This document shows positions 1 to 32,000 of a stretch of DNA of 32,000 bases, piece after piece. Both the position numbers and the translations under genes were made by a program. The stretch covers positions 593,581-625,580 of the forward strand of contig NC_000909.1 of NCBI RefSeq assembly GCF_000091665.1, in the 5' to 3' direction. How positions within the stretch are numbered: position 1 is the first letter of the stretch; every line of letters begins with the position of its first letter. This stretch comes from Methanocaldococcus jannaschii DSM 2661. GTDB taxonomy: Archaea > AGJL01 > Methanococci > Methanococcales > Methanocaldococcaceae. Under the pieces are notes generated by a model. It ran no database searches. It saw nothing but the letters and a program-made list of their open reading frames with translations, and was not told the origin of the DNA.

Positions 1-633
1 GAGGCATCAAGCTTAGCAAGGAAGTTTATTGAATTGAGTGATAGATTGAGGATAGTTACTGAATGTGCTATAACTTACGGAGGACAGCCAATTGGAAGAG
101 CTATTGGTCCAGCTTTAGAAGCAAAAGAGGCATTATTGGCTTTGGAAGATTATACTCAAGCCCCTACAAGCCTTGTTGAGAAATCTATTTCATTAGCTGG
201 AATTTTGTTAGAGATGGGAGGAGTAGCTCCTACTGGAGAAGGTAAAGAGTTAGCTGAAGATTTATTAGCAAGAGGGAAGGCACATGACAAATTTATGGAG
301 ATTATTGTAGCTCAGGGAGGAAAAGAAGTTAGTTCAGATGAAATTGAGGTTGGAAAATATAAAGCTGATATTCACTCACCAATTGATGGGTATGTTACAA
401 GAATATCAAATGCTGGAATTACAAAAATTGCCAAAGAAGCTGGAGCTCCAAATGATAAAAAAGCTGGTATCTATCTAAACGTAAAAGTAGGAAATAAAGT
501 TGAAAAAGGAGATGTTTTATACACCATATACTCTGACTCTGAAGAAAGGCTAAAATCAGCTATTAAATTAGCAAGAATATTGTATCCAATCAAAGTTGAG
601 GGCATGTTACTCCAAAAAATTTCAAGATTCTAA
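1..633 (+). CDS. deoA: AMP phosphorylase / thymidine phosphorylase family protein, C-terminal part (5' end lies outside the window)
   Basis: The frame is open from base 1, so the TTG at 34 is only the ORF caller's start. The sequence (..GRAIGPALEAKEALLAL.., C-terminal alpha/beta domain) looks like the pyrimidine-nucleoside phosphorylase family. Stop codon at 631-633. Confidence 0.75.
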   Translation, partial: EASSLARKFIELSDRLRIVTECAITYGGQPIGRAIGPALEAKEALLALEDYTQAPTSLVEKSISLAGILLEMGGVAPTGEGKELAEDLLARGKAHDKFMEIIVAQGGKEVSSDEIEVGKYKADIHSPIDGYVTRISNAGITKIAKEAGAPNDKKAGIYLNVKVGNKVEKGDVLYTIYSDSEERLKSAIKLARILYPIKVEGMLLQKISRF

Positions 634-729
634 ATAGGACCTTCCCGCAGTTTATATACAATTCTGTTTGAACTTAAATACCAAAAGACATCATATTTCA
701 ATAAAACATTTATTAAAAGTTCTATTAAT

Positions 730-951
730 TTAATTTGATTCTTCATTAATTTCTTCTAATTTAGGACATGCAATTAAAATTAACTTATATAATTCTGTGT
801 TTTTTGTAGATTCTAAGATTTTATATATTGATTTCTTATCTTTCATATGGGATTCAATAATATGCCTTATCATAAGAATTTTAATTCCAACAAATTTTGC
901 TTTGCTATTAATAATTTTTAAATCTTCAATAATTTTTTCATCGTTTTCCAT
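730..951 (-). CDS. Small hypothetical protein (about 73 aa if it starts at MENDEK)
   Basis: It is the only sizeable ORF in the 634-1139 gap. I recognise no family. The first 12 codons of the 85-aa track ORF are poly-hydrophobic and AT-driven, so I prefer the internal ATG at 951. Confidence 0.3.
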
Positions 952-1139
952 AATAACCACCAAAAAAAACAACATATAAAACAACAATAAAATAACAATT
1001 ATATCTAATTTGTAATATTTAGTTAAAAAGTATTTATGAATTTTTTGTTCTGTATATGTGGTTATGCAAGTGCCTATGGGTGATATATTAATTTAAAATA
1101 AATAAAATAAAATTTATCAATAGCAAAAATAAAAAAGAT

Positions 1140-2243
1140 TTATCCAAATTTTAATTTCTTGATTTTCAATTTCATTGCTCTCTCTATATATCTCAGTTTT
1201 TTATATTCCCTTCTATTTATAATTGATATTGCCTTCCCTTTCTTTCCAGCTCTCCCAGTTCTTCCAATTCTATGCATATAAGATTCAGGATTTTGTGGAA
1301 GATGGTAGTTAATTACACAGTTTAAATCATTGACATCTATCCCTCTACTCATAACATCAGTGGCAATTAAAATCCTAATCTTTTTTTGTTTAAACAATCT
1401 TATAACCTTCTCCCTTTGAGATTGACTTAAATCTCCATGAATTGCTCCAGCTTTAAATCCAATATCTCTCAACATACTTGCCAATTCTTTAGTATCTCTC
1501 TTAGTTTTACAAAAAACTAATCCATAAAATTCTTTATTTTTTAAAAGTCTGCATAAAGCTTCAAATCTCTCATTTTCATTAACTTCAACATAACTCTGTT
1601 CAATATTTGCGTTTATCTTAGCTTTTATAAAGCTATAATCTCCCATATACTTTTTAGCCAAATTTAATATCTCCCTTGGCATAGTAGCAGAGAACAACAA
1701 AATCCTCTTGTCTTTATTACAGGCATTTAAAATCTTTTCAACGTCCTTAATAAAACCCATATTGAGCATTTCATCTGCCTCATCCAATATAAAATATTTA
1801 ACATTTTTTAAATTTAAAGTTCCTCTATTTATGTGGTCTAAAATTCTTCCTGGAGTTCCAACAACTATATTGGCATTTTTTAAAGCCTTAATTTGTGGAT
1901 ATATAGCTTTTCCACCATAAATTTTGGCAATCTTTAAATTTTTGTTACCTTTTAATGACTCTATCTCATCAGCCACTTGTATAGCTAATTCTCTTGTAGG
2001 AGTTAAAATAATTGCCTCTATTCCATTGTTTTCATTAACGAGCTCAATTAATGGAATTGCAAACGAAGCAGTTTTCCCACTTCCAGTTCTTGCTTGAGCT
2101 ACAATGTTATATTCATCATTTAAAAATAGTGGGATGACTTTCATCTGAATATCTGTTGGCTTTTCAAAACCTTTATTTCTAATGGCATTTAAGATATTAT
2201 CTGACAAATTTAATTCGTTAAAATTCATATATTCCACTTCCAA
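1140..2243 (-). CDS. DEAD-box ATP-dependent RNA helicase
   Basis: Motifs present: Q-motif (GFEKPTDIQ), Walker A (AQARTGSGKT), PTRELA, DEAD, SAT, HRIGRTGRAG. The track start at 2243 is TTG. The ATG at 2228 (MNFNEL..) follows a GTGGA Shine-Dalgarno-like site and may be the real start. Confidence 0.95.
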   Translation of the reverse strand: MEVEYMNFNELNLSDNILNAIRNKGFEKPTDIQMKVIPLFLNDEYNIVAQARTGSGKTASFAIPLIELVNENNGIEAIILTPTRELAIQVADEIESLKGNKNLKIAKIYGGKAIYPQIKALKNANIVVGTPGRILDHINRGTLNLKNVKYFILDEADEMLNMGFIKDVEKILNACNKDKRILLFSATMPREILNLAKKYMGDYSFIKAKINANIEQSYVEVNENERFEALCRLLKNKEFYGLVFCKTKRDTKELASMLRDIGFKAGAIHGDLSQSQREKVIRLFKQKKIRILIATDVMSRGIDVNDLNCVINYHLPQNPESYMHRIGRTGRAGKKGKAISIINRREYKKLRYIERAMKLKIKKLKFG

Positions 2244-2261
2244 TAAAATTTAATTTTTAAA

Positions 2262-2286
2262 GATGCTAAAAAGAGATTTTAGCATC
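2262..2286 (-). terminator. Perfect 10-bp stem / 5-nt loop hairpin between the methyltransferase-like gene and the helicase gene
   Basis: gatgctaaaa-agaga-ttttagcatc. On the minus strand it is followed by ttt/aaaaatt. It could be a terminator for the upstream gene or a 5'-UTR structure of the helicase mRNA. Confidence 0.25.
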
Positions 2287-2302
2287 CTCAACAACTATGG
2301 GC

Positions 2303-3364
2303 TTATAGTATAAAAATGTTTGCATCTTTGAAAAACTTCAATCTCATCTTTTTAATTATTTCTGATGAGTTTAAATCCTCTTTTTGAATTTTTAAAATTT
2401 CTTCTGGGATGTTACCTTTTTTTATCTGTTTTGTTGATAGATATTTTCCTATTTTAATTAATTTTTCTTTTAACTTTTCTCTTCTTTCCTCTCTATCCTC
2501 TATTATTTTATCTTTAGTTAAGCTTAATGTTTCATCCCTATAAGGTAAAGCTATAACTGATAAAGCTATAACTCTCTCATCAACCTCATTAATTCTATTT
2601 GGTTTAAAATTTGGGTTTTTATAAGCTAAGGTTATTCCTCTTTTTCTCCCAACACTCTCCTTTTCTGAAATTACAAAACCACAATCAACCAAAGCACTTC
2701 TAAATGGAATGGCTGAAGAGTAAGATATCAAAACTCCATTATCTTCCATTCTTTTATAAATTTCTTTCAAAAAATCGTAAGTGTAGAGGGTAGGGTCTCT
2801 TTTTGGTGAAAATGCATCGTGAAAAACCACATTGTATTTTTTATCACTCTTTATTATAAATTTTCTCGCATCTCCAACGTATAGATTGATATTATCATAA
2901 TCTGACTTATATTCAATGCCAATTTTATTTAAAAAATACTCTCTAACTTTATCTTTTATAATCTCATGCTCTTTATATGGAATATCTAAAAATAAAGTTA
3001 AAAATAAAACTTCCTCACAAATCTCAACCATATCAATCTCTGCATTTTTGTTATAATGTAAAGCAGCTATAGCATTGTATCCCATACCACTGCACAAATC
3101 CAAAACTCTTGGATTGCTTAAATCAGTTATCTTTGATGGCTTAGCAAACTTATAAATTGCTTCTTTTAAAGCTCCAACCTTTGAATGCATCATCTCCTCT
3201 TCATCCTCTGCCTTTAAAGTGTAAGTTCCATCCTCAGTTTCTACTAAGACATGTTCTTCCTTTAACTCTTTAATTAATCTCTCTTTAATATCTTTTTCAT
3301 TCTTTCCATTGTAAATTTTCATATACTTTCTAATAATTTCTAAGGCTTTTTTGTTTGGAAGCAT
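2303..3364 (-). CDS. SAM-dependent methyltransferase, MnmC-type methyltransferase-domain-like
   Basis: SAM motif I (VLDLCSGMGYNAIAAL) and HDAFSPKRDPTLYTYDFL, which resembles the MnmC N-terminal methyltransferase signature (D-x-F-x-P-x-x-N/D-P-x-x-W/Y). The track start at 3373 is GTG; I prefer the ATG at 3364. Confidence 0.5.
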   Translation of the reverse strand: MLPNKKALEIIRKYMKIYNGKNEKDIKERLIKELKEEHVLVETEDGTYTLKAEDEEEMMHSKVGALKEAIYKFAKPSKITDLSNPRVLDLCSGMGYNAIAALHYNKNAEIDMVEICEEVLFLTLFLDIPYKEHEIIKDKVREYFLNKIGIEYKSDYDNINLYVGDARKFIIKSDKKYNVVFHDAFSPKRDPTLYTYDFLKEIYKRMEDNGVLISYSSAIPFRSALVDCGFVISEKESVGRKRGITLAYKNPNFKPNRINEVDERVIALSVIALPYRDETLSLTKDKIIEDREERREKLKEKLIKIGKYLSTKQIKKGNIPEEILKIQKEDLNSSEIIKKMRLKFFKDANIFIL

Positions 3365-3380
3365 AACTCTCACATTATAT

Positions 3381-4079
<699 letters not shown>

Positions 4080-4111
4080 TTAAGTTTTATATTCTAAATG
4101 ATAGCTAAATT

Positions 4112-5410
4112 TTATAGATAAAGAATGGAATATAGAGTTATTACAGCTGCAGATAGTATTGATAAAATCATCCCAATTTTCATCATTTCTTCTTTTTTGA
4201 CACCTTCACTATATACAATAGCGTTGGGAGGAGTCCCTACTGGCAGAATAAAAGAGCACGATGCTGACATACCAACAGCCAGTATTAAAATCTCTTTTGG
4301 AATTCCTAAAGATACTCCAAATAGTATTGGGACTATTATTCCAGTCAATCCAGTGTTGCTTATAAAATTAGTTAGAATTATTGTTATTGTAACTACTAAA
4401 AATAAAAGAACAATTGGAGTTAAATTTCCTAAGATAGCTATAAGTTTTTCAGATAAGAATGTATTTGCTCCACTCTTAACAATAACTCCTCCCAAACATA
4501 AAGCTCCACCAAATAAAATTAAAGTTCCCCAATCTATTTTCTTAAAATCATTAACTTCAACTAAATTAAATACAAACAATAAAATTATGGCGAATATGGC
4601 AATAACTGAATCAAAATATTGGACATTAAAAATTTCACTCAAATAGTCGCTAATTATCCAAAGTGAAGCTATTAACACAAATATGACCAATAATTTATAA
4701 GCGTTTCTACTCAACTCCATTCTTGCTTGAATAGCAATATCTTCTTTTGGAATCCACTTTTTAAAGTAAATATATAATGTTAAAGTACAAATCAAAAATA
4801 ACAATAAACTTATTGGAAATCCCACTTTAAACCAGCTAAAAAATCCATAATCTAGATAGCTACTTGCTATGGCATTTGGTGGAGAGCCGATAATTGTTGC
4901 TATTCCTCCTATAGAGGCAGAATAAGCAACTCCTAACAATAAAAAATCTCTCAATTTACCAGTTTTTTTATGTAATAGACCAAGAGCTATGGGCAACAAA
5001 ATTAATGTGGCAGAGGTGTTACTAATCCACATTGATAGAAAATAAGCCGATAGAAACATTAAAAAACATGTAGTTTTAAAATCCTTTCCATAATTTAGTA
5101 GCTTATAGGCAATAAATTTATCTAAGTTATGATTTTTTAATGCCTGTGCAAGCATAAATCCTCCCAAAAACAAAAATATTATTGGATGGGCAAAGTATGT
5201 TAAAGCCTCTTTTAAATTAAAAATTCCTAAAAACACTGCCATTATTGGTATTGCTAAGGATGTAACTGGAAGAGGCAATAATTCAAAAAACCATAAACAT
5301 CCAGCAACTATTAATATAACAATACCTTTGTATATATCTGGTAAAGATGAGCCAAAAATAAGAGAAGCTGTAATTATCCCTAAGCCTATAAATTCTTTGG
5401 ATAATCTCAT
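4112..5410 (-). CDS. Ion-transporter-superfamily permease (SLC13/DASS or ArsB/NhaD-like anion:Na+ symporter)
   Basis: 432 aa, hydrophobic throughout. Two re-entrant-loop-type motifs (GSPPNAIA and GTPPNAIV) lie in the two halves, consistent with an inverted-repeat transporter. Confidence 0.6.
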   Translation of the reverse strand: MRLSKEFIGLGIITASLIFGSSLPDIYKGIVILIVAGCLWFFELLPLPVTSLAIPIMAVFLGIFNLKEALTYFAHPIIFLFLGGFMLAQALKNHNLDKFIAYKLLNYGKDFKTTCFLMFLSAYFLSMWISNTSATLILLPIALGLLHKKTGKLRDFLLLGVAYSASIGGIATIIGSPPNAIASSYLDYGFFSWFKVGFPISLLLFLICTLTLYIYFKKWIPKEDIAIQARMELSRNAYKLLVIFVLIASLWIISDYLSEIFNVQYFDSVIAIFAIILLFVFNLVEVNDFKKIDWGTLILFGGALCLGGVIVKSGANTFLSEKLIAILGNLTPIVLLFLVVTITIILTNFISNTGLTGIIVPILFGVSLGIPKEILILAVGMSASCSFILPVGTPPNAIVYSEGVKKEEMMKIGMILSILSAAVITLYSILYL

Positions 5411-5673
5411 ATCCCTCCCCCACCAGATTTATTTCTTTACTTTATAACTTAGGTATGTTAATAGTTAAGTTTTTATATCTCTTGTATGTTTATTCATTAT
5501 TCATAGACTCGCATGGCCTGACCCGTGTCTCTTTTACAAAACAAAACTTAAAGTAAAAATTATAGAATTTATGAAGTATTTGGAATAAACTAACCAAAAG
5601 GCATGGAAATAATAAAATAATAAGAAAGAAATCCAGTTAAAAAATATTAAAAACAATTATTACAGGTGTTAAT

Positions 5674-6063
5674 ATGAGTGTATGGCAAGGAAGAAGTAGA
5701 AGAAAACCAACAGGTGGGTTGTATAGACCAGCGAGAAAAAAGAGAAAATATGAAATGGGTAGAGAACCAATAGAAACACACGTAGCAGAAGAGGCATTTA
5801 AAATAAAAAAGGTTAGAACAAGAGGAGGAAACTTAAAGGTTAAGGTTGTTAGAACAGGATTTGCTAACGTATTAGACCCAGAAACAGGAACTTGTAAGAA
5901 AGTTAAGATAATAACAGTTAGAGAAAACAAGGCAAACATCCACTATGTCAGAAGAAACGTTATAACAAAAGGAGCAATTATTGAAACAGAGATTGGATTG
6001 GCAAAAGTTACATCAAGACCTGGGCAGGATGGAACTGTTAATGCAATATTAATTAAGGAATAA
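5674..6063 (+). CDS. rps8e: 30S ribosomal protein S8e
   Basis: The N-terminus [15 protein letters not shown] is diagnostic of S8e. AGGTG Shine-Dalgarno site at 5664-5668. Confidence 0.95.
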
Positions 6064-6143
6064 ATTTTTCAAGCTTAATTTTTAATTTTTTATACTTCAT
6101 ATAATTTATCTATTTAAATTAATTACTCAACTGATGTGAGATT

Positions 6144-7160
6144 ATGAAACTTGGTAGATATTTAGCGGTTTCAAAAGATTTAGCCCCAGCAAAGTTTATA
6201 ATAGCTAAGTGTATAGAAGTTGAAGAATTTAAGGGATTAGAACTAAATGAATTATGGGAAATCCATAACAAGGTCTTGAAAAAAGTAGATTTTGATAATT
6301 TTGATTTTAATGATTTAGAGTATGTAAAACCAAACCTATTGGACTTAAAAGTAGAGATTGCCAAAAATATCTTTAAAAATTGCCATTTTTGTGAGCATAG
6401 ATGTTATGTAAATAGAGAAACTGAAAGAGGTTTCTGTAGGATAAAAGAGAGCTATTACTCAACAGAATTTCTACATCTCGGTGAAGAAAGAGTTTTAGTT
6501 CCATCACATACAATCTTCTTCTGTGGCTGTAATTTTAAATGTGTCTTCTGCCAGAACTGGGATATATCTCAGGTTTATTTTGATAAAACAATTCCTAACC
6601 ACTGTATTCCATATAATCCAAAAGAAATGGCTAAAATTATTAAACATAAAAGAGATTATTCAAAAAACGTTAATTTTGTTGGTGGAGACCCTACACCACA
6701 TTTATTGAGTATTTTAAAAACTCTAAGCTATTTAGATAAAAACATCCCGGTAGTTTGGAATTCAAATATGTATCTAACTGTTGAAGGAATGCATTTATTA
6801 AAAGGAGTTGTTGATGTCTATTTAACTGACTTTAAGTTTGGAAATAATGAATGTGGAGAAAGATTATCAAAAGTTAAAAACTATTTTGATATAATTAAGA
6901 GGAATCACTTGCTTATAAAAGATGAGGAAGTTATAATAAGGCATTTAGTAATGCCAAACCACTTAGATTGTTGCACAGAGAAAATATTTGACTTCATCTC
7001 AAAAAATTTAGATAACGCTGTAGTTAATGTTATGTTTCAGTATCGCCCAGAATATAAAGCTAAGGAATATCCTGATATAAATAGAAGATTAACTTATGAA
7101 GAGATAGAGAAGGCATTGGAGTTGGCAGAGAAATATAATTTAGATTTAATCTATGATTAA
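6144..7160 (+). CDS. Radical SAM protein, PflX / pyruvate-formate-lyase-activase-like
   Basis: CxxxCxxC cluster (CGCNFKCVFCQNW). An extra upstream Cys cluster (CHFCEHRCYVNRETERGFC) suggests an auxiliary Fe-S site. Confidence 0.7.
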   Translation: MKLGRYLAVSKDLAPAKFIIAKCIEVEEFKGLELNELWEIHNKVLKKVDFDNFDFNDLEYVKPNLLDLKVEIAKNIFKNCHFCEHRCYVNRETERGFCRIKESYYSTEFLHLGEERVLVPSHTIFFCGCNFKCVFCQNWDISQVYFDKTIPNHCIPYNPKEMAKIIKHKRDYSKNVNFVGGDPTPHLLSILKTLSYLDKNIPVVWNSNMYLTVEGMHLLKGVVDVYLTDFKFGNNECGERLSKVKNYFDIIKRNHLLIKDEEVIIRHLVMPNHLDCCTEKIFDFISKNLDNAVVNVMFQYRPEYKAKEYPDINRRLTYEEIEKALELAEKYNLDLIYD

Positions 7161-7168
7161 ATTTTTAA

Positions 7169-8344
7169 TTATTCATTTTTCAACTTTTCCCTCTTAATCA
7201 TTTTAAATTTCTTCCCTCCACACTCACAAACTAAATCCTCAACTTTCTTAACCTCTTCTCCAACTTTATGGATTTTTCCACATTTTAGGCATTTATAATA
7301 TCTTATAACTGGCTTAACTAAACCAGTATATATCTTCTCAGTGTCTCCAATATTTATCTTCAAATTTTTCCCAACCAATCTCGCTATAAATGTTGTGTTT
7401 GCAATTATCTCACTACCTTCATAATAATTAAAGTTTGGAATTAACTCTGAGATAACAAAACCCATATTTGTAATTGCTTTTTGAATAGAGAGCCACTCAT
7501 CTATTGGTTTGTGAGAATAGGAAAGATAAGCAATCCCTTCTTTTCCTAACGCTTCTATCCCTCTTGATAAAAATAACTTTAAGCCATCAACAGTATATGG
7601 CGGGTCTGTTGAGATAACATCAAATCTCTCCTTTAAATCTTGTGGTAGTGGGTTTCTTAAATCATGCTTAATTGTTTTAATTTTAACTCCTTCTTTTTGT
7701 GAAAATTTTTCTATAAGCTTTAAAATCCTCTCATCTATATCCACAACAGCTATTTCCTCAGCCATATTTGTTAGAGCGGTTGGTAAAGAAGTTAAGTCAT
7801 CATCTCCAACAAATAAAATTCTCTTTCCTTCTAAATCTCCTCTTTCATACATCAAAGCAGCCCTATAAGTTGATGTTTCTGGTGTTGCAAAGGATTGGTC
7901 TATAGTTGTATCAACTAAAGGCCTTCTCTTAGCCCAAACTCTAACCTTATTTAAAATATCTTCAAAAAATTCATCTAACACAATACCTCTACCATTACAA
8001 GTTTTGCAGGTAAGAGATTTTTTATACTTCAATTTTAAAAAGTTTTCAGCAAATTCTTTACCCAAATCTGTTAGCTCTGCTCCTCTTTCAGTTCTCTTTA
8101 ATATTTTTTCTCTCTCTAAGATAGTTCTAACCTTGGCAACTATTGGTAAGGGCAATCTCGTTTTTTGAGCAATCTTTTTTGTTGATATTGGCTGATGCCT
8201 ATAGATAACTCTAATTATATCTTCAACAGCTCTTTTTCCCTCAGCAATATCAGCTTTTTTAGCAACATTGTTTAAAAGTATTGAGAACTTCGTCTTTTCA
8301 TTAACTTCTACTTTACCTTTTCCAATTTTTCCAATGATTTTCAT
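7169..8344 (-). CDS. DUF43 / BpsA-family (branched-chain polyamine synthase-like) protein with N-terminal wHTH-like region and C-terminal zinc ribbon
   Basis: ILFVGDDDLTSL and STDPPYT motifs are typical of the BpsA/DUF43 aminopropyl- or methyltransferase-like fold. C-terminal CLKCG..CECGG zinc ribbon. GGTGA Shine-Dalgarno site just upstream of the ATG at 8344. Confidence 0.5.
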   Translation of the reverse strand: MKIIGKIGKGKVEVNEKTKFSILLNNVAKKADIAEGKRAVEDIIRVIYRHQPISTKKIAQKTRLPLPIVAKVRTILEREKILKRTERGAELTDLGKEFAENFLKLKYKKSLTCKTCNGRGIVLDEFFEDILNKVRVWAKRRPLVDTTIDQSFATPETSTYRAALMYERGDLEGKRILFVGDDDLTSLPTALTNMAEEIAVVDIDERILKLIEKFSQKEGVKIKTIKHDLRNPLPQDLKERFDVISTDPPYTVDGLKLFLSRGIEALGKEGIAYLSYSHKPIDEWLSIQKAITNMGFVISELIPNFNYYEGSEIIANTTFIARLVGKNLKINIGDTEKIYTGLVKPVIRYYKCLKCGKIHKVGEEVKKVEDLVCECGGKKFKMIKREKLKNE

Positions 8345-8378
8345 TATTTCACCAAAATAAGGAAAATATTACAGAAGA

Positions 8379-8445
8379 TTAACAGACCCTTGGTATTGGG
8401 TCTCCAATCGGCATATCGACAATTCTCCTACCAACAATATGTCTC
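8379..8445 (-). repeat. Displaced duplicate of the last 19 codons plus stop of hypE (non-translated copy)
   Basis: 8379-8438 aligns without gaps to 8501-8560 at 50/60 identity. It translates to the identical peptide IVGRRIVDMPIGDPIPRVC*. Homology seems to continue about 6 nt further (gtctc) across a 1-nt indel. Confidence 0.9.
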
Positions 8446-8500
8446 GCATGAAACTTTTAGAAAAGTTTCATCAAAACTTTTAAAAATTGCATTATGAATA
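8446..8500 (-). repeat. Family-A palindromic element (short version) between the two hypE 3' end copies
   Basis: Contains the hairpin atgaaactttt-ag-aaaagtttcat (8448-8471) and the conserved core gaaacttttag.aaaagtttcatcaaaac. The same core occurs at 23552-23580 and 25450-25478, and inverted at 25549-25577. Confidence 0.85.
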
Positions 8501-9508
8501 TTAACAAACTCTTGGTATCGGATCGCCAATAGGCATATCCACTATCCTTCTACCAACAATCGTCTCTATTATAACTCCCTTATGTTCTTTTGTAGCATAG
8601 CCAATGATTTCAGCATTCTTTCCTAATGGATGCTCCCTTAAAATCTCTAAGCATCTTTCAGCATCTTCCTTTTTAACTGCCATAACTACCTTTCCTTCAT
8701 TTGCTATAGTTAAAGGGTCTAAGCCAAGAATATCACAAATTGATTGAACTTCATCACTTATTGGGATTTTATCCTCAAATATAGTTATGCCAATATTACT
8801 CTTTTCAGCCATCTCATTTAACGCATCTGCCAAACCTCCTCTTGTAGGGTCTTTCATGGCATTTATTTGAATGCCCTCTTCTAAAACCCTCTCAATTAAT
8901 TTATTTATTGGAGCTACATCTGATTTTATGTTTGTTTCAAAATCAAATCCCTCCCTTGATAATAAAATAGCTAATCCATGCTCTCCTATATTTCCAGAAA
9001 CAATTATTGCATCTCCCTCTTGAACATTACAATCCCTTATTGCCTTTCCCCTATCAACAATCCCTATTCCAGCAGTTGAGATTATGATATCATCAACTCC
9101 ATCAGATACCTTTGTATCTCCTGTTATTATTGCTACTTCAGCCTCTTTAGAAGTTTCGTTTATTGATTTAACTATTTTCTCCAAATCTTCTAAGTTAAAA
9201 CCTTCTGGAATTATTAAAGATAGAGATAGAGCTAATGGCTTAGCTCCCATAACTGCTAAATCATTTACAGTTCCACTAACAGCCAATCTTCCAATATCTC
9301 CACCTGGGAAGAATATTGGTTTAACTGTGTGTCCATCAACAGTAAAAACAATCTCCTTATCACCTATTGGGATAGTTGCTGAATCATCCAAGCTTTCTAA
9401 GCCAATTCCTCCATTAACTGATGTTATCTCCAAATTTTTCAATATTACATCTTTTATAAGCTCCTGCATTACCTTTCCTCCAGCTCCATGCATTCGTGTG
9501 ATTTTCAT
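8501..9508 (-). CDS. hypE: [NiFe]-hydrogenase maturation protein HypE
   Basis: AIR-synthase-like/PurM fold sequence (HGAGGK.., GDTKV, DPTRGG) and the diagnostic C-terminal PRVC. Confidence 0.95.
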   Translation of the reverse strand: MKITRMHGAGGKVMQELIKDVILKNLEITSVNGGIGLESLDDSATIPIGDKEIVFTVDGHTVKPIFFPGGDIGRLAVSGTVNDLAVMGAKPLALSLSLIIPEGFNLEDLEKIVKSINETSKEAEVAIITGDTKVSDGVDDIIISTAGIGIVDRGKAIRDCNVQEGDAIIVSGNIGEHGLAILLSREGFDFETNIKSDVAPINKLIERVLEEGIQINAMKDPTRGGLADALNEMAEKSNIGITIFEDKIPISDEVQSICDILGLDPLTIANEGKVVMAVKKEDAERCLEILREHPLGKNAEIIGYATKEHKGVIIETIVGRRIVDMPIGDPIPRVC

Positions 9509-9616
9509 AATCTCACTCTTTAACTTTTATTGAATACTTAAATATTTTGATATATTTTTTACAATCTTTCAATAAAATTTTAAAACAAAATTAAAAAAAT
9601 GAAGTAAAATTCAAAT

Positions 9617-10609
9617 TTAATCTCCTCTATATTGCATTTTCTCAGCTTCGCTTATTTGAGTTATATCTATTCCTTTCATAGCTTCTCCTAAATTCTTACT
9701 AACTTCAGCAACAATATCAGGCTTATCATAGTTATAAGTAGCTTCAACAATTGCCCTTGCTCTCTCCAATGGATTTTCTGATTTAAATATTCCTGAACCA
9801 ACAAATACTCCATCAGAACCAAGCTGCATCATTAAAGCAGCATCTGCCGGTGTTGCAACCCCACCAGCTGCAAAATTAACTACTGGCAATCTTCCTAATT
9901 TTTTAACTTCTAATAAAACCTCATACAACCCATCAATAATCTCAGCCAGTGTAAAGCCCTCATAGATTGGCTCATTTTCTAAAACAGTTGCTGGCAACCC
10001 CATTCCCTCTCTAACTGTCTTAGCTAATTCTGCATATCTGTTAGCATAGAATTTAGCAACTCCATAAACTTCTTCATCTGTCATTCTCTGCAATTGAGCT
10101 ATAGCTTCATTCATCAATCTCATGTGTCTAACTGCCTCAACTATATTTCCAGTCCCTGCCTCTCCCTTAGTTCTTATCATTGCCGCTCCTTCCCAGATTC
10201 TTCTAACTGCCTCTCCTAAGTTTCTTGCTCCACAGACAAATGGGACGTTAAACTTCTTCTTGTATATGTGGAAGAATGGGTCTGCTTGGGTTAAAACTTC
10301 ACTTTCATCAATCATATCTACTCCAATAGCCTCTAAAACTAAAGCCTCTGTTGTATGTCCAATTCTACACTTAGCCATAACTGGAATTGAGACAGCATCC
10401 ATTATCTCTTCAATTAAAGCTGGGTCTGACATTCTTGCAACTCCACCAGCTGCCCTAATATCCGCAGGAACTCTCTCCAAAGCCATAACTGCAACAGCTC
10501 CAGCCTCTTCGGCTATTTGTGCTTGTTCTACGTTGGTAACATCCATTACAACCCCATGCTTAACCATCTTGGCAAATCCTTTCTTTAATAAGTCAGTTCC
10601 TTTTTTCAT
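9617..10609 (-). CDS. pdxS: Pyridoxal 5'-phosphate synthase, lyase subunit PdxS
   Basis: Highly conserved PdxS/SNZ sequence ([61 protein letters not shown]). Confidence 0.97.
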
Positions 10610-10678
10610 AACTCTCCCTCCATAATCATTGATAAAAGTTTGTTATGAAATTATAGTCTCCAACTATATATGTTTAAT

Positions 10679-11641
10679 TTAGTGATAAATTATTAGCACA
10701 AATATTGCTATAAATAATGTAACCCATAATAAGATTGCATATAGAGTATATTTCCTTGCTTCCTCTTTTTTCCACCATCTATATGGAGAAATTCCATAAG
10801 CTGAGAATATAACAATGGCAGATAAATTTATTGCTATCATATTTATTAAAAATAAAATTAATGCTGAAAAACTCTGCTCAACATAACCAGCCCCTATTAG
10901 CAAACCAAACACAGCCAATGGTGGCAGTAAAGCTATAGCAATCATAACTCCAACAGCAATCGATGAAATATTAGATACCGTTGATAAACTTCCAGCAATC
11001 CCTGCCGATAATGCAATAATGATACTCCAAAAATCTAAGGTAATTCTTGAATGTATCTGTGGATTATCTAAAGATATAGGCAGATAATGCCCAGCAATCA
11101 TTGATAAAATTATAACAAAAATCAGCTCAGCTATTAGGGTCTTTATACTTTTTAATGCCAATTTATAGTCTGCTACTGTAATTGATAGTGATAAAGCTAT
11201 ATTCGGCCCTAATAAAGGAGCTATAATCATTGAAGCTATTAATAAGGCTACATCATCTTTATAAATTCCAGCTATAGCAACAATTGTTGATAATATAAGC
11301 ATTAACATATTTTCTTTACTTAGATTTGCAATATCTGAGGCTATGTTATATAGCTCTTCCCTAATTAGTCTCTCTGGTTCTTCTTTCTCTTCTTCCTCTT
11401 CAATTGGTGGATAAGTCATAGTTGGTTCAAATACAACAACTCTATAATTTGCCCCTCCATACATCTCTTTAAGTTTATCAACAATCTTCTCACTATCTTT
11501 TAATGTTGTTAAAATTTGTATAGTTGAAATCGTCCCATTTGTTTTAACATTAGCCCAAATAACCCCATCCCATTCTCTTATTTCATCAATTCCCATAAAT
11601 AAATGCTTAGGTATATGGCACTCAATAAATCTAAGTTTCAT
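10679..11641 (-). CDS. DUF389-like integral membrane protein with a soluble N-terminal domain
   Basis: About 100 aa soluble N-terminus, an acidic linker (EEEEEKEE), then about 6 predicted TM helices. The family assignment is from memory of similar archaeal proteins. Confidence 0.4.
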   Translation of the reverse strand: MKLRFIECHIPKHLFMGIDEIREWDGVIWANVKTNGTISTIQILTTLKDSEKIVDKLKEMYGGANYRVVVFEPTMTYPPIEEEEEKEEPERLIREELYNIASDIANLSKENMLMLILSTIVAIAGIYKDDVALLIASMIIAPLLGPNIALSLSITVADYKLALKSIKTLIAELIFVIILSMIAGHYLPISLDNPQIHSRITLDFWSIIIALSAGIAGSLSTVSNISSIAVGVMIAIALLPPLAVFGLLIGAGYVEQSFSALILFLINMIAINLSAIVIFSAYGISPYRWWKKEEARKYTLYAILLWVTLFIAIFVLIIYH

Positions 11642-11703
11642 AATCCCAACAATAAAAGTTTATTTGAAAATAGAATAATAATTTTATTTTATTTATTTTA
11701 TTT

Positions 11704-12654
11704 TTATTCTTTTTTCATTTCTTCCATGATTCTCTTAGCTATGCTCTCCCCATCTAAGCCATAGTATTTTAAAAGTTCATCTGCCTTTCCACTTCTTCCA
11801 AATACATCATTAATTCCAATTCTTAATAGTTTTTTATTTAAGCCGTTTGAGGCAATAACCTCAGCAACTGCTCCTCCTAAACCTCCTATAATGCTATGGT
11901 CTTCAACAGTAACAACAAAATCCTTTGATTTTTTAATAATTTCCTCATCTATTGGTTTTATTGTAGCCATCTCCACAATCTCAGCTGATATTCCATTCTC
12001 CTTTAATATTTCTCCTGCCCTTAAAGCTTCTGGCACTTCCTCTCCAGTTGCTATAATGGTTAAATCCTCTCCATCAACTAAAATCTTTCCTTTTCCTATT
12101 TCAAATGTTGCTTCCTCCTCATTTTCATAAATTATCTCAGTGTCTCTTCTTGGCATTCTTACATAAACAGGGCCTTTATACTCTGCTATAGTTCTAATAA
12201 CATTTTTTGTGTGATAGTAATCAGTTGGGGCAATAACAACCATGTTTGGGATTGCTCTCATTATAGCTATGTCCTCACACATCTGATGGGAAGCTCCATC
12301 CTCTCCAACTGTAATTCCAGCATGAGTAGCAACAATCTTCACATTCAACTTTGGATATGCCACTAAATTCCTTATTATCTCCCATGCTCTTCCAGATGCA
12401 AACATGGAGAATGACGAAGCAAAAACTATCTTACCAGTTGTTGCTAATCCCGCTGCCATTCCAATCATGTTCTGCTCTGCAACTCCTGCATTGAAAAACC
12501 TCTCTGGAAATTCCTTAGCAAACATGGCTGTTTGTGTAGAACCAGATAAATCAGCATCTAAAACTACCAAATTTTCATACTTTTTCCCTAACTCTATCAA
12601 TGTTTCTCCATACCCTTTCCTCATCCCCTTATAAACTCCACTCAACTTAACCAT
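11704..12654 (-). CDS. Transketolase, C-terminal section (pyrimidine-binding plus C-terminal domains)
   Basis: FNAGVAEQNMIGMAAGLA, HAGITVGEDGASHQ and IGGLGGAV are transketolase C-half signatures. Confidence 0.92.
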   Translation of the reverse strand: MVKLSGVYKGMRKGYGETLIELGKKYENLVVLDADLSGSTQTAMFAKEFPERFFNAGVAEQNMIGMAAGLATTGKIVFASSFSMFASGRAWEIIRNLVAYPKLNVKIVATHAGITVGEDGASHQMCEDIAIMRAIPNMVVIAPTDYYHTKNVIRTIAEYKGPVYVRMPRRDTEIIYENEEEATFEIGKGKILVDGEDLTIIATGEEVPEALRAGEILKENGISAEIVEMATIKPIDEEIIKKSKDFVVTVEDHSIIGGLGGAVAEVIASNGLNKKLLRIGINDVFGRSGKADELLKYYGLDGESIAKRIMEEMKKE

Positions 12655-12693
12655 GATTTTTCACCCAAAATAATTAATTTATTATTTTTGTTT

Positions 12694-13398
12694 TTACTGT
12701 TTTTCTTCATTTGAATTAAAGCTTTTAGTTAAAAAATCTTTGTTTAAAGCTTCTAAAGCTGCCTCTCTTAAGTTTTTAACGGCTGTTTTAACATCATCCT
12801 TTCCAAATATTGCAGATGCAGCAACTAAAACATCAGCTCCAGCTTTTACTGCCAATGGAGCTGTTTCAACATTTATTCCTCCATCAACGAATATTTTTGT
12901 ATCATATCCATTTTCAACAATCATGCTCTTTAACTTTCTAATCTTCTTTGTCATCACTGGAATAAACTTTTGTCCAGAAAAGCCAGGTTCAACAGTCATA
13001 ACTAAAACAGCATAAACATCTCCCAAAATATACTCTATTGCATCCAAAGGTGTTGCCGGGTTTAAAGCAACTATCGGCTTAGCTCCAATACTTTTAATCC
13101 TATTTATAATTCTAAAAGGAAACTTAACCGCCTCTATGTGGAATGTTATATAATCCATCTCCTCAAATTCATTAACAAATAAATCAACATTTTCCACCAT
13201 TAAATGCACTTCTACTGGGAGTTCTGTTAGCTTTTTAACATGCTTTGCAATTCCAATTCCCATGCTTATATTTGGGACAAAGTGACCGTCCATCATATCA
13301 ACATGAAAGAAATCAACCCCTGCTTCCTCTGCCTTTTTAATCTCCTCCCTTAAATGCCCAAAATCAGCAGATAGTATTGAAGCTCCAATTTTAATCAT
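12694..13398 (-). CDS. rpe: Ribulose-phosphate 3-epimerase
   Basis: ASILSADF, HVDMMDGHFVPN, MTVEPGFSGQKF and VDGGIN are canonical Rpe motifs. Confidence 0.95.
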   Translation of the reverse strand: MIKIGASILSADFGHLREEIKKAEEAGVDFFHVDMMDGHFVPNISMGIGIAKHVKKLTELPVEVHLMVENVDLFVNEFEEMDYITFHIEAVKFPFRIINRIKSIGAKPIVALNPATPLDAIEYILGDVYAVLVMTVEPGFSGQKFIPVMTKKIRKLKSMIVENGYDTKIFVDGGINVETAPLAVKAGADVLVAASAIFGKDDVKTAVKNLREAALEALNKDFLTKSFNSNEEKQ

Positions 13399-13421
13399 TT
13401 AAATCACCAAAAAATAAAATT

Positions 13422-14246
13422 TTATTCACTTAATTCTTCTAATGCTTGTTTTAATTGTTCTTCATTTGGAGCCTTTCCATGGAATGCAACATTATTCTCC
13501 ATGAATGAAACTCCCTTACCTTTAACGGTATATGCAATAATCATCTTTGGTTTGCCATTTTTCATGCTTTTGGCTTTTTCTACAGTATTTATAATCTCTT
13601 CAAAGTTATGTCCATCTATTTCAAAGACATCCCATCCAAATGCCTCAAATTTAGCTTTTATATCTCCTAAACTCATAACATCCTCAGTACATCCATCTAT
13701 CTGCAGTTTATTTCTATCAATAAAGGCAATTAAGTTATCCAACTTGTAGTGGGCTGCTGCCATTGCAGCTTCCCAAACTATACCCTCTTGACATTCTCCA
13801 TCCCCTAATAAGACATAAACGTAGTTGTTTAACTTATCTAATCTACATCCCAAAGCCATTCCTACTGCTGCTGAAAAACCTTGTCCCAATGAACCGGTGC
13901 AAATCTCAACTCCTGGTGTATCCATTGATGGGTGTCCTTGCAACTTCCCTTCCAATCTTCTCAATTTCCATAACTCCTCCTCTTCTATTATACCCAACTC
14001 AGACAAAACTGCATATAATGCTGGAGCAGCATGTCCTTTACTTAAAACAAACCTATCTCTATCTTTTTTATATGGATTATCTGGAGAGTAGTTCATTAGT
14101 TTAAAGTATAGAGCTACTATAATATCAGTTGCTGATAAACTTCCACCTGGATGTCCAGACTTTGCTAAACCAACCATTTTTACAATATTATATCTAACCT
14201 TTTTTGCTATTTTTTCCAAATCTTTTATTTCTAAGTTATTATCCAT
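13422..14246 (-). CDS. Transketolase, N-terminal section (thiamine-diphosphate-binding)
   Basis: [26 protein letters not shown] and [10 protein letters not shown] are TPP-binding transketolase motifs. Confidence 0.92.
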
Positions 14247-14402
14247 AGTTTCACCTTTTTAAGATTTAAAAAATAATATCATTACTCAATGAATTAATAA
14301 AAAAAGCAAAAACAAAAAATCCATAATGATGTTATGCTAAAATAATTGTTAGTCATATTTAAAACTTACACCTAAAAATAATAGATAGTAAATAGAGGAA
14401 GT

Positions 14403-17309
14403 TTATCCTTTAATAACTCCTAATGGTCTCATTCTTGCTACTTTTAATGATATTCCAGCTTTATGACATGTATCTGCGACTAAATCAACACTCTTATATG
14501 CCTCTGGTGCTTCCTCTGCCATAACTGCCTTTGAATCACTCATGGCAACGATTCCCATCTCTGCCAATCTTCTTTGTATCTCTTTACCCTTCCACAACTT
14601 TAATGCCTTAGCCCTACTTAGCTTTCTACCGGCTCCATGTGCCGTTGAACCAAACGTCTCTTTCATAGCAATCTCTGTCCCTCTCATTAAGTAAGAGGCG
14701 GTTCCCATATCTCCAGGAATAATAACCGGCTGTCCAACACTCCAATATTCTTTTGGAATTGCCTCATGCTTTGGTGGGAATGCCCTTGTAGCTCCTTTTC
14801 TATGCACTATAACTTTTACCTTCCTTCCATCTATTATGTGTTCTTCTTTCTTAGCTATGTTGTGGGCTACATCATAGACAATATTCATCTCTAAATCCTC
14901 AGCATGTATTTTAAATACTTCTTCAAAGCTCTCTCTAACCCAGTGAGTAATCATCTGTCTATTTGCCCATGCATAGTTTGCTCCACAGCACATTGCTTTA
15001 AAGTAACTCTGCCCTTCTTCTGATTCAAATGGAGCACATGCCAACTGTCTATCTGGAAGTTTTATTCCATAGTTTTTGGCTGCTTTTTCCATAATTCTTA
15101 AATAATCAGTACAGATTTGATGCCCTAAACCTCTTGAACCGGTGTGCACTAAAACAACAACTTGATTTTCCTCTATTCCATATATTTCAGCAGCTTCCTC
15201 ATCAAATACCTTTTCAACATACTGCACTTCTAAGAAGTGGTTTCCACTTCCTAAACTTCCTAATTGAACTCTTCCTCTCTCTTTTGCTTTATCTGAGACA
15301 TAGGAAGCATCTGCATCTTTTAAACAGCCATGTTCTTCAATAAACTCTAAATCTTCCTTCCATCCATAACCCTCTTTAACAGCCCATCTAACTCCTTCCT
15401 CTAATACATCATCCATAACACTTTTGCTGAATTTTAAAATTCCCTTACTTCCCAAACCAGAAGGGACATTTTTGAATAAGGTTTTTATAAGCTCTTTTAT
15501 CTTTGATTGAACTTCTTCTTTTGTTAAATTTGTTCTTATAAGCCTAACTCCACAGTTATGGACAACTATGCTATTTGCTATGAAGTTGTGTTCTTTGCTT
15601 ACTATTCCAACATCATACAATTTTGAATCATAAGAAATTTCTTCAATCTCCTTTATCTTGTCTATTACAAATCCTCCAATAACCCCATATTTTTCAATAA
15701 ATTCCTCAAACTTTGGGAATTTTGTTGAAATTCTTACATCATCTTCATCCAAGTTTTCATATACTGCCCTCTCAATTAATCTTTTGCTTATAAACTCATT
15801 TCTAAATTCATCCATCTTTAACATTTCTGAGACTGTTACTCCTTTTTTATAAAGTTCTTTTGCTCTTTTAATACATTTTTTTCTAATTTCTTTTGCAATA
15901 TCCTTCCTTCTTAAGTATTCATAAGCCAACAATCCAATAACTTTTTTCTCCCCTGAATATTCATAGTTTATTCTTCCTAAGAAGTTCTTTATGCTCTCTT
16001 CCCCAACAATTGCCAGTCTGTATGAAACTCTACCATCTAAAGATTTTATCTCATAAATCATACTTTCAATGTCAAACTCAGCCAATAATAGCTTAATTTC
16101 ATTTAAAAACTCTAAGATATTTTCTTTTAGCTCTTCACTCTTTGACATCGTTAAGTTTATTGGTAATGGTGTGTAGTTTTTAAACACTGCCCTACTTCCA
16201 TCAGCTCCAAACAATCCAGCTAAGAAGTTTCTCTTTACCCATTTTGGAGCTTTCTTTATCCACTCTGGGATTTTGTATATCTGCTCTGTCTTTTTACCAA
16301 TTGGCATTCCCAATTTATGCATGAACAATGCAAATGCCTTTGAAGTTATTTTTATAGAGTTGTCTTCACACAAGCTTGTATATTCATCTCCGTAGGCATT
16401 TCTTATCTCAACTTCCCTCTTCCTTGAATATATTCTTGAAGCTTTTATTCCTAATTTCTCTAAATCTTCTCTAATTTTAATAAGCGTCTCTCTCTTTCCA
16501 TAAAATGCCACATACAACCTCTCTCTATCCCCATTCTCTTTAACTATACTTCCATCTCCAAATGCAAAACCTAACAATCTTGCAATAATACCAATATTTT
16601 TGTTGTCCATTCTAAGTGGTAATAACCCTCTATCTTTTAGATATTTGATAATCTGTTTATCATACTCTGCAAAATCATCCTCATCTAATATTATCTCATC
16701 AGACGGTTCTTCATATTCAACCCCTTCATAAGGATAAACTATTACATCATCCCCTTCTTTTAACATGCCCATTGGTACATAACCGTTTAATGTTAAAACT
16801 GGATGGTCTTTACTTCCCTCTAAAACTCTTCCAGATTCTGTTTTTATCCTTATTATCTTCTCATCTGCATATCTTTCAGAGACAAACAATATGTTTGAAC
16901 TCTTTTCTCCCTCCTCTGTATTATAAATCTTAATATGTAAATCCAATTTTTCTTTTAGTTTTTCCAATTTTATGTAATATCCATCATCCGTTAATATTTT
17001 TGAGTTTGATGTAAGGCAGTTGATATCAAAACCAACCCCTCCAGGGCTTATAACTCCTTCTCTTTGGTCAAAAGCCGCTACCCCGCCAATCGCGAACCCA
17101 TAACCGTAATGCACATCAGGCATAGCTATAGAATACTTATAAATCCCAGGCAAGCATGCAACGTTCGCTATTTGTTCTAAAACCTCTGGTTCTAACTCAT
17201 CTAATAGGATTTCGTTTAAGTAGATTCTTCCAGGAACTCTCATGCAATCTTTGTAATCCTTAGGTAATTCCCATACTACATCGGAGACCCTTTTTAATAC
17301 ATCTTTCAT
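14403..17309 (-). CDS. rtcB: RNA-splicing ligase RtcB, interrupted by an intein (968-aa precursor, about 480-aa mature)
   Basis: RtcB motifs lie on both sides of the insert ([17 protein letters not shown] | [26 protein letters not shown]). Removing residues 98-585 restores the conserved GFDINCGVR junction. Confidence 0.97.
15555..17018 (-). mobile_element. Intein with LAGLIDADG homing-endonuclease domain (488 aa) inside rtcB
   Basis: Starts at Cys98 (CLTSNSKIL) and ends VVHN, followed by the +1 Cys. Block B-like SKDHPV. Two LAGLIDADG motifs ([23 protein letters not shown]). Codon positions were checked against the DNA (tgc at 17018-17016, aac at 15557-15555, tgt at 15554-15552). Confidence 0.93.
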
Positions 17310-17335
17310 TATGCATCACCATTAATGTGTTTTTA

Positions 17336-18115
17336 TTAATGCACACAAATGCCTTTAATAGCTATATCTTTCTTCTTTATGGTATTTATTACCTCATCTA
17401 TGTATCTTTTAAATGCTGTTTTATTGCTAATTATTTCATAACTCTCTGGATAGTTTTGCTCTAAGTAGTGTTTAAACTCTCTGCTTGCCTTTAAATTCAA
17501 AAATTCAAAGTAATAAAAGTTGGTAAAGGGCTTTGTCTCACCTATTATATATTCAACATCAATCAAATCTGGGATTATTGGAGATATAAAGGCATAGTTT
17601 TTAATGCCGTTTTCATAGAGTGTTTTTAAGGCATCTATTCTCTTCTCATTGCTTGGAGAGAACGGCTCAATATCTTTTTTAAGATTTCCTTCAAAGTTGT
17701 TAATGGTTAAGCCAACCTCTATACTGCTGAACTTTTTAAATAAATCCATATCTCTCAAAACCAAATCTGATTTTGTTAGTATAGATAGCTCAGCCCTCTT
17801 ATCAATATTTTTTAAGATATTCCTTGTTAGTTTAAAATCTTTTTCTATCGGTCGATAGGCATCTGAAACACTACTCATATATATTTTTCCTTTGATGTGT
17901 TTGTTTTTAATTAAATCTGGTAGATTTTCTTTAACAACAACCCAACTGCCCCATTTTCCATAATTATACCATTTACACATAAATCTTGCATAGCAGTATT
18001 TACATGCATATTGGCATCCAATATATTGATTTATAACATACTTTGCTCCGGGTATCTTTGTTGGGTTAATAGGTTTTTTAGCTTTAATTTTTATTATTTC
18101 TATTTTACTATTCAT
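17336..18115 (-). CDS. Radical SAM protein (SplB / 'DNA repair photolyase'-like COG1533 type)
   Basis: N-terminal CQYACKYCYA CxxxCxxC cluster; about 260 aa. Confidence 0.6.
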   Translation of the reverse strand: MNSKIEIIKIKAKKPINPTKIPGAKYVINQYIGCQYACKYCYARFMCKWYNYGKWGSWVVVKENLPDLIKNKHIKGKIYMSSVSDAYRPIEKDFKLTRNILKNIDKRAELSILTKSDLVLRDMDLFKKFSSIEVGLTINNFEGNLKKDIEPFSPSNEKRIDALKTLYENGIKNYAFISPIIPDLIDVEYIIGETKPFTNFYYFEFLNLKASREFKHYLEQNYPESYEIISNKTAFKRYIDEVINTIKKKDIAIKGICVH

Positions 18116-18144
18116 TATTAGCCCCTTATAAAGTTTTTGCTTAT

Positions 18145-19257
18145 CTATTTGTTTAAAAATTCCTTAATTCTCTCTAAACCCTCTTTAATGTTTTCATAGG
18201 AGTTGGCATAGCTAATCCTTATATAGTTTTTCCCTTTACTACCAAAGCCTATTCCTGGAGTTAGAGCAACAAATTTCTCCTTCAATAATTTATAGGCAAA
18301 CTCTCTTCCATCTTCTCCAATGTTTGGAAATACATAGTAAGCTCCAATTGGATTATTAACCTCCCATCCAAAATCTTTAACGTATTTTAAAACTAATCTC
18401 CTCCTTCTATCAAATTCTTTTATCATGCTGTTTATTTCTCTTTCAGTTTCTTTCTCAAACGCCTTTAATGCCGCATATTGAGATATGGTTGGAGCAGAGA
18501 TAAATAAATTCTGCTGTAATTTTAAAATTGCTTCAATAATCTCATCGTTAGATATAACATAACCTATTCTCCACCCAGTCATTGCATACAACTTAGAGAA
18601 TCCATTAATTAAAATGGTTTTTTCCAAATTTTCATCAAATTCAATTGCTGAATAGCATTTCCCTTCATAAACTAAGCCATTGTAGATTTCATCAGAGATT
18701 ATATAAGGGATGTTTTCATAGGCAAATTCATAAATCTCTCTATCTATAACTTCTCCCAATGGGTTTGAAGGAGAGTTTATAATTATAGCCTTTGTTTTAT
18801 CAGATAAAGCTTCCTCTAAGCTCTCAACTGTAAAATCACAAAACACTGGCTTAGCTCCTAAGAATCTGATAAAATTCTTATAGCATGGATAGCATGGATT
18901 TTGAATTAAAACCTCATCTCCATCATCTATTATTGAAGATAGAGCAAAAAACAGCCCTAAAGAACTCCCTCCAGTAATGATTATGTTATCTGGGATTATA
19001 TCTGCCTTGTATTTATCTTTATATAGCTCACTAATTTTCTCTCTTAACTCTAAAATACCTCTACTGTCGGTATAGTGTGTTTTTCCTTCTTTTAAAGATT
19101 TAATTCCTTCATCAACAATAGGTTTTGGTGTGTTAAAATCTGGCTCTCCTATCTCTAAGTGTATAACTTTCTTCCCTTCACTCTCTAATTTTTGTGCTAA
19201 TGCTAAAATATCCATAACTTCAAATGATTCAAAATTTAAGAGCCTTTTTGATAGCAT
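18145..19257 (-). CDS. Class I/II PLP-dependent aminotransferase (aspartate aminotransferase-like)
   Basis: NPxNPLG (SPSNPLG), SDEIY and FSKLYAMTGWRIGY (PLP lysine). The track start at 19278 is GTG. The ATG at 19257 follows GGTGAT, so I prefer it. Confidence 0.85.
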   Translation of the reverse strand: MLSKRLLNFESFEVMDILALAQKLESEGKKVIHLEIGEPDFNTPKPIVDEGIKSLKEGKTHYTDSRGILELREKISELYKDKYKADIIPDNIIITGGSSLGLFFALSSIIDDGDEVLIQNPCYPCYKNFIRFLGAKPVFCDFTVESLEEALSDKTKAIIINSPSNPLGEVIDREIYEFAYENIPYIISDEIYNGLVYEGKCYSAIEFDENLEKTILINGFSKLYAMTGWRIGYVISNDEIIEAILKLQQNLFISAPTISQYAALKAFEKETEREINSMIKEFDRRRRLVLKYVKDFGWEVNNPIGAYYVFPNIGEDGREFAYKLLKEKFVALTPGIGFGSKGKNYIRISYANSYENIKEGLERIKEFLNK

Positions 19258-19325
19258 GACATCACCATTTATAAACACTAAAAGGAATTATTATTAATTA
19301 ATAATACTTTTCGTGGTGGCATAAA

Positions 19326-20087
19326 ATGATTATTGCTGTGAGTGGAAAAGGTGGAGTTGGAAAGACAGCATTTACAACATTATTAATTAAGGCATTATCT
19401 AAGAAAACAAACAGTATTTTGGTTGTTGATGCAGACCCAGACTCAAATCTACCAGAAACTTTGGGAGTTGAAGTAGAAAAAACTGTTGGAGATATTAGGG
19501 AAGAGCTAAAAAAGTTAGTTGAGAGGGATGAAATTCCAGCAGGAATGACGAAATTAGATTATTTAAGGAGTAAGATTTTTGAAATTTTGGTTGAGACAAA
19601 ATATTATGATTTATTGGTTATGGGAAGGCCTGAAGGTAGTGGATGTTACTGCAGTGTAAATAACTGGCTTAGGCAGATTATAGATAACTTAGCTAAGGAT
19701 TATGAGTTTGTTGTTATAGACACTGAGGCTGGCTTAGAGCATCTCAGCAGAAGAACAACCCAAAATGTTGATGTGATGATTGTTATAACTGATGCATCAA
19801 AGAGAGGTTTAGGGACTGCAAAGAGAATTAAAAAATTAGCTAATGAGTTGGAGGTTAAGTTTAAAGACATCTATGTTGTTGCAAATAAGGTTAAACCAGA
19901 GTATGAAGAGCTAATTGATAACTATGCAAAAGAGCTTGGTTTGAATTTAATTGGGAAGCTTCCTTATAATAAGGAAATAGCTGAGTATGATTTAAAAGGC
20001 ATTCCTTTATGGAATCTTCCAGAAAATAATGAAGTTTATAAAAAAGTTGAGGAAATTGCTGAGAAGATAATTAATAAAAAATTTTAA
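19326..20087 (+). CDS. CooC-type P-loop NTPase (nickel-insertion accessory protein family, MinD/ParA superfamily)
   Basis: Deviant Walker A GKGGVGKT, the CooC-type GSGCYC (CxC) metal motif, and Walker B VVIDTEAG. Confidence 0.8.
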   Translation: MIIAVSGKGGVGKTAFTTLLIKALSKKTNSILVVDADPDSNLPETLGVEVEKTVGDIREELKKLVERDEIPAGMTKLDYLRSKIFEILVETKYYDLLVMGRPEGSGCYCSVNNWLRQIIDNLAKDYEFVVIDTEAGLEHLSRRTTQNVDVMIVITDASKRGLGTAKRIKKLANELEVKFKDIYVVANKVKPEYEELIDNYAKELGLNLIGKLPYNKEIAEYDLKGIPLWNLPENNEVYKKVEEIAEKIINKKF

Positions 20088-21826
20088 GATATTAATTCCA
20101 ATATTTTCTCTAAGATTAATTTTTCTCTAAGCTCTATAAATCTATTAAAGTTCTCTTCAATTTCATCTTTTGATAATGAATCATCGGTATTTCTTAGAAT
20201 TTCAAACATTTCTTCATTTATAAAATGCCCTTTTAGAATTTCTTTAACTTTATTTACTGCTTCATCTTCGGATAATCCTTTATTTTTCTGAATTTCTATC
20301 ATTTCTTTGACATATTTGGATGGTGATTTTTTTGAGATTTTCTTATTGGTTTCATCAAGAATGGGTGTTTTATTTAAAACTGAATCTATATATTCATTGG
20401 ATATGCCTTTATTTCTTAAAAATCCTTTAGGAAATATATGATGGTCTTCAAGCTTATAGTAGGCAATATTATCAGGCTTATAGAAATCCATTGGTTTATT
20501 TTTAAATATCAAATTAAATACTCCCTTATATTTTGAACTTCCAGAACTTTTAACTTTCTTTAAACTGTATGCTCCATATTGTATTTCAATCTTTAAGTTT
20601 TCAACGACTTCTGGAATTTTGTTATTGTTCTCAATCCATTGTGAAACTTCTTTAAAATCTTTCATCATCTTGGATTCTGTAGAACCCGAGTATCTCTCAG
20701 AAAATACTGAACTCCAATACCATTTATTAACTTTGTCCATATCTGGAATATCATGTTTTAAAAAGAATGCCAACATCATCGTTATTGTTGGTGTATATGG
20801 ATTCCATTTTTTAATATCTGCAATTCCATATTCGCTAATATCAAAAATTCTTTGAAATACTTTATTTTCAGCAATATCTACAACTCTATTCCATGATTCA
20901 TCATTTAAAATGGAGTTATCAATTTTAATTAAATCTCTTGACTTGATGCTCATTCCTTTACTTAAAGCTAATGCCTGAATAAACATATAAGGCACTTTTG
21001 TATCCTCAACATCACCTGCAAAATTTTTAATGCGAATGTTATTTTCAAACGCTTCTGCCCACTTTTCCCTTAATTTTATAAATTTATAAAATCTTGCAAC
21101 CAATAAATCGTAAGGCGATAATTTTATACCAGTTTTGTTTATTCTTTCGAATAACACTACAACTTGTTCGGGTTTATCATTGTAAGATAATCCTAAAATT
21201 AGTGTAGGAACTTTATATTCCAATATGTTATGCATATAATTAAATACTTCTTCAGGAAAAATTTCACTAAAATGCTTATACCATATCTTATAAAATTTAT
21301 TTGAATTTGATAAAAATGTTAATGGGAAAAATCTTTTTTCTTTTAATTTTTCTATATCGAAAGAATTATCTTCATTTAATAAAGCTTTATATTGTCTACA
21401 ATCTTTAGACAGGCTAAAAACAGAATTATCAATATCATCTTCAACTAATTTGTTTAAATCTATAAAAAACGCATAAGGTTTTGTAGTATTTTTTAATGGA
21501 AAATTTGGGCTATATATTGCATAAAATAATGACGTTAGTCTTTGCTGACCATCAAGAACCAAAATTCTTGGTTTTCTTAATGTTATATTAGGATTTAATT
21601 CCTCTGCCCCCCTAATGTAGATTGTCCCAAATGGTGGATTTTCAGGATTTATTTCTTGGATTAAAAAAGTTCCTATAAACATATTTTCCAAAAGAGATTT
21701 AATTAGTTCTTCTATATCTTGTCTTGTCCAGACAAAATTTCTCTGAAAATCAGGGAGTGCTACTTCCCCTTCGTATGCTTTTTTTACTAAATCTAAAAGG
21801 TTCTTTGTATCATGACTCAACTCCAT
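20084..21826 (-). CDS. DUF262 (ParB-like NTPase/nuclease) plus DUF1524 (His-Me finger) fusion protein, GmrSD/BrxU-like putative type IV restriction enzyme
   Basis: N-terminal DFQRNFVW and DGQQRLTS motifs (DUF262). C-terminal LEDHHIFPK..N..N (DUF1524-type HNH-like). Its stop overlaps the convergent cooC-like stop by 4 nt. Confidence 0.75.
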   Translation of the reverse strand: MELSHDTKNLLDLVKKAYEGEVALPDFQRNFVWTRQDIEELIKSLLENMFIGTFLIQEINPENPPFGTIYIRGAEELNPNITLRKPRILVLDGQQRLTSLFYAIYSPNFPLKNTTKPYAFFIDLNKLVEDDIDNSVFSLSKDCRQYKALLNEDNSFDIEKLKEKRFFPLTFLSNSNKFYKIWYKHFSEIFPEEVFNYMHNILEYKVPTLILGLSYNDKPEQVVVLFERINKTGIKLSPYDLLVARFYKFIKLREKWAEAFENNIRIKNFAGDVEDTKVPYMFIQALALSKGMSIKSRDLIKIDNSILNDESWNRVVDIAENKVFQRIFDISEYGIADIKKWNPYTPTITMMLAFFLKHDIPDMDKVNKWYWSSVFSERYSGSTESKMMKDFKEVSQWIENNNKIPEVVENLKIEIQYGAYSLKKVKSSGSSKYKGVFNLIFKNKPMDFYKPDNIAYYKLEDHHIFPKGFLRNKGISNEYIDSVLNKTPILDETNKKISKKSPSKYVKEMIEIQKNKGLSEDEAVNKVKEILKGHFINEEMFEILRNTDDSLSKDEIEENFNRFIELREKLILEKILELIS

Positions 21827-21893
21827 ACTTTCACCCTCATAATCGCCAATCTCATGTATTTCAAACGATTAAAAAAATAAAAAATAAAATTTT

Positions 21894-22901
21894 TTATTCA
21901 ATCATTGAGTTTGCTATTTTTATAAGCTCATTTTTATCCAATTTTCCAGCTATTATTACTTTTATTCCATTGTATTCAAACATTAACATTTTTACATCTC
22001 CACTGTCTGAAATTAATGCTTTAACTCCATTTTTTAATGTTATTAAATTGCTACCATTTTCAGGAATCGTTAAGGGTTTGTTGTCCTTACTTTCAATAAT
22101 TGCCAACTCCCCATTTTCTCCATAAGTTAAAATTACTGTCTCTGATTCTTCATTATTGGCATTTTGTTTTGTAGCCATTGCATTCTGCAATTCAAGCCCA
22201 GCAGTGTATTTTGGAACTAAGATTTTAAAGCTAACATCCTTTTGAACTTCATCTATATTTTTTGATGTTGTCATTGCTCCAGAACTCATCAATTTAGCTC
22301 CTTCTGGAGGAACAAACTTAAATCTATCATCTGGAACATCCACATTAAATTTAACGTTCTTATATTCTATTGTTACGCCATCCATCTCTATCTTCAGAGG
22401 TTGCCAATACTCTTCATCAACATACATCTTCATCTTTTCTTCAGGGTTTTCTTTAGAAATTAGCTCTAAAACATAACATTTTCTTCCATCATAAGTTTTT
22501 TCTCCAAGGTATGAAACATTAAATTTCTCAAGCATTGATTTTATAAACTTTCCGTAGTCAGGGTTAAACATATTATTTAATTCTCCTTTAATCTCCATCT
22601 TTGTGTATTGATTTTTCTTTTTATCATACATATAGTAAGTTTTCCCATCACAGACAATTAAAACATCATCATTTTCCATATAAAACTTATTTGGCTTTTC
22701 AAATGCATATTTGTATTGCATCGTCTCTGTCTGCCCCATTATGTTCGTTGTAATTAAAACATCTGCCTCCATTGACTTCATTGCCTCATACTTCTCCTGC
22801 ATCTTCTTTGCTATCTCATCTGCATTCATCTGCTGTGTGCATCCAGCAAAGAAAACGCCAACTATTAAAAATAAAGAAAGTATTAGATATTTGTAGTTCA
22901 T
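21894..22901 (-). CDS. Secreted / lipid-anchored protein, possibly LolA-like fold
   Basis: N-terminal signal peptide ending in the lipobox-like FFAGC; the remainder is hydrophilic and beta-rich. Fold assignment is tentative. Confidence 0.45.
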   Translation of the reverse strand: MNYKYLILSLFLIVGVFFAGCTQQMNADEIAKKMQEKYEAMKSMEADVLITTNIMGQTETMQYKYAFEKPNKFYMENDDVLIVCDGKTYYMYDKKKNQYTKMEIKGELNNMFNPDYGKFIKSMLEKFNVSYLGEKTYDGRKCYVLELISKENPEEKMKMYVDEEYWQPLKIEMDGVTIEYKNVKFNVDVPDDRFKFVPPEGAKLMSSGAMTTSKNIDEVQKDVSFKILVPKYTAGLELQNAMATKQNANNEESETVILTYGENGELAIIESKDNKPLTIPENGSNLITLKNGVKALISDSGDVKMLMFEYNGIKVIIAGKLDKNELIKIANSMIE

Positions 22902-22930
22902 ATTTCCCCTCCCAGTTTAATAAAGTAAAG

Positions 22931-23042
22931 TATAGTTTCTTGCAAAACATTTTAGAATAAATAATACATTTATGAACACCTTCCAAAAGGAAGGTGTTCA
23001 AACCTTCCTTACGAACTTCAGTAACTTTTGCAAGAAACTATA
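22931..23042. repeat. Family-B palindromic element (MITE-like): perfect 17-bp terminal inverted repeats plus a central GC-rich hairpin
   Basis: TIRs are tatagtttcttgcaaaa (22931-22947) and ttttgcaagaaactata (23026-23042). Central 12-bp stem tgaacaccttcc-aaaa-ggaaggtgttca (22973-23000). A second copy lies at 26378-26484. Confidence 0.85.
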
Positions 23043-23077
23043 AAAGTCCAAATTGGACAGAATTTTTTATTTTCACA

Positions 23078-23085
23078 TTTATATT
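23078..23085 (+). promoter_or_regulatory. TATA-box-like element (tttatatt) upstream of the UPF0146 gene
   Basis: It matches the archaeal TATA consensus and lies about 37 nt upstream of the ATG at 23119. This argues against the track start at 23089, which abuts it. Confidence 0.35.
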
Positions 23086-23118
23086 TAAATGTTTCTAAAA
23101 TTTCAAAGATGTGAAAAA

Positions 23119-23532
23119 ATGAATGTTAAGATAATAGTTGAGTTTATAAAAAAGTTCGCAGAAGAAAATAACTGTAAAAAAATAGCTGAGATTGGAATTG
23201 GATTTAAATTTGATGTTGCAAGAGAATTAAGTAAATATTTCGATTTGATAGCCATAGATATTAATGAAAAAGCTATTGAAAAAGCTAAATTGTTGGGATT
23301 AAATGCTTATAAAGATGATTTATTTAATCCAAATATAAGTTTATATAAAAATATTGATTTAATATATTCCATAAGACCTCCAAGAGATTTACAGCCGTAT
23401 ATTTTAGATTTATCAAAAAAAGTTAATGCAAATTTAATTATAAGACCTCTTTTGAATGAGATGCCAATAAAAGAGCTAAAACTAAAAAACTACAAAGGAG
23501 AAGTGTTTTATATAAAAGAAAAACAAATTTAA
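23119..23532 (+). CDS. UPF0146-family protein (methyltransferase-like Rossmann fold)
   Basis: IAEIGIGFKFDVA..IAIDIN..IYSIRPP resembles the conserved archaeal UPF0146 family. I prefer the start at 23119 (MNVKII) over 23089. Confidence 0.6.
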   Translation: MNVKIIVEFIKKFAEENNCKKIAEIGIGFKFDVARELSKYFDLIAIDINEKAIEKAKLLGLNAYKDDLFNPNISLYKNIDLIYSIRPPRDLQPYILDLSKKVNANLIIRPLLNEMPIKELKLKNYKGEVFYIKEKQI

Positions 23533-23551
23533 GCTTTTAATTTCTTCCTTC
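23529..23551 (-). repeat. Displaced duplicate of the last 6 codons plus stop of rpl39e
   Basis: ttaagcttttaatttcttccttc versus 23627-23649 ttaagccttcaatttcttccttc (21/23 identical). Both encode RKKLKA*. Both mismatches are at wobble positions. Confidence 0.8.
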
Positions 23552-23626
23552 GAAACTTTTAGTAAAAGTTTCATCAAAACTCGTCCATTAAGTTAGGGCT
23601 TTCAGCCCTAATTAATGTCCATTCAC
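23552..23626 (-). repeat. Family-A modular hairpin element (two modules) between the rpl39e 3' end copies
   Basis: Module 1 is gaaacttttagtaaaagtttcatcaaaac (23552-23580). Module 2 is the bulged hairpin ccattaagttagggct-ttc-agccctaattaatg. Module 2 recurs inverted at 29669-29706. Confidence 0.85.
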
Positions 23627-23785
23627 TTAAGCCTTCAATTTCTTCCTTCTCCAGTATCTCATTTTTGGGTGGAATCTAACTCTCCCTCTTGTTTTAACAA
23701 TGACAAACAATGGAACTCTTCTATTCTGCTTTAATGCTTTAGCCAATCTTACCTTCTTTCCTAATGGCTTGTTGCTTCCCATCAT
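23627..23785 (-). CDS. rpl39e: 50S ribosomal protein L39e (52 aa; absent from the ORF track because it is under 60 aa)
   Basis: My reverse-complement translation gives [58 protein letters not shown] Shine-Dalgarno site immediately upstream. The sequence is characteristic of L39e. Confidence 0.9.
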
Positions 23786-23790
23786 CTCAC

Positions 23791-24393
23791 CTAAATCTCC
23801 TTTTTTAATCCAACAACCCTTGTTTGTTTATGTTCAGGGAAATATTTCTCTGGACTTTCTCCTCTCTCCTTCAATATATGTCTAATCTCTGCCTCGTAGT
23901 CAGAGCTCAACTTAGTTCCACTTTTTATCTCTTCTAATATAAAAAATTCACTTGCTAAATGCCTCAAAGTTTTATAACCAAAACCCATTAATGGGGTTAT
24001 ATATTGGATATTTTTCCTCATCTCTAAGCTCTGAATCTCTGAATAGCTAAGCTTTGGGACTCTATCATCTCTTCTTGTCCCATCCGCTAAAATGCTATAT
24101 TCATCAGCCAAAATTTCTAAGACAGTTTTATGAACATATTGTATTGCAGGGCCAGGATATTTATGTTCAATAATCATATCAGCAGCTTTTTCAACAATTT
24201 TTCTATCGAGAGTTATAACTTTATGCTTAAATCCTAAAATTTTAGCAGTTTCTTCAGCTAATTTATAAGAGGGAATAACACCAAAATTTATAGTTATTAG
24301 ATGAGGATTGTAACCAAGTTTTTTTAATATCACTGCAGAGAGGGAGCTATCTTTCCCTCCACTAAAGAGAACATGAACATCCATAAGTTTCAC
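23791..24393 (-). CDS. PP-loop (adenine-nucleotide alpha-hydrolase superfamily) ATPase
   Basis: N-terminal SGGKDSS PP-loop. Its start overlaps the upstream stop (ATGA). It is embedded in a ribosomal-protein cluster. Confidence 0.65.
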
Positions 24394-24719
24394 TTTCTAA
24401 CAATTTTAATTTCTCTCTTTCTCTTTGTCAATGCACTTATTCTCTCGAGTAAAGCTTTAAAGTCCTCATCACTCAATGGGATTGGTAATCTTCCAAGTTG
24501 AGCTAATTGGATTAGTTGGACTTCAACAGCTTCAGCAAATTCTGGTCTTGCCAATCTTATTCTCTCCAATCTCTCTCTTGCTTCAGGTGTTAATATTTTC
24601 CTTAATAAAGCTCTTTTTTGCATCTCCGCCTCTAATAATGCCTCTTCTTGCTGTTGTTGTTCAGCAAGCTTTTTTTGCAATTCAAGAAGCTTTTTTCTTT
24701 TAATTTCTTCAACATCCAT
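24390..24719 (-). CDS. PDCD5/TFAR19-family dsDNA-binding protein
   Basis: The charged helical N-terminus and ILTPEARERLERIRLARPEFA..VE..LIQLAQ are typical of the archaeal PDCD5-like 'DNA-binding protein' that commonly follows rps19e. Confidence 0.8.
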   Translation of the reverse strand: MDVEEIKRKKLLELQKKLAEQQQQEEALLEAEMQKRALLRKILTPEARERLERIRLARPEFAEAVEVQLIQLAQLGRLPIPLSDEDFKALLERISALTKRKREIKIVRK

Positions 24720-24730
24720 TTAGCATCCCC

Positions 24731-25177
24731 TTAGTATTTAGCAAGAGCAGGGATTTCATTAATTATTTCATCCCTAACCTCTTTAGCAATGTTGTCTAAG
24801 AAACTTCTTCCTTTTGGAGTAACAACTCTTCCCTCAGGTGTCTTTTCAACTAAACCTAATTTTTCTAATTCTTGTAAAGCTTTTCTAATGATGTTTCCAC
24901 TACCTTTGTAGAAGTGTTCTGGTTCATGACCTCTGTTTTTTCTTCCTCCGTAAGCAGTTCTTAATCTTGAAACACCTACTGGGCCGTAAATATAGATTTT
25001 TCTTAAGATTGATGCACACCTTATATACCACCAGTCATCTTGGTCTGGTCTTCTCTCTCTGCTAACTCCTGTCTTAACAAAATCTACCCATTCTGGAACT
25101 CCTATATTCATCTCTTTTAATTTCTCAGCTGTCTTCTGAATTAACTTATCAGCTGGAACATCATAGACAGTTACCAT
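24731..25177 (-). CDS. rps19e: 30S ribosomal protein S19e
   Basis: [20 protein letters not shown]..[19 protein letters not shown]..GGRKNRG is conserved S19e sequence. GAGGTG Shine-Dalgarno site upstream. Confidence 0.95.
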
Positions 25178-25425
25178 TTTTGCACCTCTCTTAATTATTT
25201 TTTAATTAATTTATTTTGATTTTCTTTCTAATCTATTTATTTTGTGTTTAAGATTATGAGTTTTTGTAGCATAAAATCTATTTAAGGATATGTAGTTTAA
25301 ACCAATAAAACAAGCTTAGTATTAATTTGATTAGGTTATATTTATATCTTATTATTATCGATAGATACATCTTTAGGTTTAAAATTTAACTCTATAAAAA
25401 AGAGAAGAGAGTTAAATATAAAAAA

Positions 25426-25449
25426 TGGAGCCGGGGGTGAAATTTAAAC
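25426..25449 (-). repeat. Displaced duplicate of the 3' 24 nt of tRNA-Cys (CCA, discriminator, acceptor 3' strand, part of the T arm)
   Basis: tggagccgggggtgaaatttaaac versus 25580-25603 tggagccgggggtgggatttgaac (21/24 identical; the three differences are G-to-A in the displaced copy). Confidence 0.85.
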
Positions 25450-25579
25450 GAAACTTTTAGTAAAAGTTTCATCAAAACGGATGCATTGCTTCCTAACGGA
25501 AGCAATGCCTCTTAATTTACACCTCCGAGCGTAAGCGAGGAGGTGTCAGATTTTGATGAAACTTTCTTAAAGTTTCAAA
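25450..25579 (-). repeat. Family-A element, full-length 130-nt version: two hairpin-forming terminal inverted repeats flanking two GC-rich hairpins
   Basis: Left TIR gaaacttttagtaaaagtttcatcaaaac (25450-25478). Right TIR gattttgatgaaactttcttaaagtttc (25549-25576/7). Internal hairpins are gcattgcttcc-taac-ggaagcaatgc and acacctcc-(12 nt)-ggaggtgt. Confidence 0.9.
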
Positions 25580-25654
25580 TGGAGCCGGGGGTGGGATTTG
25601 AACCCACGTAAGGCGGATCTGCAGTCCGCTGCCTAGCCCCTAGACTACCCCGGC
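25580..25654 (-). tRNA. tRNA-Cys (anticodon GCA), CCA encoded
   Basis: Manual cloverleaf: acceptor GCCGGGG/CCCCGGC, D stem GTCT/AGGC, anticodon stem GCGGA/TCCGC with loop CTGCAGA, variable loop CTTAC, T stem GTGGG/CCCAC with loop TTCAAAT, discriminator U73 (a tRNA-Cys identity element). 75 nt. Confidence 0.93.
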
Positions 25655-25683
25655 TCTTTCAAAACCTATGAGTTGCATACATA

Positions 25684-25707
25684 AACTATATAGAGGTAGT
25701 ATATAAA
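25684..25707 (-). promoter_or_regulatory. Candidate tRNA-Cys promoter (TATA-like elements)
   Basis: The minus strand reads tttatata (25707-25700) and ctatatag (about 25694-25687), 30-50 nt upstream of tRNA position 1. I cannot say which one is used. Confidence 0.3.
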
Positions 25708-25717
25708 TTTTATGGTT

Positions 25718-26335
25718 TTAACTTTTATAGTATTTGCTCCACAATATTCTTAAACATTCAATAACCATCCTTTTAGCAATCTCATCTAATGTATATGGTG
25801 TTATTGGCTCAAAATCTCTGATAAATTTCTCAGTTCCTACAACTATATGCCCCTCTTCATCTAAATTTAAAAATTTGGCTGGGCCTTTTGCATATTTGGC
25901 ATCACAAACCTTTATTTTTTCTTCTATACCAAATACCCCATTAGTTCCTATTGTTTTAATTCCTCTCTCTTTACAGTAGTTTATGATTGCCTTTGTTGTT
26001 GGGATTGTATCTCCACCAGCTATACATATCACTGCTACATCTCCCTTAATTAAATGAAGATTATCTTTAGTTATATTTTCTCTAAATGCCTCAACTCTAT
26101 TTCCAAAAAATCTCTTTATAAAATCTACTTTGTATTCCCCAACCTTTCCCCCTAATCTTCTATGGACAATATCATTTTCTTCTATTTTGGCATTATCAAA
26201 AACATAAACTTTTTCTACCCCACCTCTATGAACTTCTAATAAATCAAAAGCTACTCTAACACCCAATCTTCCGCATCCAATTATTGAAACTTCTCCTTTT
26301 GGCTTTAATTTTCTCTCCATCTCTTCAACGTTCAT
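25718..26335 (-). CDS. Rossmann-fold protein, ThiF/MoeB (E1-like) family-like
   Basis: VSIIGCGRLGVRVAFDL..VYVFDNAKIEENDIVHRRL resembles the E1-like GxGxxG / DxDxVExSNLxR pattern. I moved the start to 26335 (MNVEEMERK) because the track's first 36 codons lie inside the family-B repeat. Confidence 0.4.
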   Translation of the reverse strand: MNVEEMERKLKPKGEVSIIGCGRLGVRVAFDLLEVHRGGVEKVYVFDNAKIEENDIVHRRLGGKVGEYKVDFIKRFFGNRVEAFRENITKDNLHLIKGDVAVICIAGGDTIPTTKAIINYCKERGIKTIGTNGVFGIEEKIKVCDAKYAKGPAKFLNLDEEGHIVVGTEKFIRDFEPITPYTLDEIAKRMVIECLRILWSKYYKS

Positions 26336-26377
26336 AAATATCCCATCCAAACAGAACTTTTTTAGTAAGAAAGTATA

Positions 26378-26484
26378 ATAGTTTTTTGCAAAGTTATTAA
26401 AATTTATTAAGGAACATTGAACGCCTTCAAAGAAGGCGTTCATTATTATGCTTTACTAATATAAGACATTTTGCAAAAAACTAT
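26378..26484. repeat. Family-B palindromic element, second copy
   Basis: Perfect 15-bp TIRs atagttttttgcaaa (26378-26392) and tttgcaaaaaactat (26470-26484). Central hairpin tgaacgccttc-aaa-gaaggcgttca (26418-26442). Confidence 0.85.
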
Positions 26485-26542
26485 TTATTTAAGAAAATTT
26501 TAATGTTGTTCTATATATAAAAACTTATCAGGGGGGATTATT

Positions 26543-27787
26543 TTGATTTATGTTACTTTTACACCTTATGGAGCTTTTGGAGTTAAAGATAATAAAGAAG
26601 TTAGCGGATTGGAAGATATAGAGTATAAAAAATTGTTTAATGAGGAAGAAATTCCAGATATAATGTTTAAATTAAAAACTCAGCCAAATAAAATAGCAGA
26701 TGAGTTAAAAGAGGAATGGGGAGATGAGATTAAATTAGAAACACTTAGCACTGAACCATTCAATATAGGGGAGTTTTTAAGAAACAACTTATTTAAAGTT
26801 GGAAAAGAATTGGGATACTTCAACAACTATGATGAATTTAGAAAGAAGATGCATTATTGGAGCACTGAGCTAACAAAGAAAGTTATAAAGAGCTATGCTC
26901 AACAAAAGGATAAAATCATTATTCAAGTTGCAGAGGCAATATCTGATTTGGATAAAACTCTAAACTTGTTATCTGAGAGATTGAGAGAGTGGTATTCCCT
27001 CTACTTCCCAGAGTTAGACCACTTAGTTAATAAACATGAAGTTTATGCTAACCTAATAACAAAATTAGGAAAAAGGAAAAACTTTACCAAGAGTCAGCTA
27101 AAAAAAATCCTTCCTTCAAAATTAGCTGGGAAAATTGCTGAAGCCGCAAAAAATTCAATGGGAGGAGAATTGGAAGATTATGATTTAGATGTTATTGTTA
27201 AATTTGCTGAGGAAATAAATCACCTATATGAAAAAAGGAAGGAGCTATATAACTATTTAGAAAAATTGATGAACGAAGAAGCTCCAAATATTACAAAACT
27301 TGCTGGTGTTTCCTTAGGAGCGAGATTAATAGGTTTAGCTGGAGGATTGGAGAAATTGGCTAAGATGCCTGCTTCAACAATACAAGTTTTAGGTGCTGAG
27401 AAGGCTTTATTTGCCCATTTAAGGATGGGTGTGGAGCCTCCAAAACATGGTATAATATATAATCACCCTTTAATTCAAGGTTCTCCACACTGGCAAAGAG
27501 GGAAAATAGCAAGAGCTTTAGCATGTAAATTGGCTATAGCTGCAAGAGCTGATTATGTTGGGGATTATATTGCAGATGAACTTTTAGAAAAGTTAAATAA
27601 GAGAGTTGAAGAGATTAGAAGAAAGTATCCAAAACCACCAAAGAAAAAGAAGAAAGAGAAACCTAAAGCAAAGAAAAAAGAAAAGAAAGGTAAGAAAGAA
27701 AAATCAAAGAAAAAAAAGGATAAGAAAAAAGATAAAAAAGGTAAAAAAGAAAGGAAAGTTATAGGAAAAACAAAGAGTAGGAAATAA
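26543..27787 (+). CDS. nop5: Nop5 (Nop56/58 homologue), C/D box sRNP core protein, with a long Lys-rich C-terminal tail
   Basis: NOP domain (GVSLGARLIGLAGGLEKLAKMPASTIQVLGAEKALF, PKHGIIYNHP, GKIARALACKLAIAARAD). TTG start preceded by GGGGGG. The last ~65 aa are a KKE/KKD low-complexity region. Confidence 0.95.
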   Translation: MIYVTFTPYGAFGVKDNKEVSGLEDIEYKKLFNEEEIPDIMFKLKTQPNKIADELKEEWGDEIKLETLSTEPFNIGEFLRNNLFKVGKELGYFNNYDEFRKKMHYWSTELTKKVIKSYAQQKDKIIIQVAEAISDLDKTLNLLSERLREWYSLYFPELDHLVNKHEVYANLITKLGKRKNFTKSQLKKILPSKLAGKIAEAAKNSMGGELEDYDLDVIVKFAEEINHLYEKRKELYNYLEKLMNEEAPNITKLAGVSLGARLIGLAGGLEKLAKMPASTIQVLGAEKALFAHLRMGVEPPKHGIIYNHPLIQGSPHWQRGKIARALACKLAIAARADYVGDYIADELLEKLNKRVEEIRRKYPKPPKKKKKEKPKAKKKEKKGKKEKSKKKKDKKKDKKGKKERKVIGKTKSRK

Positions 27788-27892
27788 TTACTTTTTACGA
27801 TTTTTATTTTTTTCACGATAATGGACATACAGAACATACAATAATGCATCTATAACTACAATAGCAGTTGATATAATCCACATTTTATCCAT
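27788..27892 (-). CDS. Candidate 34-aa single-pass membrane micro-protein
   Basis: MDKMWIISTAIVVIDALLYVLYVHYREKNKNRKK*, a hydrophobic helix plus a basic tail. GGGAGA Shine-Dalgarno site between it and the upstream stop at 27902. Below the ORF-track cutoff. Confidence 0.3.
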   Translation of the reverse strand: MDKMWIISTAIVVIDALLYVLYVHYREKNKNRKK

Positions 27893-27901
27893 ATTCTCCC
27901 A

Positions 27902-28228
27902 TTATTTTTGTCTTAGATGCTTTTCTATTATACCTTCAAGCTCTTCATCATATCTTAGGTAAATGTCTCTTACAAATATCAATCTAATTATTAATGGAAA
28001 TTTGCTAATTAATCTTATATATTTGTCTTCTATTTTATAGCCTTTAAATTCATCCCATTTATAAAAAGAAAATCCACATTCAATTCCATTCTCATAAATA
28101 TTAATTTTAACATTAATTAAAGAGTCAAAAATATCAAAAAGTGCGAGTTCTTCAAATGCTAAAACTTTCATAATAAAATTTGGAATAAATAAAAAGCTTT
28201 TTCCAAATCTAAATTCCCATAAGTTCAT
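27902..28228 (-). CDS. Small hypothetical protein, paralogue of the C-terminal domain of the 182-aa neighbour
   Basis: ..YKWDEFKGYKIEDKYIRL..IYLRYDEELEGIIEKHL aligns by eye with ..ISWKNIENVKKDDGFIVL..IYLKYDEEIENIIKNQI of 28349-28897. Possibly a bacterial-PH-like domain. Confidence 0.5.
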   Translation of the reverse strand: MNLWEFRFGKSFLFIPNFIMKVLAFEELALFDIFDSLINVKINIYENGIECGFSFYKWDEFKGYKIEDKYIRLISKFPLIIRLIFVRDIYLRYDEELEGIIEKHLRQK

Positions 28229-28352
28229 TTAAGCTTTTTAGTAATTTTCCTCTATTAATTGATAAAAATTTTATAAAATCCCAAAATCCAAAGACAATCA
28301 ATCCCATGAGATAAATTAAAGTTATTGCTAAAATACATAACAAAAAATTCAT
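28209..28352 (-). CDS. Candidate 47-aa membrane micro-protein, translationally coupled to the upstream gene
   Basis: MNFLLCILAITLIYLMGLIVFGFWDFIKFLSINRGKLLKSLNELMGI*. The ATG overlaps the upstream TGA (ATGA at 28349-28352). Its 3' end overlaps the next ORF by 20 nt. Confidence 0.3.
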   Translation of the reverse strand: MNFLLCILAITLIYLMGLIVFGFWDFIKFLSINRGKLLKSLNELMGI

Positions 28353-28897
28353 GCTTTATCCCTAAATTTTTCTATCTGGTTTTTAATGATGTTTTCAATT
28401 TCTTCATCATATTTTAAATAAATTCTTTGAAGTAAGTAAAGTTTTCGTCCTAATATTTTCTTTTTCTTTCCGAACAATACGATAAACCCATCATCTTTTT
28501 TAACATTCTCAATATTTTTCCAACTTATAAATTTATTACTATAATAAATTCCATCATCACACAAATAGACAGAAATTTCTTTGTTAAATGCTTTCCATAT
28601 AATAATCATTGATATAATAATAAGAATTTCTGCAATTATTGAAGTTATTGAAACTGGACAATTATAAACCACATACAATAAAATATTAAAGGAAATTAAA
28701 GCAATAATCATAAATCCAAACAATATAGGCATTGCTTTCTTATCAAACTCTGCCTTTTTACCTTCAATCAAATTAAGATAGTGCATTTTAACTCTTTTAA
28801 AAATCCTACTTTTAATTTTTGGTTGCATATTTGTTATTTTATAGGAGATAAAGCTATTAATTAAAAATGCAATTGCAATAAATAGTATAGACTCCAC
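28349..28897 (-). CDS. Hypothetical membrane protein (about 3 TM helices plus a soluble C-terminal domain)
   Basis: Hydrophobic segments at residues about 1-20, 55-80 and 83-103. The C-terminal domain is paralogous to 27902-28228. Confidence 0.55.
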   Translation of the reverse strand: MESILFIAIAFLINSFISYKITNMQPKIKSRIFKRVKMHYLNLIEGKKAEFDKKAMPILFGFMIIALISFNILLYVVYNCPVSITSIIAEILIIISMIIIWKAFNKEISVYLCDDGIYYSNKFISWKNIENVKKDDGFIVLFGKKKKILGRKLYLLQRIYLKYDEEIENIIKNQIEKFRDKA

Positions 28898-28965
28898 AAT
28901 ACCACCATATATGCATATAAGTTATTATTTATATTGCATTAGATTTATTATTTTTTGGTGATAAA

Positions 28966-29658
28966 ATGGAAGACATTAAAATCAAAGAGATTTTTGAAAA
29001 CATCTATGAAGTTGATTTAGGAGATGGCTTAAAAAGAATAGCAACAAAATCTATTGTTAAGGGAAAAAAAGTATATGATGAAAAAATAATAAAAATTGGA
29101 GATGAAGAGTATAGAATTTGGAATCCAAATAAAAGTAAGTTGGCAGCTGCAATAATTAAAGGTTTAAAGGTTATGCCAATAAAAAGAGATTCAAAAATCT
29201 TATACTTAGGAGCTTCAGCTGGAACTACACCATCTCACGTTGCAGATATTGCTGATAAAGGCATTGTATATGCCATAGAGTATGCACCAAGGATTATGAG
29301 AGAGCTTTTAGATGCATGTGCTGAGAGGGAAAACATAATCCCAATTTTAGGAGATGCAAATAAACCTCAAGAATATGCAAATATTGTTGAAAAGGTAGAT
29401 GTTATCTATGAGGATGTTGCTCAGCCAAATCAAGCGGAGATTTTAATTAAAAATGCTAAGTGGTTTTTAAAGAAAGGCGGTTATGGAATGATAGCAATAA
29501 AGGCAAGGAGTATAGATGTTACAAAAGACCCAAAAGAGATTTTTAAAGAACAAAAAGAAATTTTAGAGGCAGGAGGTTTTAAAATAGTTGATGAGGTAGA
29601 TATTGAGCCGTTTGAAAAAGACCACGTCATGTTTGTAGGTATTTGGGAGGGAAAATAA
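28966..29658 (+). CDS. flpA: Fibrillarin-like rRNA/tRNA 2'-O-methyltransferase
   Basis: YRIWNPNKSKLAAAI, ILYLGASAGTTPSHVADI, VYAIEYAP, DVAQPNQAEI and IAIKARSIDVT are canonical fibrillarin. GGTGA Shine-Dalgarno site upstream. Confidence 0.97.
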   Translation: MEDIKIKEIFENIYEVDLGDGLKRIATKSIVKGKKVYDEKIIKIGDEEYRIWNPNKSKLAAAIIKGLKVMPIKRDSKILYLGASAGTTPSHVADIADKGIVYAIEYAPRIMRELLDACAERENIIPILGDANKPQEYANIVEKVDVIYEDVAQPNQAEILIKNAKWFLKKGGYGMIAIKARSIDVTKDPKEIFKEQKEILEAGGFKIVDEVDIEPFEKDHVMFVGIWEGK

Positions 29659-29742
29659 CATAAAATTGGACATTAATTGGGGCTAAAAGCCCCAACTTAA
29701 TGGACGGGAGGTATCCCAATAGGAGGTCTCCTCCTATGGTTG
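29659..29742 (+). repeat. Modular hairpin element between the two fibrillarin 3' end copies
   Basis: Hairpin 1 is cattaattggggct-aaa-agccccaacttaatg (the same module as at 23584-23620, inverted). Hairpin 2 is ataggagg-tct-cctcctat. Confidence 0.8.
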
Positions 29743-29786
29743 GAGAAAGACCACATATTATGTTTGTTGGAGTTTGGGAAGGATAA
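29743..29786 (+). repeat. Displaced, partly decayed duplicate of the last ~14 codons plus stop of fibrillarin
   Basis: gagaaagaccacatattatgtttgttggagtttgggaaggataa versus 29614-29658 gaaaaagaccacgtcatgtttgtaggtatttgggagggaaaataa. The terminal part reads MFVGVWEG* versus MFVGIWEGK*. There is a 2-nt insertion and a 3-nt deletion. Confidence 0.8.
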
Positions 29787-29840
29787 AGCTTTTTTAGATA
29801 AATTTAAAATTATTTTTTAGTAAAAATGTTTGGTGGGAAT

Positions 29841-30419
29841 ATGAGGATTTTTGAAGTAATGAGGGAAACAAAAGAGACTAATATTTACCTAAAAATAAAC
29901 ATTGATGGAACTGGAAAATATAAAATAGACACGGGTATTCCATTTTTTGACCATTTGTTGGCATCTTTTGCTAAACATGGATGTTTTGATTTGATTGTTA
30001 AGGCAAGAGGGGATTTGGAGATAGATGACCACCACACTGTTGAAGATGTTGGAATTTGCTTAGGTTTAGCCTTAAATCAGATTGAAAAGAGGAATATTTT
30101 TAGATTCGGCTGGGCTATAATTCCAATGGACGATGCAAGGGCTACTGTAGCGATAGATTTAAGTGGAAGGAGTTATTGTGTAGGAAATTATGAGCCAAAA
30201 AGAGAGTTTGTTGGAGACTTAGCAACTGAGAATATAAATCACTTTTTTGAGTCAGTTGCAAGTTATGGAATGCTAAATATCCATTATGAAGTTATTGGAA
30301 AGAATGAGCATCACAAGGCAGAGGCTTTGTTTAAGGCTTTTGGAGTAGCTTTAGATTTAGCTACAAAAATTGATGAAAGGAAGGGAGTTATAAGCACTAA
30401 GGGAGAGGTTAAGCTATAA
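29841..30419 (+). CDS. hisB: Imidazoleglycerol-phosphate dehydratase
   Basis: [25 protein letters not shown] and [14 protein letters not shown] are IGPD motifs. The ATG at 29841 follows GGTGGG, so I prefer it to the track start at 29826. Confidence 0.93.
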
Positions 30420-30517
30420 AAATTCTTTTTTATCATCTCTAAAAAAATATTTTTAAATCTCTAAAAGAATGTAATTTTAATTATTCAACAAATTTTAACC
30501 TTATCTATTTGAATATT

Positions 30518-30542
30518 CTATCCATAACAGTCTAATTTTACT
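30518..30542 (-). repeat. Possible degenerate terminal CRISPR repeat
   Basis: ctatccat-aacag-tctaattttact shares tccat and tct(g/a)atttta with the repeat but lacks about 6 central nt. It would define a second 32-nt spacer (30543-30574). Confidence 0.3.
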
Positions 30543-30574
30543 GATGAAAATAGATTAGATATACAAAAACTTCG

Positions 30575-30673
30575 TTTCCATCCTCCAAGAGGTCTGATTT
30601 TAATCTCGGAGACATATTCGACCTATGGAGAGCAGACACTAACTTTCCATCCTCCAAGAGGTCTGATTTTAAT
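30575..30673 (-). CRISPR. Mini CRISPR array: two identical 30-nt repeats and one 39-nt spacer
   Basis: Repeats at 30575-30604 and 30644-30673. Their reverse complement is attaaaatcagacctcttggaggatggaaa, which resembles the Methanocaldococcus ATTAAAATCAGACC....GGAATGGAAA repeat type. Spacer 30605-30643 is ctcggagacatattcgacctatggagagcagacactaac. Orientation is inferred from the ATGGAAA(G/C) 3' handle. Confidence 0.85.
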
Positions 30674-31113
30674 AGGAGACTTATCCACAATATAATTTAT
30701 ACGACTCTCCTAATATTTAAGCTTTTCCATACCTTATTTTTCTAAGGTTAAATAACCATCTTATAATATAAACCTTTTAGTATTTAAATCTTTTCTCCCT
30801 TTAATAAAACAGAGTATTTTTATCTTTCTAAATTCAAAAATTTAACTTATTTGTTAGAGAAATTTTATTTACTTGCCTAATTAATCTTAATTTTTAAAAA
30901 TCCAAATAATTTAATTAAGTTAAATATTCTAAACAATCAAACCAGCAAACCCTTAGAAATTAAATTTAAAACCTCTAAATAAATAAATAATTCCTAAATA
31001 CTCTCATTTCTAAATTCCAAACTTATACAACAAGACAATCCATAAACCAAATAACAAAATTAAAAATCCTAAAACCCTAATAATAAATTATAAACAAATA
31101 TTCTATAAATGTC
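30674..31113 (-). promoter_or_regulatory. Putative CRISPR leader (about 440-bp non-coding AT-rich tract)
   Basis: No ORF. It lies on the side of the array that is upstream given the repeat orientation. Its size is consistent with the long repeat unit reported next to the short-repeat arrays in M. jannaschii. Confidence 0.6.
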
Positions 31114-32000
31114 TTATTCTTCATTTTCCATTAAGCTAAAATCTACAACATCTCCCTTTTCACATCTTGTAACTACAGAAGCAATAATATTCTTTGAAAA
31201 CAAAATGGCATTTGTTGGTTTTATAAAGGTAAAGACAGCTTTAAAGCCCTCATCTACTAAACCAACATTCTCAAGCTTTAATATCTTTGCGTTGTTTATT
31301 GTTGCCATTCTCAAGATATCCTTTGGTTCTATGTGGTAGAGCTTATAAATGAAGTCCATTTCTTTAAATATTGAAGGAGAGTTTGCCATAAAGTTATCTG
31401 TTCCAATCCCAACCAATAAGTTGTCGTTAAGCTCATTCAACTTTGGCATTCCTACATTAAAGGATAGATTAGCTCTTACACAAGCAACAACTGGAATATT
31501 ATTTTCTTTTAATAGCTCTAAGTCATTATCTGTTAAATGTGTCCCATGAACAATAAAATCTGGTTTTATTTTTAAATCTATTAATCTCTCAACCTCTGTC
31601 ATACCATATTTGTTTAAGCTGTATTCCACAGCCCCCCTATGCTCAGCTGCGTGTATGGCAAATAATTTCTTATCATCTTTTTCTTTAAACTTCTTAAAGA
31701 TTTTAAAAATCAATTTTAGCTCATCATCTTTAAACTCATTAGCCCCACTTAGCCCTAAACCATTAGAGACTTTTAAAACTTCTTCAATCTCATCTTTATC
31801 AACCTTTATAGGCCTTCCTAAGATTATTGCCTTTGGATAATCATAGCATTTTAAAGCTTTATTTAATAGACTAATCCCTCTTACTCCATTTTCTCTAAAA
31901 TCACAAAAATATTTTATTCCATGCTCTCTCATATCTCCTAAACCAAGTTTCATGCCTTCAGCTAATAAATCATCGCTACACTCAGTCAAATATCTATGCT
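31114..32000 (-). CDS. Metal-dependent amidohydrolase superfamily protein (chlorohydrolase/deaminase-like); N-terminus lies outside the window
   Basis: IHAAEH, VHGTHL and GIGTDN match the conserved His/His/Asp metal ligands of the amidohydrolase fold. The frame stays open past the TTG at 31989 to the window edge. Confidence 0.7.
   Translation of the reverse strand, partial: HRYLTECSDDLLAEGMKLGLGDMREHGIKYFCDFRENGVRGISLLNKALKCYDYPKAIILGRPIKVDKDEIEEVLKVSNGLGLSGANEFKDDELKLIFKIFKKFKEKDDKKLFAIHAAEHRGAVEYSLNKYGMTEVERLIDLKIKPDFIVHGTHLTDNDLELLKENNIPVVACVRANLSFNVGMPKLNELNDNLLVGIGTDNFMANSPSIFKEMDFIYKLYHIEPKDILRMATINNAKILKLENVGLVDEGFKAVFTFIKPTNAILFSKNIIASVVTRCEKGDVVDFSLMENEE

Follow-up and report, generated by a model that had tools for sequence, protein, structure and literature searches.

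How did the 3′ end of hypE come to stand twice on the chromosome of Methanocaldococcus jannaschii, around a small hairpin, in two versions that encode the same residues with different codons? We addressed this question in a 32,000-nt stretch of M. jannaschii DNA (hereafter, the window), using as a comparison base approximately 250 kb of Methanocaldococcus sequence and approximately 20 hypE tails from genomes and metagenomes.

The duplicated hypE end and its palindromic insert

The hypE open reading frame (8501..9508, minus strand) encodes a 335-aa protein that exactly matches MJ0676 (HypE) and carries the Pfam domains AIRS and AIRS_C. Its 3′ end is present as a proximal copy (P; 8496..8566, minus strand), which covers the functional end of hypE (22 codons and the stop codon) plus 5 nt, and as a distal copy (D; 8374..8445, minus strand), which has the same 19 residues and a stop codon and is apparently the displaced resident hypE 3′ end. 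Ungapped comparison of positions 8379-8438 with 8501-8560 revealed 50/60 identical nucleotides. All ten mismatches (8507, 8510, 8519, 8522, 8525, 8531, 8540, 8543, 8546 and 8549), four of which are transversions, are located at codon position 3 of hypE and are synonymous, and both tail copies translate to IVGRRIVDMPIGDPIPRVC*. Recomputation reproduced the identity, mismatch positions, third-position lock and shared translation given in the initial annotation. Its estimate of how improbable such a lock is, (1/3)^10 or about 2e-5, turned out to be too lenient, as ten random mismatches among 60 positions would all fall in the third phase of hypE with an exact probability of C(20,10)/C(60,10) = 2.5e-6.

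The duplication extends beyond the 60 nt first described. Repeat finding yielded 65 nt (8374-8438 / 8496-8560) and gapped alignment 72 versus 71 nt (8374-8445 / 8496-8566); the 60-nt repeat is therefore a true core, but the full repeat reaches 71–72 nt and the insert measures 50 nt instead of 55 nt. The copies had also been said to lack indels, which is correct for the ungapped core but not for the 5′ edge of D, where a 1-nt insertion (GAGAC-AT-ATTG in D versus GAGAC-G-ATTG in P) means that D bears one frame-breaking change. The same arrangement was found in five independent public assemblies, which excludes an assembly artefact.

The unique insert (8446..8495, no strand assigned) lacks an open reading frame, is palindromic and contains a sequence that we term module A, the minus-strand core of which is GTTTTGATGAAACTTTTCTAAAAGTTTC. 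The hairpin reported between the copies is real, spanning positions 8448-8471 with a minimum free energy as RNA of -15 kcal/mol (z = -3.3 versus shuffles). On the other side of D, 34 nt separate the stop codon (8379-8381) from the ATG (8342-8344) of the next gene (7169-8344, minus strand), a Pfam match to the BpsA_C family, in agreement with the earlier coordinates. The spacer that adjoins D upstream of this gene (8345..8373, minus strand) contains the ribosome-binding motif GGTGA and matches the spacers of the relatives FS406-22 and L138 (score of 55 versus a null 95th percentile of 33), bearing out the proposal that D keeps the native spacing. The downstream gene itself is 6.0% diverged from that of FS406-22, evenly along its length, and this region thus shows the usual distance between the two.

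Resident and diverged hypE tails

The simplest account, a duplication made at insertion followed by independent drift of the two copies, with the third-position pattern owing to chance or mutational bias, is effectively excluded for hypE by these data and is the least probable of those considered. Drift would be enough for the mildest cases, the ribosomal L39e gene of the window and the hypE repeat of L125 with two differences each, and for the tRNA-Cys duplicate (see below). For hypE, however, it would have to produce ten synonymous changes out of ten, and the four transversions mean that deamination bias does not explain the differences; error-prone gap filling was rejected on the same two grounds. 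Third-position divergence between the copies is 50%, compared with 18% in the hypE body between M. jannaschii and FS406-22 (p = 1.2e-3), and another duplication contains synonymous first-position Leu changes. If the duplication were old, approximately 3.6 non-third-position changes would be expected in D and none was observed (P = 0.027); if it were young, 1.8 changes would be expected in P, which has approximately 7.5 (P = 0.003). No single duplication age fits both copies, and the argument against drift made in the initial annotation is thereby upheld. Gene conversion between the copies was also discarded, as it would homogenize P and D without enriching synonymous differences.

Comparison with relatives indicated which copy is native. 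The identity to the first five relatives alone left the foreign copy undecided, and it was the addition of FS406-22 and polarization of the differences that decided the matter. D differs from the functional FS406-22 tail at 5/60 sites, all of them synonymous, supporting the view that both copies evolved as coding sequence, and from the L125 tail at 5/60 sites; these distances are about equal to the gene-wide hypE distance of 6.6-7.4%. P differs from each of the two relatives at 10/60 sites. Three-point branch lengths were 7.5 changes for P, 2.5 for D and 2.5 for FS406-22, a roughly threefold greater divergence of P, and polarization against ten relatives revealed three states of P that occur in 0/10 of them and no unique state of D. 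Consistently, divergence from FS406-22 rises from 6.6% in the hypE body to 17.5% in its last 80 nt (Fisher p = 0.0014), and the 14 nt directly upstream of the repeat contain four of the differences in this terminal part. The hypE tail is more variable than the body in other species too (median tail/body ratio of 1.24, up to 3.7) and another 60-nt window of the gene is nearly as diverged (nine differences), so that the excess in P is moderate rather than overwhelming and P ranks high in the divergence found along the gene without being a clear outlier. Judged by these comparisons, D behaves as the resident allele, recently displaced, and the functional tail P appears to be an import from a lineage that is more diverged. 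Among the approximately 20 Methanocaldococcus hypE tails, none closely matched P as a donor allele would, the best having 8–10 differences from it in 60 nt.

The site itself varies among relatives. Examination of the hypE-downstream region, the check that had been proposed for an empty site, revealed six lineages without the insert (the close relative FS406-22, M. fervens, M. lauensis, sp. 16A, L138 and L122), and different sets of modules occupy the site in five or six others (L125/L132/L133, L002/L124/L086, L003/L136, L135 and L137). A homologous insert is located behind hypE in Methanocaldococcus sp. 28A. The initial annotation had held that one copy probably arrived with the insert from a diverged hypE allele; polarization supports the diverged allele and assigns it to P, and the homologous insert in sp. 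28A makes joint arrival plausible. A decayed distal copy was sought in sp. 28A, with a result that was not significant. The stretch between the proximal stop codon and the hairpin was considered as a diverged native spacer and rejected, its scores against the spacers of relatives not exceeding those of shuffles; the match to the sp. 28A spacer was borderline.

A family of modules at gene ends

The hypE duplication belongs to a pattern that recurs throughout the module family and had gone unremarked in the initial annotation. Within the window, module A occurs in four copies (in the hypE insert and at 23551-23580, 25449-25478 and 25551-25579) and a second module, B, in two, all of them outside genes or at gene ends. 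Predicted folds of the window elements range from -15 to -61 kcal/mol (z of -3.3 to -11.5). Beside hypE, three elements adjoin an imperfect duplicate of a gene end, namely those of L39e, tRNA-Cys and fibrillarin.

The L39e case (23529..23649, minus strand; gene 23627..23785) consists of P (23627-23649), an element made up of modules A and B (23552-23626) and D (23529-23551), and its copies have two differences, both synonymous. FS406-22 carries the same insertion, with P and D identical over 25/25 nt, and long in-situ target duplication thus exists in this module family; a look-up of L39e returned M. jannaschii itself as the sole match. The tRNA-Cys case (25423..25603, minus strand; gene 25580-25654) comprises P (25577-25603), a 127-nt element (25450-25576) with inverted A modules at both ends and a predicted fold of -60.9 kcal/mol (z = -11.5), and D (25423-25449), in which three G-to-A changes are present; the site is empty in FS406-22. 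The fibrillarin case lies on the plus strand (29610..29786; gene 28966..29658), with P at 29610-29658, an element of modules B and E at 29659-29738 and D at 29739-29786. At this site, three relatives are empty (among them FS406-22) or different, and their genes all end in ...DHIMFVGxWxG*. The fibrillarin D retains the I and the G* ending common to the relatives, and P carries one additional K and a V that is unique to it, which repeats the P/D asymmetry of hypE. In both M. jannaschii cases, hypE and fibrillarin, an insertion of the form ...AC-AT-ATT... is located at the 5′ edge of D, and this shared feature may point to a further junction mechanism.

Pooling eight such duplications, we counted 26 differing codons that are synonymous and five that are non-synonymous. 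Among the synonymous differences are two Leu changes at the first codon position (CTA/TTA), so that a 3-nt periodicity of mutation alone is excluded. Identity between copies can be high, as in the L125 hypE repeat (40/42), and D copies elsewhere decay, with a stop codon in L132 and heavy decay in L002; together with the tRNA-Cys changes, this identifies D copies as relics rather than maintained sequence. Module targets comprise hypE, L39e, tRNA-Cys, fibrillarin, trpB and one gene 5′ end, and the flanking repeats vary in length (23, 26, 27, 42, 48-53 and 65-72 nt). In FS406-22, a nested insertion of a module was accompanied by duplication of TT only, so that a long duplication is not a constant feature of module insertion.

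Searches for the agent of this spread were negative within their scope. The surroundings of all four sites lack integrase and other mobile-element genes, and the window contains no transposase. BLAST of the modules against plasmids and phages gave no match, the module-B and A–C junction patterns were absent from viral contigs, and Rfam at gathering thresholds returned tRNA-Cys and two CRISPR repeats only, leaving the hairpins without a match. A hairpin pattern gave 35 matches in viral contigs that were dismissed as apparent chance palindromes, rich in AT and located in unrelated contigs of low GC; loose module motifs allowing one mismatch were likewise set aside as mostly noise (for example, the E matches in L003).

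Origin of the arrangement and relation to known elements

The reading that we favour, with a probability of roughly 0.6, is that recombination with a more diverged lineage brought in the hypE tail together with the insert, recently displacing the native tail. The element would have entered the hypE tail region in some lineage with a long target duplication that kept the open reading frame intact, and the M. jannaschii lineage would later have acquired DNA of the element-bearing allele by recombination. Crossing over on the left would have occurred approximately 70–100 nt upstream of the stop codon and on the right within the first 10–17 nt of the duplicate. The very short stretch available for the right crossover counts against this reading, as do the insertion shared by the two D edges, the TT-only duplication in FS406-22 and the lack of a matching donor among the hypE tails. 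The product would then read donor tail, element, a few donor bases with an indel and resident tail; D would have been the working hypE end until recently, and P would now complete the gene. The differences would be synonymous because P and D differ only where two functional alleles differ. We infer both the co-transfer of tail and element and the way in which the first duplication arose. Homology-facilitated illegitimate recombination and short-patch gene conversion upon uptake of foreign DNA have been described experimentally in bacteria; they resemble the hypE case in the one-sided homology anchor, the heterologous insert and the donor/resident mosaic at a conserved locus, and are candidate mechanisms here.

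As neighbouring genes are separated by 0–35 nt, any insertion should break something, and duplicated ends are a repeated solution: where the gene end is duplicated, both neighbours survive the insertion. The hypE site illustrates a route by which palindromic repeats can settle in compact genomes while leaving the genes intact. The synonymous-only differences record patches of DNA of approximately 150 nt that move between Methanocaldococcus species, with the displaced native tail as a clock for the recency of transfer, and such sites give direct access to the question of how long recombination tracts are and how non-autonomous repeats spread in hyperthermophilic archaea. A caution for annotation is that vertical inheritance is improbable for the final 80 nt of both hypE and fibrillarin in the reference M. 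jannaschii genome. More speculatively, gene-sparing palindromic elements without open reading frames, located at gene termini with a 23–72-nt duplicate that rebuilds the interrupted end, might spread between species as a replacement end plus hairpin through host recombination only, although we hold this generalization to be doubtful. If true, they would be a protein-free counterpart of the C-terminal replacement cassettes of homing endonucleases, and the AC-AT-ATT junction and the constant element end beside the displaced copy would be signatures of the joining mechanism.

The strongest competitor, which we nevertheless regard as rather unlikely, is that the insertion occurred within the lineage with a perfect duplication and that element-less diverged DNA later overwrote P alone, in a tract ending at the element. 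Perfect or near-perfect in-situ duplications are known (L39e in FS406-22, hypE in L125), the raised divergence sets in approximately 15 nt upstream of the repeat, which is what a conversion tract would produce, and the hypE tails at hand include no donor with both tail and insert. Such overwriting, however, needs a recent insertion, since D is pristine and FS406-22 is empty, and then a separate import from a distant source ending exactly at the insert. It must also contend with the homologous element in sp. 28A, which implies that element-bearing donor alleles exist, and with fibrillarin, where the same asymmetry would require the coincidence to have happened twice. Less probable again is a locus-specific integrative unit, in which recombination of P with D loops out the element with one tail, and the small circle or a linear form enters the same gene of another genome by a single crossover, giving a chimeric duplication. 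This would predict a P that is resident at its 5′ edge and then donor, and a D that is donor at its 5′ edge and then resident; the D copies of hypE and fibrillarin are indeed both damaged at the 5′ edge and otherwise pristine, and even close relatives differ in whether the hypE site is occupied. On steric grounds, however, a duplex circle of 120 nt is implausible, the four FS406-22 differences directly upstream of the repeat lie beyond its reach, and no excision product or circle was observed.

Two further accounts carry very little weight. The repeats might be of the attL/attR type, left by a virus or plasmid with a tyrosine recombinase whose attP included the hypE 3′ end and whose DNA has since been nearly all lost. 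Repeats of 23–72 nt, tRNA 3′-end and gene-end targets and the replacement of a gene end by an element-borne one would suit this idea, and the tRNA-Cys case resembles a classic att duplication. Against it stand the lack of integrase genes near the four sites, the absence of the modules from plasmid, phage and viral collections, and the occurrence of the same small modules at many unrelated targets, which one integrase would not explain. Even less credible is that selection keeps both copies, through intron-like removal of P and the insert or through DNA that cycles between occupied and excised states. The strictness of the synonymous-only pattern, here and in other cases, is what speaks for it; P nevertheless ends in a stop codon, D has the frameshifting insertion at its 5′ edge and D copies decay freely elsewhere. 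An archaeal bulge-helix-bulge intron was rejected, given that direct repeats cannot pair in this way and that the structure predicted for 8420-8520 consists of the internal hairpin and weak flanking pairs.

Returning to import of the tail with its element, we compared the locus with known systems. The insert is a module of a multi-module Methanocaldococcus family, which is very probably that of the MJRE elements; MJRE1-3 are referred to in passages of PMC2229807 and PMC2996958 as palindromic repetitive elements of M. jannaschii. Compared by description, these share with the insert the organism, a short length (approximately 100 nt), palindromic structure, multiple copies, a mostly extragenic location and the lack of an open reading frame, and some copies touch coding regions without destroying the genes. 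Suyama, Lathe and Bork (FEBS Lett 2005) reportedly described in-frame MJRE insertions in genes, and their account is said to contain no flanking gene-end duplications or foreign copy. Like MITEs and REP/BIME elements, the modules are non-coding, hairpin-forming, multi-copy and clustered just after stop codons; unlike MITEs, which make short target duplications of fixed length, they are flanked by variable repeats of 23–72 nt. Terminal inverted repeats are clear in the tRNA-Cys element; at hypE, the insert forms one hairpin and has no separate terminal repeats. In the sequence examined, we identified no partner transposase or RAYT gene, and a literature search on Methanocaldococcus MITEs or target duplications found nothing specific. 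Archaeal integrative elements have repeats of tens of bases, target gene ends and with preference tRNA 3′ ends, and carry an element-borne gene end. Integration of such site-specific elements leaves, as at hypE, direct repeats of which one is the functional end borne by the element and the other the native end that it displaced, but the modules differ from them in lacking an integrase, in forming inserts of 50–127 nt without open reading frames and in having many targets.

A parallel in the order of parts is found with mobile endonuclease ORFs (mORFs), which replace the C-terminus of fungal mitochondrial genes, namely atp6 of Allomyces macrogynus and atp6, atp9, cox2 and nad3 of Glomus (PMC3630166). 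In those cases, the native piece matches its counterparts in close relatives, divergence is greater in the inserted piece, the differences are largely synonymous and horizontal transfer was inferred (PMC3630166). The mORF elements encode a LAGLIDADG or GIY-YIG endonuclease, to which they owe their mobility, and reside in organelle genomes, whereas the hypE insert, on an archaeal chromosome, is 50 nt long, without an open reading frame or linked endonuclease. The sequence of parts is the same: gene body, foreign C-terminal piece, element and displaced native C-terminus. An in-frame C-terminal piece of apparently foreign origin with the native end downstream of it is what we find at hypE, and the fibrillarin site is built likewise.

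Structure of the hypE duplication and its site in relatives

The hypE gene (MJ0676, HypE of Methanocaldococcus jannaschii; 8501..9508, minus strand) ends in a direct repeat, in which a functional, proximal copy and a displaced, distal copy of the gene end enclose a palindromic insert. Re-comparison within 8200-8800 reproduced exactly the initial annotation's match of 50/60 nt between 8379-8438 and 8501-8560, with 10/10 mismatches at hypE codon position 3 and the identical translation IVGRRIVDMPIGDPIPRVC* from each copy; the exact probability that ten random mismatches would all fall in this phase is 2.5e-6. The repeat exceeds 60 nt, since a repeat search gives 65 nt, and gapped alignment pairs 8374-8445 with 8496-8566, leaving a 50-nt unique insert (8446-8495) and revealing an insertion of 1 nt in the distal copy, which reads GAGAC-AT-ATTG where the proximal copy reads GAGAC-G-ATTG. 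The hairpin noted in the insert by the initial annotation folds at -15 kcal/mol (8448-8471; z = -3.3), no splice-type motif was found in the predicted fold of the insert region, and the whole arrangement is identical in five independent public assemblies. Directly upstream of the repeat, within a stretch of raised divergence, M. jannaschii HypE has I (codon ATA at ~8567-8569; window 9300 region) at a position that is M in all relatives examined (KGVIIETIVG versus KGV[IV]METIVG).

The empty site that the initial annotation proposed to look for was found in six lineages (FS406-22, M. fervens, M. lauensis, sp. 16A, L138 and L122), in which a spacer of 20-34 nt is all that separates the hypE stop from the next gene. 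Different module sets occupy this position in other lineages, and sp. 28A has behind hypE a homologue of the M. jannaschii insert: blastn alignment continues beyond the hypE stop codon as far as window position 8454, with the loss of synteny falling within the hairpin (L001 11005-11160). Because the site is variously empty, differently occupied or homologously occupied, it is a polymorphic hot spot, and hypE alleles bearing an element are not confined to M. jannaschii. Beyond the break, sp. 28A continues with window 1126-4061 in inverted orientation, so that the rearrangement breakpoint coincides with the element site.

A family of palindromic modules flanked by gene-end repeats

The hairpin core GAAACTTTTAG(T)AAAAGTTTCATCAAAAC of the hypE insert, termed module A, has further copies at 23551-23580, 25449-25478 and, inverted, 25551-25579, and a second hairpin, module B, lies at 23582-23621 and 29667-29706. 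At each recurring module site in the window the end of the adjacent gene is imperfectly direct-repeated on both flanks, namely ribosomal protein L39e (23529-23551 / 23627-23649; 2 differences, both synonymous), tRNA-Cys (25423-25449 / 25577-25603; three G-to-A changes in the displaced copy) and fibrillarin (29610-29658 / 29739-29786; 3 synonymous differences, I/V and K/stop). The hypE position itself has received three independent insertions with other module sets in related genomes: L125/L133 (42-nt repeat; 2 differences, both synonymous), L135 (26-nt repeat; a second gene there has a repeat of the same type) and L002 (displaced copy decayed). In M. vulcanius trpB-trpA (L143 8542-8712), a two-hairpin insert is flanked by a 48-53 nt repeat of the last 16 trpB codons, with 4/4 differences being synonymous A/G third-position changes. 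A gene 5′ end (MLNPIILF...) is duplicated in sp. 28A (L001 20500-20763) around a five-module element of order A-C-B-E-A, its two coding differences being CTA/TTA changes in the first codon position, both synonymous; here the element side contributes a TTTATAA box, 15 nt ahead of the working ATG.

In every case the order along the gene direction is functional copy, modules, displaced copy, and the module touching the displaced copy is of A or E type in constant orientation. The inserts contain no ORFs, no transposase or integrase genes were found near them, and the modules have no match in Rfam, plasmid, phage or viral collections; they fit the description of the M. jannaschii MJRE palindromic repeats as cited in PMC2229807 and PMC2996958. 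Pooling eight duplications gave 26 synonymous and 5 non-synonymous differing codons, where free drift of the displaced copies would predict ~40% synonymous. Simple three-base mutational periodicity is ruled out by the first-position Leu changes.

Origin of the two copies

Comparison with FS406-22, a close relative, and with ten relatives supports the proposal that one copy came from a diverged allele, the distal copy being resident-like and the proximal one more diverged. Relative to FS406-22, divergence of hypE is 7.4% over the whole gene and 18% at third positions in the body; the distal copy differs from the FS406-22 tail at 5/60 sites, all synonymous, the proximal copy at 10/60, and 50% of the third positions differ between the two copies (p = 1.2e-3 relative to the 18%). 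Three-point branches are 7.5 for the proximal copy and 2.5 each for the distal copy and FS406-22. When the ten differences were polarized, the distal state was commoner among relatives at 7 sites, and three proximal states occurred in 0/10 relatives. The spacer adjoining the distal copy is native (score 55 versus a null 95th percentile of 33, against FS406-22 and L138), and divergence of the downstream gene is an even 6.0%. Over the last 80 nt of hypE, divergence from FS406-22 reaches 17.5%, versus 6.6% for the body (p = 0.0014), with four of these differences in the 14 nt directly upstream of the repeat. The asymmetry is solid but not extreme, because the tail is also more variable than the body in other species (median ratio 1.24) and one other 60-nt hypE window reaches 9 differences. 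Fibrillarin repeats the asymmetry: FS406-22 is empty at this site, all three relatives end ...DHIMFVGxWxG*, and the distal copy retains the I residue and G* ending, whereas the proximal copy shows an additional K and a V unique to it.

No single age allows in-situ drift after duplication to account for both hypE copies, since an old duplication predicts ~3.6 non-third-position changes in the distal copy (0 observed; P = 0.027) and a young one 1.8 changes in the proximal copy (about 7 observed; P = 0.003). Nor is the distal copy likely to be translated, as displaced copies are relics: a stop codon and an I-to-L change occur in that of L132 (a variant of the L125 insertion), the L002 copy is heavily decayed, and the hypE and fibrillarin copies each carry a small frame-breaking insertion near the 5′ edge. 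The three G-to-A changes of the tRNA-Cys duplicate, at a site empty in FS406-22, would break the T arm. The edge insertions create ...ACATATT... in both hypE (8439-8445) and fibrillarin (29752-29758), which may reflect AT slippage by coincidence or be the signature of a junction.

We favour, in agreement with both the observation and the interpretation of the initial annotation, a palindromic element of MJRE type flanked by a long duplication of the gene end, in which the distal copy would be the resident hypE tail, functional until recently, and the proximal copy with ~15 nt upstream would derive, through recombination, from a more diverged lineage. The right-hand crossover would lie at the very start of the distal copy, leaving behind a few donor bases with the indel, and the restriction of differences to wobble positions would follow from the copies being two functional alleles rather than a gene and its decaying duplicate. 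The element was most probably imported along with the proximal copy, from a donor lineage already carrying it; the main rival is insertion in situ followed by separate replacement of the proximal copy. Long in-situ target duplication does occur, as the L39e insertion common to M. jannaschii and FS406-22 has repeats identical over 25 nt in FS406-22; the M. jannaschii copies have each acquired one change since. At the FS406-22 L39e site (L142 3950-4075) two other hairpins, GATGAAAACCTAAACGGTTTTCAT and GCCCGAAGCTAACGCTTCGG, make up a 46-nt insertion nested within the module A shared with M. jannaschii, which it splits. A fixed-stagger transposase is unlikely, because flanking repeats range from 23 to 72 nt versus only TT duplicated at the nested insertion. 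The element end touching the distal copy is constant in two cases (...CTAAAAGTTTC|), and synteny breaks inside or beside modules in sp. 28A and L003, which would fit a role of palindromes as hot spots for breakage and recombination.

Mobile endonuclease ORFs in fungal mitochondria show the same architecture: they replace gene C-termini, with the native C-terminus staying downstream and matching close relatives and the inserted one being foreign (PMC3630166). The architecture is also similar to the attL/attR repeats of integrative elements. Unlike both, the hypE case has an insert of 50 nt that contains no ORF and to which no enzyme is linked, and hypE-type insertions lack the short, fixed target duplication of a MITE. 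The finding would matter more if a census showed this to be the general route by which these repeats enter and move among Methanocaldococcus genomes.

Other repeats in the window

Relative to FS406-22, a divergent promoter region contains a 100-nt insertion (22930-23030) that is bounded by perfect 17-nt terminal inverted repeats (TATAGTTTCTTGCAAAA) and encloses the hairpin TGAACACCTTCCAAAAGGAAGGTGTTCA. Since its flanking duplication is at most ~5 nt, this insertion resembles a classical MITE from a separate family. The hairpin TGAACGCCTTCAAAGAAGGCGTTCA at 26418-26442 resembles that at 22973-23000 and falls in the predicted first codons of a ThiF-like ORF, whose real start is probably downstream, because the FS406-22 orthologue is 36 aa shorter. 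Upstream of a DEAD-box helicase gene, the hairpin GATGCTAAAAAGAGATTTTAGCATC (2262-2286) is positionally conserved in sp. 28A and sp. 16A and is possibly a regulatory or terminator element, not a mobile repeat. The 694-nt gap after hisB holds an isolated mini-array of two CRISPR repeats (Rfam CRISPR-DR39; 30574-30604 and 30643-30673) with a single spacer, and a lysine-rich low-complexity repeat of AAGAAA type at 27641-27776 codes for the Nop5 C-terminal tail.

Follow-up and report, generated by a model that had tools for sequence, protein, structure and literature searches.

In Methanocaldococcus jannaschii DSM 2661, the genes hypE, rpl39e, tRNA-Cys and flpA are each followed by one to four hairpin modules and then by a second copy of their own 3' end. 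This layout had been claimed in an earlier note on the 32,000-nucleotide stretch analysed here (NC_000909.1:593581-625580, referred to as the window), and it is present at all four places. The functional gene end is termed F and the second, displaced copy P. Empty sites in sister genomes were found for all four elements, which are real insertions. Sequence comparison shows P to be the orthologous end of the resident gene, which still adjoins its native downstream flank. The insertion consists of F and the modules, and its F is foreign at hypE and at tRNA-Cys. The empty sites, the resident P and the diverged F therefore support the proposal that a diverged lineage supplied the working end as a replacement allele, for which the divergence of hypE and the leader and trailer of tRNA-Cys are the evidence. 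We give about half of our credence to an origin by homology-facilitated illegitimate recombination, in which a crossover within the gene is combined with an illegitimate joint at the base of the terminal hairpin.

Gene ends duplicated around hairpins

The duplications are ~72 nt (hypE), 23 nt (rpl39e), 27 nt (tRNA-Cys) and ~47 nt (flpA). Except for a lysine-rich coding repeat and a CRISPR array of two repeats, these gene-end pairs are the strongest local direct repeats of the window. Across 226 kb of Methanocaldococcus DNA a strong hairpin lies between local direct repeats that are 23 nt or longer in seven cases, three in the window and the others in L153, L002, L056 and L060; the flpA pair was overlooked by the repeat script because of its indels, and counting it makes eight. 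CRISPR arrays aside, just a few local direct repeats of this length in this DNA have no bracketed hairpin. The sequence between the repeats folds far better than its shuffles at rpl39e (z = -5.5), tRNA-Cys (z = -10.3) and flpA (z = -5.7), and weakly so at hypE (z = -1.8). The inserts are 50–130 nt long and contain no ORF.

The direct repeats at the element borders take in the 3' end of the target gene, as the attL and attR of an integrative element would. They are diverged alleles of 12–75 nt rather than short, identical target duplications of fixed length, and the earlier argument from variable length against a fixed staggered cut holds. The outer boundary, previously placed exactly at the gene terminus, is near it, 0 to +10 nt beyond the stop codon or CCA. 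To call all targets housekeeping genes was an overstatement, as other kinds of target are found. The consistent orientation is borne out: the GTTTC base of module A is flush against P at hypE, rpl39e and tRNA-Cys, and also at the tRNA-Val of L002, in L056 and at one FS406-22 insertion. The insertions have a polarity, and their joints lie at the hairpin base for two module types (GTTTC next to the joint in module A, CTATGG in module C). At three joints ATG(C) follows GTTTC; there is no clear common microhomology, and ATG(C) may equally be module sequence.

The hypE locus and synonymous divergence

The hypE element is made up as follows.

8496..8566, minus strand: functional 3' end of hypE (F), the last ~22 codons, stop codon and 5 nt; the imported allele
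8446..8495, minus strand: insert core, with an 18-nt spacer (8478-8495), module A hairpin and tail (8450-8477) and the joint gcat (8446-8449)
8374..8445, minus strand: displaced resident end (P), ~72 nt, 83% identical to F, running on into the native bpsA upstream region

M. fervens, FS406-22 and M. lauensis lack the insert and have a hypE-bpsA gap of 27–33 nt. P differs from FS406-22 at five positions, every one synonymous (91.7% identity; whole gene 92.6%), and its downstream flank is collinear with that genome. Between F and FS406-22 there are 13 differences over the last 73 nt of the gene, or 17.8%, against 6.6% elsewhere in it (Fisher p = 0.02, from 13 differences and with the boundary picked after inspection of the data). 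The divergence of F is ~2.7 times that of the remaining gene, and it is P, not F, that matches the sister species. The F end also has a unique Met-to-Ile change, absent from the 10 cluster members fetched and from four aligned sister hypE genes. In another lineage, L126, the modules behind the same hypE end are of another set and the P is both shorter and decayed, which indicates recurrent, independent events.

Divergence between F and P confined to wobble positions, as described in the earlier note, is confirmed by a test of codon phase, with almost all mismatches at third positions. At hypE 10 of 10 differences are synonymous over 20 codons, an outcome matched by 0 of 20,000 simulations. Both differences at rpl39e are synonymous, and flpA has four synonymous differences and a conservative one, plus indels. 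Pooled over six F/P pairs, the mismatches number 3, 3 and 24 at first, second and third codon positions. The 66-nt pair of L060 has conservative amino-acid changes and a P with an intact reading frame.

The tRNA-Cys, rpl39e and flpA loci

At tRNA-Cys the element carries module A at both ends.

25577..25654, minus strand: tRNA-Cys(GCA); its 3' part 25577-25603, from the T-loop to CCA+TTT, is the F copy (27 nt, 89% identical to P)
25450..25576, minus strand: element, with module A (25550-25576), hairpin E (25520-25547), hairpin D (25479-25512) and inverted module A (25450-25478)
25423..25449, minus strand: second copy of the tRNA-Cys 3' end (P), displaced and FS406-22-like, in which three C have become T; the downstream flank is orthologous to the FS406-22 tRNA-Cys trailer

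Its two module A copies pair as terminal inverted repeats, and the element is absent from FS406-22, L147/L150 and L148/L154. The working tRNA-Cys has a leader insertion of ~15 nt and a trailer of TTT plus module A, both in common with L148/L154, although the S19e and ThiF genes that flank it are nearest to FS406-22. The foreign tract reaches at least ~100 nt upstream of the 27-nt duplication, beyond the entire tRNA.

23627..23649, minus strand: rpl39e functional end (F), 23 nt, 91% identical to P
23552..23626, minus strand: rpl39e element, with module A (23552-23580), a module B hairpin (23580-23620) and a 6-nt spacer
23529..23551, minus strand: rpl39e second copy (P), whose sequence overlaps the stop codon of UPF0146, a convergent gene

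The rpl39e element is common to M. jannaschii, M. fervens and FS406-22, and the site is empty in L147/L150. In M. fervens and FS406-22 additional hairpins are nested within module A with a duplication of 2–3 nt. In FS406-22 the F and P copies agree at 23 of 23 positions; the two therefore do recombine, and could release circles.

29611..29658, plus strand: flpA functional end (F), encoding ...EKDHVMFVGIWEGK*, of the unusual 230-aa type
29659..29739, plus strand: flpA element, with a 9-nt spacer, module B (29668-29708) and module C (29709-29739)
29740..29786, plus strand: flpA second copy (P), ~47 nt, two indels relative to F, with a 229-aa type end (...MFVGVWEG*), adjoining the hisB upstream region

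The flpA P copy has a 2-nt insertion that shifts the frame. FS406-22 is empty here, with a flpA-hisB gap of 55 nt, and is not clearly nearer to F or to P, which leaves a foreign origin of F ambiguous at this locus.

The hairpin modules

The window has four copies of module A and two of module B, all of them hairpins. Module A starts with one side of a variable stem base of 5 bp, continues through a T-run, loop and A-run to the complementary side of that base, and ends in a conserved AYCAAAA tail; either strand has a U-tract. Fully compensatory stem changes are seen in 33 of its variants against 1 in the control, and the module B stem is kept by compensatory changes among M. jannaschii, M. fervens and FS406-22. 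Terminal inverted repeats bound the tRNA-Cys element (inverted A...A) and the PTPS element of L146 (module C at both ends), the latter with flanking direct repeats too; the hypE, rpl39e and flpA elements have none. One FS406-22 insertion lies inside the 3' end of a gene without any duplication. As the earlier note had suggested, a trans-acting recombinase was sought beside the modules; neither a recombinase nor any other protein family recurs among 236 neighbours of 147 module copies.

Unexpectedly, the main module, A, belongs to a hairpin family with members throughout the archaea; in DPANN its copies lie within the introns of tRNA genes.

Suyama, Lathe and Bork are said to have described in 2005 (FEBS Lett 579:5281, cited in PMC2229807) the MJRE1-3 repeats of M. 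jannaschii, which are reportedly short, palindromic and multi-copy, mostly extragenic and sometimes fused to coding regions. Rfam contains no MJRE family. The modules of the window come from the same organism and are likewise short, palindromic and multi-copy. By this description, rather than by a match to a consensus, they are probably MJRE repeats. To our knowledge the abstract of that report mentions neither gene-end duplications nor a foreign-allele signature.

Origin of the arrangement

How might F, modules and P have come to stand in this order? The elements are clusters of small palindromic modules a few nt past gene termini, some bounded by inverted copies of one module. Under homology-facilitated illegitimate recombination a cell would take up short DNA from a diverged Methanocaldococcus lineage, carrying the 3' part of the same gene and its trailing hairpin modules. 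On the gene side this DNA would enter by ordinary homologous recombination; on the far side, without usable homology, the base of the last hairpin would be joined illegitimately to a point 12–75 nt upstream of the resident end. The imported F would then be in use, and the resident P would be stranded behind the hairpins on its native downstream flank and slowly decay. The hairpin may set the joint by halting exonucleolytic trimming or as a cleavage site, and only joints upstream of the resident end would survive, presumably because they leave both genes intact.

We know of no demonstration of natural DNA uptake, or of this recombination pathway, in Methanocaldococcus, and of no description of the process in archaea or at hairpin repeats. 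No donor allele, with an F-type end and the same modules without P, was found, and this counts against the explanation, as does microhomology at the joints that is weak or ambiguous. Homology-facilitated illegitimate recombination in bacterial natural transformation is discussed in PMC6382021. It likewise combines one homologous anchor with one illegitimate joint, and leads to adjacent insertion and local duplication or deletion in the recipient. What differs here is that every illegitimate joint lies at the base of a hairpin and that a short gene-end duplication results each time.

Alternatively, the captured gene end, spacer and hairpins could form a miniature non-autonomous integrative element, for example a circle released by F/P recombination, that enters the corresponding gene in another lineage through a single crossover, site-specific or Campbell-type, within the captured segment. 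Integrative elements classically leave direct repeats that take in a gene 3' end on either side, as prophage e14 does at icd/icdC of E. coli, where the two ends differ mostly at synonymous sites (PMC13626634). The window elements resemble e14 and the tRNA integrases of archaeal viruses and plasmids in the order of gene with element-borne end, element and displaced end, and in tRNA repeats that start in the T-loop. The two tRNA P copies share their starting point in the T-loop, which looks more site-specific than illegitimate; at these two T-loops (GTTC) the joint is GTTTC/GTT. The foreign tract at hypE is approximately co-extensive with the duplication, as a mini-element predicts, and counts against illegitimate recombination; the identity of F and P at FS406-22 rpl39e would permit release of circles. 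Unlike e14 and the tRNA integrases, these elements are 50–130 nt of hairpins only, with no integrase and no fixed attachment site, and the foreign tract can outrun the repeat, as it does at tRNA-Cys, where it includes the leader. F and P differ over the entire repeat at hypE, L060 and flpA, so that the crossover would always be needed at the extreme left edge. A separate captured segment would also be needed for each of the many target genes, and the FS406-22 insertion without a duplicated end does not fit. The self-contained element of the earlier note is thus unsupported, given the extent of the foreign tract and the lack of an ORF or a recurrent recombinase, and we consider it unlikely.

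MITE-like transposition with long, variable target duplications (12–75 nt), later divergence and occasional gene conversion seems improbable to us. It would accommodate the terminal inverted and flanking direct repeats of the tRNA-Cys and L146 PTPS elements, F = P at FS406-22 rpl39e, and the hairpins nested in module A. Small non-coding repeats with inverted repeats are shared with the YPAL/RU-2 elements of Yersinia, which have target duplications of variable size, 3–26 bp, beside dyad symmetries (PMC2229807). However, the duplications here extend to ~75 nt and their copies are different alleles, and the true TA MITEs of the same window behave otherwise. Neutral decay of P predicts differences over all codon phases, contrary to the third-position excess and the wholly synonymous hypE pair. 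Nor does it account for sister species matching P while F is the more diverged, or for a discordant tRNA-Cys leader outside the repeat.

That the hairpins are selected 3' structures (terminators or RNA stabilisers), with second ends that are incidental or that, for instance, keep a downstream promoter or ribosome-binding site, is very improbable: it suits their place directly past stop codons, the U-tracts on both strands of module A and the compensatory changes of both stems, but leaves the duplications, foreign alleles and presence/absence polymorphism unexplained, is at odds with the module A copies in tRNA introns, since termination there would do harm, and sits poorly with P copies that decay (the flpA frameshift, the tRNA-Cys C-to-T changes, the degenerate P copies of L126).

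Like the bacterial extragenic palindromes REP/BIME, the modules are short imperfect palindromes clustered in alternating orientation just 3' of genes, with a conserved unpaired tail by the stem. No RAYT-like transposase came to light here, and we know of no REPs with duplicated gene ends on their flanks.

Module A might be the terminal hairpin of a non-autonomous mobile family of archaea and some bacteria, moved by a putative trans-acting activity that drives gene-end capture and replacement between lineages. Its base would be flush with RNA-processing boundaries, namely the tRNA 37/38 intron site, 5' end and 3' end in DPANN and other archaea, and protein-gene termini in Methanocaldococcus. 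We regard this as a doubtful proposal; if true, it would be a new mode of intron gain and gene-terminus exchange.

Elements with TA target duplications

The earlier count of four of four elements with this layout stands for the gene-end class and is too strong for the window, which also contains two ordinary MITEs, each flanked by a TA target-site duplication.

22933..23040 (unstranded): element of ~108 nt in a divergent 5' intergenic region, bounded by terminal inverted repeats (TAGTTTCTTGCAAAA...) and a duplicated TA target, with a hairpin at its centre
26377..26477 (unstranded): second copy of this family, between a ThiF-like gene and nop5

Both are roughly 100 nt long, 5' intergenic and without a gene-end copy, and the one at 22933..23040 is a precise insertion relative to FS406-22.

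Gene ends duplicated on either side of hairpin modules

At four genes of the window, hypE, rpl39e, the tRNA-Cys gene and flpA, the working gene end (F) is followed by a cluster of hairpin modules and then by a second, displaced copy of the gene end (P). If a lysine-rich coding repeat and a CRISPR remnant of two repeats are set aside, no local direct repeat of the window is stronger than these four. Across 226 kb of Methanocaldococcus DNA, nearly every local direct repeat of 23 nt or more flanks a hairpin cluster or belongs to a CRISPR array.

Genes (protein families from Pfam) and gene-end repeats of the window
7169-8344, - strand, BpsA-like
8501-9508, - strand, HypE of M. jannaschii (MJ0676), AIRS domains
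23089-23532, + strand, UPF0146
23627-23785, - strand, L39e (rpl39e)
25580-25654, - strand, single tRNA-Cys
28966-29658, + strand, fibrillarin (flpA)
29826-30419, + strand, HisB
within the window, S19e gene
hypE repeat, F 8496-8566, P 8374-8445, about 72 nt, 83% identical
rpl39e repeat, F 23627-23649, P 23529-23551, 23 nt, 2 mismatches
tRNA-Cys repeat, F 25577-25603, P 25423-25449, 27 nt, 3 mismatches
flpA repeat, F 29611-29658, P 29740-29786, about 47 nt, 2-nt insertion and a missing codon

The earlier note had found this layout in four of four elements, with the duplication ending exactly on the terminus of a housekeeping gene. The layout stands at all four target genes, but not as four of four, as two more hairpin repeats in the window have no gene-end copy. 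The outer end of the duplication lies near the terminus, not exactly on it (+5 nt at hypE, +3 nt at tRNA-Cys, 0 at rpl39e and flpA); at a tRNA-Val gene of one MAG it is at +10 nt. Nor are all targets housekeeping genes: in other lineages the layout is also seen behind genes for a hexapeptide transferase, PTPS and a chorismate-lyase-like protein. Within the rpl39e P lies the stop codon of UPF0146, the convergent gene, whose ORF is 147 aa in the window vs 134–138 aa in relatives, so the rpl39e element altered the C-terminus of the neighbouring gene.

The hairpin repeats at 22933-23040 and 26377-26477 are members of a separate, conventional family, about 100 nt long with terminal inverted repeats and a central hairpin. 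They are precise insertions relative to the sister genome FS406-22, with a TA target duplication, and lie in divergent 5' intergenic regions without a gene-end copy.

Copies of the TA-duplication family
window, 22933-23040 and 26377-26477
L146 (compared locus), 1960-2075 and 18040-18160
L151 (FS406-22), about 20230-20390

This family has TATAGTTnTGCAAAA-type ends and a central GGAAGG hairpin, is polymorphic between M. jannaschii and FS406-22, and is found mostly in 5' intergenic regions or adjoining tRNA genes. A ThiF-like ORF (25718-26443, - strand) is called at 241 aa vs 200–209 aa in relatives; its apparent N-terminal extension overlaps the inserted MITE hairpin, so the real start is probably further downstream.

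The hairpin modules

The hairpin repeats probably belong to the MJRE family that Suyama et al. (2005) described in M. jannaschii, a lead given by the organism and the type of element. Module A, GAAACTTTT-loop-AAAAGTTTCATCAAAAC, has four copies in the window, and module B, GGACATTAATTNGGGCT...AACTTAATGGACG, has two. Module C, CCATAGGAGG...CCTCCTATGG, makes up part of the flpA element and also occurs behind hypE of another lineage and in strain 28A. The tRNA-Cys element has two further GC-rich hairpins besides its two module A copies, which pair with each other as terminal inverted repeats. Compared with shuffled sequences, folding is much stronger in three of the four inter-repeat segments (z = -5.5, -10.3 and -5.7). 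Rfam, run on the window and 20 loci, returned only tRNA and CRISPR repeats and no family for any module. Module A is present in 14 viral contigs; module B was found in none.

At the rpl39e locus of M. fervens (L130:250-330) and FS406-22 (L153:3950-4020), extra small hairpins are nested in the module A stem. One is cgaagcgttagcttcgg; the second is AT-rich and differs between the two genomes. The nested hairpins come with a duplication of 2–3 nt. Their position within the stem suggests that individual hairpins insert into one another.

Empty sites in sister genomes

Empty sites were found in sister genomes at hypE, flpA, tRNA-Cys and rpl39e, and the elements are therefore insertions. The gap between hypE and the next gene is 27–33 nt in M. 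fervens, FS406-22 and M. lauensis. In FS406-22 the flpA-hisB spacer is 55 nt and empty, and no module stands behind tRNA-Cys. At hypE, tRNA-Cys and flpA, BLAST of the window against FS406-22 maps both F and P to one segment. The rpl39e element is common to M. jannaschii, M. fervens and FS406-22 and is older than the others; a more distant lineage (L147/L150) has empty sites at both rpl39e and tRNA-Cys. An exact look-up of L39e returned identical arrangements only, a metagenome scan with tRNA-Cys gave three contigs only, and synteny was lacking at the nop5-anchored loci of strain 28A and M. fervens. In L126, a metagenomic relative with a 97% identical HypE, another module set and a shorter, degenerate P follow hypE, which indicates that the same terminus was hit independently.

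The displaced copy as the resident gene end

Which of the two copies is the resident one? Divergence between F and P is almost wholly synonymous, as the earlier note had observed: all 10 differences over 20 codons in hypE, both in rpl39e, and four plus one Ile/Val in flpA. Mismatches pooled from six F/P pairs, including pairs of other lineages, number 3, 3 and 24 over the three codon phases. Duplication followed by neutral decay of P would place most differences in P and over all codon phases. The divergence is confined to wobble positions because F and P are alleles from different lineages, each under selection while they diverged.

The hypE P and its downstream flank are collinear with the gene end and flank of FS406-22. 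P itself is 91.7% identical to the FS406-22 end, with five differences, all synonymous (whole gene 92.6%). The hypE F, which reads AGA AGG ATA GTG...GGC GAT CCG followed by TATTCATAATGCAATTTTTAAAA and module A, is only 83% identical to each available lineage. Between M. jannaschii and FS406-22, hypE differs at 6.6% of positions 1–935 and 17.8% of positions 936–1008 (Fisher p = 0.02, with the boundary picked post hoc). A Met-to-Ile change in the F stretch is absent from all 10 cluster members fetched and all four sister hypE genes aligned. The 'IIET' unique to the imported end occurs in no cluster member fetched (n = 10), so no hypE donor was identified.

At tRNA-Cys, P together with its trailer shows homology to the trailer in FS406-22. 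A leader insertion of about 15 nt and the trailer TTT+GAAACTTTAAGAA mark the working gene; both features are common to lineage L148/L154 and missing in FS406-22 and the outgroup L150. Of the flanks, both the S19e gene (95.5% vs 92.8%) and the ThiF side are closest to FS406-22. At flpA, the test of F vs P origin by sequence is ambiguous; P has the native position before hisB and encodes the '...WEG*' typical of relatives, and F encodes an unusual '...WEGK*'. On these sequence comparisons P is the displaced resident end, and the imported DNA comprises the end of F together with the modules. The proposal of a replacement gene end from another lineage is thus confirmed on the hypE and tRNA-Cys evidence.

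Joints and origin of the elements

The foreign tract at tRNA-Cys starts upstream of the tRNA gene, no less than about 100 nt outside the 27-nt repeat, and that at hypE starts up to about 12 nt beyond P. Differences between F and P span the whole length in hypE, flpA and L060, one of the compared loci. On the right, the joint coincides exactly in every case with the base of the terminal hairpin: GTTTC| for module A, at seven joints from Methanocaldococcus, and CTATGG| for module C. The favoured origin is therefore acquisition of an 'occupied' allele by recombination, with an illegitimate joint at the hairpin base. Recombination would bring in the allele from another lineage through homologous exchange within or upstream of the gene end, and an illegitimate joint would link the hairpin base to a site 12–75 nt upstream of the resident terminus. 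The hairpin may set this joint by stopping the trimming of a non-homologous tail, or by being cleaved. The survivors are likely to be only those joints that keep the gene and the upstream region of the downstream gene intact.

Self-contained, autonomous-like mini-integrative elements, as first proposed, are not supported: the tRNA-Cys tract exceeds the repeat, F and P differ throughout, and there is no integrase. That model may hold for some loci but fits the data less well. The same holds for transposition with long, variable target duplications; Yersinia YPAL elements have target duplications of variable size (3–26 bp) beside dyad symmetries (PMC2229807). An RNA-mediated retro-type copy of the transcript 3' end leaves the foreign allele unexplained, and simple tandem duplication would yield two hairpin sets.

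Modules can also arrive without a gene-end copy. A Methyltransf_30 gene of FS406-22 that is orthologous to window 2303-3373 has a cluster of modules A and D (L151, about 18850-19000; window site about 2323) inserted 21 nt short of its stop codon. The last seven residues are replaced by five new ones and 4 nt of target are deleted, with no duplicated gene end. At rpl39e of FS406-22, F and P are identical, so the copies do interact by gene conversion.

Comparison with known systems

The favoured pathway is of the same type as homology-facilitated illegitimate recombination in bacteria, with one homologous anchor and one illegitimate joint (PMC6382021). Prophage e14 at icd/icdC carries a gene end of its own, whose differences are mainly synonymous (PMC13626634). 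That architecture, like that of tRNA-targeting integrative elements, resembles F and P, but the M. jannaschii elements have neither an integrase nor a fixed attachment site. The MJRE reference, Suyama et al. 2005, is cited in PMC2229807. Hairpin repeats flanked by diverged gene-end alleles were not found described in the literature.

If this reading is true, the role of short hairpin repeats in a hyperthermophilic archaeon goes beyond that of terminators or passive 'junk', as foreign DNA enters the chromosome at joints that they mark and may even direct. Displaced gene ends would be datable fossils of inter-lineage gene flow, and the F-modules-P structure, with its hairpin-defined joint, a record readable from sequence of how often DNA is exchanged in Methanocaldococcus and in what tract lengths. 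It would also account for unusual divergence at the 3' ends of conserved genes and offer a concrete substrate design for the published M. jannaschii genetic system (PMC6616113).

Module A beyond Methanocaldococcus

Species-representative genomes were scanned for module A; few Methanocaldococcus copies were among the matches listed. The listed matches were mostly from DPANN (Micrarchaeota, Woesearchaeota, Aenigmatarchaeota, Nanoarchaeota and Iainarchaeota), the others from Altiarchaeota, Thermococcus, Methanosarcinales and bacterial MAGs (Defluviitaleaceae, Acutalibacter). Of the copies, at least 15 are within tRNA genes; each of these begins exactly at the 37/38 intron site and is in sense orientation. 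At least six begin 1–3 nt past a tRNA 3' end, and at least three others, inverted, stop 2 nt short of a tRNA 5' end; all of these adjoining copies have the hairpin base towards the tRNA. Module A in DPANN tRNA introns and flush with tRNA ends may bear on archaeal tRNA intron gain. At least 33 variant copies have fully compensatory stem-base changes with the AYCAAAA tail kept, against one in the control.

Examples of module A (28-nt hairpin and tail) at compared loci
L003:4443-4472
L008:6236-6263
L013:4674-4700
L043:571-598
L110:840-867

A search for a recombinase found no recurrent protein family beside module A copies among the matches listed. Several identities for module A were rejected: a k-turn or C/D box (the tRNA-intron copies have UGAUGA on the wrong strand, and a conserved CUGA partner is lacking), a hammerhead core (stem II is lacking), a BRE/TATA promoter (the spacing to tRNA 5' ends is wrong) and the end of an IS200/IS605 or rolling-circle element (neither TnpA, TnpB nor Rep is encoded next to it).

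In L106 (7150-7340), an archaeal MAG, module A is part of a triple tandem repeat of upstream region, the first 10 nt or so of the tRNA and module A, before an intact tRNA. This is a 5'-end counterpart of the gene-end duplications. Defluviitaleaceae (termite-gut) and some chicken-gut Clostridia MAGs have many composite repeats of a GC-rich hairpin, module A and a terminator-like hairpin (Defluviitaleaceae MAGs L001, L009, L015, L025, L033, L037, L041, L044-L046, L081, L083 and others), so a bacterial repeat shares the archaeal module.

Other features of the window

A mini CRISPR array of two repeats (Rfam CRISPR-DR39; 30574-30673) lies in a 677-nt stretch 3' of hisB, vs 16 nt only after hisB in FS406-22. 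FS406-22 lacks, at the syntenic positions, the window's genes for a GmrSD-type restriction endonuclease (20084-21826, - strand) and a radical-SAM protein (17336-18115, - strand); the distant lineage L147 does have the GmrSD gene. The number of LAGLIDADG inteins in RtcB (14403-17309, - strand; L151:2232-5141; L152:255-6026) varies: M. jannaschii and FS406-22 each have one, M. lauensis (1923 aa) apparently has two, and the 480-aa protein of M. fervens has none.

Follow-up and report, generated by a model that had tools for sequence, protein, structure and literature searches.

Immediately downstream of rpl39e in Methanocaldococcus jannaschii, the last codons of the gene occur a second time, on the far side of a short sequence rich in hairpins. 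This arrangement raises the question of how a gene end came to be present twice, which of the two copies is the older, and what the sequence between them might be. We addressed it within a 32,000-nt stretch of the M. jannaschii DSM 2661 chromosome (the window) and by comparison with orthologous loci in related genomes and contigs, designated by L numbers where they have to be told apart. Coordinates of the features discussed are collected in Table 1.

The rpl39e gene and its neighbors

In the original prediction, which was made from the sequence alone, the minus-strand ORF preceding the element was a 52-aa L39e gene. A profile search with the peptide, as had been proposed, matched Pfam PF00832 over profile positions 1-42 of 42, with a score of 68.5 bits (cutoff 21.6) and E=3.9e-19. 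The peptide was also matched by 51 distinct PDB eL39 sequences, the best being 4v4n_Af (residues 1-50 on 1-50, E=3.9e-19), and it aligns from end to end with the 51-aa eL39 chains of archaeal ribosome structures. The gene order S19e, dsDNA-binding protein, DUF7411, L39e and convergent UPF0146 is conserved at more than 15 loci, each with an intact 51-aa L39e ORF. Profile, structures and synteny together indicate that the ORF is a real eL39 gene. Its length, on the other hand, needs correction: translation probably begins at the second ATG (23782), since relatives have a single ATG there and gene callers give 51 aa (CDS 23627-23782).

The start of UPF0146 is also probably later than annotated, giving a protein of 137 aa. 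A plus-strand ORF lying over rpl39e (23700-23885), already judged spurious, has no Pfam match, and two other ORFs that overlap the element region, 23482-23577(-) and 23615-23734(+), likewise matched no Pfam family.

A 23-nt gene end is duplicated around a two-hairpin element

The element that had been read directly after the rpl39e stop, with two hairpins and a length of 75 nt, lies where it was described and is followed by the distal copy of the gene end. Proximal and distal copies are identical at 21 of 23 positions and both encode RKKLKA*. The distal stop overlaps that of UPF0146, as claimed, by 2 nt (the UPF0146 ORF ends at 23532). Both mismatches between the copies are indeed synonymous, an observation that stands but carries little weight, with p about 0.03 when all substitutions are allowed and about 0.15 when transitions only are considered.

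Table 1. Positions in the window of the features discussed in the text
Feature	Positions	Strand	Description
rpl39e (eL39) CDS with stop codon	23627-23785	minus	52 codons from first ATG
Proximal copy of 23-nt duplication	23627-23649	minus	rpl39e end in use (..RKKLKA*); GAAGGAAGAAATTGAAGGCTTAA
Inserted palindromic element	23552-23626		75 nt; hairpin A, linker, hairpin B; missing from 11 related loci
Hairpin A	23586-23617		CATTAATTAGGGC-TGAAA-GCCCTAACTTAATG; 13-bp stem, one bulge
Hairpin B	23552-23572		perfect 9-10-bp stem
Hairpin B with ATCAAAA	23552-23579		28 nt; plus-strand reading GAAACTTTTAGTAAAAGTTTCATCAAAA; right terminus, abuts distal copy
Distal copy of 23-nt duplication	23529-23551	minus	relic of ancestral terminus; GAAGGAAGAAATTAAAAGCTTAA
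UPF0146 gene	23089-23532	plus	convergent; 3' end abuts ancestral L39e end; Pfam PF03686, E=7e-55
hypE site	8374-8566	minus	proximal copy 8496-8566; 50-nt element with hairpin B 8446-8495; distal copy 8374-8445
tRNA-Cys site	25423-25603	minus	proximal copy 25577-25603; 127-nt element 25450-25576; relic 25423-25449
Fibrillarin site	29614-29786	plus	proximal copy 29614-29658, ending ..DHVMFVGIWEGK*
Fibrillarin element	29659-29742		84 nt; hairpin A and another hairpin
Fibrillarin distal copy	29743-29786	plus	ending ..HIMFVGVWEG*; duplication 44-45 nt

Direct repeats of this quality (at least 21/23 identical, spaced 40-250 nt apart) occur at four places in the window and were found 0 times in 20 Markov shuffles. 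The four are the rpl39e site, the tRNA-Cys element discussed below, a Lys-rich low-complexity run and a CRISPR repeat pair. A chance origin of the 23-nt repeat is excluded. A region of 141 nt around the element folds at -33.1 kcal/mol, with z = -3.9 relative to shuffles. Hairpin A occurs a second time in the window, at 29670-29701, and differs from the rpl39e copy by a compensatory A:T to G:C change in the stem; this compensatory change between two copies argues that hairpin A is maintained.

Rfam covariance models compared with 23480-23680 gave a best score of 23.6 bits, with a gathering score of 70, and no family matched at or near threshold. Hairpin A had no match in IMG/VR, and a blastn comparison of the rpl39e and tRNA-Cys elements with 72,556 plasmids yielded no match. 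A viral origin was considered by way of the hairpin B motif, which matched 7 viral contigs; these are unrelated (one is giant-virus-like, one a tailed phage), and the matches were treated as convergent AT-rich stem-loops and hence as uninformative. Involvement of Cas1/CRISPR was considered on account of the neighboring mini-CRISPR array, with nothing found in its support.

Empty and occupied alleles at the rpl39e locus

Comparison with orthologous rpl39e loci that lack the element, the second check proposed with the original prediction, was possible in 11 related Methanocaldococcus genomes or contigs (L004, L006, L007, L008, L009, L010, L011, L018, L021, L022 and L023). Each has one rpl39e end placed directly against convergent UPF0146, with no spacer. 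This is the arrangement of the distal copy, and it bears out the view that this copy represents the compact ancestral terminus. The empty-site relatives L004, L018 and L023 have, as their only gene end, exactly the sequence of the proximal copy. The comparison establishes that DNA was inserted, that the gene end was duplicated and which of the copies is ancestral.

Because the empty loci hold a single gene end against UPF0146, the 23-nt repeat is not conserved intergenic sequence; it is one half of a duplication that arrived with a 98-nt insertion. That the repeat matches by chance, or is a conserved intergenic or regulatory motif that has nothing to do with an insertion, would be suggested by its shortness and by nothing else. 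Such a reading is contradicted by the shuffled sequences and refuted by the empty sites, and the recurrence of the pattern at four other genes speaks against it as well, so that we assign it a negligible probability.

The element is present, at the same junction, at four loci: those of M. jannaschii, L017, M. fervens (L013) and L016. All four share a right junction that reads ...AAAAGTTTC on the element side and G(A/G)AGGAAGAAATT beyond it. L017, in which the repeats are identical at 23/23 positions, differs from the empty L018 by 0.4% over 767 nt of flanking genes, and in a tree of the flanking genes the occupied loci are scattered. With so small a difference between an occupied and an empty locus, the rpl39e element is an insertion polymorphism, and the event a recent one.

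The same architecture recurs at other genes

The claim that other genes share this architecture was borne out in the window at hypE, fibrillarin and tRNA-Cys (Table 1). At hypE, the copies are 71-72 nt long and ~83% identical, and both encode IVGRRIVDMPIGDPIPRVC*. The site is empty in 6/6 relatives checked (FS406-22, M. fervens, sp. 16A, M. lauensis and two MAGs). In the MAG JAADDS (L038), an unrelated hairpin composite follows the single hypE end. At tRNA-Cys, the duplication of 27 nt comprises the last 24 nt of the tRNA and TTT. The copies agree at 24/27 positions; at the other three the non-functional copy has undergone a C-to-T change, which is what decay of a relic would produce. Empty sites were found in relatives for tRNA-Cys as well, and the fibrillarin site is empty in sp. 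16A.

A fifth case came from 13.5 kb of M. jannaschii sequence added beyond the window. Here, just outside the window, 37 nt at the 5' end of a DUF354 gene are duplicated (36/37 identical), comprising the RBS, the start codon and 8 codons. Because this case lies at a 5' end, the long target duplication is general and not specific to 3' ends. Each of the duplicated sequences (23, 27, 37, 44-45 and 71-72 nt) is single-copy in empty-site genomes, where one is available. The sample is small, consisting of five M. jannaschii cases and three related occupied loci.

A scan of relatives for gene-end duplications (~250 kb), which missed short ORFs and gapped copies, found only hypE, and searches for the modules in relatives recovered only the orthologous L39e copies and one composite in FS406-22. 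Weak as this negative scan is, it suggests that M. jannaschii has many more of these elements than its relatives do.

Element ends and modules

The tRNA-Cys element has terminal inverted repeats of ~28 nt, and the same 28-mer forms the right end of the rpl39e element. At L39e, a remnant of the left inverted repeat is kept in the M. fervens and L016 copies; the M. jannaschii copy has the right one only, and the hypE and fibrillarin copies have neither. Because the left inverted repeat is missing, the status of the L39e, hypE and fibrillarin copies as elements rests on shared modules and empty sites. The two-module rpl39e element probably derives, by truncation, from one whose terminal inverted repeats are built from hairpin B. 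An autonomous partner or transposase with matching ends was sought in the examined loci and in the 72,556 plasmids, and none was found; IS1595- and IS240-type transposase genes do occur in related loci, without these element ends.

The nature of the boundaries bears on whether a transposase is needed at all. In replication template switching (of the FoSTeS/MMBIR type), hairpin modules located elsewhere would be copied by a nascent strand that has stalled and that then re-anneals upstream of its point of departure; the templated insertion that results would lie within a duplication of any length. Several features would fit such a process: the duplications vary from 23 to 72 nt, the left element boundaries are imprecise, and the elements are mosaic composites (A+B, B'-X-Y-B, A+C, tandem C units) with modules nested in modules. 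The right terminus, however, is precise, with ...AAAAGTTTC identical at L39e, tRNA-Cys and the FS406-22 insertion, and the 28-nt terminal inverted repeats of the tRNA-Cys element point to recognition of ends. Inspection of the junctions revealed no consistent microhomology. On balance we regard template switching as quite improbable.

In-use copies are more diverged than relics at hypE and fibrillarin

At hypE, the in-use copy differs at 8-10 of 60 nt from every sampled lineage (six relatives), whereas the gene body and the relic differ from FS406-22 at 4.1 per 60 nt and at 5 of 60, respectively. The last 70 nt of the gene hold 5/12 of the M. jannaschii-specific substitutions, and the differences are all synonymous. 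All close relatives lack the I-to-V replacement and the additional Lys codon found in the in-use fibrillarin copy. Greater divergence of the in-use copy at these two genes is an anomaly for plain duplication followed by decay, under which the relic should be the faster-diverging copy. A large recombination tract was considered as a source of the hypE asymmetry and set aside, as the sequence to either side of the insertion is uniformly diverged, by 5-10%, from FS406-22. A lineage that could have donated the in-use copy was also looked for, and 0/6 relatives match it, all being 8-10 of 60 nt away.

The anomaly would be accommodated by homology-guided integration of a Campbell-type or att-like kind, in which a hairpin element carrying the gene end of an earlier host recombines with the resident homologous end, leaving one foreign and one native copy around the element. 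The pattern for this is set by phage 21 and e14, with their substitute 3' end of icd, and by integrative elements bearing the 3' end of a tRNA gene. The in-use hypE copy, anomalously diverged yet purely synonymous, would then be the foreign one, and its relic does look native. At fibrillarin, the in-use C-terminus (HVM...GK) is unlike that of all close relatives and the relic has the ancestral HIM...G*. The distal L39e copies of M. fervens and L016 (GGAGGAAGAAA..) match the distal copies of M. jannaschii and L017 and are unlike the gene ends of their own genomes (AGAAGAAGCAAG / AGAAGAAAGAAA). The differences between L017 and L018, moreover, lie mostly at and downstream of the insertion, which fits an occupied allele carried on a recombination tract.

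Homology-guided integration cannot, however, create the first copy at a locus, so that an insertion generating a duplication is still required. One module family at five unrelated targets is contrary to a site-specific recombinase. None of the six relatives has a native hypE end equal to the M. jannaschii in-use copy, and a distant donor is excluded by the peptide that this copy encodes, which is specific to the M. jannaschii clade. The uniform divergence around the hypE insertion also speaks against such an origin. Finally, short and highly diverged recombination patches are present elsewhere in these genomes with no element nearby, as in 19 substitutions within 90 nt between L017 and L018, and the patch at hypE may have arisen in a similar way. 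We consider homology-guided integration an unlikely account of these sites.

A model for insertion and persistence

We consider it fairly probable that MITE-like palindromic elements insert with long target duplications of variable length and survive where the duplication regenerates a gene terminus. The 98 extra bases after rpl39e would then represent a single insertion event, in which a mobile element, small, non-coding and rich in hairpins, inserted among the last codons and 23 bp of target, including the stop codon, were duplicated. The upstream copy keeps rpl39e complete, and the downstream copy is the displaced original end, still lying against UPF0146. Members of the family would have hairpin B with ATCAAAA as inverted terminal repeats and variable internal hairpins, and the target segments that they duplicate would be unusually long and differ in length from site to site (23, 27, 37, about 45 and about 72 bp).

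Because ~90% of the M. jannaschii genome is coding, most insertions would destroy a gene. Persisting copies would be those that lie no more than a few dozen bases from a gene terminus, close enough for a long duplication to regenerate the cut end, be it 3' (L39e, hypE, fibrillarin and tRNA-Cys) or 5' (DUF354). After insertion, the relic would decay, element ends would be trimmed and further hairpin units would nest inside, and the occupied allele could be lost or passed between strains by ordinary homologous recombination. We infer that the target is cut with a stagger and then filled in by an enzyme provided in trans, and that selection accounts for the elements being found at gene ends. One point against this model is that duplications ranging over 23-72 bp in what looks like a single family are atypical for DDE transposases, which normally make a fixed stagger.

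A mechanism so far undescribed for prokaryotic MITEs is conceivable, though we doubt it: either an enzyme with a stagger of 20-70 bp, or an element that carries a recoded host gene terminus as a homing arm. If the homing-arm form were true, the in-use hypE and fibrillarin ends would be foreign DNA brought by the element and the downstream relics the native ends. In either form, elements could colonize the termini of essential genes (for a ribosomal protein, fibrillarin, a single-copy tRNA and a hydrogenase maturation factor) harmlessly.

These sites form a small set, open to checking, at which non-autonomous elements are flanked by target duplications that vary in length and exceed the usual size by an order of magnitude, a property that, to our knowledge, has been reported for only two insertion sequences. 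The existence of empty and occupied alleles in near-identical strains makes the question of long duplications tractable. By rebuilding the cut gene terminus, the duplication could allow selfish DNA to persist in a genome with almost no non-coding space. Insertion separates convergent genes that formerly abutted and adds hairpins to their 3' untranslated regions, and in annotated Methanocaldococcus genomes it would account for stray pseudo-termini and for ORFs that are spurious or spuriously extended. Change in the in-use copies is synonymous at hypE and, taking hypE and fibrillarin together, synonymous or conservative only; should such an excess prove general, it would point to element-associated import or recoding of gene ends.

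Comparison with known systems

The elements probably belong to the palindromic MJRE families of M. jannaschii. MJRE1-3, which Suyama, Lathe and Bork reportedly described in FEBS Lett in 2005 (a study cited in PMC2229807 and PMC2996958), are palindromic repetitive elements of the same organism. They resemble the elements studied here in being short, palindromic, non-coding and mostly extragenic, with some lying in coding regions without destroying them. Long target duplications that regenerate gene termini are not known to be part of that description.

Classical MITEs (Correia, RUP, ERIC-like and Sulfolobus SM elements) are likewise small, non-coding, hairpin-containing and multicopy, with presence/absence polymorphism and target duplications. 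At the sites studied here we found presence/absence polymorphism with clean empty sites and flanking target-site duplication. The duplications of classical MITEs are short and fixed (2-10 bp), in contrast to the variable 23-72 bp observed here. Two textbook MITEs with TA duplication lie in the same window, at 22933-23040 and 26379-26483. The REP/BIME sequences of enterobacteria are also modular palindromic mosaics between genes, often convergent ones. Unlike the present elements, they have no target duplications and are mobilized by RAYT (IS200/IS605-like) enzymes, which create none.

Elements such as phage 21 and e14 (at E. coli icd), and others with tRNA-targeting integrases, bring with them a substitute 3' end for the gene that they enter. 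A direct repeat of the gene 3' end flanking the insert, with the gene functional and with mostly synonymous differences between the copies, is common to these and to our sites. They are, however, kilobases long, encode a site-specific integrase and have one target each, whereas the elements here measure 50-160 nt, have no family-matching ORF and share modules across five unrelated targets, including a 5' end.

Casposons and CRISPR spacer integration resemble the present case in that staggered attack duplicates a sizeable target, which in a CRISPR array is the whole repeat. The casposon of A. boonei makes a 15-bp target duplication, and its target overlaps the 3' end of a tRNA gene (PMC5137440). 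In these systems, however, the enzyme dictates a fixed duplication length, casposons are large elements with genes for Cas1 and PolB, and nothing ties the hairpin modules to Cas1.

The nearest precedent is provided by IS1634/IS1549, which generate direct repeats of 8-514 bp on insertion by no accepted mechanism and whose family is diverse and common in Euryarchaeota (PMC2266710). IS1634-family elements are autonomous, 1.5-2 kb long and encode a DDE transposase, and most members make repeats of 5-6 bp, whereas no such transposase or ends were identified here. What IS1634/IS1549 share with the M. jannaschii elements is the production of direct repeats that are both long and variable, here from 23 to 72 nt.

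A duplicated gene end behind rpl39e

The 52-aa ORF predicted to encode L39e matched Pfam Ribosomal_L39 over the entire model (E=3.9e-19; 68.5 bits, cutoff 21.6), and the peptide aligns end to end with 51-residue eL39 chains from ribosome structures, archaeal as well as eukaryotic (4v4n, E=3.9e-19). The gene order S19e, dsDNA-binding protein, DUF7411, L39e is kept in relatives. Translation likely begins at the second ATG (23782), since relatives carry only one ATG behind a GGTGA ribosome-binding site and 51 aa is the length given by gene callers. An overlapping plus-strand ORF, previously judged spurious, has no family match. In itself, rpl39e is ordinary and already known.

The sequence beyond its stop agrees with the original prediction: a two-hairpin element is followed by a copy of the gene end, both copies encode RKKLKA and a stop, and the distal stop overlaps that of convergent UPF0146. 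Folding of the element region is far below that of shuffled controls (z = -3.9), and direct repeats matching at 21 or more of 23 positions and spaced 40-250 nt apart were detected at only four loci in the entire window and at none in 20 Markov shuffles. Both mismatches between the copies (TTG/TTA and AAG/AAA) are synonymous, as had been pointed out, but this synonymy is not significant (p about 0.03 to 0.15); the two sites are standing synonymous polymorphisms among strains with an empty site.

Positions of the hairpin elements, their duplicated gene ends and other features. Positions refer to the window unless a locus is named.
Feature	Position	Strand	Description
rpl39e ORF	23627-23785	minus	52 aa; 51 aa from second ATG; stop TAA
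L39e element	23552-23626		75 nt, after TAA of rpl39e
Hairpin A	23586-23617		CATTAATTAGGGC/TGAAA/GCCCTAACTTAATG
Hairpin B	23552-23572		GAAACTTTT/ACT/AAAAGTTTC
L39e distal copy	23529-23551		repeats last 23 nt of gene, 21/23 identity
UPF0146 ORF	23089-23532		convergent to L39e; stop shares two bases with distal copy's stop
ORF over L39e	23700-23885	plus	
hypE in-use copy	8496-8566		
hypE element			50 nt, with hairpin B
hypE relic	8374-8445		
tRNA-Cys in-use copy	25577-25603		
tRNA-Cys element	25450-25576		127 nt
tRNA-Cys relic	25423-25449		
Fibrillarin in-use copy	29614-29658		
Fibrillarin element			84 nt, hairpin A and another hairpin
Fibrillarin relic	29743-29786		
DUF354 5′ end	L042 17595-17823		element about 155 nt, tandem GC-rich hairpin units
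hypE composite, MAG JAADDS	L038 11009-11190		
Methyltransf_30 composite, FS406-22	L012 18895-19001		
Methyltransf_30 site, empty	about 2303-2330		
Ordinary MITE	22933-23040		
Ordinary MITE	26379-26483		
ORF with extended start	25718-26443		
Mini-CRISPR array	30574-30673		two repeats (Rfam CRISPR-DR39), one spacer
RtcB gene with intein	14403-17309		968 aa, LAGLIDADG domain
GmrSD_N-domain gene	20084-21826		580 aa

Empty and occupied L39e loci

Orthologous L39e loci were drawn from genomes, metagenomes and contigs reached through neighboring genes. Eleven (L004, L006 from Methanocaldococcus sp. 16A, L007 from sp. 28A, L008, L009, L010, L011 from M. indicus, L018, L021, L022 and L023) are empty, with a single gene end directly against UPF0146 and no spacer element, as in L006 (...AAATTGAAAGCTTAATTAAATCTCTTTTATATAAAACAC). 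The element is present in M. jannaschii, L017, M. fervens (at L013) and L016, and these four lineages share an identical right junction, ...AAAAGTTTC joined to G(A/G)AGGAAGAAATT, with the UPF0146 end coming after the distal copy. This common arrangement shows that the distal copy is the ancestral terminus, still in its ancestral context; the earlier proposal of an ancestral compact terminus is thus borne out by empty loci and occupied junctions alike. The 98 nt after rpl39e are an insertion plus a target duplication.

In L017 the two 23-nt copies are 23/23 identical, and the flanking genes differ from those of the empty locus L018 by only 0.4% across 767 nt, so the event in the L017 lineage, either gain or precise loss, was recent. 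Occupied loci are dispersed over the flanking-gene tree, and the few differences between L017 and L018 are concentrated at the insertion and directly downstream of it, suggesting that the occupied allele also passes between strains through ordinary homologous recombination.

Recurrence at other genes

The same architecture, as anticipated, was found within the window at hypE, tRNA-Cys and fibrillarin. The hypE copies are 71-72 nt long and about 83% identical, each encoding IVGRRIVDMPIGDPIPRVC and a stop; FS406-22, M. fervens, sp. 16A, M. lauensis and two MAGs lack this insertion. At tRNA-Cys, whose end is single in relatives, the duplicate consists of the final 24 nt of the tRNA and a TTT (24/27 identical), and each of the three mismatches is a C-to-T change in the copy that is not functional. 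The ~28-nt terminal inverted repeats of the element are made up of hairpin B plus ATCAAAA. The duplicated stretch at fibrillarin is 44-45 nt, and sp. 16A is empty there, with hisB directly next. A further case lies outside the window, ~2.3 kb to its left, on an M. jannaschii stretch that reaches further left (L042), where 37 nt spanning the ribosome-binding site, TTG start and eight codons of DUF354 are duplicated (36/37 identical); the second, distal copy is functional and the first, proximal copy is the relic. Recurrence at these targets, including a 5′ end, shows that duplication is a general property of these insertions, not restricted to 3′ ends. An ORF begun in the first DUF354 copy crosses the entire element and ends just short of the second copy.

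Related sequences were also observed in other settings. In the MAG JAADDS, from a more distant lineage, a hairpin-module composite after hypE contains a hairpin-B-like unit and a unit similar to those at the DUF354 site; the gene end is single, with no duplication, and the downstream gene differs. In FS406-22, four hairpin modules form a composite with ..AAAAGTTTC at its end; it lies within the final codons of a Methyltransf_30 gene, the C-terminus of which is swapped from ..KDANIFIL-stop to ..SNMGDKIFIEMSKF-stop without clean duplication; this site is empty in sp. 16A and M. jannaschii. Two ordinary MITEs of one family, missing from relatives, are present in the window. They carry 15-nt inverted repeats, TAGTTT(C/T)TTGCAAAA, a central hairpin, TGAAC(A/G)CCTTC.., and a TA target duplication, in contrast to the 23-72 bp at the hairpin elements. 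The second contributes an ATG and a spurious ~36-codon extension to an ORF whose real start is MNVEEMERK.

Composition of the element family

Hairpin A is common to L39e and fibrillarin, the copies differing by a compensatory A:T to G:C stem change, and hairpin B is present at L39e and hypE, with two copies at tRNA-Cys. L39e, tRNA-Cys and the FS406-22 insertion all have the same precise right terminus, ...AAAAGTTTC. At the L39e locus, the M. fervens and L016 copies retain a left-hand hairpin B remnant (..AAAGTTTCATCAA..) and have extra hairpins, even a TA-type MITE, nested inside. On the simplest reading, these would be a family of non-autonomous elements with ends formed by inverted hairpin B plus ATCAAAA and with variable internal hairpins, and the M. 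jannaschii L39e copy would have lost its left end. 'MJRE' palindromic repeats were reportedly described in the M. jannaschii genome in 2005; the elements are very probably these. We found no Rfam family for the element and no match in a plasmid search. A 25-nt hairpin B motif with a TTTTGATG flank is also carried, just behind genes, by seven AT-rich viral contigs from IMG/VR (L024-L030) that are unrelated, among them one giant-virus-like, one tailed phage and one with three tandem copies; convergence or shared origin may account for this.

Divergence of the in-use copies at hypE and fibrillarin

Simple decay of a duplicate predicts faster divergence in the relic than in the in-use copy. tRNA-Cys fits this expectation, but hypE and fibrillarin do not. 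All 10 differences between the hypE copies, across 19 codons, are synonymous; polarized with FS406-22, six fall on the in-use copy and one on the relic, with three ambiguous. The in-use copy differs from every sampled lineage at 8-10 of 60 nt, as compared with 4.1 per 60 nt from FS406-22 for the remainder of the gene and 5 of 60 for the relic; its divergence from relatives is roughly double that of the remaining gene, and the relic looks ancestral. Five of the 12 M. jannaschii-specific substitutions in hypE lie in its last 70 nt. For fibrillarin, close relatives end in ...DHIMFVGIW(K/R/E)G (229 aa). The relic, encoding ...HIMFVGVWEG and a stop, retains the ancestral ..HIM..G-stop form. When all close relatives are compared, the in-use end ...DHVMFVGIWEGK (230 aa, ..HVMFVGIWEGK) is the derived one.

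One possibility is that the in-use copy was imported along with the element, a homology-guided integration comparable to that of phage 21 or e14, which integrate at icd. The in-use hypE allele is carried by none of six relatives, and a distant donor is excluded because the encoded end peptide occurs only in the M. jannaschii clade. Alternatively, the divergence may stem from a short recombination patch unrelated to the element. L017 and L018 provide an example: with no element nearby, 19 substitutions separate them within 90 nt, ~1.2 kb upstream of the L39e stop in contigs otherwise about 99.8% identical. This short, highly diverged recombination tract shows that tracts of the kind are common in the population. 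Some form of accelerated synonymous change is also possible.

Other variable features

The mini-CRISPR array lies within ~700 nt, between hisB and the next gene, that are lacking in sp. 16A. The intein-containing RtcB has a counterpart in FS406-22 (969 aa); RtcB is intein-free in M. fervens and sp. 16A (480 aa) and has two intein insertions in M. lauensis (1923 aa). Sp. 16A and several MAGs lack the GmrSD_N-domain gene at the syntenic position; it looks like a strain-variable island and is possibly a defence gene.

Mechanism and precedents

The observation that began this analysis is confirmed and its interpretation supported. With the insertion, 23-72 bp of target were duplicated; of the two copies, the one in the ancestral context is the relic, and the other keeps the gene intact. 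We propose that an enzyme supplied in trans, which recognizes the element ends, would open the two target strands at points separated by tens of base pairs, with the gaps then being filled in. In a nearly all-coding genome, insertions would survive only near a gene terminus, where a long duplication rebuilds the terminus, and this would explain the involvement of a gene end in all four copies within the window and all five seen in M. jannaschii. At L39e, the insertion parts two convergent genes with formerly overlapping stops, and a side effect on transcription is likely: UPF0146 transcription would first meet the T-rich complement of the relic, and the L39e 3′ untranslated region would gain two hairpins ahead of a T-tract (ATTTGTTTTTCTTTT).

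The interest lies in the insertion mechanism, that of a MITE-like palindromic family with exceptionally long and variable target duplications that regenerate gene termini. There is a lesser chance that something more unusual is behind it, either gene-end-carrying mini-elements or a new integration enzyme. The nearest precedent for the long, variable duplications is IS1634/IS1549, with direct repeats that span 8 to 514 bp and 'no mechanistic model'; the IS1634 family is reported to be diverse in Euryarchaeota (PMC2266710). Casposons, whose 15-bp duplication overlaps a tRNA 3′ end, are similar to the hairpin elements in target choice, but that duplication is fixed in length (PMC5137440), whereas the duplications described here are variable.

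Follow-up and report, generated by a model that had tools for sequence, protein, structure and literature searches.

Results

The tRNA-Cys gene and a displaced copy of its 3′ end

The locus studied here lies between MJ0692 and MJ0693 of Methanocaldococcus jannaschii DSM 2661, within a window of 32,000 nucleotides (32 kb; the whole stretch of DNA that was analysed). As listed in Table 1, an intact tRNA-Cys gene is followed on its own strand by a 130-nt block and then by a second copy of the tRNA 3′ end. The first-pass annotation of this DNA had reported the intact tRNA together with a displaced copy of its last 24 nt at 25426-25449, and both were confirmed by ARAGORN, Rfam and a repeat search with shuffles. 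The terminal 24-mer of the tRNA (TGGAGCCGGGGGTGGGATTTGAAC) has one recurrence in the window, with 3 mismatches, and 0 matches are expected from the shuffles. The identity of 21/24 given earlier is also correct, and all three differences are indeed G-to-A changes in the displaced copy, as read on the plus strand. With the TTT trailer included, the repeat is 27 nt long and 24/27 positions are identical. Below, X denotes the functional in-gene copy of a duplicated segment and X′ the displaced copy.

The tRNA-Cys sequence of M. bathoardescens is identical to that of M. jannaschii, and the 3′ part of the tRNA is invariant in 6/6 aligned sequences. The X′ copies of the two species differ at 3/24 positions, and in the cross-species alignment X′ is continuous with the native downstream DNA. 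A permissive Rfam scan found no second tRNA-like match near X′, so X′ is not a piece of a longer decayed tRNA pseudogene, the origin that the earlier annotation had named as a competing explanation.

Table 1. Coordinates of the features discussed (positions in the window)
Feature	Position	Strand	Remarks
MJ0692, ribosomal protein S19e (ORF)	24731-25177		
MJ0693 (ORF)	25718-26443		
Intact tRNA-Cys(GCA), CCA encoded	25580-25654	-	ARAGORN; Rfam 57.6 bits
X at tRNA-Cys, functional copy	25577-25603	-	tRNA G53 (T-loop start) to CCA, plus TTT trailer; direct repeat
X′ at tRNA-Cys, displaced decaying copy of the 3′ end	25423-25449	-	GTTTAAATTTCACCCCCGGCTCCA + TTT; repeat search, cross-species alignment
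Inserted 130-nt block, two inverted repeat units	25450-25579	-	Species comparison, fold, GC
Unit 2 terminus	25551-25576	- (tRNA strand)	Hairpin A GAAACTTTAAGAAAGTTTC 25558-25576, then ATCAAAA 25551-25557
Hairpin B, unit 2	25519-25546	-	ACACCTCC..GGAGGTGT; 8-bp stem, 2x2 internal loop, 2 bp, tetraloop
Hairpin C, unit 1	25480-25511	+	GCATTGCTTCC-TAAC-GGAAGCAATGC; 11 bp, perfect
Unit 1 terminus	25450-25477	+	Hairpin A GAAACTTTTAGTAAAAGTTTC 25450-25470, then ATCAAAA 25471-25477
Second member, behind L39e	23529-23649	-	X 23627-23649 including stop codon; element 23552-23626; X′ 23529-23551
Third member, behind hypE	8374-8560	-	X 8496-8560; element 8450-8495 including hairpin A 8450-8469; X′ 8374-8449
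Fourth member, behind fibrillarin (MJ0697)	29614-29788	+	X 29614-29658; element 29659-29742; X′ 29743-29788
Repeat pair, hypE 3′ end	8374 / 8496		65 nt (76 nt with decayed junction end)
Repeat pair, L39e 3′ end	23529 / 23627		23 nt
Repeat pair, tRNA-Cys 3′ end	25423 / 25577		27 nt
Repeat pair, fibrillarin 3′ end	29629 / 29760		24 nt in scan (42 nt in separate comparison; annotated 45)
Repeat pair, CRISPR repeats	30575 / 30644		30 nt
Two more repeat pairs, within coding sequence			18 nt each; chance level

Architecture and folding of the 130-nt block

The block stands out from its surroundings by its GC content (37.7% vs 19-25% in the flanking spacer), as had been noticed before. If the TTT at 25577-25579 is assigned to the duplication, the block is 25450-25576. 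Its terminal inverted repeats consist of perfect 15-nt arms (25463-77 / 25551-65) that are extended by 25450-63 / 25563-76 at 86% identity, with a hairpin at each terminal repeat, and the inner stems are of 11 bp (25483-93 / 25498-508) and 8 bp (25519-26 / 25539-46). All parts of the earlier description (terminal inverted repeats of ~28 nt, each hairpin-forming, and GC-rich stems of 11 bp and 8 bp) were therefore recovered. In the predicted minimum-energy fold the terminal repeats are paired together, giving one long outer stem and two inner hairpins, and the folding z-score is -11 for the block as DNA and -9 as RNA including the tRNA. A terminator scan selected hairpin C and its T-rich tail. 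No long open reading frame was seen in the block by inspection, and in scans against Rfam 15 (gathering and permissive thresholds) only the tRNA passed, the best other scores being far too low (for instance 18-22 bits against cut-offs of 83-141).

The repeat unit comprises hairpin A (GAAACTTT-loop-AAAGTTTC), the motif ATCAAAA and a GC-rich hairpin. Judging from this organisation, the block is a head-to-head dimer of a dispersed ~65-nt unit, in which unit 1 (plus strand, hairpin A then C) faces unit 2 (minus strand, hairpin A then B). The outer end of hairpin A of unit 1 directly adjoins X′. The 130-nt extent that the first-pass annotation gave to its element stands, but the block is not unique: it joins, head to head, two units of a kind that is present in many copies.

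Insertion polymorphism at the tRNA-Cys site

Alignment of the MJ0693-S19e spacer across species, a comparison that the earlier annotation had proposed, revealed empty sites in M. fervens and FS406-22. M. jannaschii and M. bathoardescens share an identical arrangement (element plus displaced copy); the site of M. fervens is uninterrupted and reads ...GGCTCCA, a T-run and native spacer, and that of FS406-22 is uninterrupted as well. The extra DNA at a filled site equals the element plus exactly one repeat copy, and X′ is present or absent in step with the element across species. On this comparison the block is an insertion whose upstream copy keeps the tRNA whole and whose downstream copy has been displaced and is decaying. 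Pairwise identities (M. jannaschii with M. bathoardescens 93-94%; outside them, M. fervens 88-89% and M. vulcanius 79-81%) favour the branching ((Mj, Mbatho), FS406, Mferv), Mvulc, under which a single gain in the jannaschii/bathoardescens ancestor suffices. In relatives of M. vulcanius, TTTGAAGTTTTAAGAAATTTTAC is found directly after CCA, with a hairpin-A match of 18/23 that starts from the TTT at an equal offset. Given this look-alike, insertion at the site may have happened repeatedly, or an earlier occupant may have been lost precisely, through its repeats, in some lineages.

The elements of M. jannaschii and M. bathoardescens agree at 98.4% of positions, as compared to 87.5% for X′ and 89.1% for the downstream spacer (neighbouring non-coding DNA, 87-89%). 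An identity of 98.4% implies that the element is under constraint, that its palindrome corrects itself or that copies are homogenised, and selfish DNA alone does not explain such conservation. It also lends indirect support to the stable structured RNA that the earlier annotation had raised as a possibility.

Other family members in the window

Hairpin A followed by ATCAAAA is found at 4 sites in the window (0.9 expected), two of them outside the block, at 8450-8477 and 23552-23580. The terminus of unit 1 is identical over 29 nt to the site at 23552-23580 and nearly identical to that at 8450-8477. The site at 23552-23580 belongs to an insertion behind L39e, in which the element (23552-23626) combines a GC-rich hairpin (D) with TTTTGAT and hairpin A; four species carry this insertion, M. 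vulcanius and a further sequence (L130) have the empty site, and the differences between X and X′ are synonymous. The element behind fibrillarin has hairpin D and a CCAATAGG..CCTATGG hairpin and is without hairpin A. The displaced copies at L39e, fibrillarin and hypE comprise 23-76 nt of each gene's 3′ end.

Direct repeats lying close together were searched for systematically over the whole 32-kb window, where shuffles give about 1 pair of at least 18 nt; the search returned four gene-end duplications of 23-65 nt plus the CRISPR repeats (Table 1). In all four gene-end cases X is the 3′ end of the gene, its outer edge falling 0-5 nt downstream of the stop codon or of CCA, and is followed by the hairpin element and then by X′. 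Across these members, gene-end duplication is a property of the hairpin family and is not tRNA-specific. Terminal inverted repeats, which at tRNA-Cys have ~28-nt arms, are also found at two loci of other genomes (L045 and L012), the L39e, hypE and fibrillarin copies having one hairpin A or none, and the left boundary of most elements is without a conserved terminus.

Family members in other genomes

In a scan of a genome collection, hairpin A plus ATCAAAA was found at nine other Methanocaldococcus loci, including loci of strains 28A and 16A and of several metagenome-assembled genomes. The terminus of unit 2 recurs as an identical stretch of 25-28 nt at L041, L059, L064, L068 and L083. Partner hairpins recur as well: hairpin B follows hairpin A also at L041 and L059, and hairpin C does so at L064 and, as a variant, at L110. 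Copies of hairpin B differ in the orientation of their inner part, and the bases adjoining the hairpin-A terminus vary among copies.

Across the family, the flanking duplications comprise 13-76 nt of local sequence, the length varying by locus. At L004, in tRNA-Val, the duplication is 32 nt long and starts from G53, as at tRNA-Cys; the flanking duplications are of 39 nt at L059, 27 nt at L064 (in a 5′ untranslated region) and 55 nt at L068. DPANN and methanogen loci with a flanking duplication include L078 (3′ part of a tRNA, 20/20), L114 and L076 (tRNA 5′ ends), L030 and L116. Some copies (L045 and L012) are without a flanking duplication. Presence/absence polymorphism at orthologous sites was observed at tRNA-Cys, L39e and hypE.

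The hairpin-A unit is found in Methanococcales, Methanobacteriales and many DPANN lineages. At 6/18 DPANN loci examined, hairpin A with AUCAAAA is located within a tRNA gene that has an intron, and makes up the distal helix of that intron; it is also found directly after tRNA 3′ ends (L045, L072) and in tandem arrays. The DPANN locus L045 carries a 130-nt doublet after tRNA-Gly with an inner hairpin similar to hairpin B, and at L078 hairpin A is paired with a GGGGCTGAAAGCCCC hairpin that resembles module D. At L012, two inverted hairpin-A units lie on either side of a hicB-hicA gene pair.

The hairpin-A pattern was also seen in bacteria (Defluviitaleaceae and others), where the copies resemble multi-copy intergenic hairpins, and on giant-virus contigs, one pair of which flanks a major capsid gene. 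The bacterial and giant-virus copies come without partner hairpins or tRNA context, and a cross-domain relationship was set aside, these copies being treated as coincidental AT-rich palindromes.

The hypE insertion and the age of the two copies

The hypE insertion bears on which copy is the newer one. Both X and X′ encode IVGRRIVDMPIGDPIPRVC*, and the 11 differences between them in the 65-nt ungapped repeat are without exception synonymous (10 within codons, the other one downstream of the stop), which rules out neutral decay of the duplicate as their source. More generally, X and X′ of the protein genes differ almost only at synonymous sites. Over 60 nt, X′ shows 4 differences from a relative with an empty site (L177) and X shows 9; X has 8-10 differences from every sampled lineage, and X′ is continuous with the native downstream DNA. 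Since X′ is nearer than X to the empty-site relative, the in-gene end of hypE is, by this comparison, probably the newer one. A paralogue remnant was also considered at hypE and ruled out, the neighbouring genes being unrelated to hypE.

Among hypE 3′ ends in vent metagenomes, 11/16 contigs have the empty site, and the filled ends represent independent insertions in at least 4 lineages, with differing module sets and X′ lengths. At L059 (strain 16A), X equals the allele of strain 28A over a 168-nt tract free of mismatches, in which about 5 mismatches would be expected. In the displaced copies, decay is found mainly in the handful of bases that adjoin hairpin A. A vulcanius-like contig (L175) carries the hairpin A of M. 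jannaschii at hypE, so the insertion allele is present in more than one lineage. These allele comparisons suggest that insertion alleles also spread by homologous recombination.

Discussion

Comparison with known repeat and insertion systems

The 130-nt block is probably one of the MJRE palindromic repeats of M. jannaschii, which are reportedly ~100 bp each. MJRE1-3 are palindromic repetitive elements of this organism (Suyama, Lathe & Bork 2005, FEBS Lett 579:5281) that are cited in PMC2229807 and PMC2996958. The block resembles them in being short, palindromic, non-coding, multi-copy and mostly intergenic in the same organism; PMC2229807 and PMC2996958 do not mention gene-end duplications, tRNA targeting or a distribution in DPANN archaea. 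Papers on M. jannaschii promoters contain no mention of the repeats, and a full-text literature search for the motif returned only unrelated primers. As far as could be checked, the habit of small palindromic repeats of duplicating gene ends has previously gone unremarked.

The family shares with MITEs, REPINs and Correia-type repeats that its members are non-coding, hairpin-forming and multi-copy, with insertion polymorphism and doublets of inverted units, and a version with cargo and matching ends (hicAB at L012) recalls mobile insertion cassettes. Of the features that define MITEs, the family is short, non-coding, multi-copy and polymorphic at orthologous sites, and it is without a fixed short target duplication: duplications are of variable length here (13-76 bp), as compared to the fixed 2-10 bp of MITEs, REPINs and Correia-type repeats. 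Unlike those elements, many copies have only one defined hairpin terminus. We know of no cognate transposase or RAYT for the hairpin repeats. The family also differs from REPIN/RAYT and IS200/IS605 systems in that there is no Y1 HUH protein among the 20 window ORFs scanned, the duplications are long and the junction is without a fixed motif.

Target duplications far longer than usual are a likeness to IS1634-type insertion sequences (which make long, variable direct repeats), casposons and CRISPR spacer integration, all of which are protein-encoded systems with long target duplications and defined ends. No similarity was detected between the local CRISPR repeat and the hairpin units. An origin of the units from that repeat had been considered, ATCAAAATCTGAC being like ATTAAAATCAGAC of the local repeat by eye, and was dropped after permutation-tested local alignments, in which no unit reached z > 2.5. 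To bulge-helix-bulge tRNA introns the link is the DPANN arrangement, in which hairpin A with AUCAAAA is the distal intron helix; the M. jannaschii element differs in its position after CCA and TTT, with no bulge-helix-bulge predicted.

Several other candidates were examined and rejected. A diversity-generating retroelement would fit the A-for-G differences at the tRNA, but the differences at hypE are of mixed type; we know of no reverse transcriptase in M. jannaschii. A box C/D or K-turn RNA (UGAUGA on the reverse of hairpin A) was discarded for want of a partner box and of an Rfam match, a hammerhead ribozyme because it gave no Rfam match, and IS91/Helitron-like targeting of GTTC because the junction bases vary.

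Origin of the block

We consider it probable that the block is a non-coding, non-autonomous, MITE/REP-like hairpin repeat, probably an MJRE, that makes unusually long and variable target duplications. The species comparison places its arrival at tRNA-Cys in an ancestor shared by M. jannaschii and M. bathoardescens, and the insertion duplicated a target of ~24-27 bp, from the T-loop to just beyond CCA. The upstream copy, continuous with the gene, keeps the tRNA whole, and the downstream copy is a dead remnant decaying by C-to-T changes. A primary insertion is expected to yield two identical copies. The range of duplication lengths (13-76 bp) points to cuts or priming at variable spacing and argues against both a fixed-stagger transposase and an integrase with a single attachment site. 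Of the insertions made, selection would then keep only those in which the duplicated stretch includes the end of the gene. Three independent tRNAs have their internal junction where the T-loop begins, and a preference for structure is suggested by this agreement.

Insertion alleles may later have been transferred between lineages by homologous recombination, with crossovers in the gene and in X′ or further downstream. Such transfer would account for in-gene and displaced ends that differ at synonymous sites only, and after it the displaced copy would mostly be the former functional end of the recipient. With nothing but TTT between CCA and the element, transcription probably runs on into the element as part of a tRNA trailer. 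The usefulness of stable 3′ hairpins, or their capacity to maintain themselves, may be what keeps the element in place. According to Pfam scans, the 20 ORFs of the window that were scanned include no integrase, transposase, HUH protein, Y1 transposase or TnpB; the case for mobility is thus a comparative one.

More tentatively, hairpin A and its partners could be the ends of an unrecognised mobile-element family found across archaeal lineages, which would insert at gene termini with long duplications, carry hicAB as cargo (L012) and survive inside tRNA genes as a bulge-helix-bulge intron. This wider reading, which we regard as possible but doubtful, draws on the wide distribution of the hairpin-A unit, on look-alikes of the partner hairpins B (L045) and D (L078), at single loci each, and on the gene-end insertions, the hicAB cargo and the DPANN tRNA introns described above.

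Alternative explanations

The alternative that the module serves the host, as a terminator, a protector of RNA 3′ ends or a trailer-derived small RNA, and is kept by selection, the duplication being incidental to its acquisition, draws on the 98.4% conservation of the element against 87-89% for neighbouring non-coding DNA, on its GC-rich and strongly structured character (z of -9 to -11) and on its position directly after gene ends at four loci. The terminator scan, which picks hairpin C with a T-rich tail, and the likely read-through from a CCA that only TTT separates from the element agree with it as well. We nevertheless hold it unlikely as the account of the block: the module is absent at the tRNA-Cys locus in M. 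fervens and FS406-22, modules vary between lineages at one and the same gene, there is no Rfam match, and, given the flipped inner part of hairpin B, no single strand is conserved.

On an integrase account, a virus or plasmid whose attP resembles the tRNA 3′ end would have integrated at the T-loop of tRNA-Cys and then lost its interior, which would make the block a 130-nt remnant or a mini-element still mobilisable in cis by an integrase encoded elsewhere. Much of the classical attL/attR geometry is indeed seen (an intact gene end, an insert and a displaced end that is continuous with native downstream DNA, with a tRNA 3′ direct repeat next to an intact tRNA), the crossover region starts from G53 in the T-loop, as in tRNA-Val at L004 and at L078, and the in-gene end looks imported, seemingly arriving with the insert, at hypE and L059. 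The first-pass annotation had recognised this footprint of insertion into tRNA genes, and in geometry and intact tRNA its observation holds; the imported-looking end at hypE agrees with it. What does not fit is a tRNA-specific integrase, given the unrelated targets and duplications of 13-76 nt. The like arrangement at L39e, fibrillarin, hypE and other targets would require a separate attP for each; a family with a single attachment site was not what we found, the targets being many, unrelated and partly protein-coding. The inserts are of 57-130 nt without an integrase, and the integrase or HUH transposase that the earlier annotation suggested looking for was found in none of the 20 window ORFs scanned. 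A plasmid or virus origin was rejected, as BLAST of the element and its flanking repeats against plasmid and phage collections gave no match. The block, moreover, is made up of two copies of a dispersed unit and not of two unrelated element ends. Integration of this kind is accordingly quite improbable.

That the displaced copy is the remnant of a tandem or decayed second tRNA-Cys, unrelated to the hairpin block, is hardly credible: the 24-nt copy does come from a tRNA, and its decay is by transitions, but nothing tRNA-like lies upstream of it, where hairpin A directly abuts, it is gained or lost with the element across species, and protein-gene ends show a matching pattern.

Significance

The hairpin repeat that we prefer as the explanation has several consequences. 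A tRNA 3′ duplication resembling an integrase scar can arise from a 130-nt non-coding repeat, which matters for calls of genomic islands and att sites in archaea. Displaced gene ends of 13-76 bp match no known transposase geometry and so point to an undescribed route of insertion in hyperthermophilic and DPANN archaea. Divergence confined to synonymous sites, as seen when an in-gene end is set beside its displaced copy, preserves past recombination among Methanocaldococcus lineages in the sequence itself. With hairpin A as the core of DPANN tRNA introns, the origin of archaeal tRNA introns becomes testable by comparative genomics. If the mobile family across several archaeal lineages is real, palindromic repeats, gene-end duplications and some tRNA introns would be linked by one insertion mechanism.

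The tRNA-Cys element

The 130-nt hairpin element behind tRNA-Cys (window 25450-25579) shares 98.4% identity with its counterpart in M. bathoardescens (L145 3255-3383), and the two species agree at 87.5% in the displaced copy of the tRNA 3' end that adjoins it (89.1% for the spacer). Hairpin B, the GC-rich inner hairpin of unit 2, has an asymmetric inner part whose orientation is flipped between copies (window 25519-25546; L041 about 2596-2625); one strand of this part reads CC-GA-GC-GNRA-GC-GA-GG, i.e. a GNRA loop on top of tandem G-A pairs. Among M. jannaschii short-read metagenome and Logan contigs (L002, L136-L142), ends fall within or beside the element, as expected of a dispersed repeat, which breaks assemblies.

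Directly 3' of tRNA-Cys in M. vulcanius and relatives (L129-L132, about 3826-3850) lies TTTGAAGTTTTAAGAAATTTTAC. It resembles a hairpin A (the terminal hairpin of the repeat unit, followed by AUCAAAA in RNA) that has decayed, at identical offset, and may therefore be the relic of an older insertion.

Elements at protein gene ends

Further hairpin elements, each with a displaced copy of the gene's 3' end, were found behind three protein genes of the window, and at all three loci the peptide encoded by the displaced copy is unchanged or almost so. The convergent UPF0146 gene has its stop codon (window 23529-23532) within the displaced L39e copy, so the UPF0146 3' end has been reshaped by the insertion. 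At the L39e locus of M. fervens and FS406-22, the 5' arm of hairpin A holds a nested two-hairpin block (about 45-50 nt); at the same locus in L182, four hairpins are nested in this arm.

Locations of hairpin elements and hairpin A-related features
Feature	Location
L39e: hairpin element and displaced 3' end	window 23529-23649
hypE: hairpin element and displaced 3' end	window 8374-8560
fibrillarin: hairpin element and displaced 3' end	window 29614-29788
L39e, M. fervens / FS406-22: region with nested two-hairpin block	L143 about 5110-5184; L144 about 5076-5151
DPANN genomes with hairpin A + AUCAAAA as tRNA intron core	L008, L013, L022, L034, L075, L095

The RtcB tRNA-splicing ligase gene (window 14403-17309, minus strand) is split by an intein that carries a LAGLIDADG endonuclease domain. 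A CRISPR-DR39 mini-array of two repeats (window 30574-30673) is followed by a long AT-rich stretch.

Related elements in other genomes

Hairpin A followed by AUCAAAA forms the core of tRNA-gene introns in Micrarchaeota, Woesearchaeota and related archaea, and is also found in a tRNA located in an rRNA spacer (L081). An Iainarchaeum genome carries a 130-nt hairpin-A doublet immediately 3' of tRNA-Gly (L045 468-597), with an inner hairpin similar to hairpin B of M. jannaschii. Inside the element behind tRNA-Val in L004 is a lone GTTCCAATAGAGCAGAGTTCTATGGAAAT (about 2969-2997), which looks similar to a Methanocaldococcus CRISPR repeat. Inverted hairpin-A units lie on both sides of a hicB-hicA toxin-antitoxin pair in L012 (6127-6754), a locus that looks like a cargo-carrying counterpart of the empty 130-nt doublet.

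Follow-up and report, generated by a model that had tools for sequence, protein, structure and literature searches.

Why does the fibrillarin gene (flpA) of Methanocaldococcus jannaschii carry a second copy of its own 3' end beyond its stop codon, on the far side of a set of hairpins, and which of the two copies is the original one? The locus lies within the window, i.e., the whole stretch of 32,000 nucleotides of M. jannaschii DSM 2661 that was analysed, and had been noticed in a preliminary description made from the sequence alone, whose positions for the stop codons of flpA (TAA, 29656-29658) and of the duplicate (TAA, 29784-29786) are correct. The best local alignment between the two copies (GTTTGAAAAAGACCAC--GTCATGTTTGTAGGTATTTGGGAGGGAAAA vs. 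GTTGGAGAAAGACCACATATTATGTTTGTTGGAGTTTGGGAAGGATAA) scores 22.2, far above 500 dinucleotide shuffles (11.1 ± 1.5, maximum 18.8), which confirms that two copies of the flpA end enclose a hairpin insert. The codon changes listed earlier are likewise confirmed, as are the absence of the Lys codon and the insertion of 2 nt ("at"). The duplicate indeed follows flpA, but the insert measures ~80 nt rather than the 84 nt first given, because the similarity begins at 29739 and not at 29743 (~4 nt earlier). This insert consists of hairpins, without any ORF, and its fold (-37.1 kcal/mol, z = -5.0) gives three stems (a long one at 29670-29703, a small GGGA/TCCC stem, and ATAGGAGG/CCTCCTAT) instead of the two hairpins originally proposed. 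The features of this locus, together with three others of the window, are collected in Table 1.

Table 1. Coordinates of the flpA locus and of the other duplicated gene ends in the window.
Feature	Position	Strand	Description	Basis
flpA (fibrillarin)	28966..29658	+	230 aa, C-terminus ..EKDHVMFVGIWEGK, stop	ORF, Pfam Fibrillarin, homologs
Proximal (in-use) flpA terminus copy	29610..29658	+	last 15 codons and stop	
Linker	29659..29667	+	CATAAAATT, between flpA stop codon and first hairpin	
Hairpin module A	29668..29705	+	GGACATTAATTGGGGCTAAAAGCCCCAACTTAATGGAC	fold and recurrence
Hairpin module D	29706..29739	+	GGGAGGTATCC + CCAATAGGAGGTCTCCTCCTATGG; CCTATGG end adjoins distal copy	
Distal (displaced, ancestral) flpA terminus copy	29739..29786	+	reads EKDH, +2 nt, IMFVGVWEG, stop	
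Native flpA-hisB spacer	29787..29840	+	T6 run 29791-29796; hisB next	alignment to M. bathoardescens L130
hypE layout	8374..8566	-	proximal 8496-8566; insert 8446-8495 (module-B hairpin 8450-8469); distal 8374-8445	
rpl39e layout (gene 23627-23782)	23529..23649	-	proximal 23627-23649; insert 23552-23626 (module A + module B); distal 23529-23551	
tRNA-Cys layout (tRNA 25580-25654)	25423..25654	-	proximal 3' end 25577-25603; insert 25450-25576; distal 25423-25449	

The downstream copy had been taken for the displaced one, and rightly so. It continues directly into the native spacer, which is homologous to that of M. bathoardescens, and therefore represents the displaced ancestral end; it also encodes the usual 229-aa ending of the clade. 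Once the 2-nt insertion is taken out it reads EKDHIMFVGVWEG followed by a stop, the exact C-terminus of M. fervens FlpA, and a comparison of fibrillarin C-termini, as recommended earlier, shows this protein and three metagenome FlpA to end exactly in ..HIMFVGVWEG. By comparison, M. jannaschii FlpA is the sole 230-aa protein among the 11 full-length members retrieved from its 90% cluster. The proximal copy carries ~5 substitutions and one extra codon with respect to the inferred jannaschii/bathoardescens ancestor, where the rate of the gene body predicts ~1, and at the nucleotide level it is closest to the proximal copy found in the vent-metagenome strain L152 (4 differences, vs. 7 for the sister species). 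This polarity rests on ~45 nt, over which the proximal and distal copies are near-equidistant from M. bathoardescens (7 vs. 7 differences). Within the distal copy, only the 2-nt insertion, and perhaps a TTT>TTG change, looks like decay. Regarding transcription, no T run of five or more is found inside the insert and no bacterial-type (intrinsic) terminator was found between 29500 and 29900, where the sole T6 run lies past the distal copy; this run is likely an archaeal termination signal.

The insert is built from modules that recur elsewhere. Module A has a second copy in the window at 23583-23620 (- strand, 3 mismatches; chance expectation 0) and others in FS406-22, M. bathoardescens and strain 16A; across copies five pairs of its stem are changed on both sides and none is broken, and the sequence that precedes it is different at every site. 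Module D is found in L111, L130, L151, L152, and L190, with compensatory changes in its inner stems. In L190, a near-identical and inverted module D directly follows the hypE stop codon, the 24-nt core CCAATAGG..CCTATGG being identical. In total, the window holds two copies of module A and four of module B, with further copies in relatives, and the combinations vary: A+D (flpA), A+B (rpl39e), B' plus two hairpins plus B (tRNA), E+D (L151), and A+E+B (L122). Rfam covariance models gave no match at the gathering threshold in the window and none at E<=5 for 23300-30000.

Several known elements resemble these mosaics. MJRE1-3 have been described as palindromic repetitive elements of M. jannaschii (Suyama, Lathe and Bork, 2005, FEBS Lett 579:5281, as presented in PMC2229807). 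The hairpin modules reported here are probably MJRE elements, an assignment made by description: the organism is the same, MJRE are short, palindromic and mostly extragenic repeats present in many copies, and the flpA insert is a short hairpin-forming palindrome by its fold and its compensatory stem changes. The MJRE survey reportedly comprises 141 elements, three of them inside genes, and is not known to mention flanking duplicated termini, codon-preserving divergence or relatives outside the species. Another example is provided by REP/BIME, the enterobacterial mosaic elements mobilised by RAYT transposases, which are likewise imperfect-palindrome mosaics of varied order located past stop codons, forming structured 3' UTRs and encoding no protein; the flpA insert is also a mosaic of palindromic units sited after gene ends in variable combinations. 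Insertions of REP/BIME, however, are not known to have duplicated gene ends on their flanks.

Comparison with relatives allows filled and empty sites to be distinguished. M. bathoardescens (95.4% gene-body identity to M. jannaschii), FS406-22, and M. fervens possess a single flpA end with no insert and a spacer of 42-55 nt, and the duplicate occurs only where the insert occurs. In the vent-metagenome strains L151 and L152, an insert accompanied by the duplicate is found at the same junction (CCTATGG followed by TTTGA), with module D on the right in common with M. jannaschii and a different module on the left. The junction is thus identical in lineages 8% apart, while closer relatives have no insert; the flpA insert is confined to M. 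jannaschii and one other lineage, a distribution that does not establish flpA as a later stage than hypE. Turnover at this site is fast: between L151 and L152, flpA and hisB diverge by 1.1% and the insert by 1/66 nt, but each repeat by 5-6/55 nt, i.e., ~10 times the turnover of the flanking genes, and the two repeats of L151 (perfect over 55 nt) are a mosaic of both L152 copies. No filled/empty polymorphism was found within the strain, the comparable contigs with identical FlpA or HypE matching the window across both insert regions. L189 departs from the window only further downstream of them.

The same layout is seen at hypE, rpl39e and tRNA-Cys, so that four termini of this structure do exist within 32 kb, as had been claimed; they are not independent, since they have hairpin modules in common. 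In hypE, the two copies differ at 10 positions in 20 codons, all synonymous, and the insert is absent in FS406-22 and M. fervens. Against FS406-22, the distal copy differs at 5/60 sites, like the gene body (6.9%), and the proximal copy at 10/60, all synonymous, with about four states unseen in the other sequences examined. The upstream, in-use copy of hypE is therefore the outlier and the distal copy is relative-like, contrary to the decay pattern that had been read into this gene. The rpl39e insert is common to M. jannaschii, M. bathoardescens, and FS406-22; in the last of these, module B has additional hairpins nested within it and the repeats (24 nt) are perfect. The tRNA-Cys insert is bounded by inverted module-B ends with two inner hairpins, and its distal copy starts in the T loop and extends 3 nt beyond the end of the tRNA; the insert is also present in M. 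bathoardescens, with a distal copy more decayed by C>T changes, and FS406-22 lacks it. A further five loci of Methanocaldococcus, and DPANN archaea too, have module-B hairpins whose flanking repeats lie well above shuffles. The repeats measure 48 nt in flpA, ~70 in hypE, 23 in rpl39e, 27 in the tRNA, 55 in L151, and 10 in L155, and they need not be gene ends, because L055 duplicates a 5' leader and L155 only 10 nt of spacer.

How did the copies come to differ? Over six coding pairs, 37.5 differences are synonymous and 9.5 nonsynonymous. Over seven pairs, 11.5 nonsynonymous differences were observed where in situ duplication with free decay of the distal copy predicts 36.3, none of 3000 runs attaining the observed count, and the same simulation for flpA alone gives P = 0.024. 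Simple duplication followed by decay, the explanation first offered for the codon-like differences, is thereby rejected. Because the nonsynonymous differences fall far below the expectation for decay, both copies look like working gene ends, and they differ like two working alleles. Whole-flank introgression is discarded because divergence shows no step in the flanks of either insert (hypE, flpA). Repeat-induced C>T mutation would suit the distal copies of the tRNA and of L190 alone, and not hypE or flpA, where the changes involve all four bases in both directions and are not adenine-specific, unlike those of a diversity-generating retroelement; no RT-like ORF was found next to either site. 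An ATG of the insert could not serve to translate the distal copy of hypE, because it is in the wrong frame. By inspection, the motif TGATGA..GAAAC is not a hammerhead (no GAAA after stem II), a C/D box (no D box at the right distance) or a K-turn (no sheared G-A partner strand).

An explanation to which we give about an even chance is that these inserts are mosaic hairpin cassettes which carry a replacement gene end, with recombination inside the repeats accounting for their gain, loss and exchange. The inserted cassette would extend from 29610 to 29738 (~130 nt), comprising the last 15 flpA codons and stop followed by a hairpin mosaic that encodes no protein. Directly downstream of this segment lie the ancestral last 15 codons, now untranslated and with decay begun (the 2-nt insertion), and FlpA is intact, ending in the upstream version (Val for Ile, extra Lys). 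The unit of terminus plus hairpins would enter by recombination within the homologous terminus, either when a small excised circle integrates by a single crossover or through short-patch recombination of a linear piece, possibly assisted by a recombinase; it might exit by recombination between the two direct repeats, and diverged lineages would exchange it by the same means. Transcription would probably proceed through the hairpins and the old terminus up to the native T6 run, and the cassette would then form a structured 3' UTR. The analysis revealed neither a circle nor a recombinase, nor any donor sequence for the cassette. The model gives no account of the first duplication at a site, and such first events recur, as hypE has been invaded twice with different boundaries (M. 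jannaschii, L190). Against it also stand the physical awkwardness of a 120-130 bp circle and the constant orientation of module B beside the distal copy (8/8 cases), which the model does not predict.

Alternatively, a non-autonomous palindromic element of the MITE or REP type could have entered the flpA-hisB spacer, duplicating 10-70 nt of target, the copies then drifting in place; since the gene has to be kept whole, only duplicates reaching past the stop codon would survive. MITEs are likewise small, non-autonomous, multicopy and flanked by direct repeats. Perfect repeats (the 55 nt of L151, the 24 nt of FS406-22 rpl39e, L063, and L101) suit a fresh target duplication and count against the cassette, under which they would require an identical donor or gene conversion. 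The variable length of the repeats, which can be a 5' leader or plain spacer, and the double invasion of hypE also favour such an insertion, as do the MITE-like inverted terminal hairpins of the tRNA-Cys insert and a MITE in giant-virus contigs with the same terminal hairpin and (TA)n flanks. We nevertheless consider this reading unlikely. Drift in place is rejected by the 11.5 vs. 36.3 nonsynonymous differences, and the distal copy of hypE has neither nonsynonymous changes nor indels while the in-use copy has ~9 synonymous changes. The flpA insert lacks terminal inverted repeats, as a comparison of its two ends (CATAAAATTGGAC.. and ..CCTCCTATGG) shows, and the shared junction in lineages 8% apart would need strict site specificity or many precise losses. 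In addition, MITE target duplications are of 2-10 bp and fixed per family, in contrast with the repeats found here, which have no short fixed length (10 to 70 nt) and often show codon-aware differences; we know of no transposase that makes target duplications of such length or variability.

A replication accident would dispense with the mobile element altogether: a stalled fork would copy a hairpin repeat elsewhere and return upstream, producing a tandem duplication with templated filler. Both the succession of duplicate, filler and duplicate with repeats of variable length and the mosaic and nested combinations of modules (such as the extra hairpins inside module B of FS406-22) fit this scheme, and the microhomology GAGAC is found on both sides of the hypE junction. 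However, the accident predicts initially identical copies and so fails in the same way as duplication with decay, leaving the synonymous-only divergence unexplained; nor does it account for a junction shared by two lineages, for the single orientation kept by module B or for the sharply conserved module boundaries. It is regarded as very improbable.

Some integrative elements restore the 3' end of the gene they target, as is known for archaeal and bacterial tRNA-targeting integrases and for the prophages e14 and 21 in E. coli icd. Here too the insert lies between repeats of the target 3' end, and the upstream copy, which would likewise come with the insert, restores the gene and shows mostly synonymous differences; in the tRNAs, the repeat begins in the T loop. 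These elements differ in that they span kilobases, encode an integrase and have one target each, whereas the inserts described here are non-coding, of 50-130 nt, and have modules common to many targets. The locus might be a scar left by some larger element, a plasmid or virus with an integrase, which integrated site-specifically at the gene 3' end, brought its own version of this end in the manner of tRNA-targeting elements, and was later deleted in its interior. Such integrations are recognised by direct repeats of the 3' end in which the upstream copy is diverged and in use, and in the tRNAs the repeated segment starts in the T loop and stops shortly beyond the 3' end. Moreover, Methanococcales harbour archaeal integrases of the pTN3/pT26-2 type, and one such enzyme catalyses a recombination whose outcome is that of homologous recombination (PMC8371274). 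The scar is still quite unlikely: neither the flpA insert nor the space between repeats at any of >12 sites holds an integrase fragment or coding remnant, four different targets in 32 kb contain the same hairpin modules, and the inserts differ by whole modules and not by ragged deletions. No match was found in the plasmid collection searched with the flpA and tRNA inserts, nor for module A in viral contigs. A loose module D pattern gave at least 120 matches in viral contigs, apparently by chance, and was not used as evidence.

With respect to known elements, these inserts are a new variant on REP/MITE-like repeats and target-rebuilding integrative elements. The literature search returned no description of an insert between duplicated termini in this arrangement, and the layout points to an undescribed route by which very small mobile elements enter gene ends without breaking the gene. 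The stronger proposal, a distinct and coding-free class of miniature mobile elements ("terminus-swap cassettes") whose hairpin may cross domains and be a source of archaeal tRNA introns, is put forward as a rather doubtful one; such cassettes would spread between archaeal genomes by means of a recoded replacement gene end serving as homing address. The terminal hairpin (TTTTGATGAAACTTTT-loop-AAAAGTTTC) is common to hyperthermophilic methanogens and DPANN archaea, and occurs as well in termite-gut bacteria and giant-virus MITEs; the unit may therefore move across domains. No candidate for an autonomous transposon with the same ends appeared among the genome-collection matches listed. In DPANN archaea, the hairpin also interrupts tRNA genes at the intron position (by inspection, the ARAGORN run not calling intron-bearing tRNAs), and the origin of archaeal tRNA introns thus becomes testable.

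If the cassette reading is right, a gene-less element of ~100 nt would be able to invade essential genes and tRNAs harmlessly and persist there, moving between species through homology to the replaced gene end alone. The inserts would then be natural markers of recombination between Methanocaldococcus lineages and a hidden source of C-terminal protein variation. The fibrillarin of M. jannaschii, a model protein in structural biology, would itself bear a cassette-borne ending (..V....IWEGK) in place of that of the clade (..I....VWEG). Finally, small unannotated repeats past stop codons can hold pseudo-termini, a point of relevance for genome annotation.

At the fibrillarin gene flpA, the two copies of the 3' end give a best local alignment of 22.2, against 11.1 +/- 1.5 (maximum 18.8) in 500 dinucleotide shuffles, so the duplication reported in the preliminary description holds, and each difference it listed (the codon changes, an absent Lys codon, two extra nucleotides 'at') is present. 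The insert between the proximal (in-use) and distal (displaced) copies had been described as an 84-nt two-hairpin element; it is indeed made of hairpins, but measures ~80 nt, and its predicted fold (-37.1 kcal/mol, z = -5.0) has three stems. FlpA of the window belongs to a 90% cluster common to Methanocaldococcus species, and it is the sole 230-aa protein among the cluster members retrieved, ending in ..DHVMFVGIWEGK. Once the 2-nt insertion is left out, the distal copy translates to EKDHIMFVGVWEG*, exactly as FlpA of M. fervens and the metagenome proteins P0124, P0129 and P0134 end; the comparison with other Methanocaldococcus C-termini suggested in the preliminary description is thus positive. 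In M. bathoardescens (L130), Methanocaldococcus strain FS406-22 (L007) and M. fervens (L128), whose flpA gene bodies are 95.4, 92.6 and 89.4% identical to that of the window, flpA has a single terminus without insert and a spacer of 42-55 nt. Since window positions 29787-29840 are homologous to the M. bathoardescens spacer ATCTTTTTTAAGATAAATTTAAATTATTTTTTAGTAAAAACGTCTGGTGGGAAT, the distal copy is contiguous with native downstream DNA; this contiguity and the M. fervens-type C-terminus indicate that it is the displaced ancestral end, as had been proposed. No Rfam family was found on the insert at the gathering threshold or in a permissive scan (23300-30000, E<=5), and neither a bacterial-type terminator (scan of 29500-29900) nor a promoter was found around it. 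Because it contains no T run of five or more, transcription of flpA probably runs on as far as the native T6 stretch (29791-29796), and the hairpins, if transcribed through, would form a structured 3' UTR.

Gene termini with a duplicated end around a hairpin insert, and their parts (window positions)
Feature	Position	Strand	Remark
hypE proximal terminus	8496-8566	-	insert carries hairpin GAAACTTTTAGAAAAGTTTC
hypE distal terminus	8374-8445	-	
rpl39e	23627-23782	-	23-nt repeats; insert of modules A and B
tRNA-Cys	25580-25654	-	repeat from T loop to 3 nt beyond 3' end
flpA	28966-29658	+	fibrillarin gene
flpA proximal terminus	29610-29658	+	last 15 codons and stop
Module A	29668-29705	+	long hairpin of flpA insert
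Module D	29706-29739	+	small GGGA/TCCC stem plus ATAGGAGG-TCT-CCTCCTAT
flpA distal terminus	29739-29786	+	second copy of last 15 codons and stop
hisB start	29826/29841		next gene after flpA

Filled flpA sites have been detected by a metagenome scan with FlpA in two vent contigs, L151 and L152, which diverge from each other by 1.1% in flpA and hisB and from jannaschii by ~8% each. Both have a duplicated flpA terminus and an insert at the same junction as jannaschii (..CCTATGG followed by TTTGAAAAAGACC..), with module D in common and module E (GAGGCACTGCCGAGC.TTTAGCGAGGCAGTGCATCC), not module A, as the left hairpin. The repeats of L151 are two identical 55-nt copies extending 12 nt beyond the stop, and those of L152 differ at 9/55 positions. 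Between the two contigs, the inserts differ at 1/66 nt and the repeats at 5/55 (proximal) and 6/55 (distal), ~10x the background, and the L151 repeat is a mosaic of both L152 copies, which indicates that the repeats evolve via recombination or conversion, not point mutation. In all loci examined, the duplicate is found exactly where the insert is found, so the refuting case named in the preliminary description (a duplicate in genomes lacking the element) did not turn up. Further contigs were noted: in L155 (2190-2290; 87% FlpA identity), a hairpin element after the flpA stop is flanked solely by a 10-nt repeat (TTTTTAGTTG); L150 has a module-E hairpin directly 3' of flpA, at the contig end; and L149 and L153 hold apparent module-E remnants (TAAGAGGCATT.. 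and TAAGAGATATTGCC..).

The count of four gene termini with this layout in 32 kb (flpA, hypE, rpl39e and tRNA-Cys) also stands. The rpl39e insert is present in M. bathoardescens and FS406-22; that of tRNA-Cys, with inverted module-B ends, is present in M. bathoardescens and absent in FS406-22; neither of these two was seen in M. fervens; and that of hypE is absent in FS406-22 and M. fervens. In FS406-22, ~46 nt with two further hairpins are nested within the module-B stem at the rpl39e end (L007:3925-4090), so single modules seem to insert into one another. An independent insert lies directly after the hypE stop of a vent-metagenome Methanocaldococcus (L190:1709-1850). Its first module is an inverted, near-identical copy of flpA module D (identical 24-nt core, CCAATAGG..CCTATGG), additional hairpins are present, and its 29-nt distal copy is clearly decayed: Pro>Leu and Cys>Arg are seen, and most of the changes are C>T.

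The preliminary description had attributed the codon-like differences between copies to decay, more advanced at flpA than at hypE; neither claim is sustained. Over six coding pairs, 37.5 changes between the copies are synonymous and 9.5 nonsynonymous, with ~25% synonymous expected from random mutation. When duplication in situ was simulated, with only synonymous changes in the in-use copy and a free distal copy, 36.3 nonsynonymous differences were expected over seven pairs (lowest of 3000 runs, 25) vs 11.5 observed (flpA alone, P = 0.024). Simple in-situ duplication and decay is thereby ruled out, and from this deficit both copies look like descendants of working gene ends. At hypE, comparison with FS406-22 gives 5/60 differing sites for the distal copy, matching the gene body (6.9%), and 10/60, all synonymous, for the in-use proximal copy; ~4 of these 10 states are unique among the sequences examined (AGA AGG for AGG AGA, GTG, GGC), and the flanking genes show no divergence step. 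By these comparisons, the proximal copy is clearly the outlier. At flpA, the proximal copy has ~5 substitutions and an extra codon relative to the inferred ancestor, vs ~1 predicted by the gene-body rate, and at the nucleotide level it is nearest to the proximal copy of L152 (4 differences, vs 7 for M. bathoardescens). This polarity is suggestive, not decisive, because only ~45 nt are compared.

Most likely, the inserted unit consists of a replacement terminus plus a hairpin mosaic. Such a unit would enter by recombination inside the homologous terminus, and the native terminus would then automatically lie downstream of the unit and form a direct repeat. The unit would exit by recombination between the two repeats and pass between diverged lineages by the same route, perhaps assisted by a recombinase. 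This scenario explains why the copies differ in the manner of alleles, why the proximal hypE copy is the outlier, why lineages 8% apart have an identical junction when closer relatives are empty, and why the repeats turn over rapidly. An insertion process duplicating a long, variable target stretch, which may be how sites are first colonised, would fit the perfect repeats in L151, FS406-22 rpl39e, L063 and L101, a repeat formed of the 5' leader in L055 or of just 10 nt of spacer in L155, and the two independent hits on hypE. Rival readings see in the inserts either what is left of a large integrase-borne element or a product of template switching during replication, with a templated filler. 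No transposase, integrase, circle or donor was found for the inserts in the loci and collections searched; the plasmid collection gave no match to the flpA or tRNA inserts, and the viral contigs none to module A. As to a possible helper of the replacement-terminus unit, the integrase of the archaeal plasmid pTN3 has been reported to catalyse recombination with a homologous-recombination outcome (PMC8371274).

The modules themselves recur widely. Five base pairs of module A are altered on both sides with none broken, and two of module D are altered on both sides; such compensatory changes argue that the hairpin as such is under selection. In a module-B scan with one genome per species, the matches listed include at least five more Methanocaldococcus loci (L009, at tRNA-Val, L052, L055, L057 and L122) with flanking repeats far above shuffles. 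With the gene in sense, the GTTTC end of module B points toward the distal copy in 8/8 cases, 0-25 nt off. Among the matches listed, the module-B hairpin with its conserved leading TTT (TTTTGATGAAACTTTT-loop-AAAAGTTTC) extends well beyond Methanocaldococcus (L008-L127, for example L013, L018, L023, L033, L042, L061, L066, L076, L110, L112 and L120), to many DPANN archaea, Methanobacteriaceae and Altiarchaeota, and termite-gut Defluviitaleaceae bacteria hold at least dozens of copies within multi-hairpin units. In DPANN, module B is often embedded in a tRNA-like sequence, in the anticodon loop where an intron would sit; ARAGORN without intron mode did not call these tRNAs. In L063, L101, L102, L103 and L036 (DPANN, Methanobacteriaceae), module-B hairpins stand between directly repeated 3' ends of tRNAs, just as they do in M. 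jannaschii (e.g., TTCGAATCTCACCCGCTGCG twice, or AATCCCCCAGCGTCCA twice, adjoining tRNA-Ala; in L101, at 5497-5512 and again after the hairpin at 5636). In L087 (minus strand, ~700-800 of the reverse complement), module B alternates in tandem with an identical ~45-nt unit containing the tRNA-end-like sequence CTACGGGGCTGTATTTGCTTCTATAGCCCGTCAGAG. Another example is a ~120-nt MITE-like unit in giant-virus metagenome contigs of 21-23% GC (L140:6815-6934, L141:11815-11934, L147:4655-4774), with inverted module-B hairpins at both ends (GAAACTTTAAAAAAGTTTCATCAAAA ... TTTGATGAAACTTTTTTAAAGTTTC) and (TA)n flanks.

The inserts resemble REP/BIME mosaics in habit, and their layout is like that of integrative elements which restore the 3' end of the gene they enter, for instance tRNA-targeting elements and e14/phage 21 at icd. 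However, the inserts described here are 50-130 nt long, encode nothing and have modules common to many targets. Unlike MITEs, they lack short fixed target duplications, and the flpA insert lacks terminal inverted repeats; the features of DGRs are likewise missing. Judged by description, these modules probably correspond to the MJRE repeats (Suyama et al. 2005, cited in PMC2229807). No description of a hairpin insert between duplicated gene ends was found in the full-text literature.

Other elements have been noted in the window. In a palindromic element of a promoter-side spacer (22930-23045), inverted arms of 17 nt (TATAGTTTCTTGCAAAA / TTTTGCAAGAAACTATA) enclose a perfect 12-bp hairpin, TGAACACCTTCC-AAAA-GGAAGGTGTTCA. 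Just 3' of hisB, two CRISPR-DR39 repeats and one spacer form a minimal array (30574-30673). The Nop5 gene (26543-27787) has at its 3' end a lysine-rich (AAG/AAA) repeat with a 9-nt period (27641-27776); this is the usual KKE/D tail and has no relation to the hairpin inserts. Finally, two minus-strand genes of the same orientation are separated by a 60-nt spacer that holds a hairpin at 2251-2297 (arms TTTTAGCATC / GATGCTAAAA), distinct from modules A, B, D and E.
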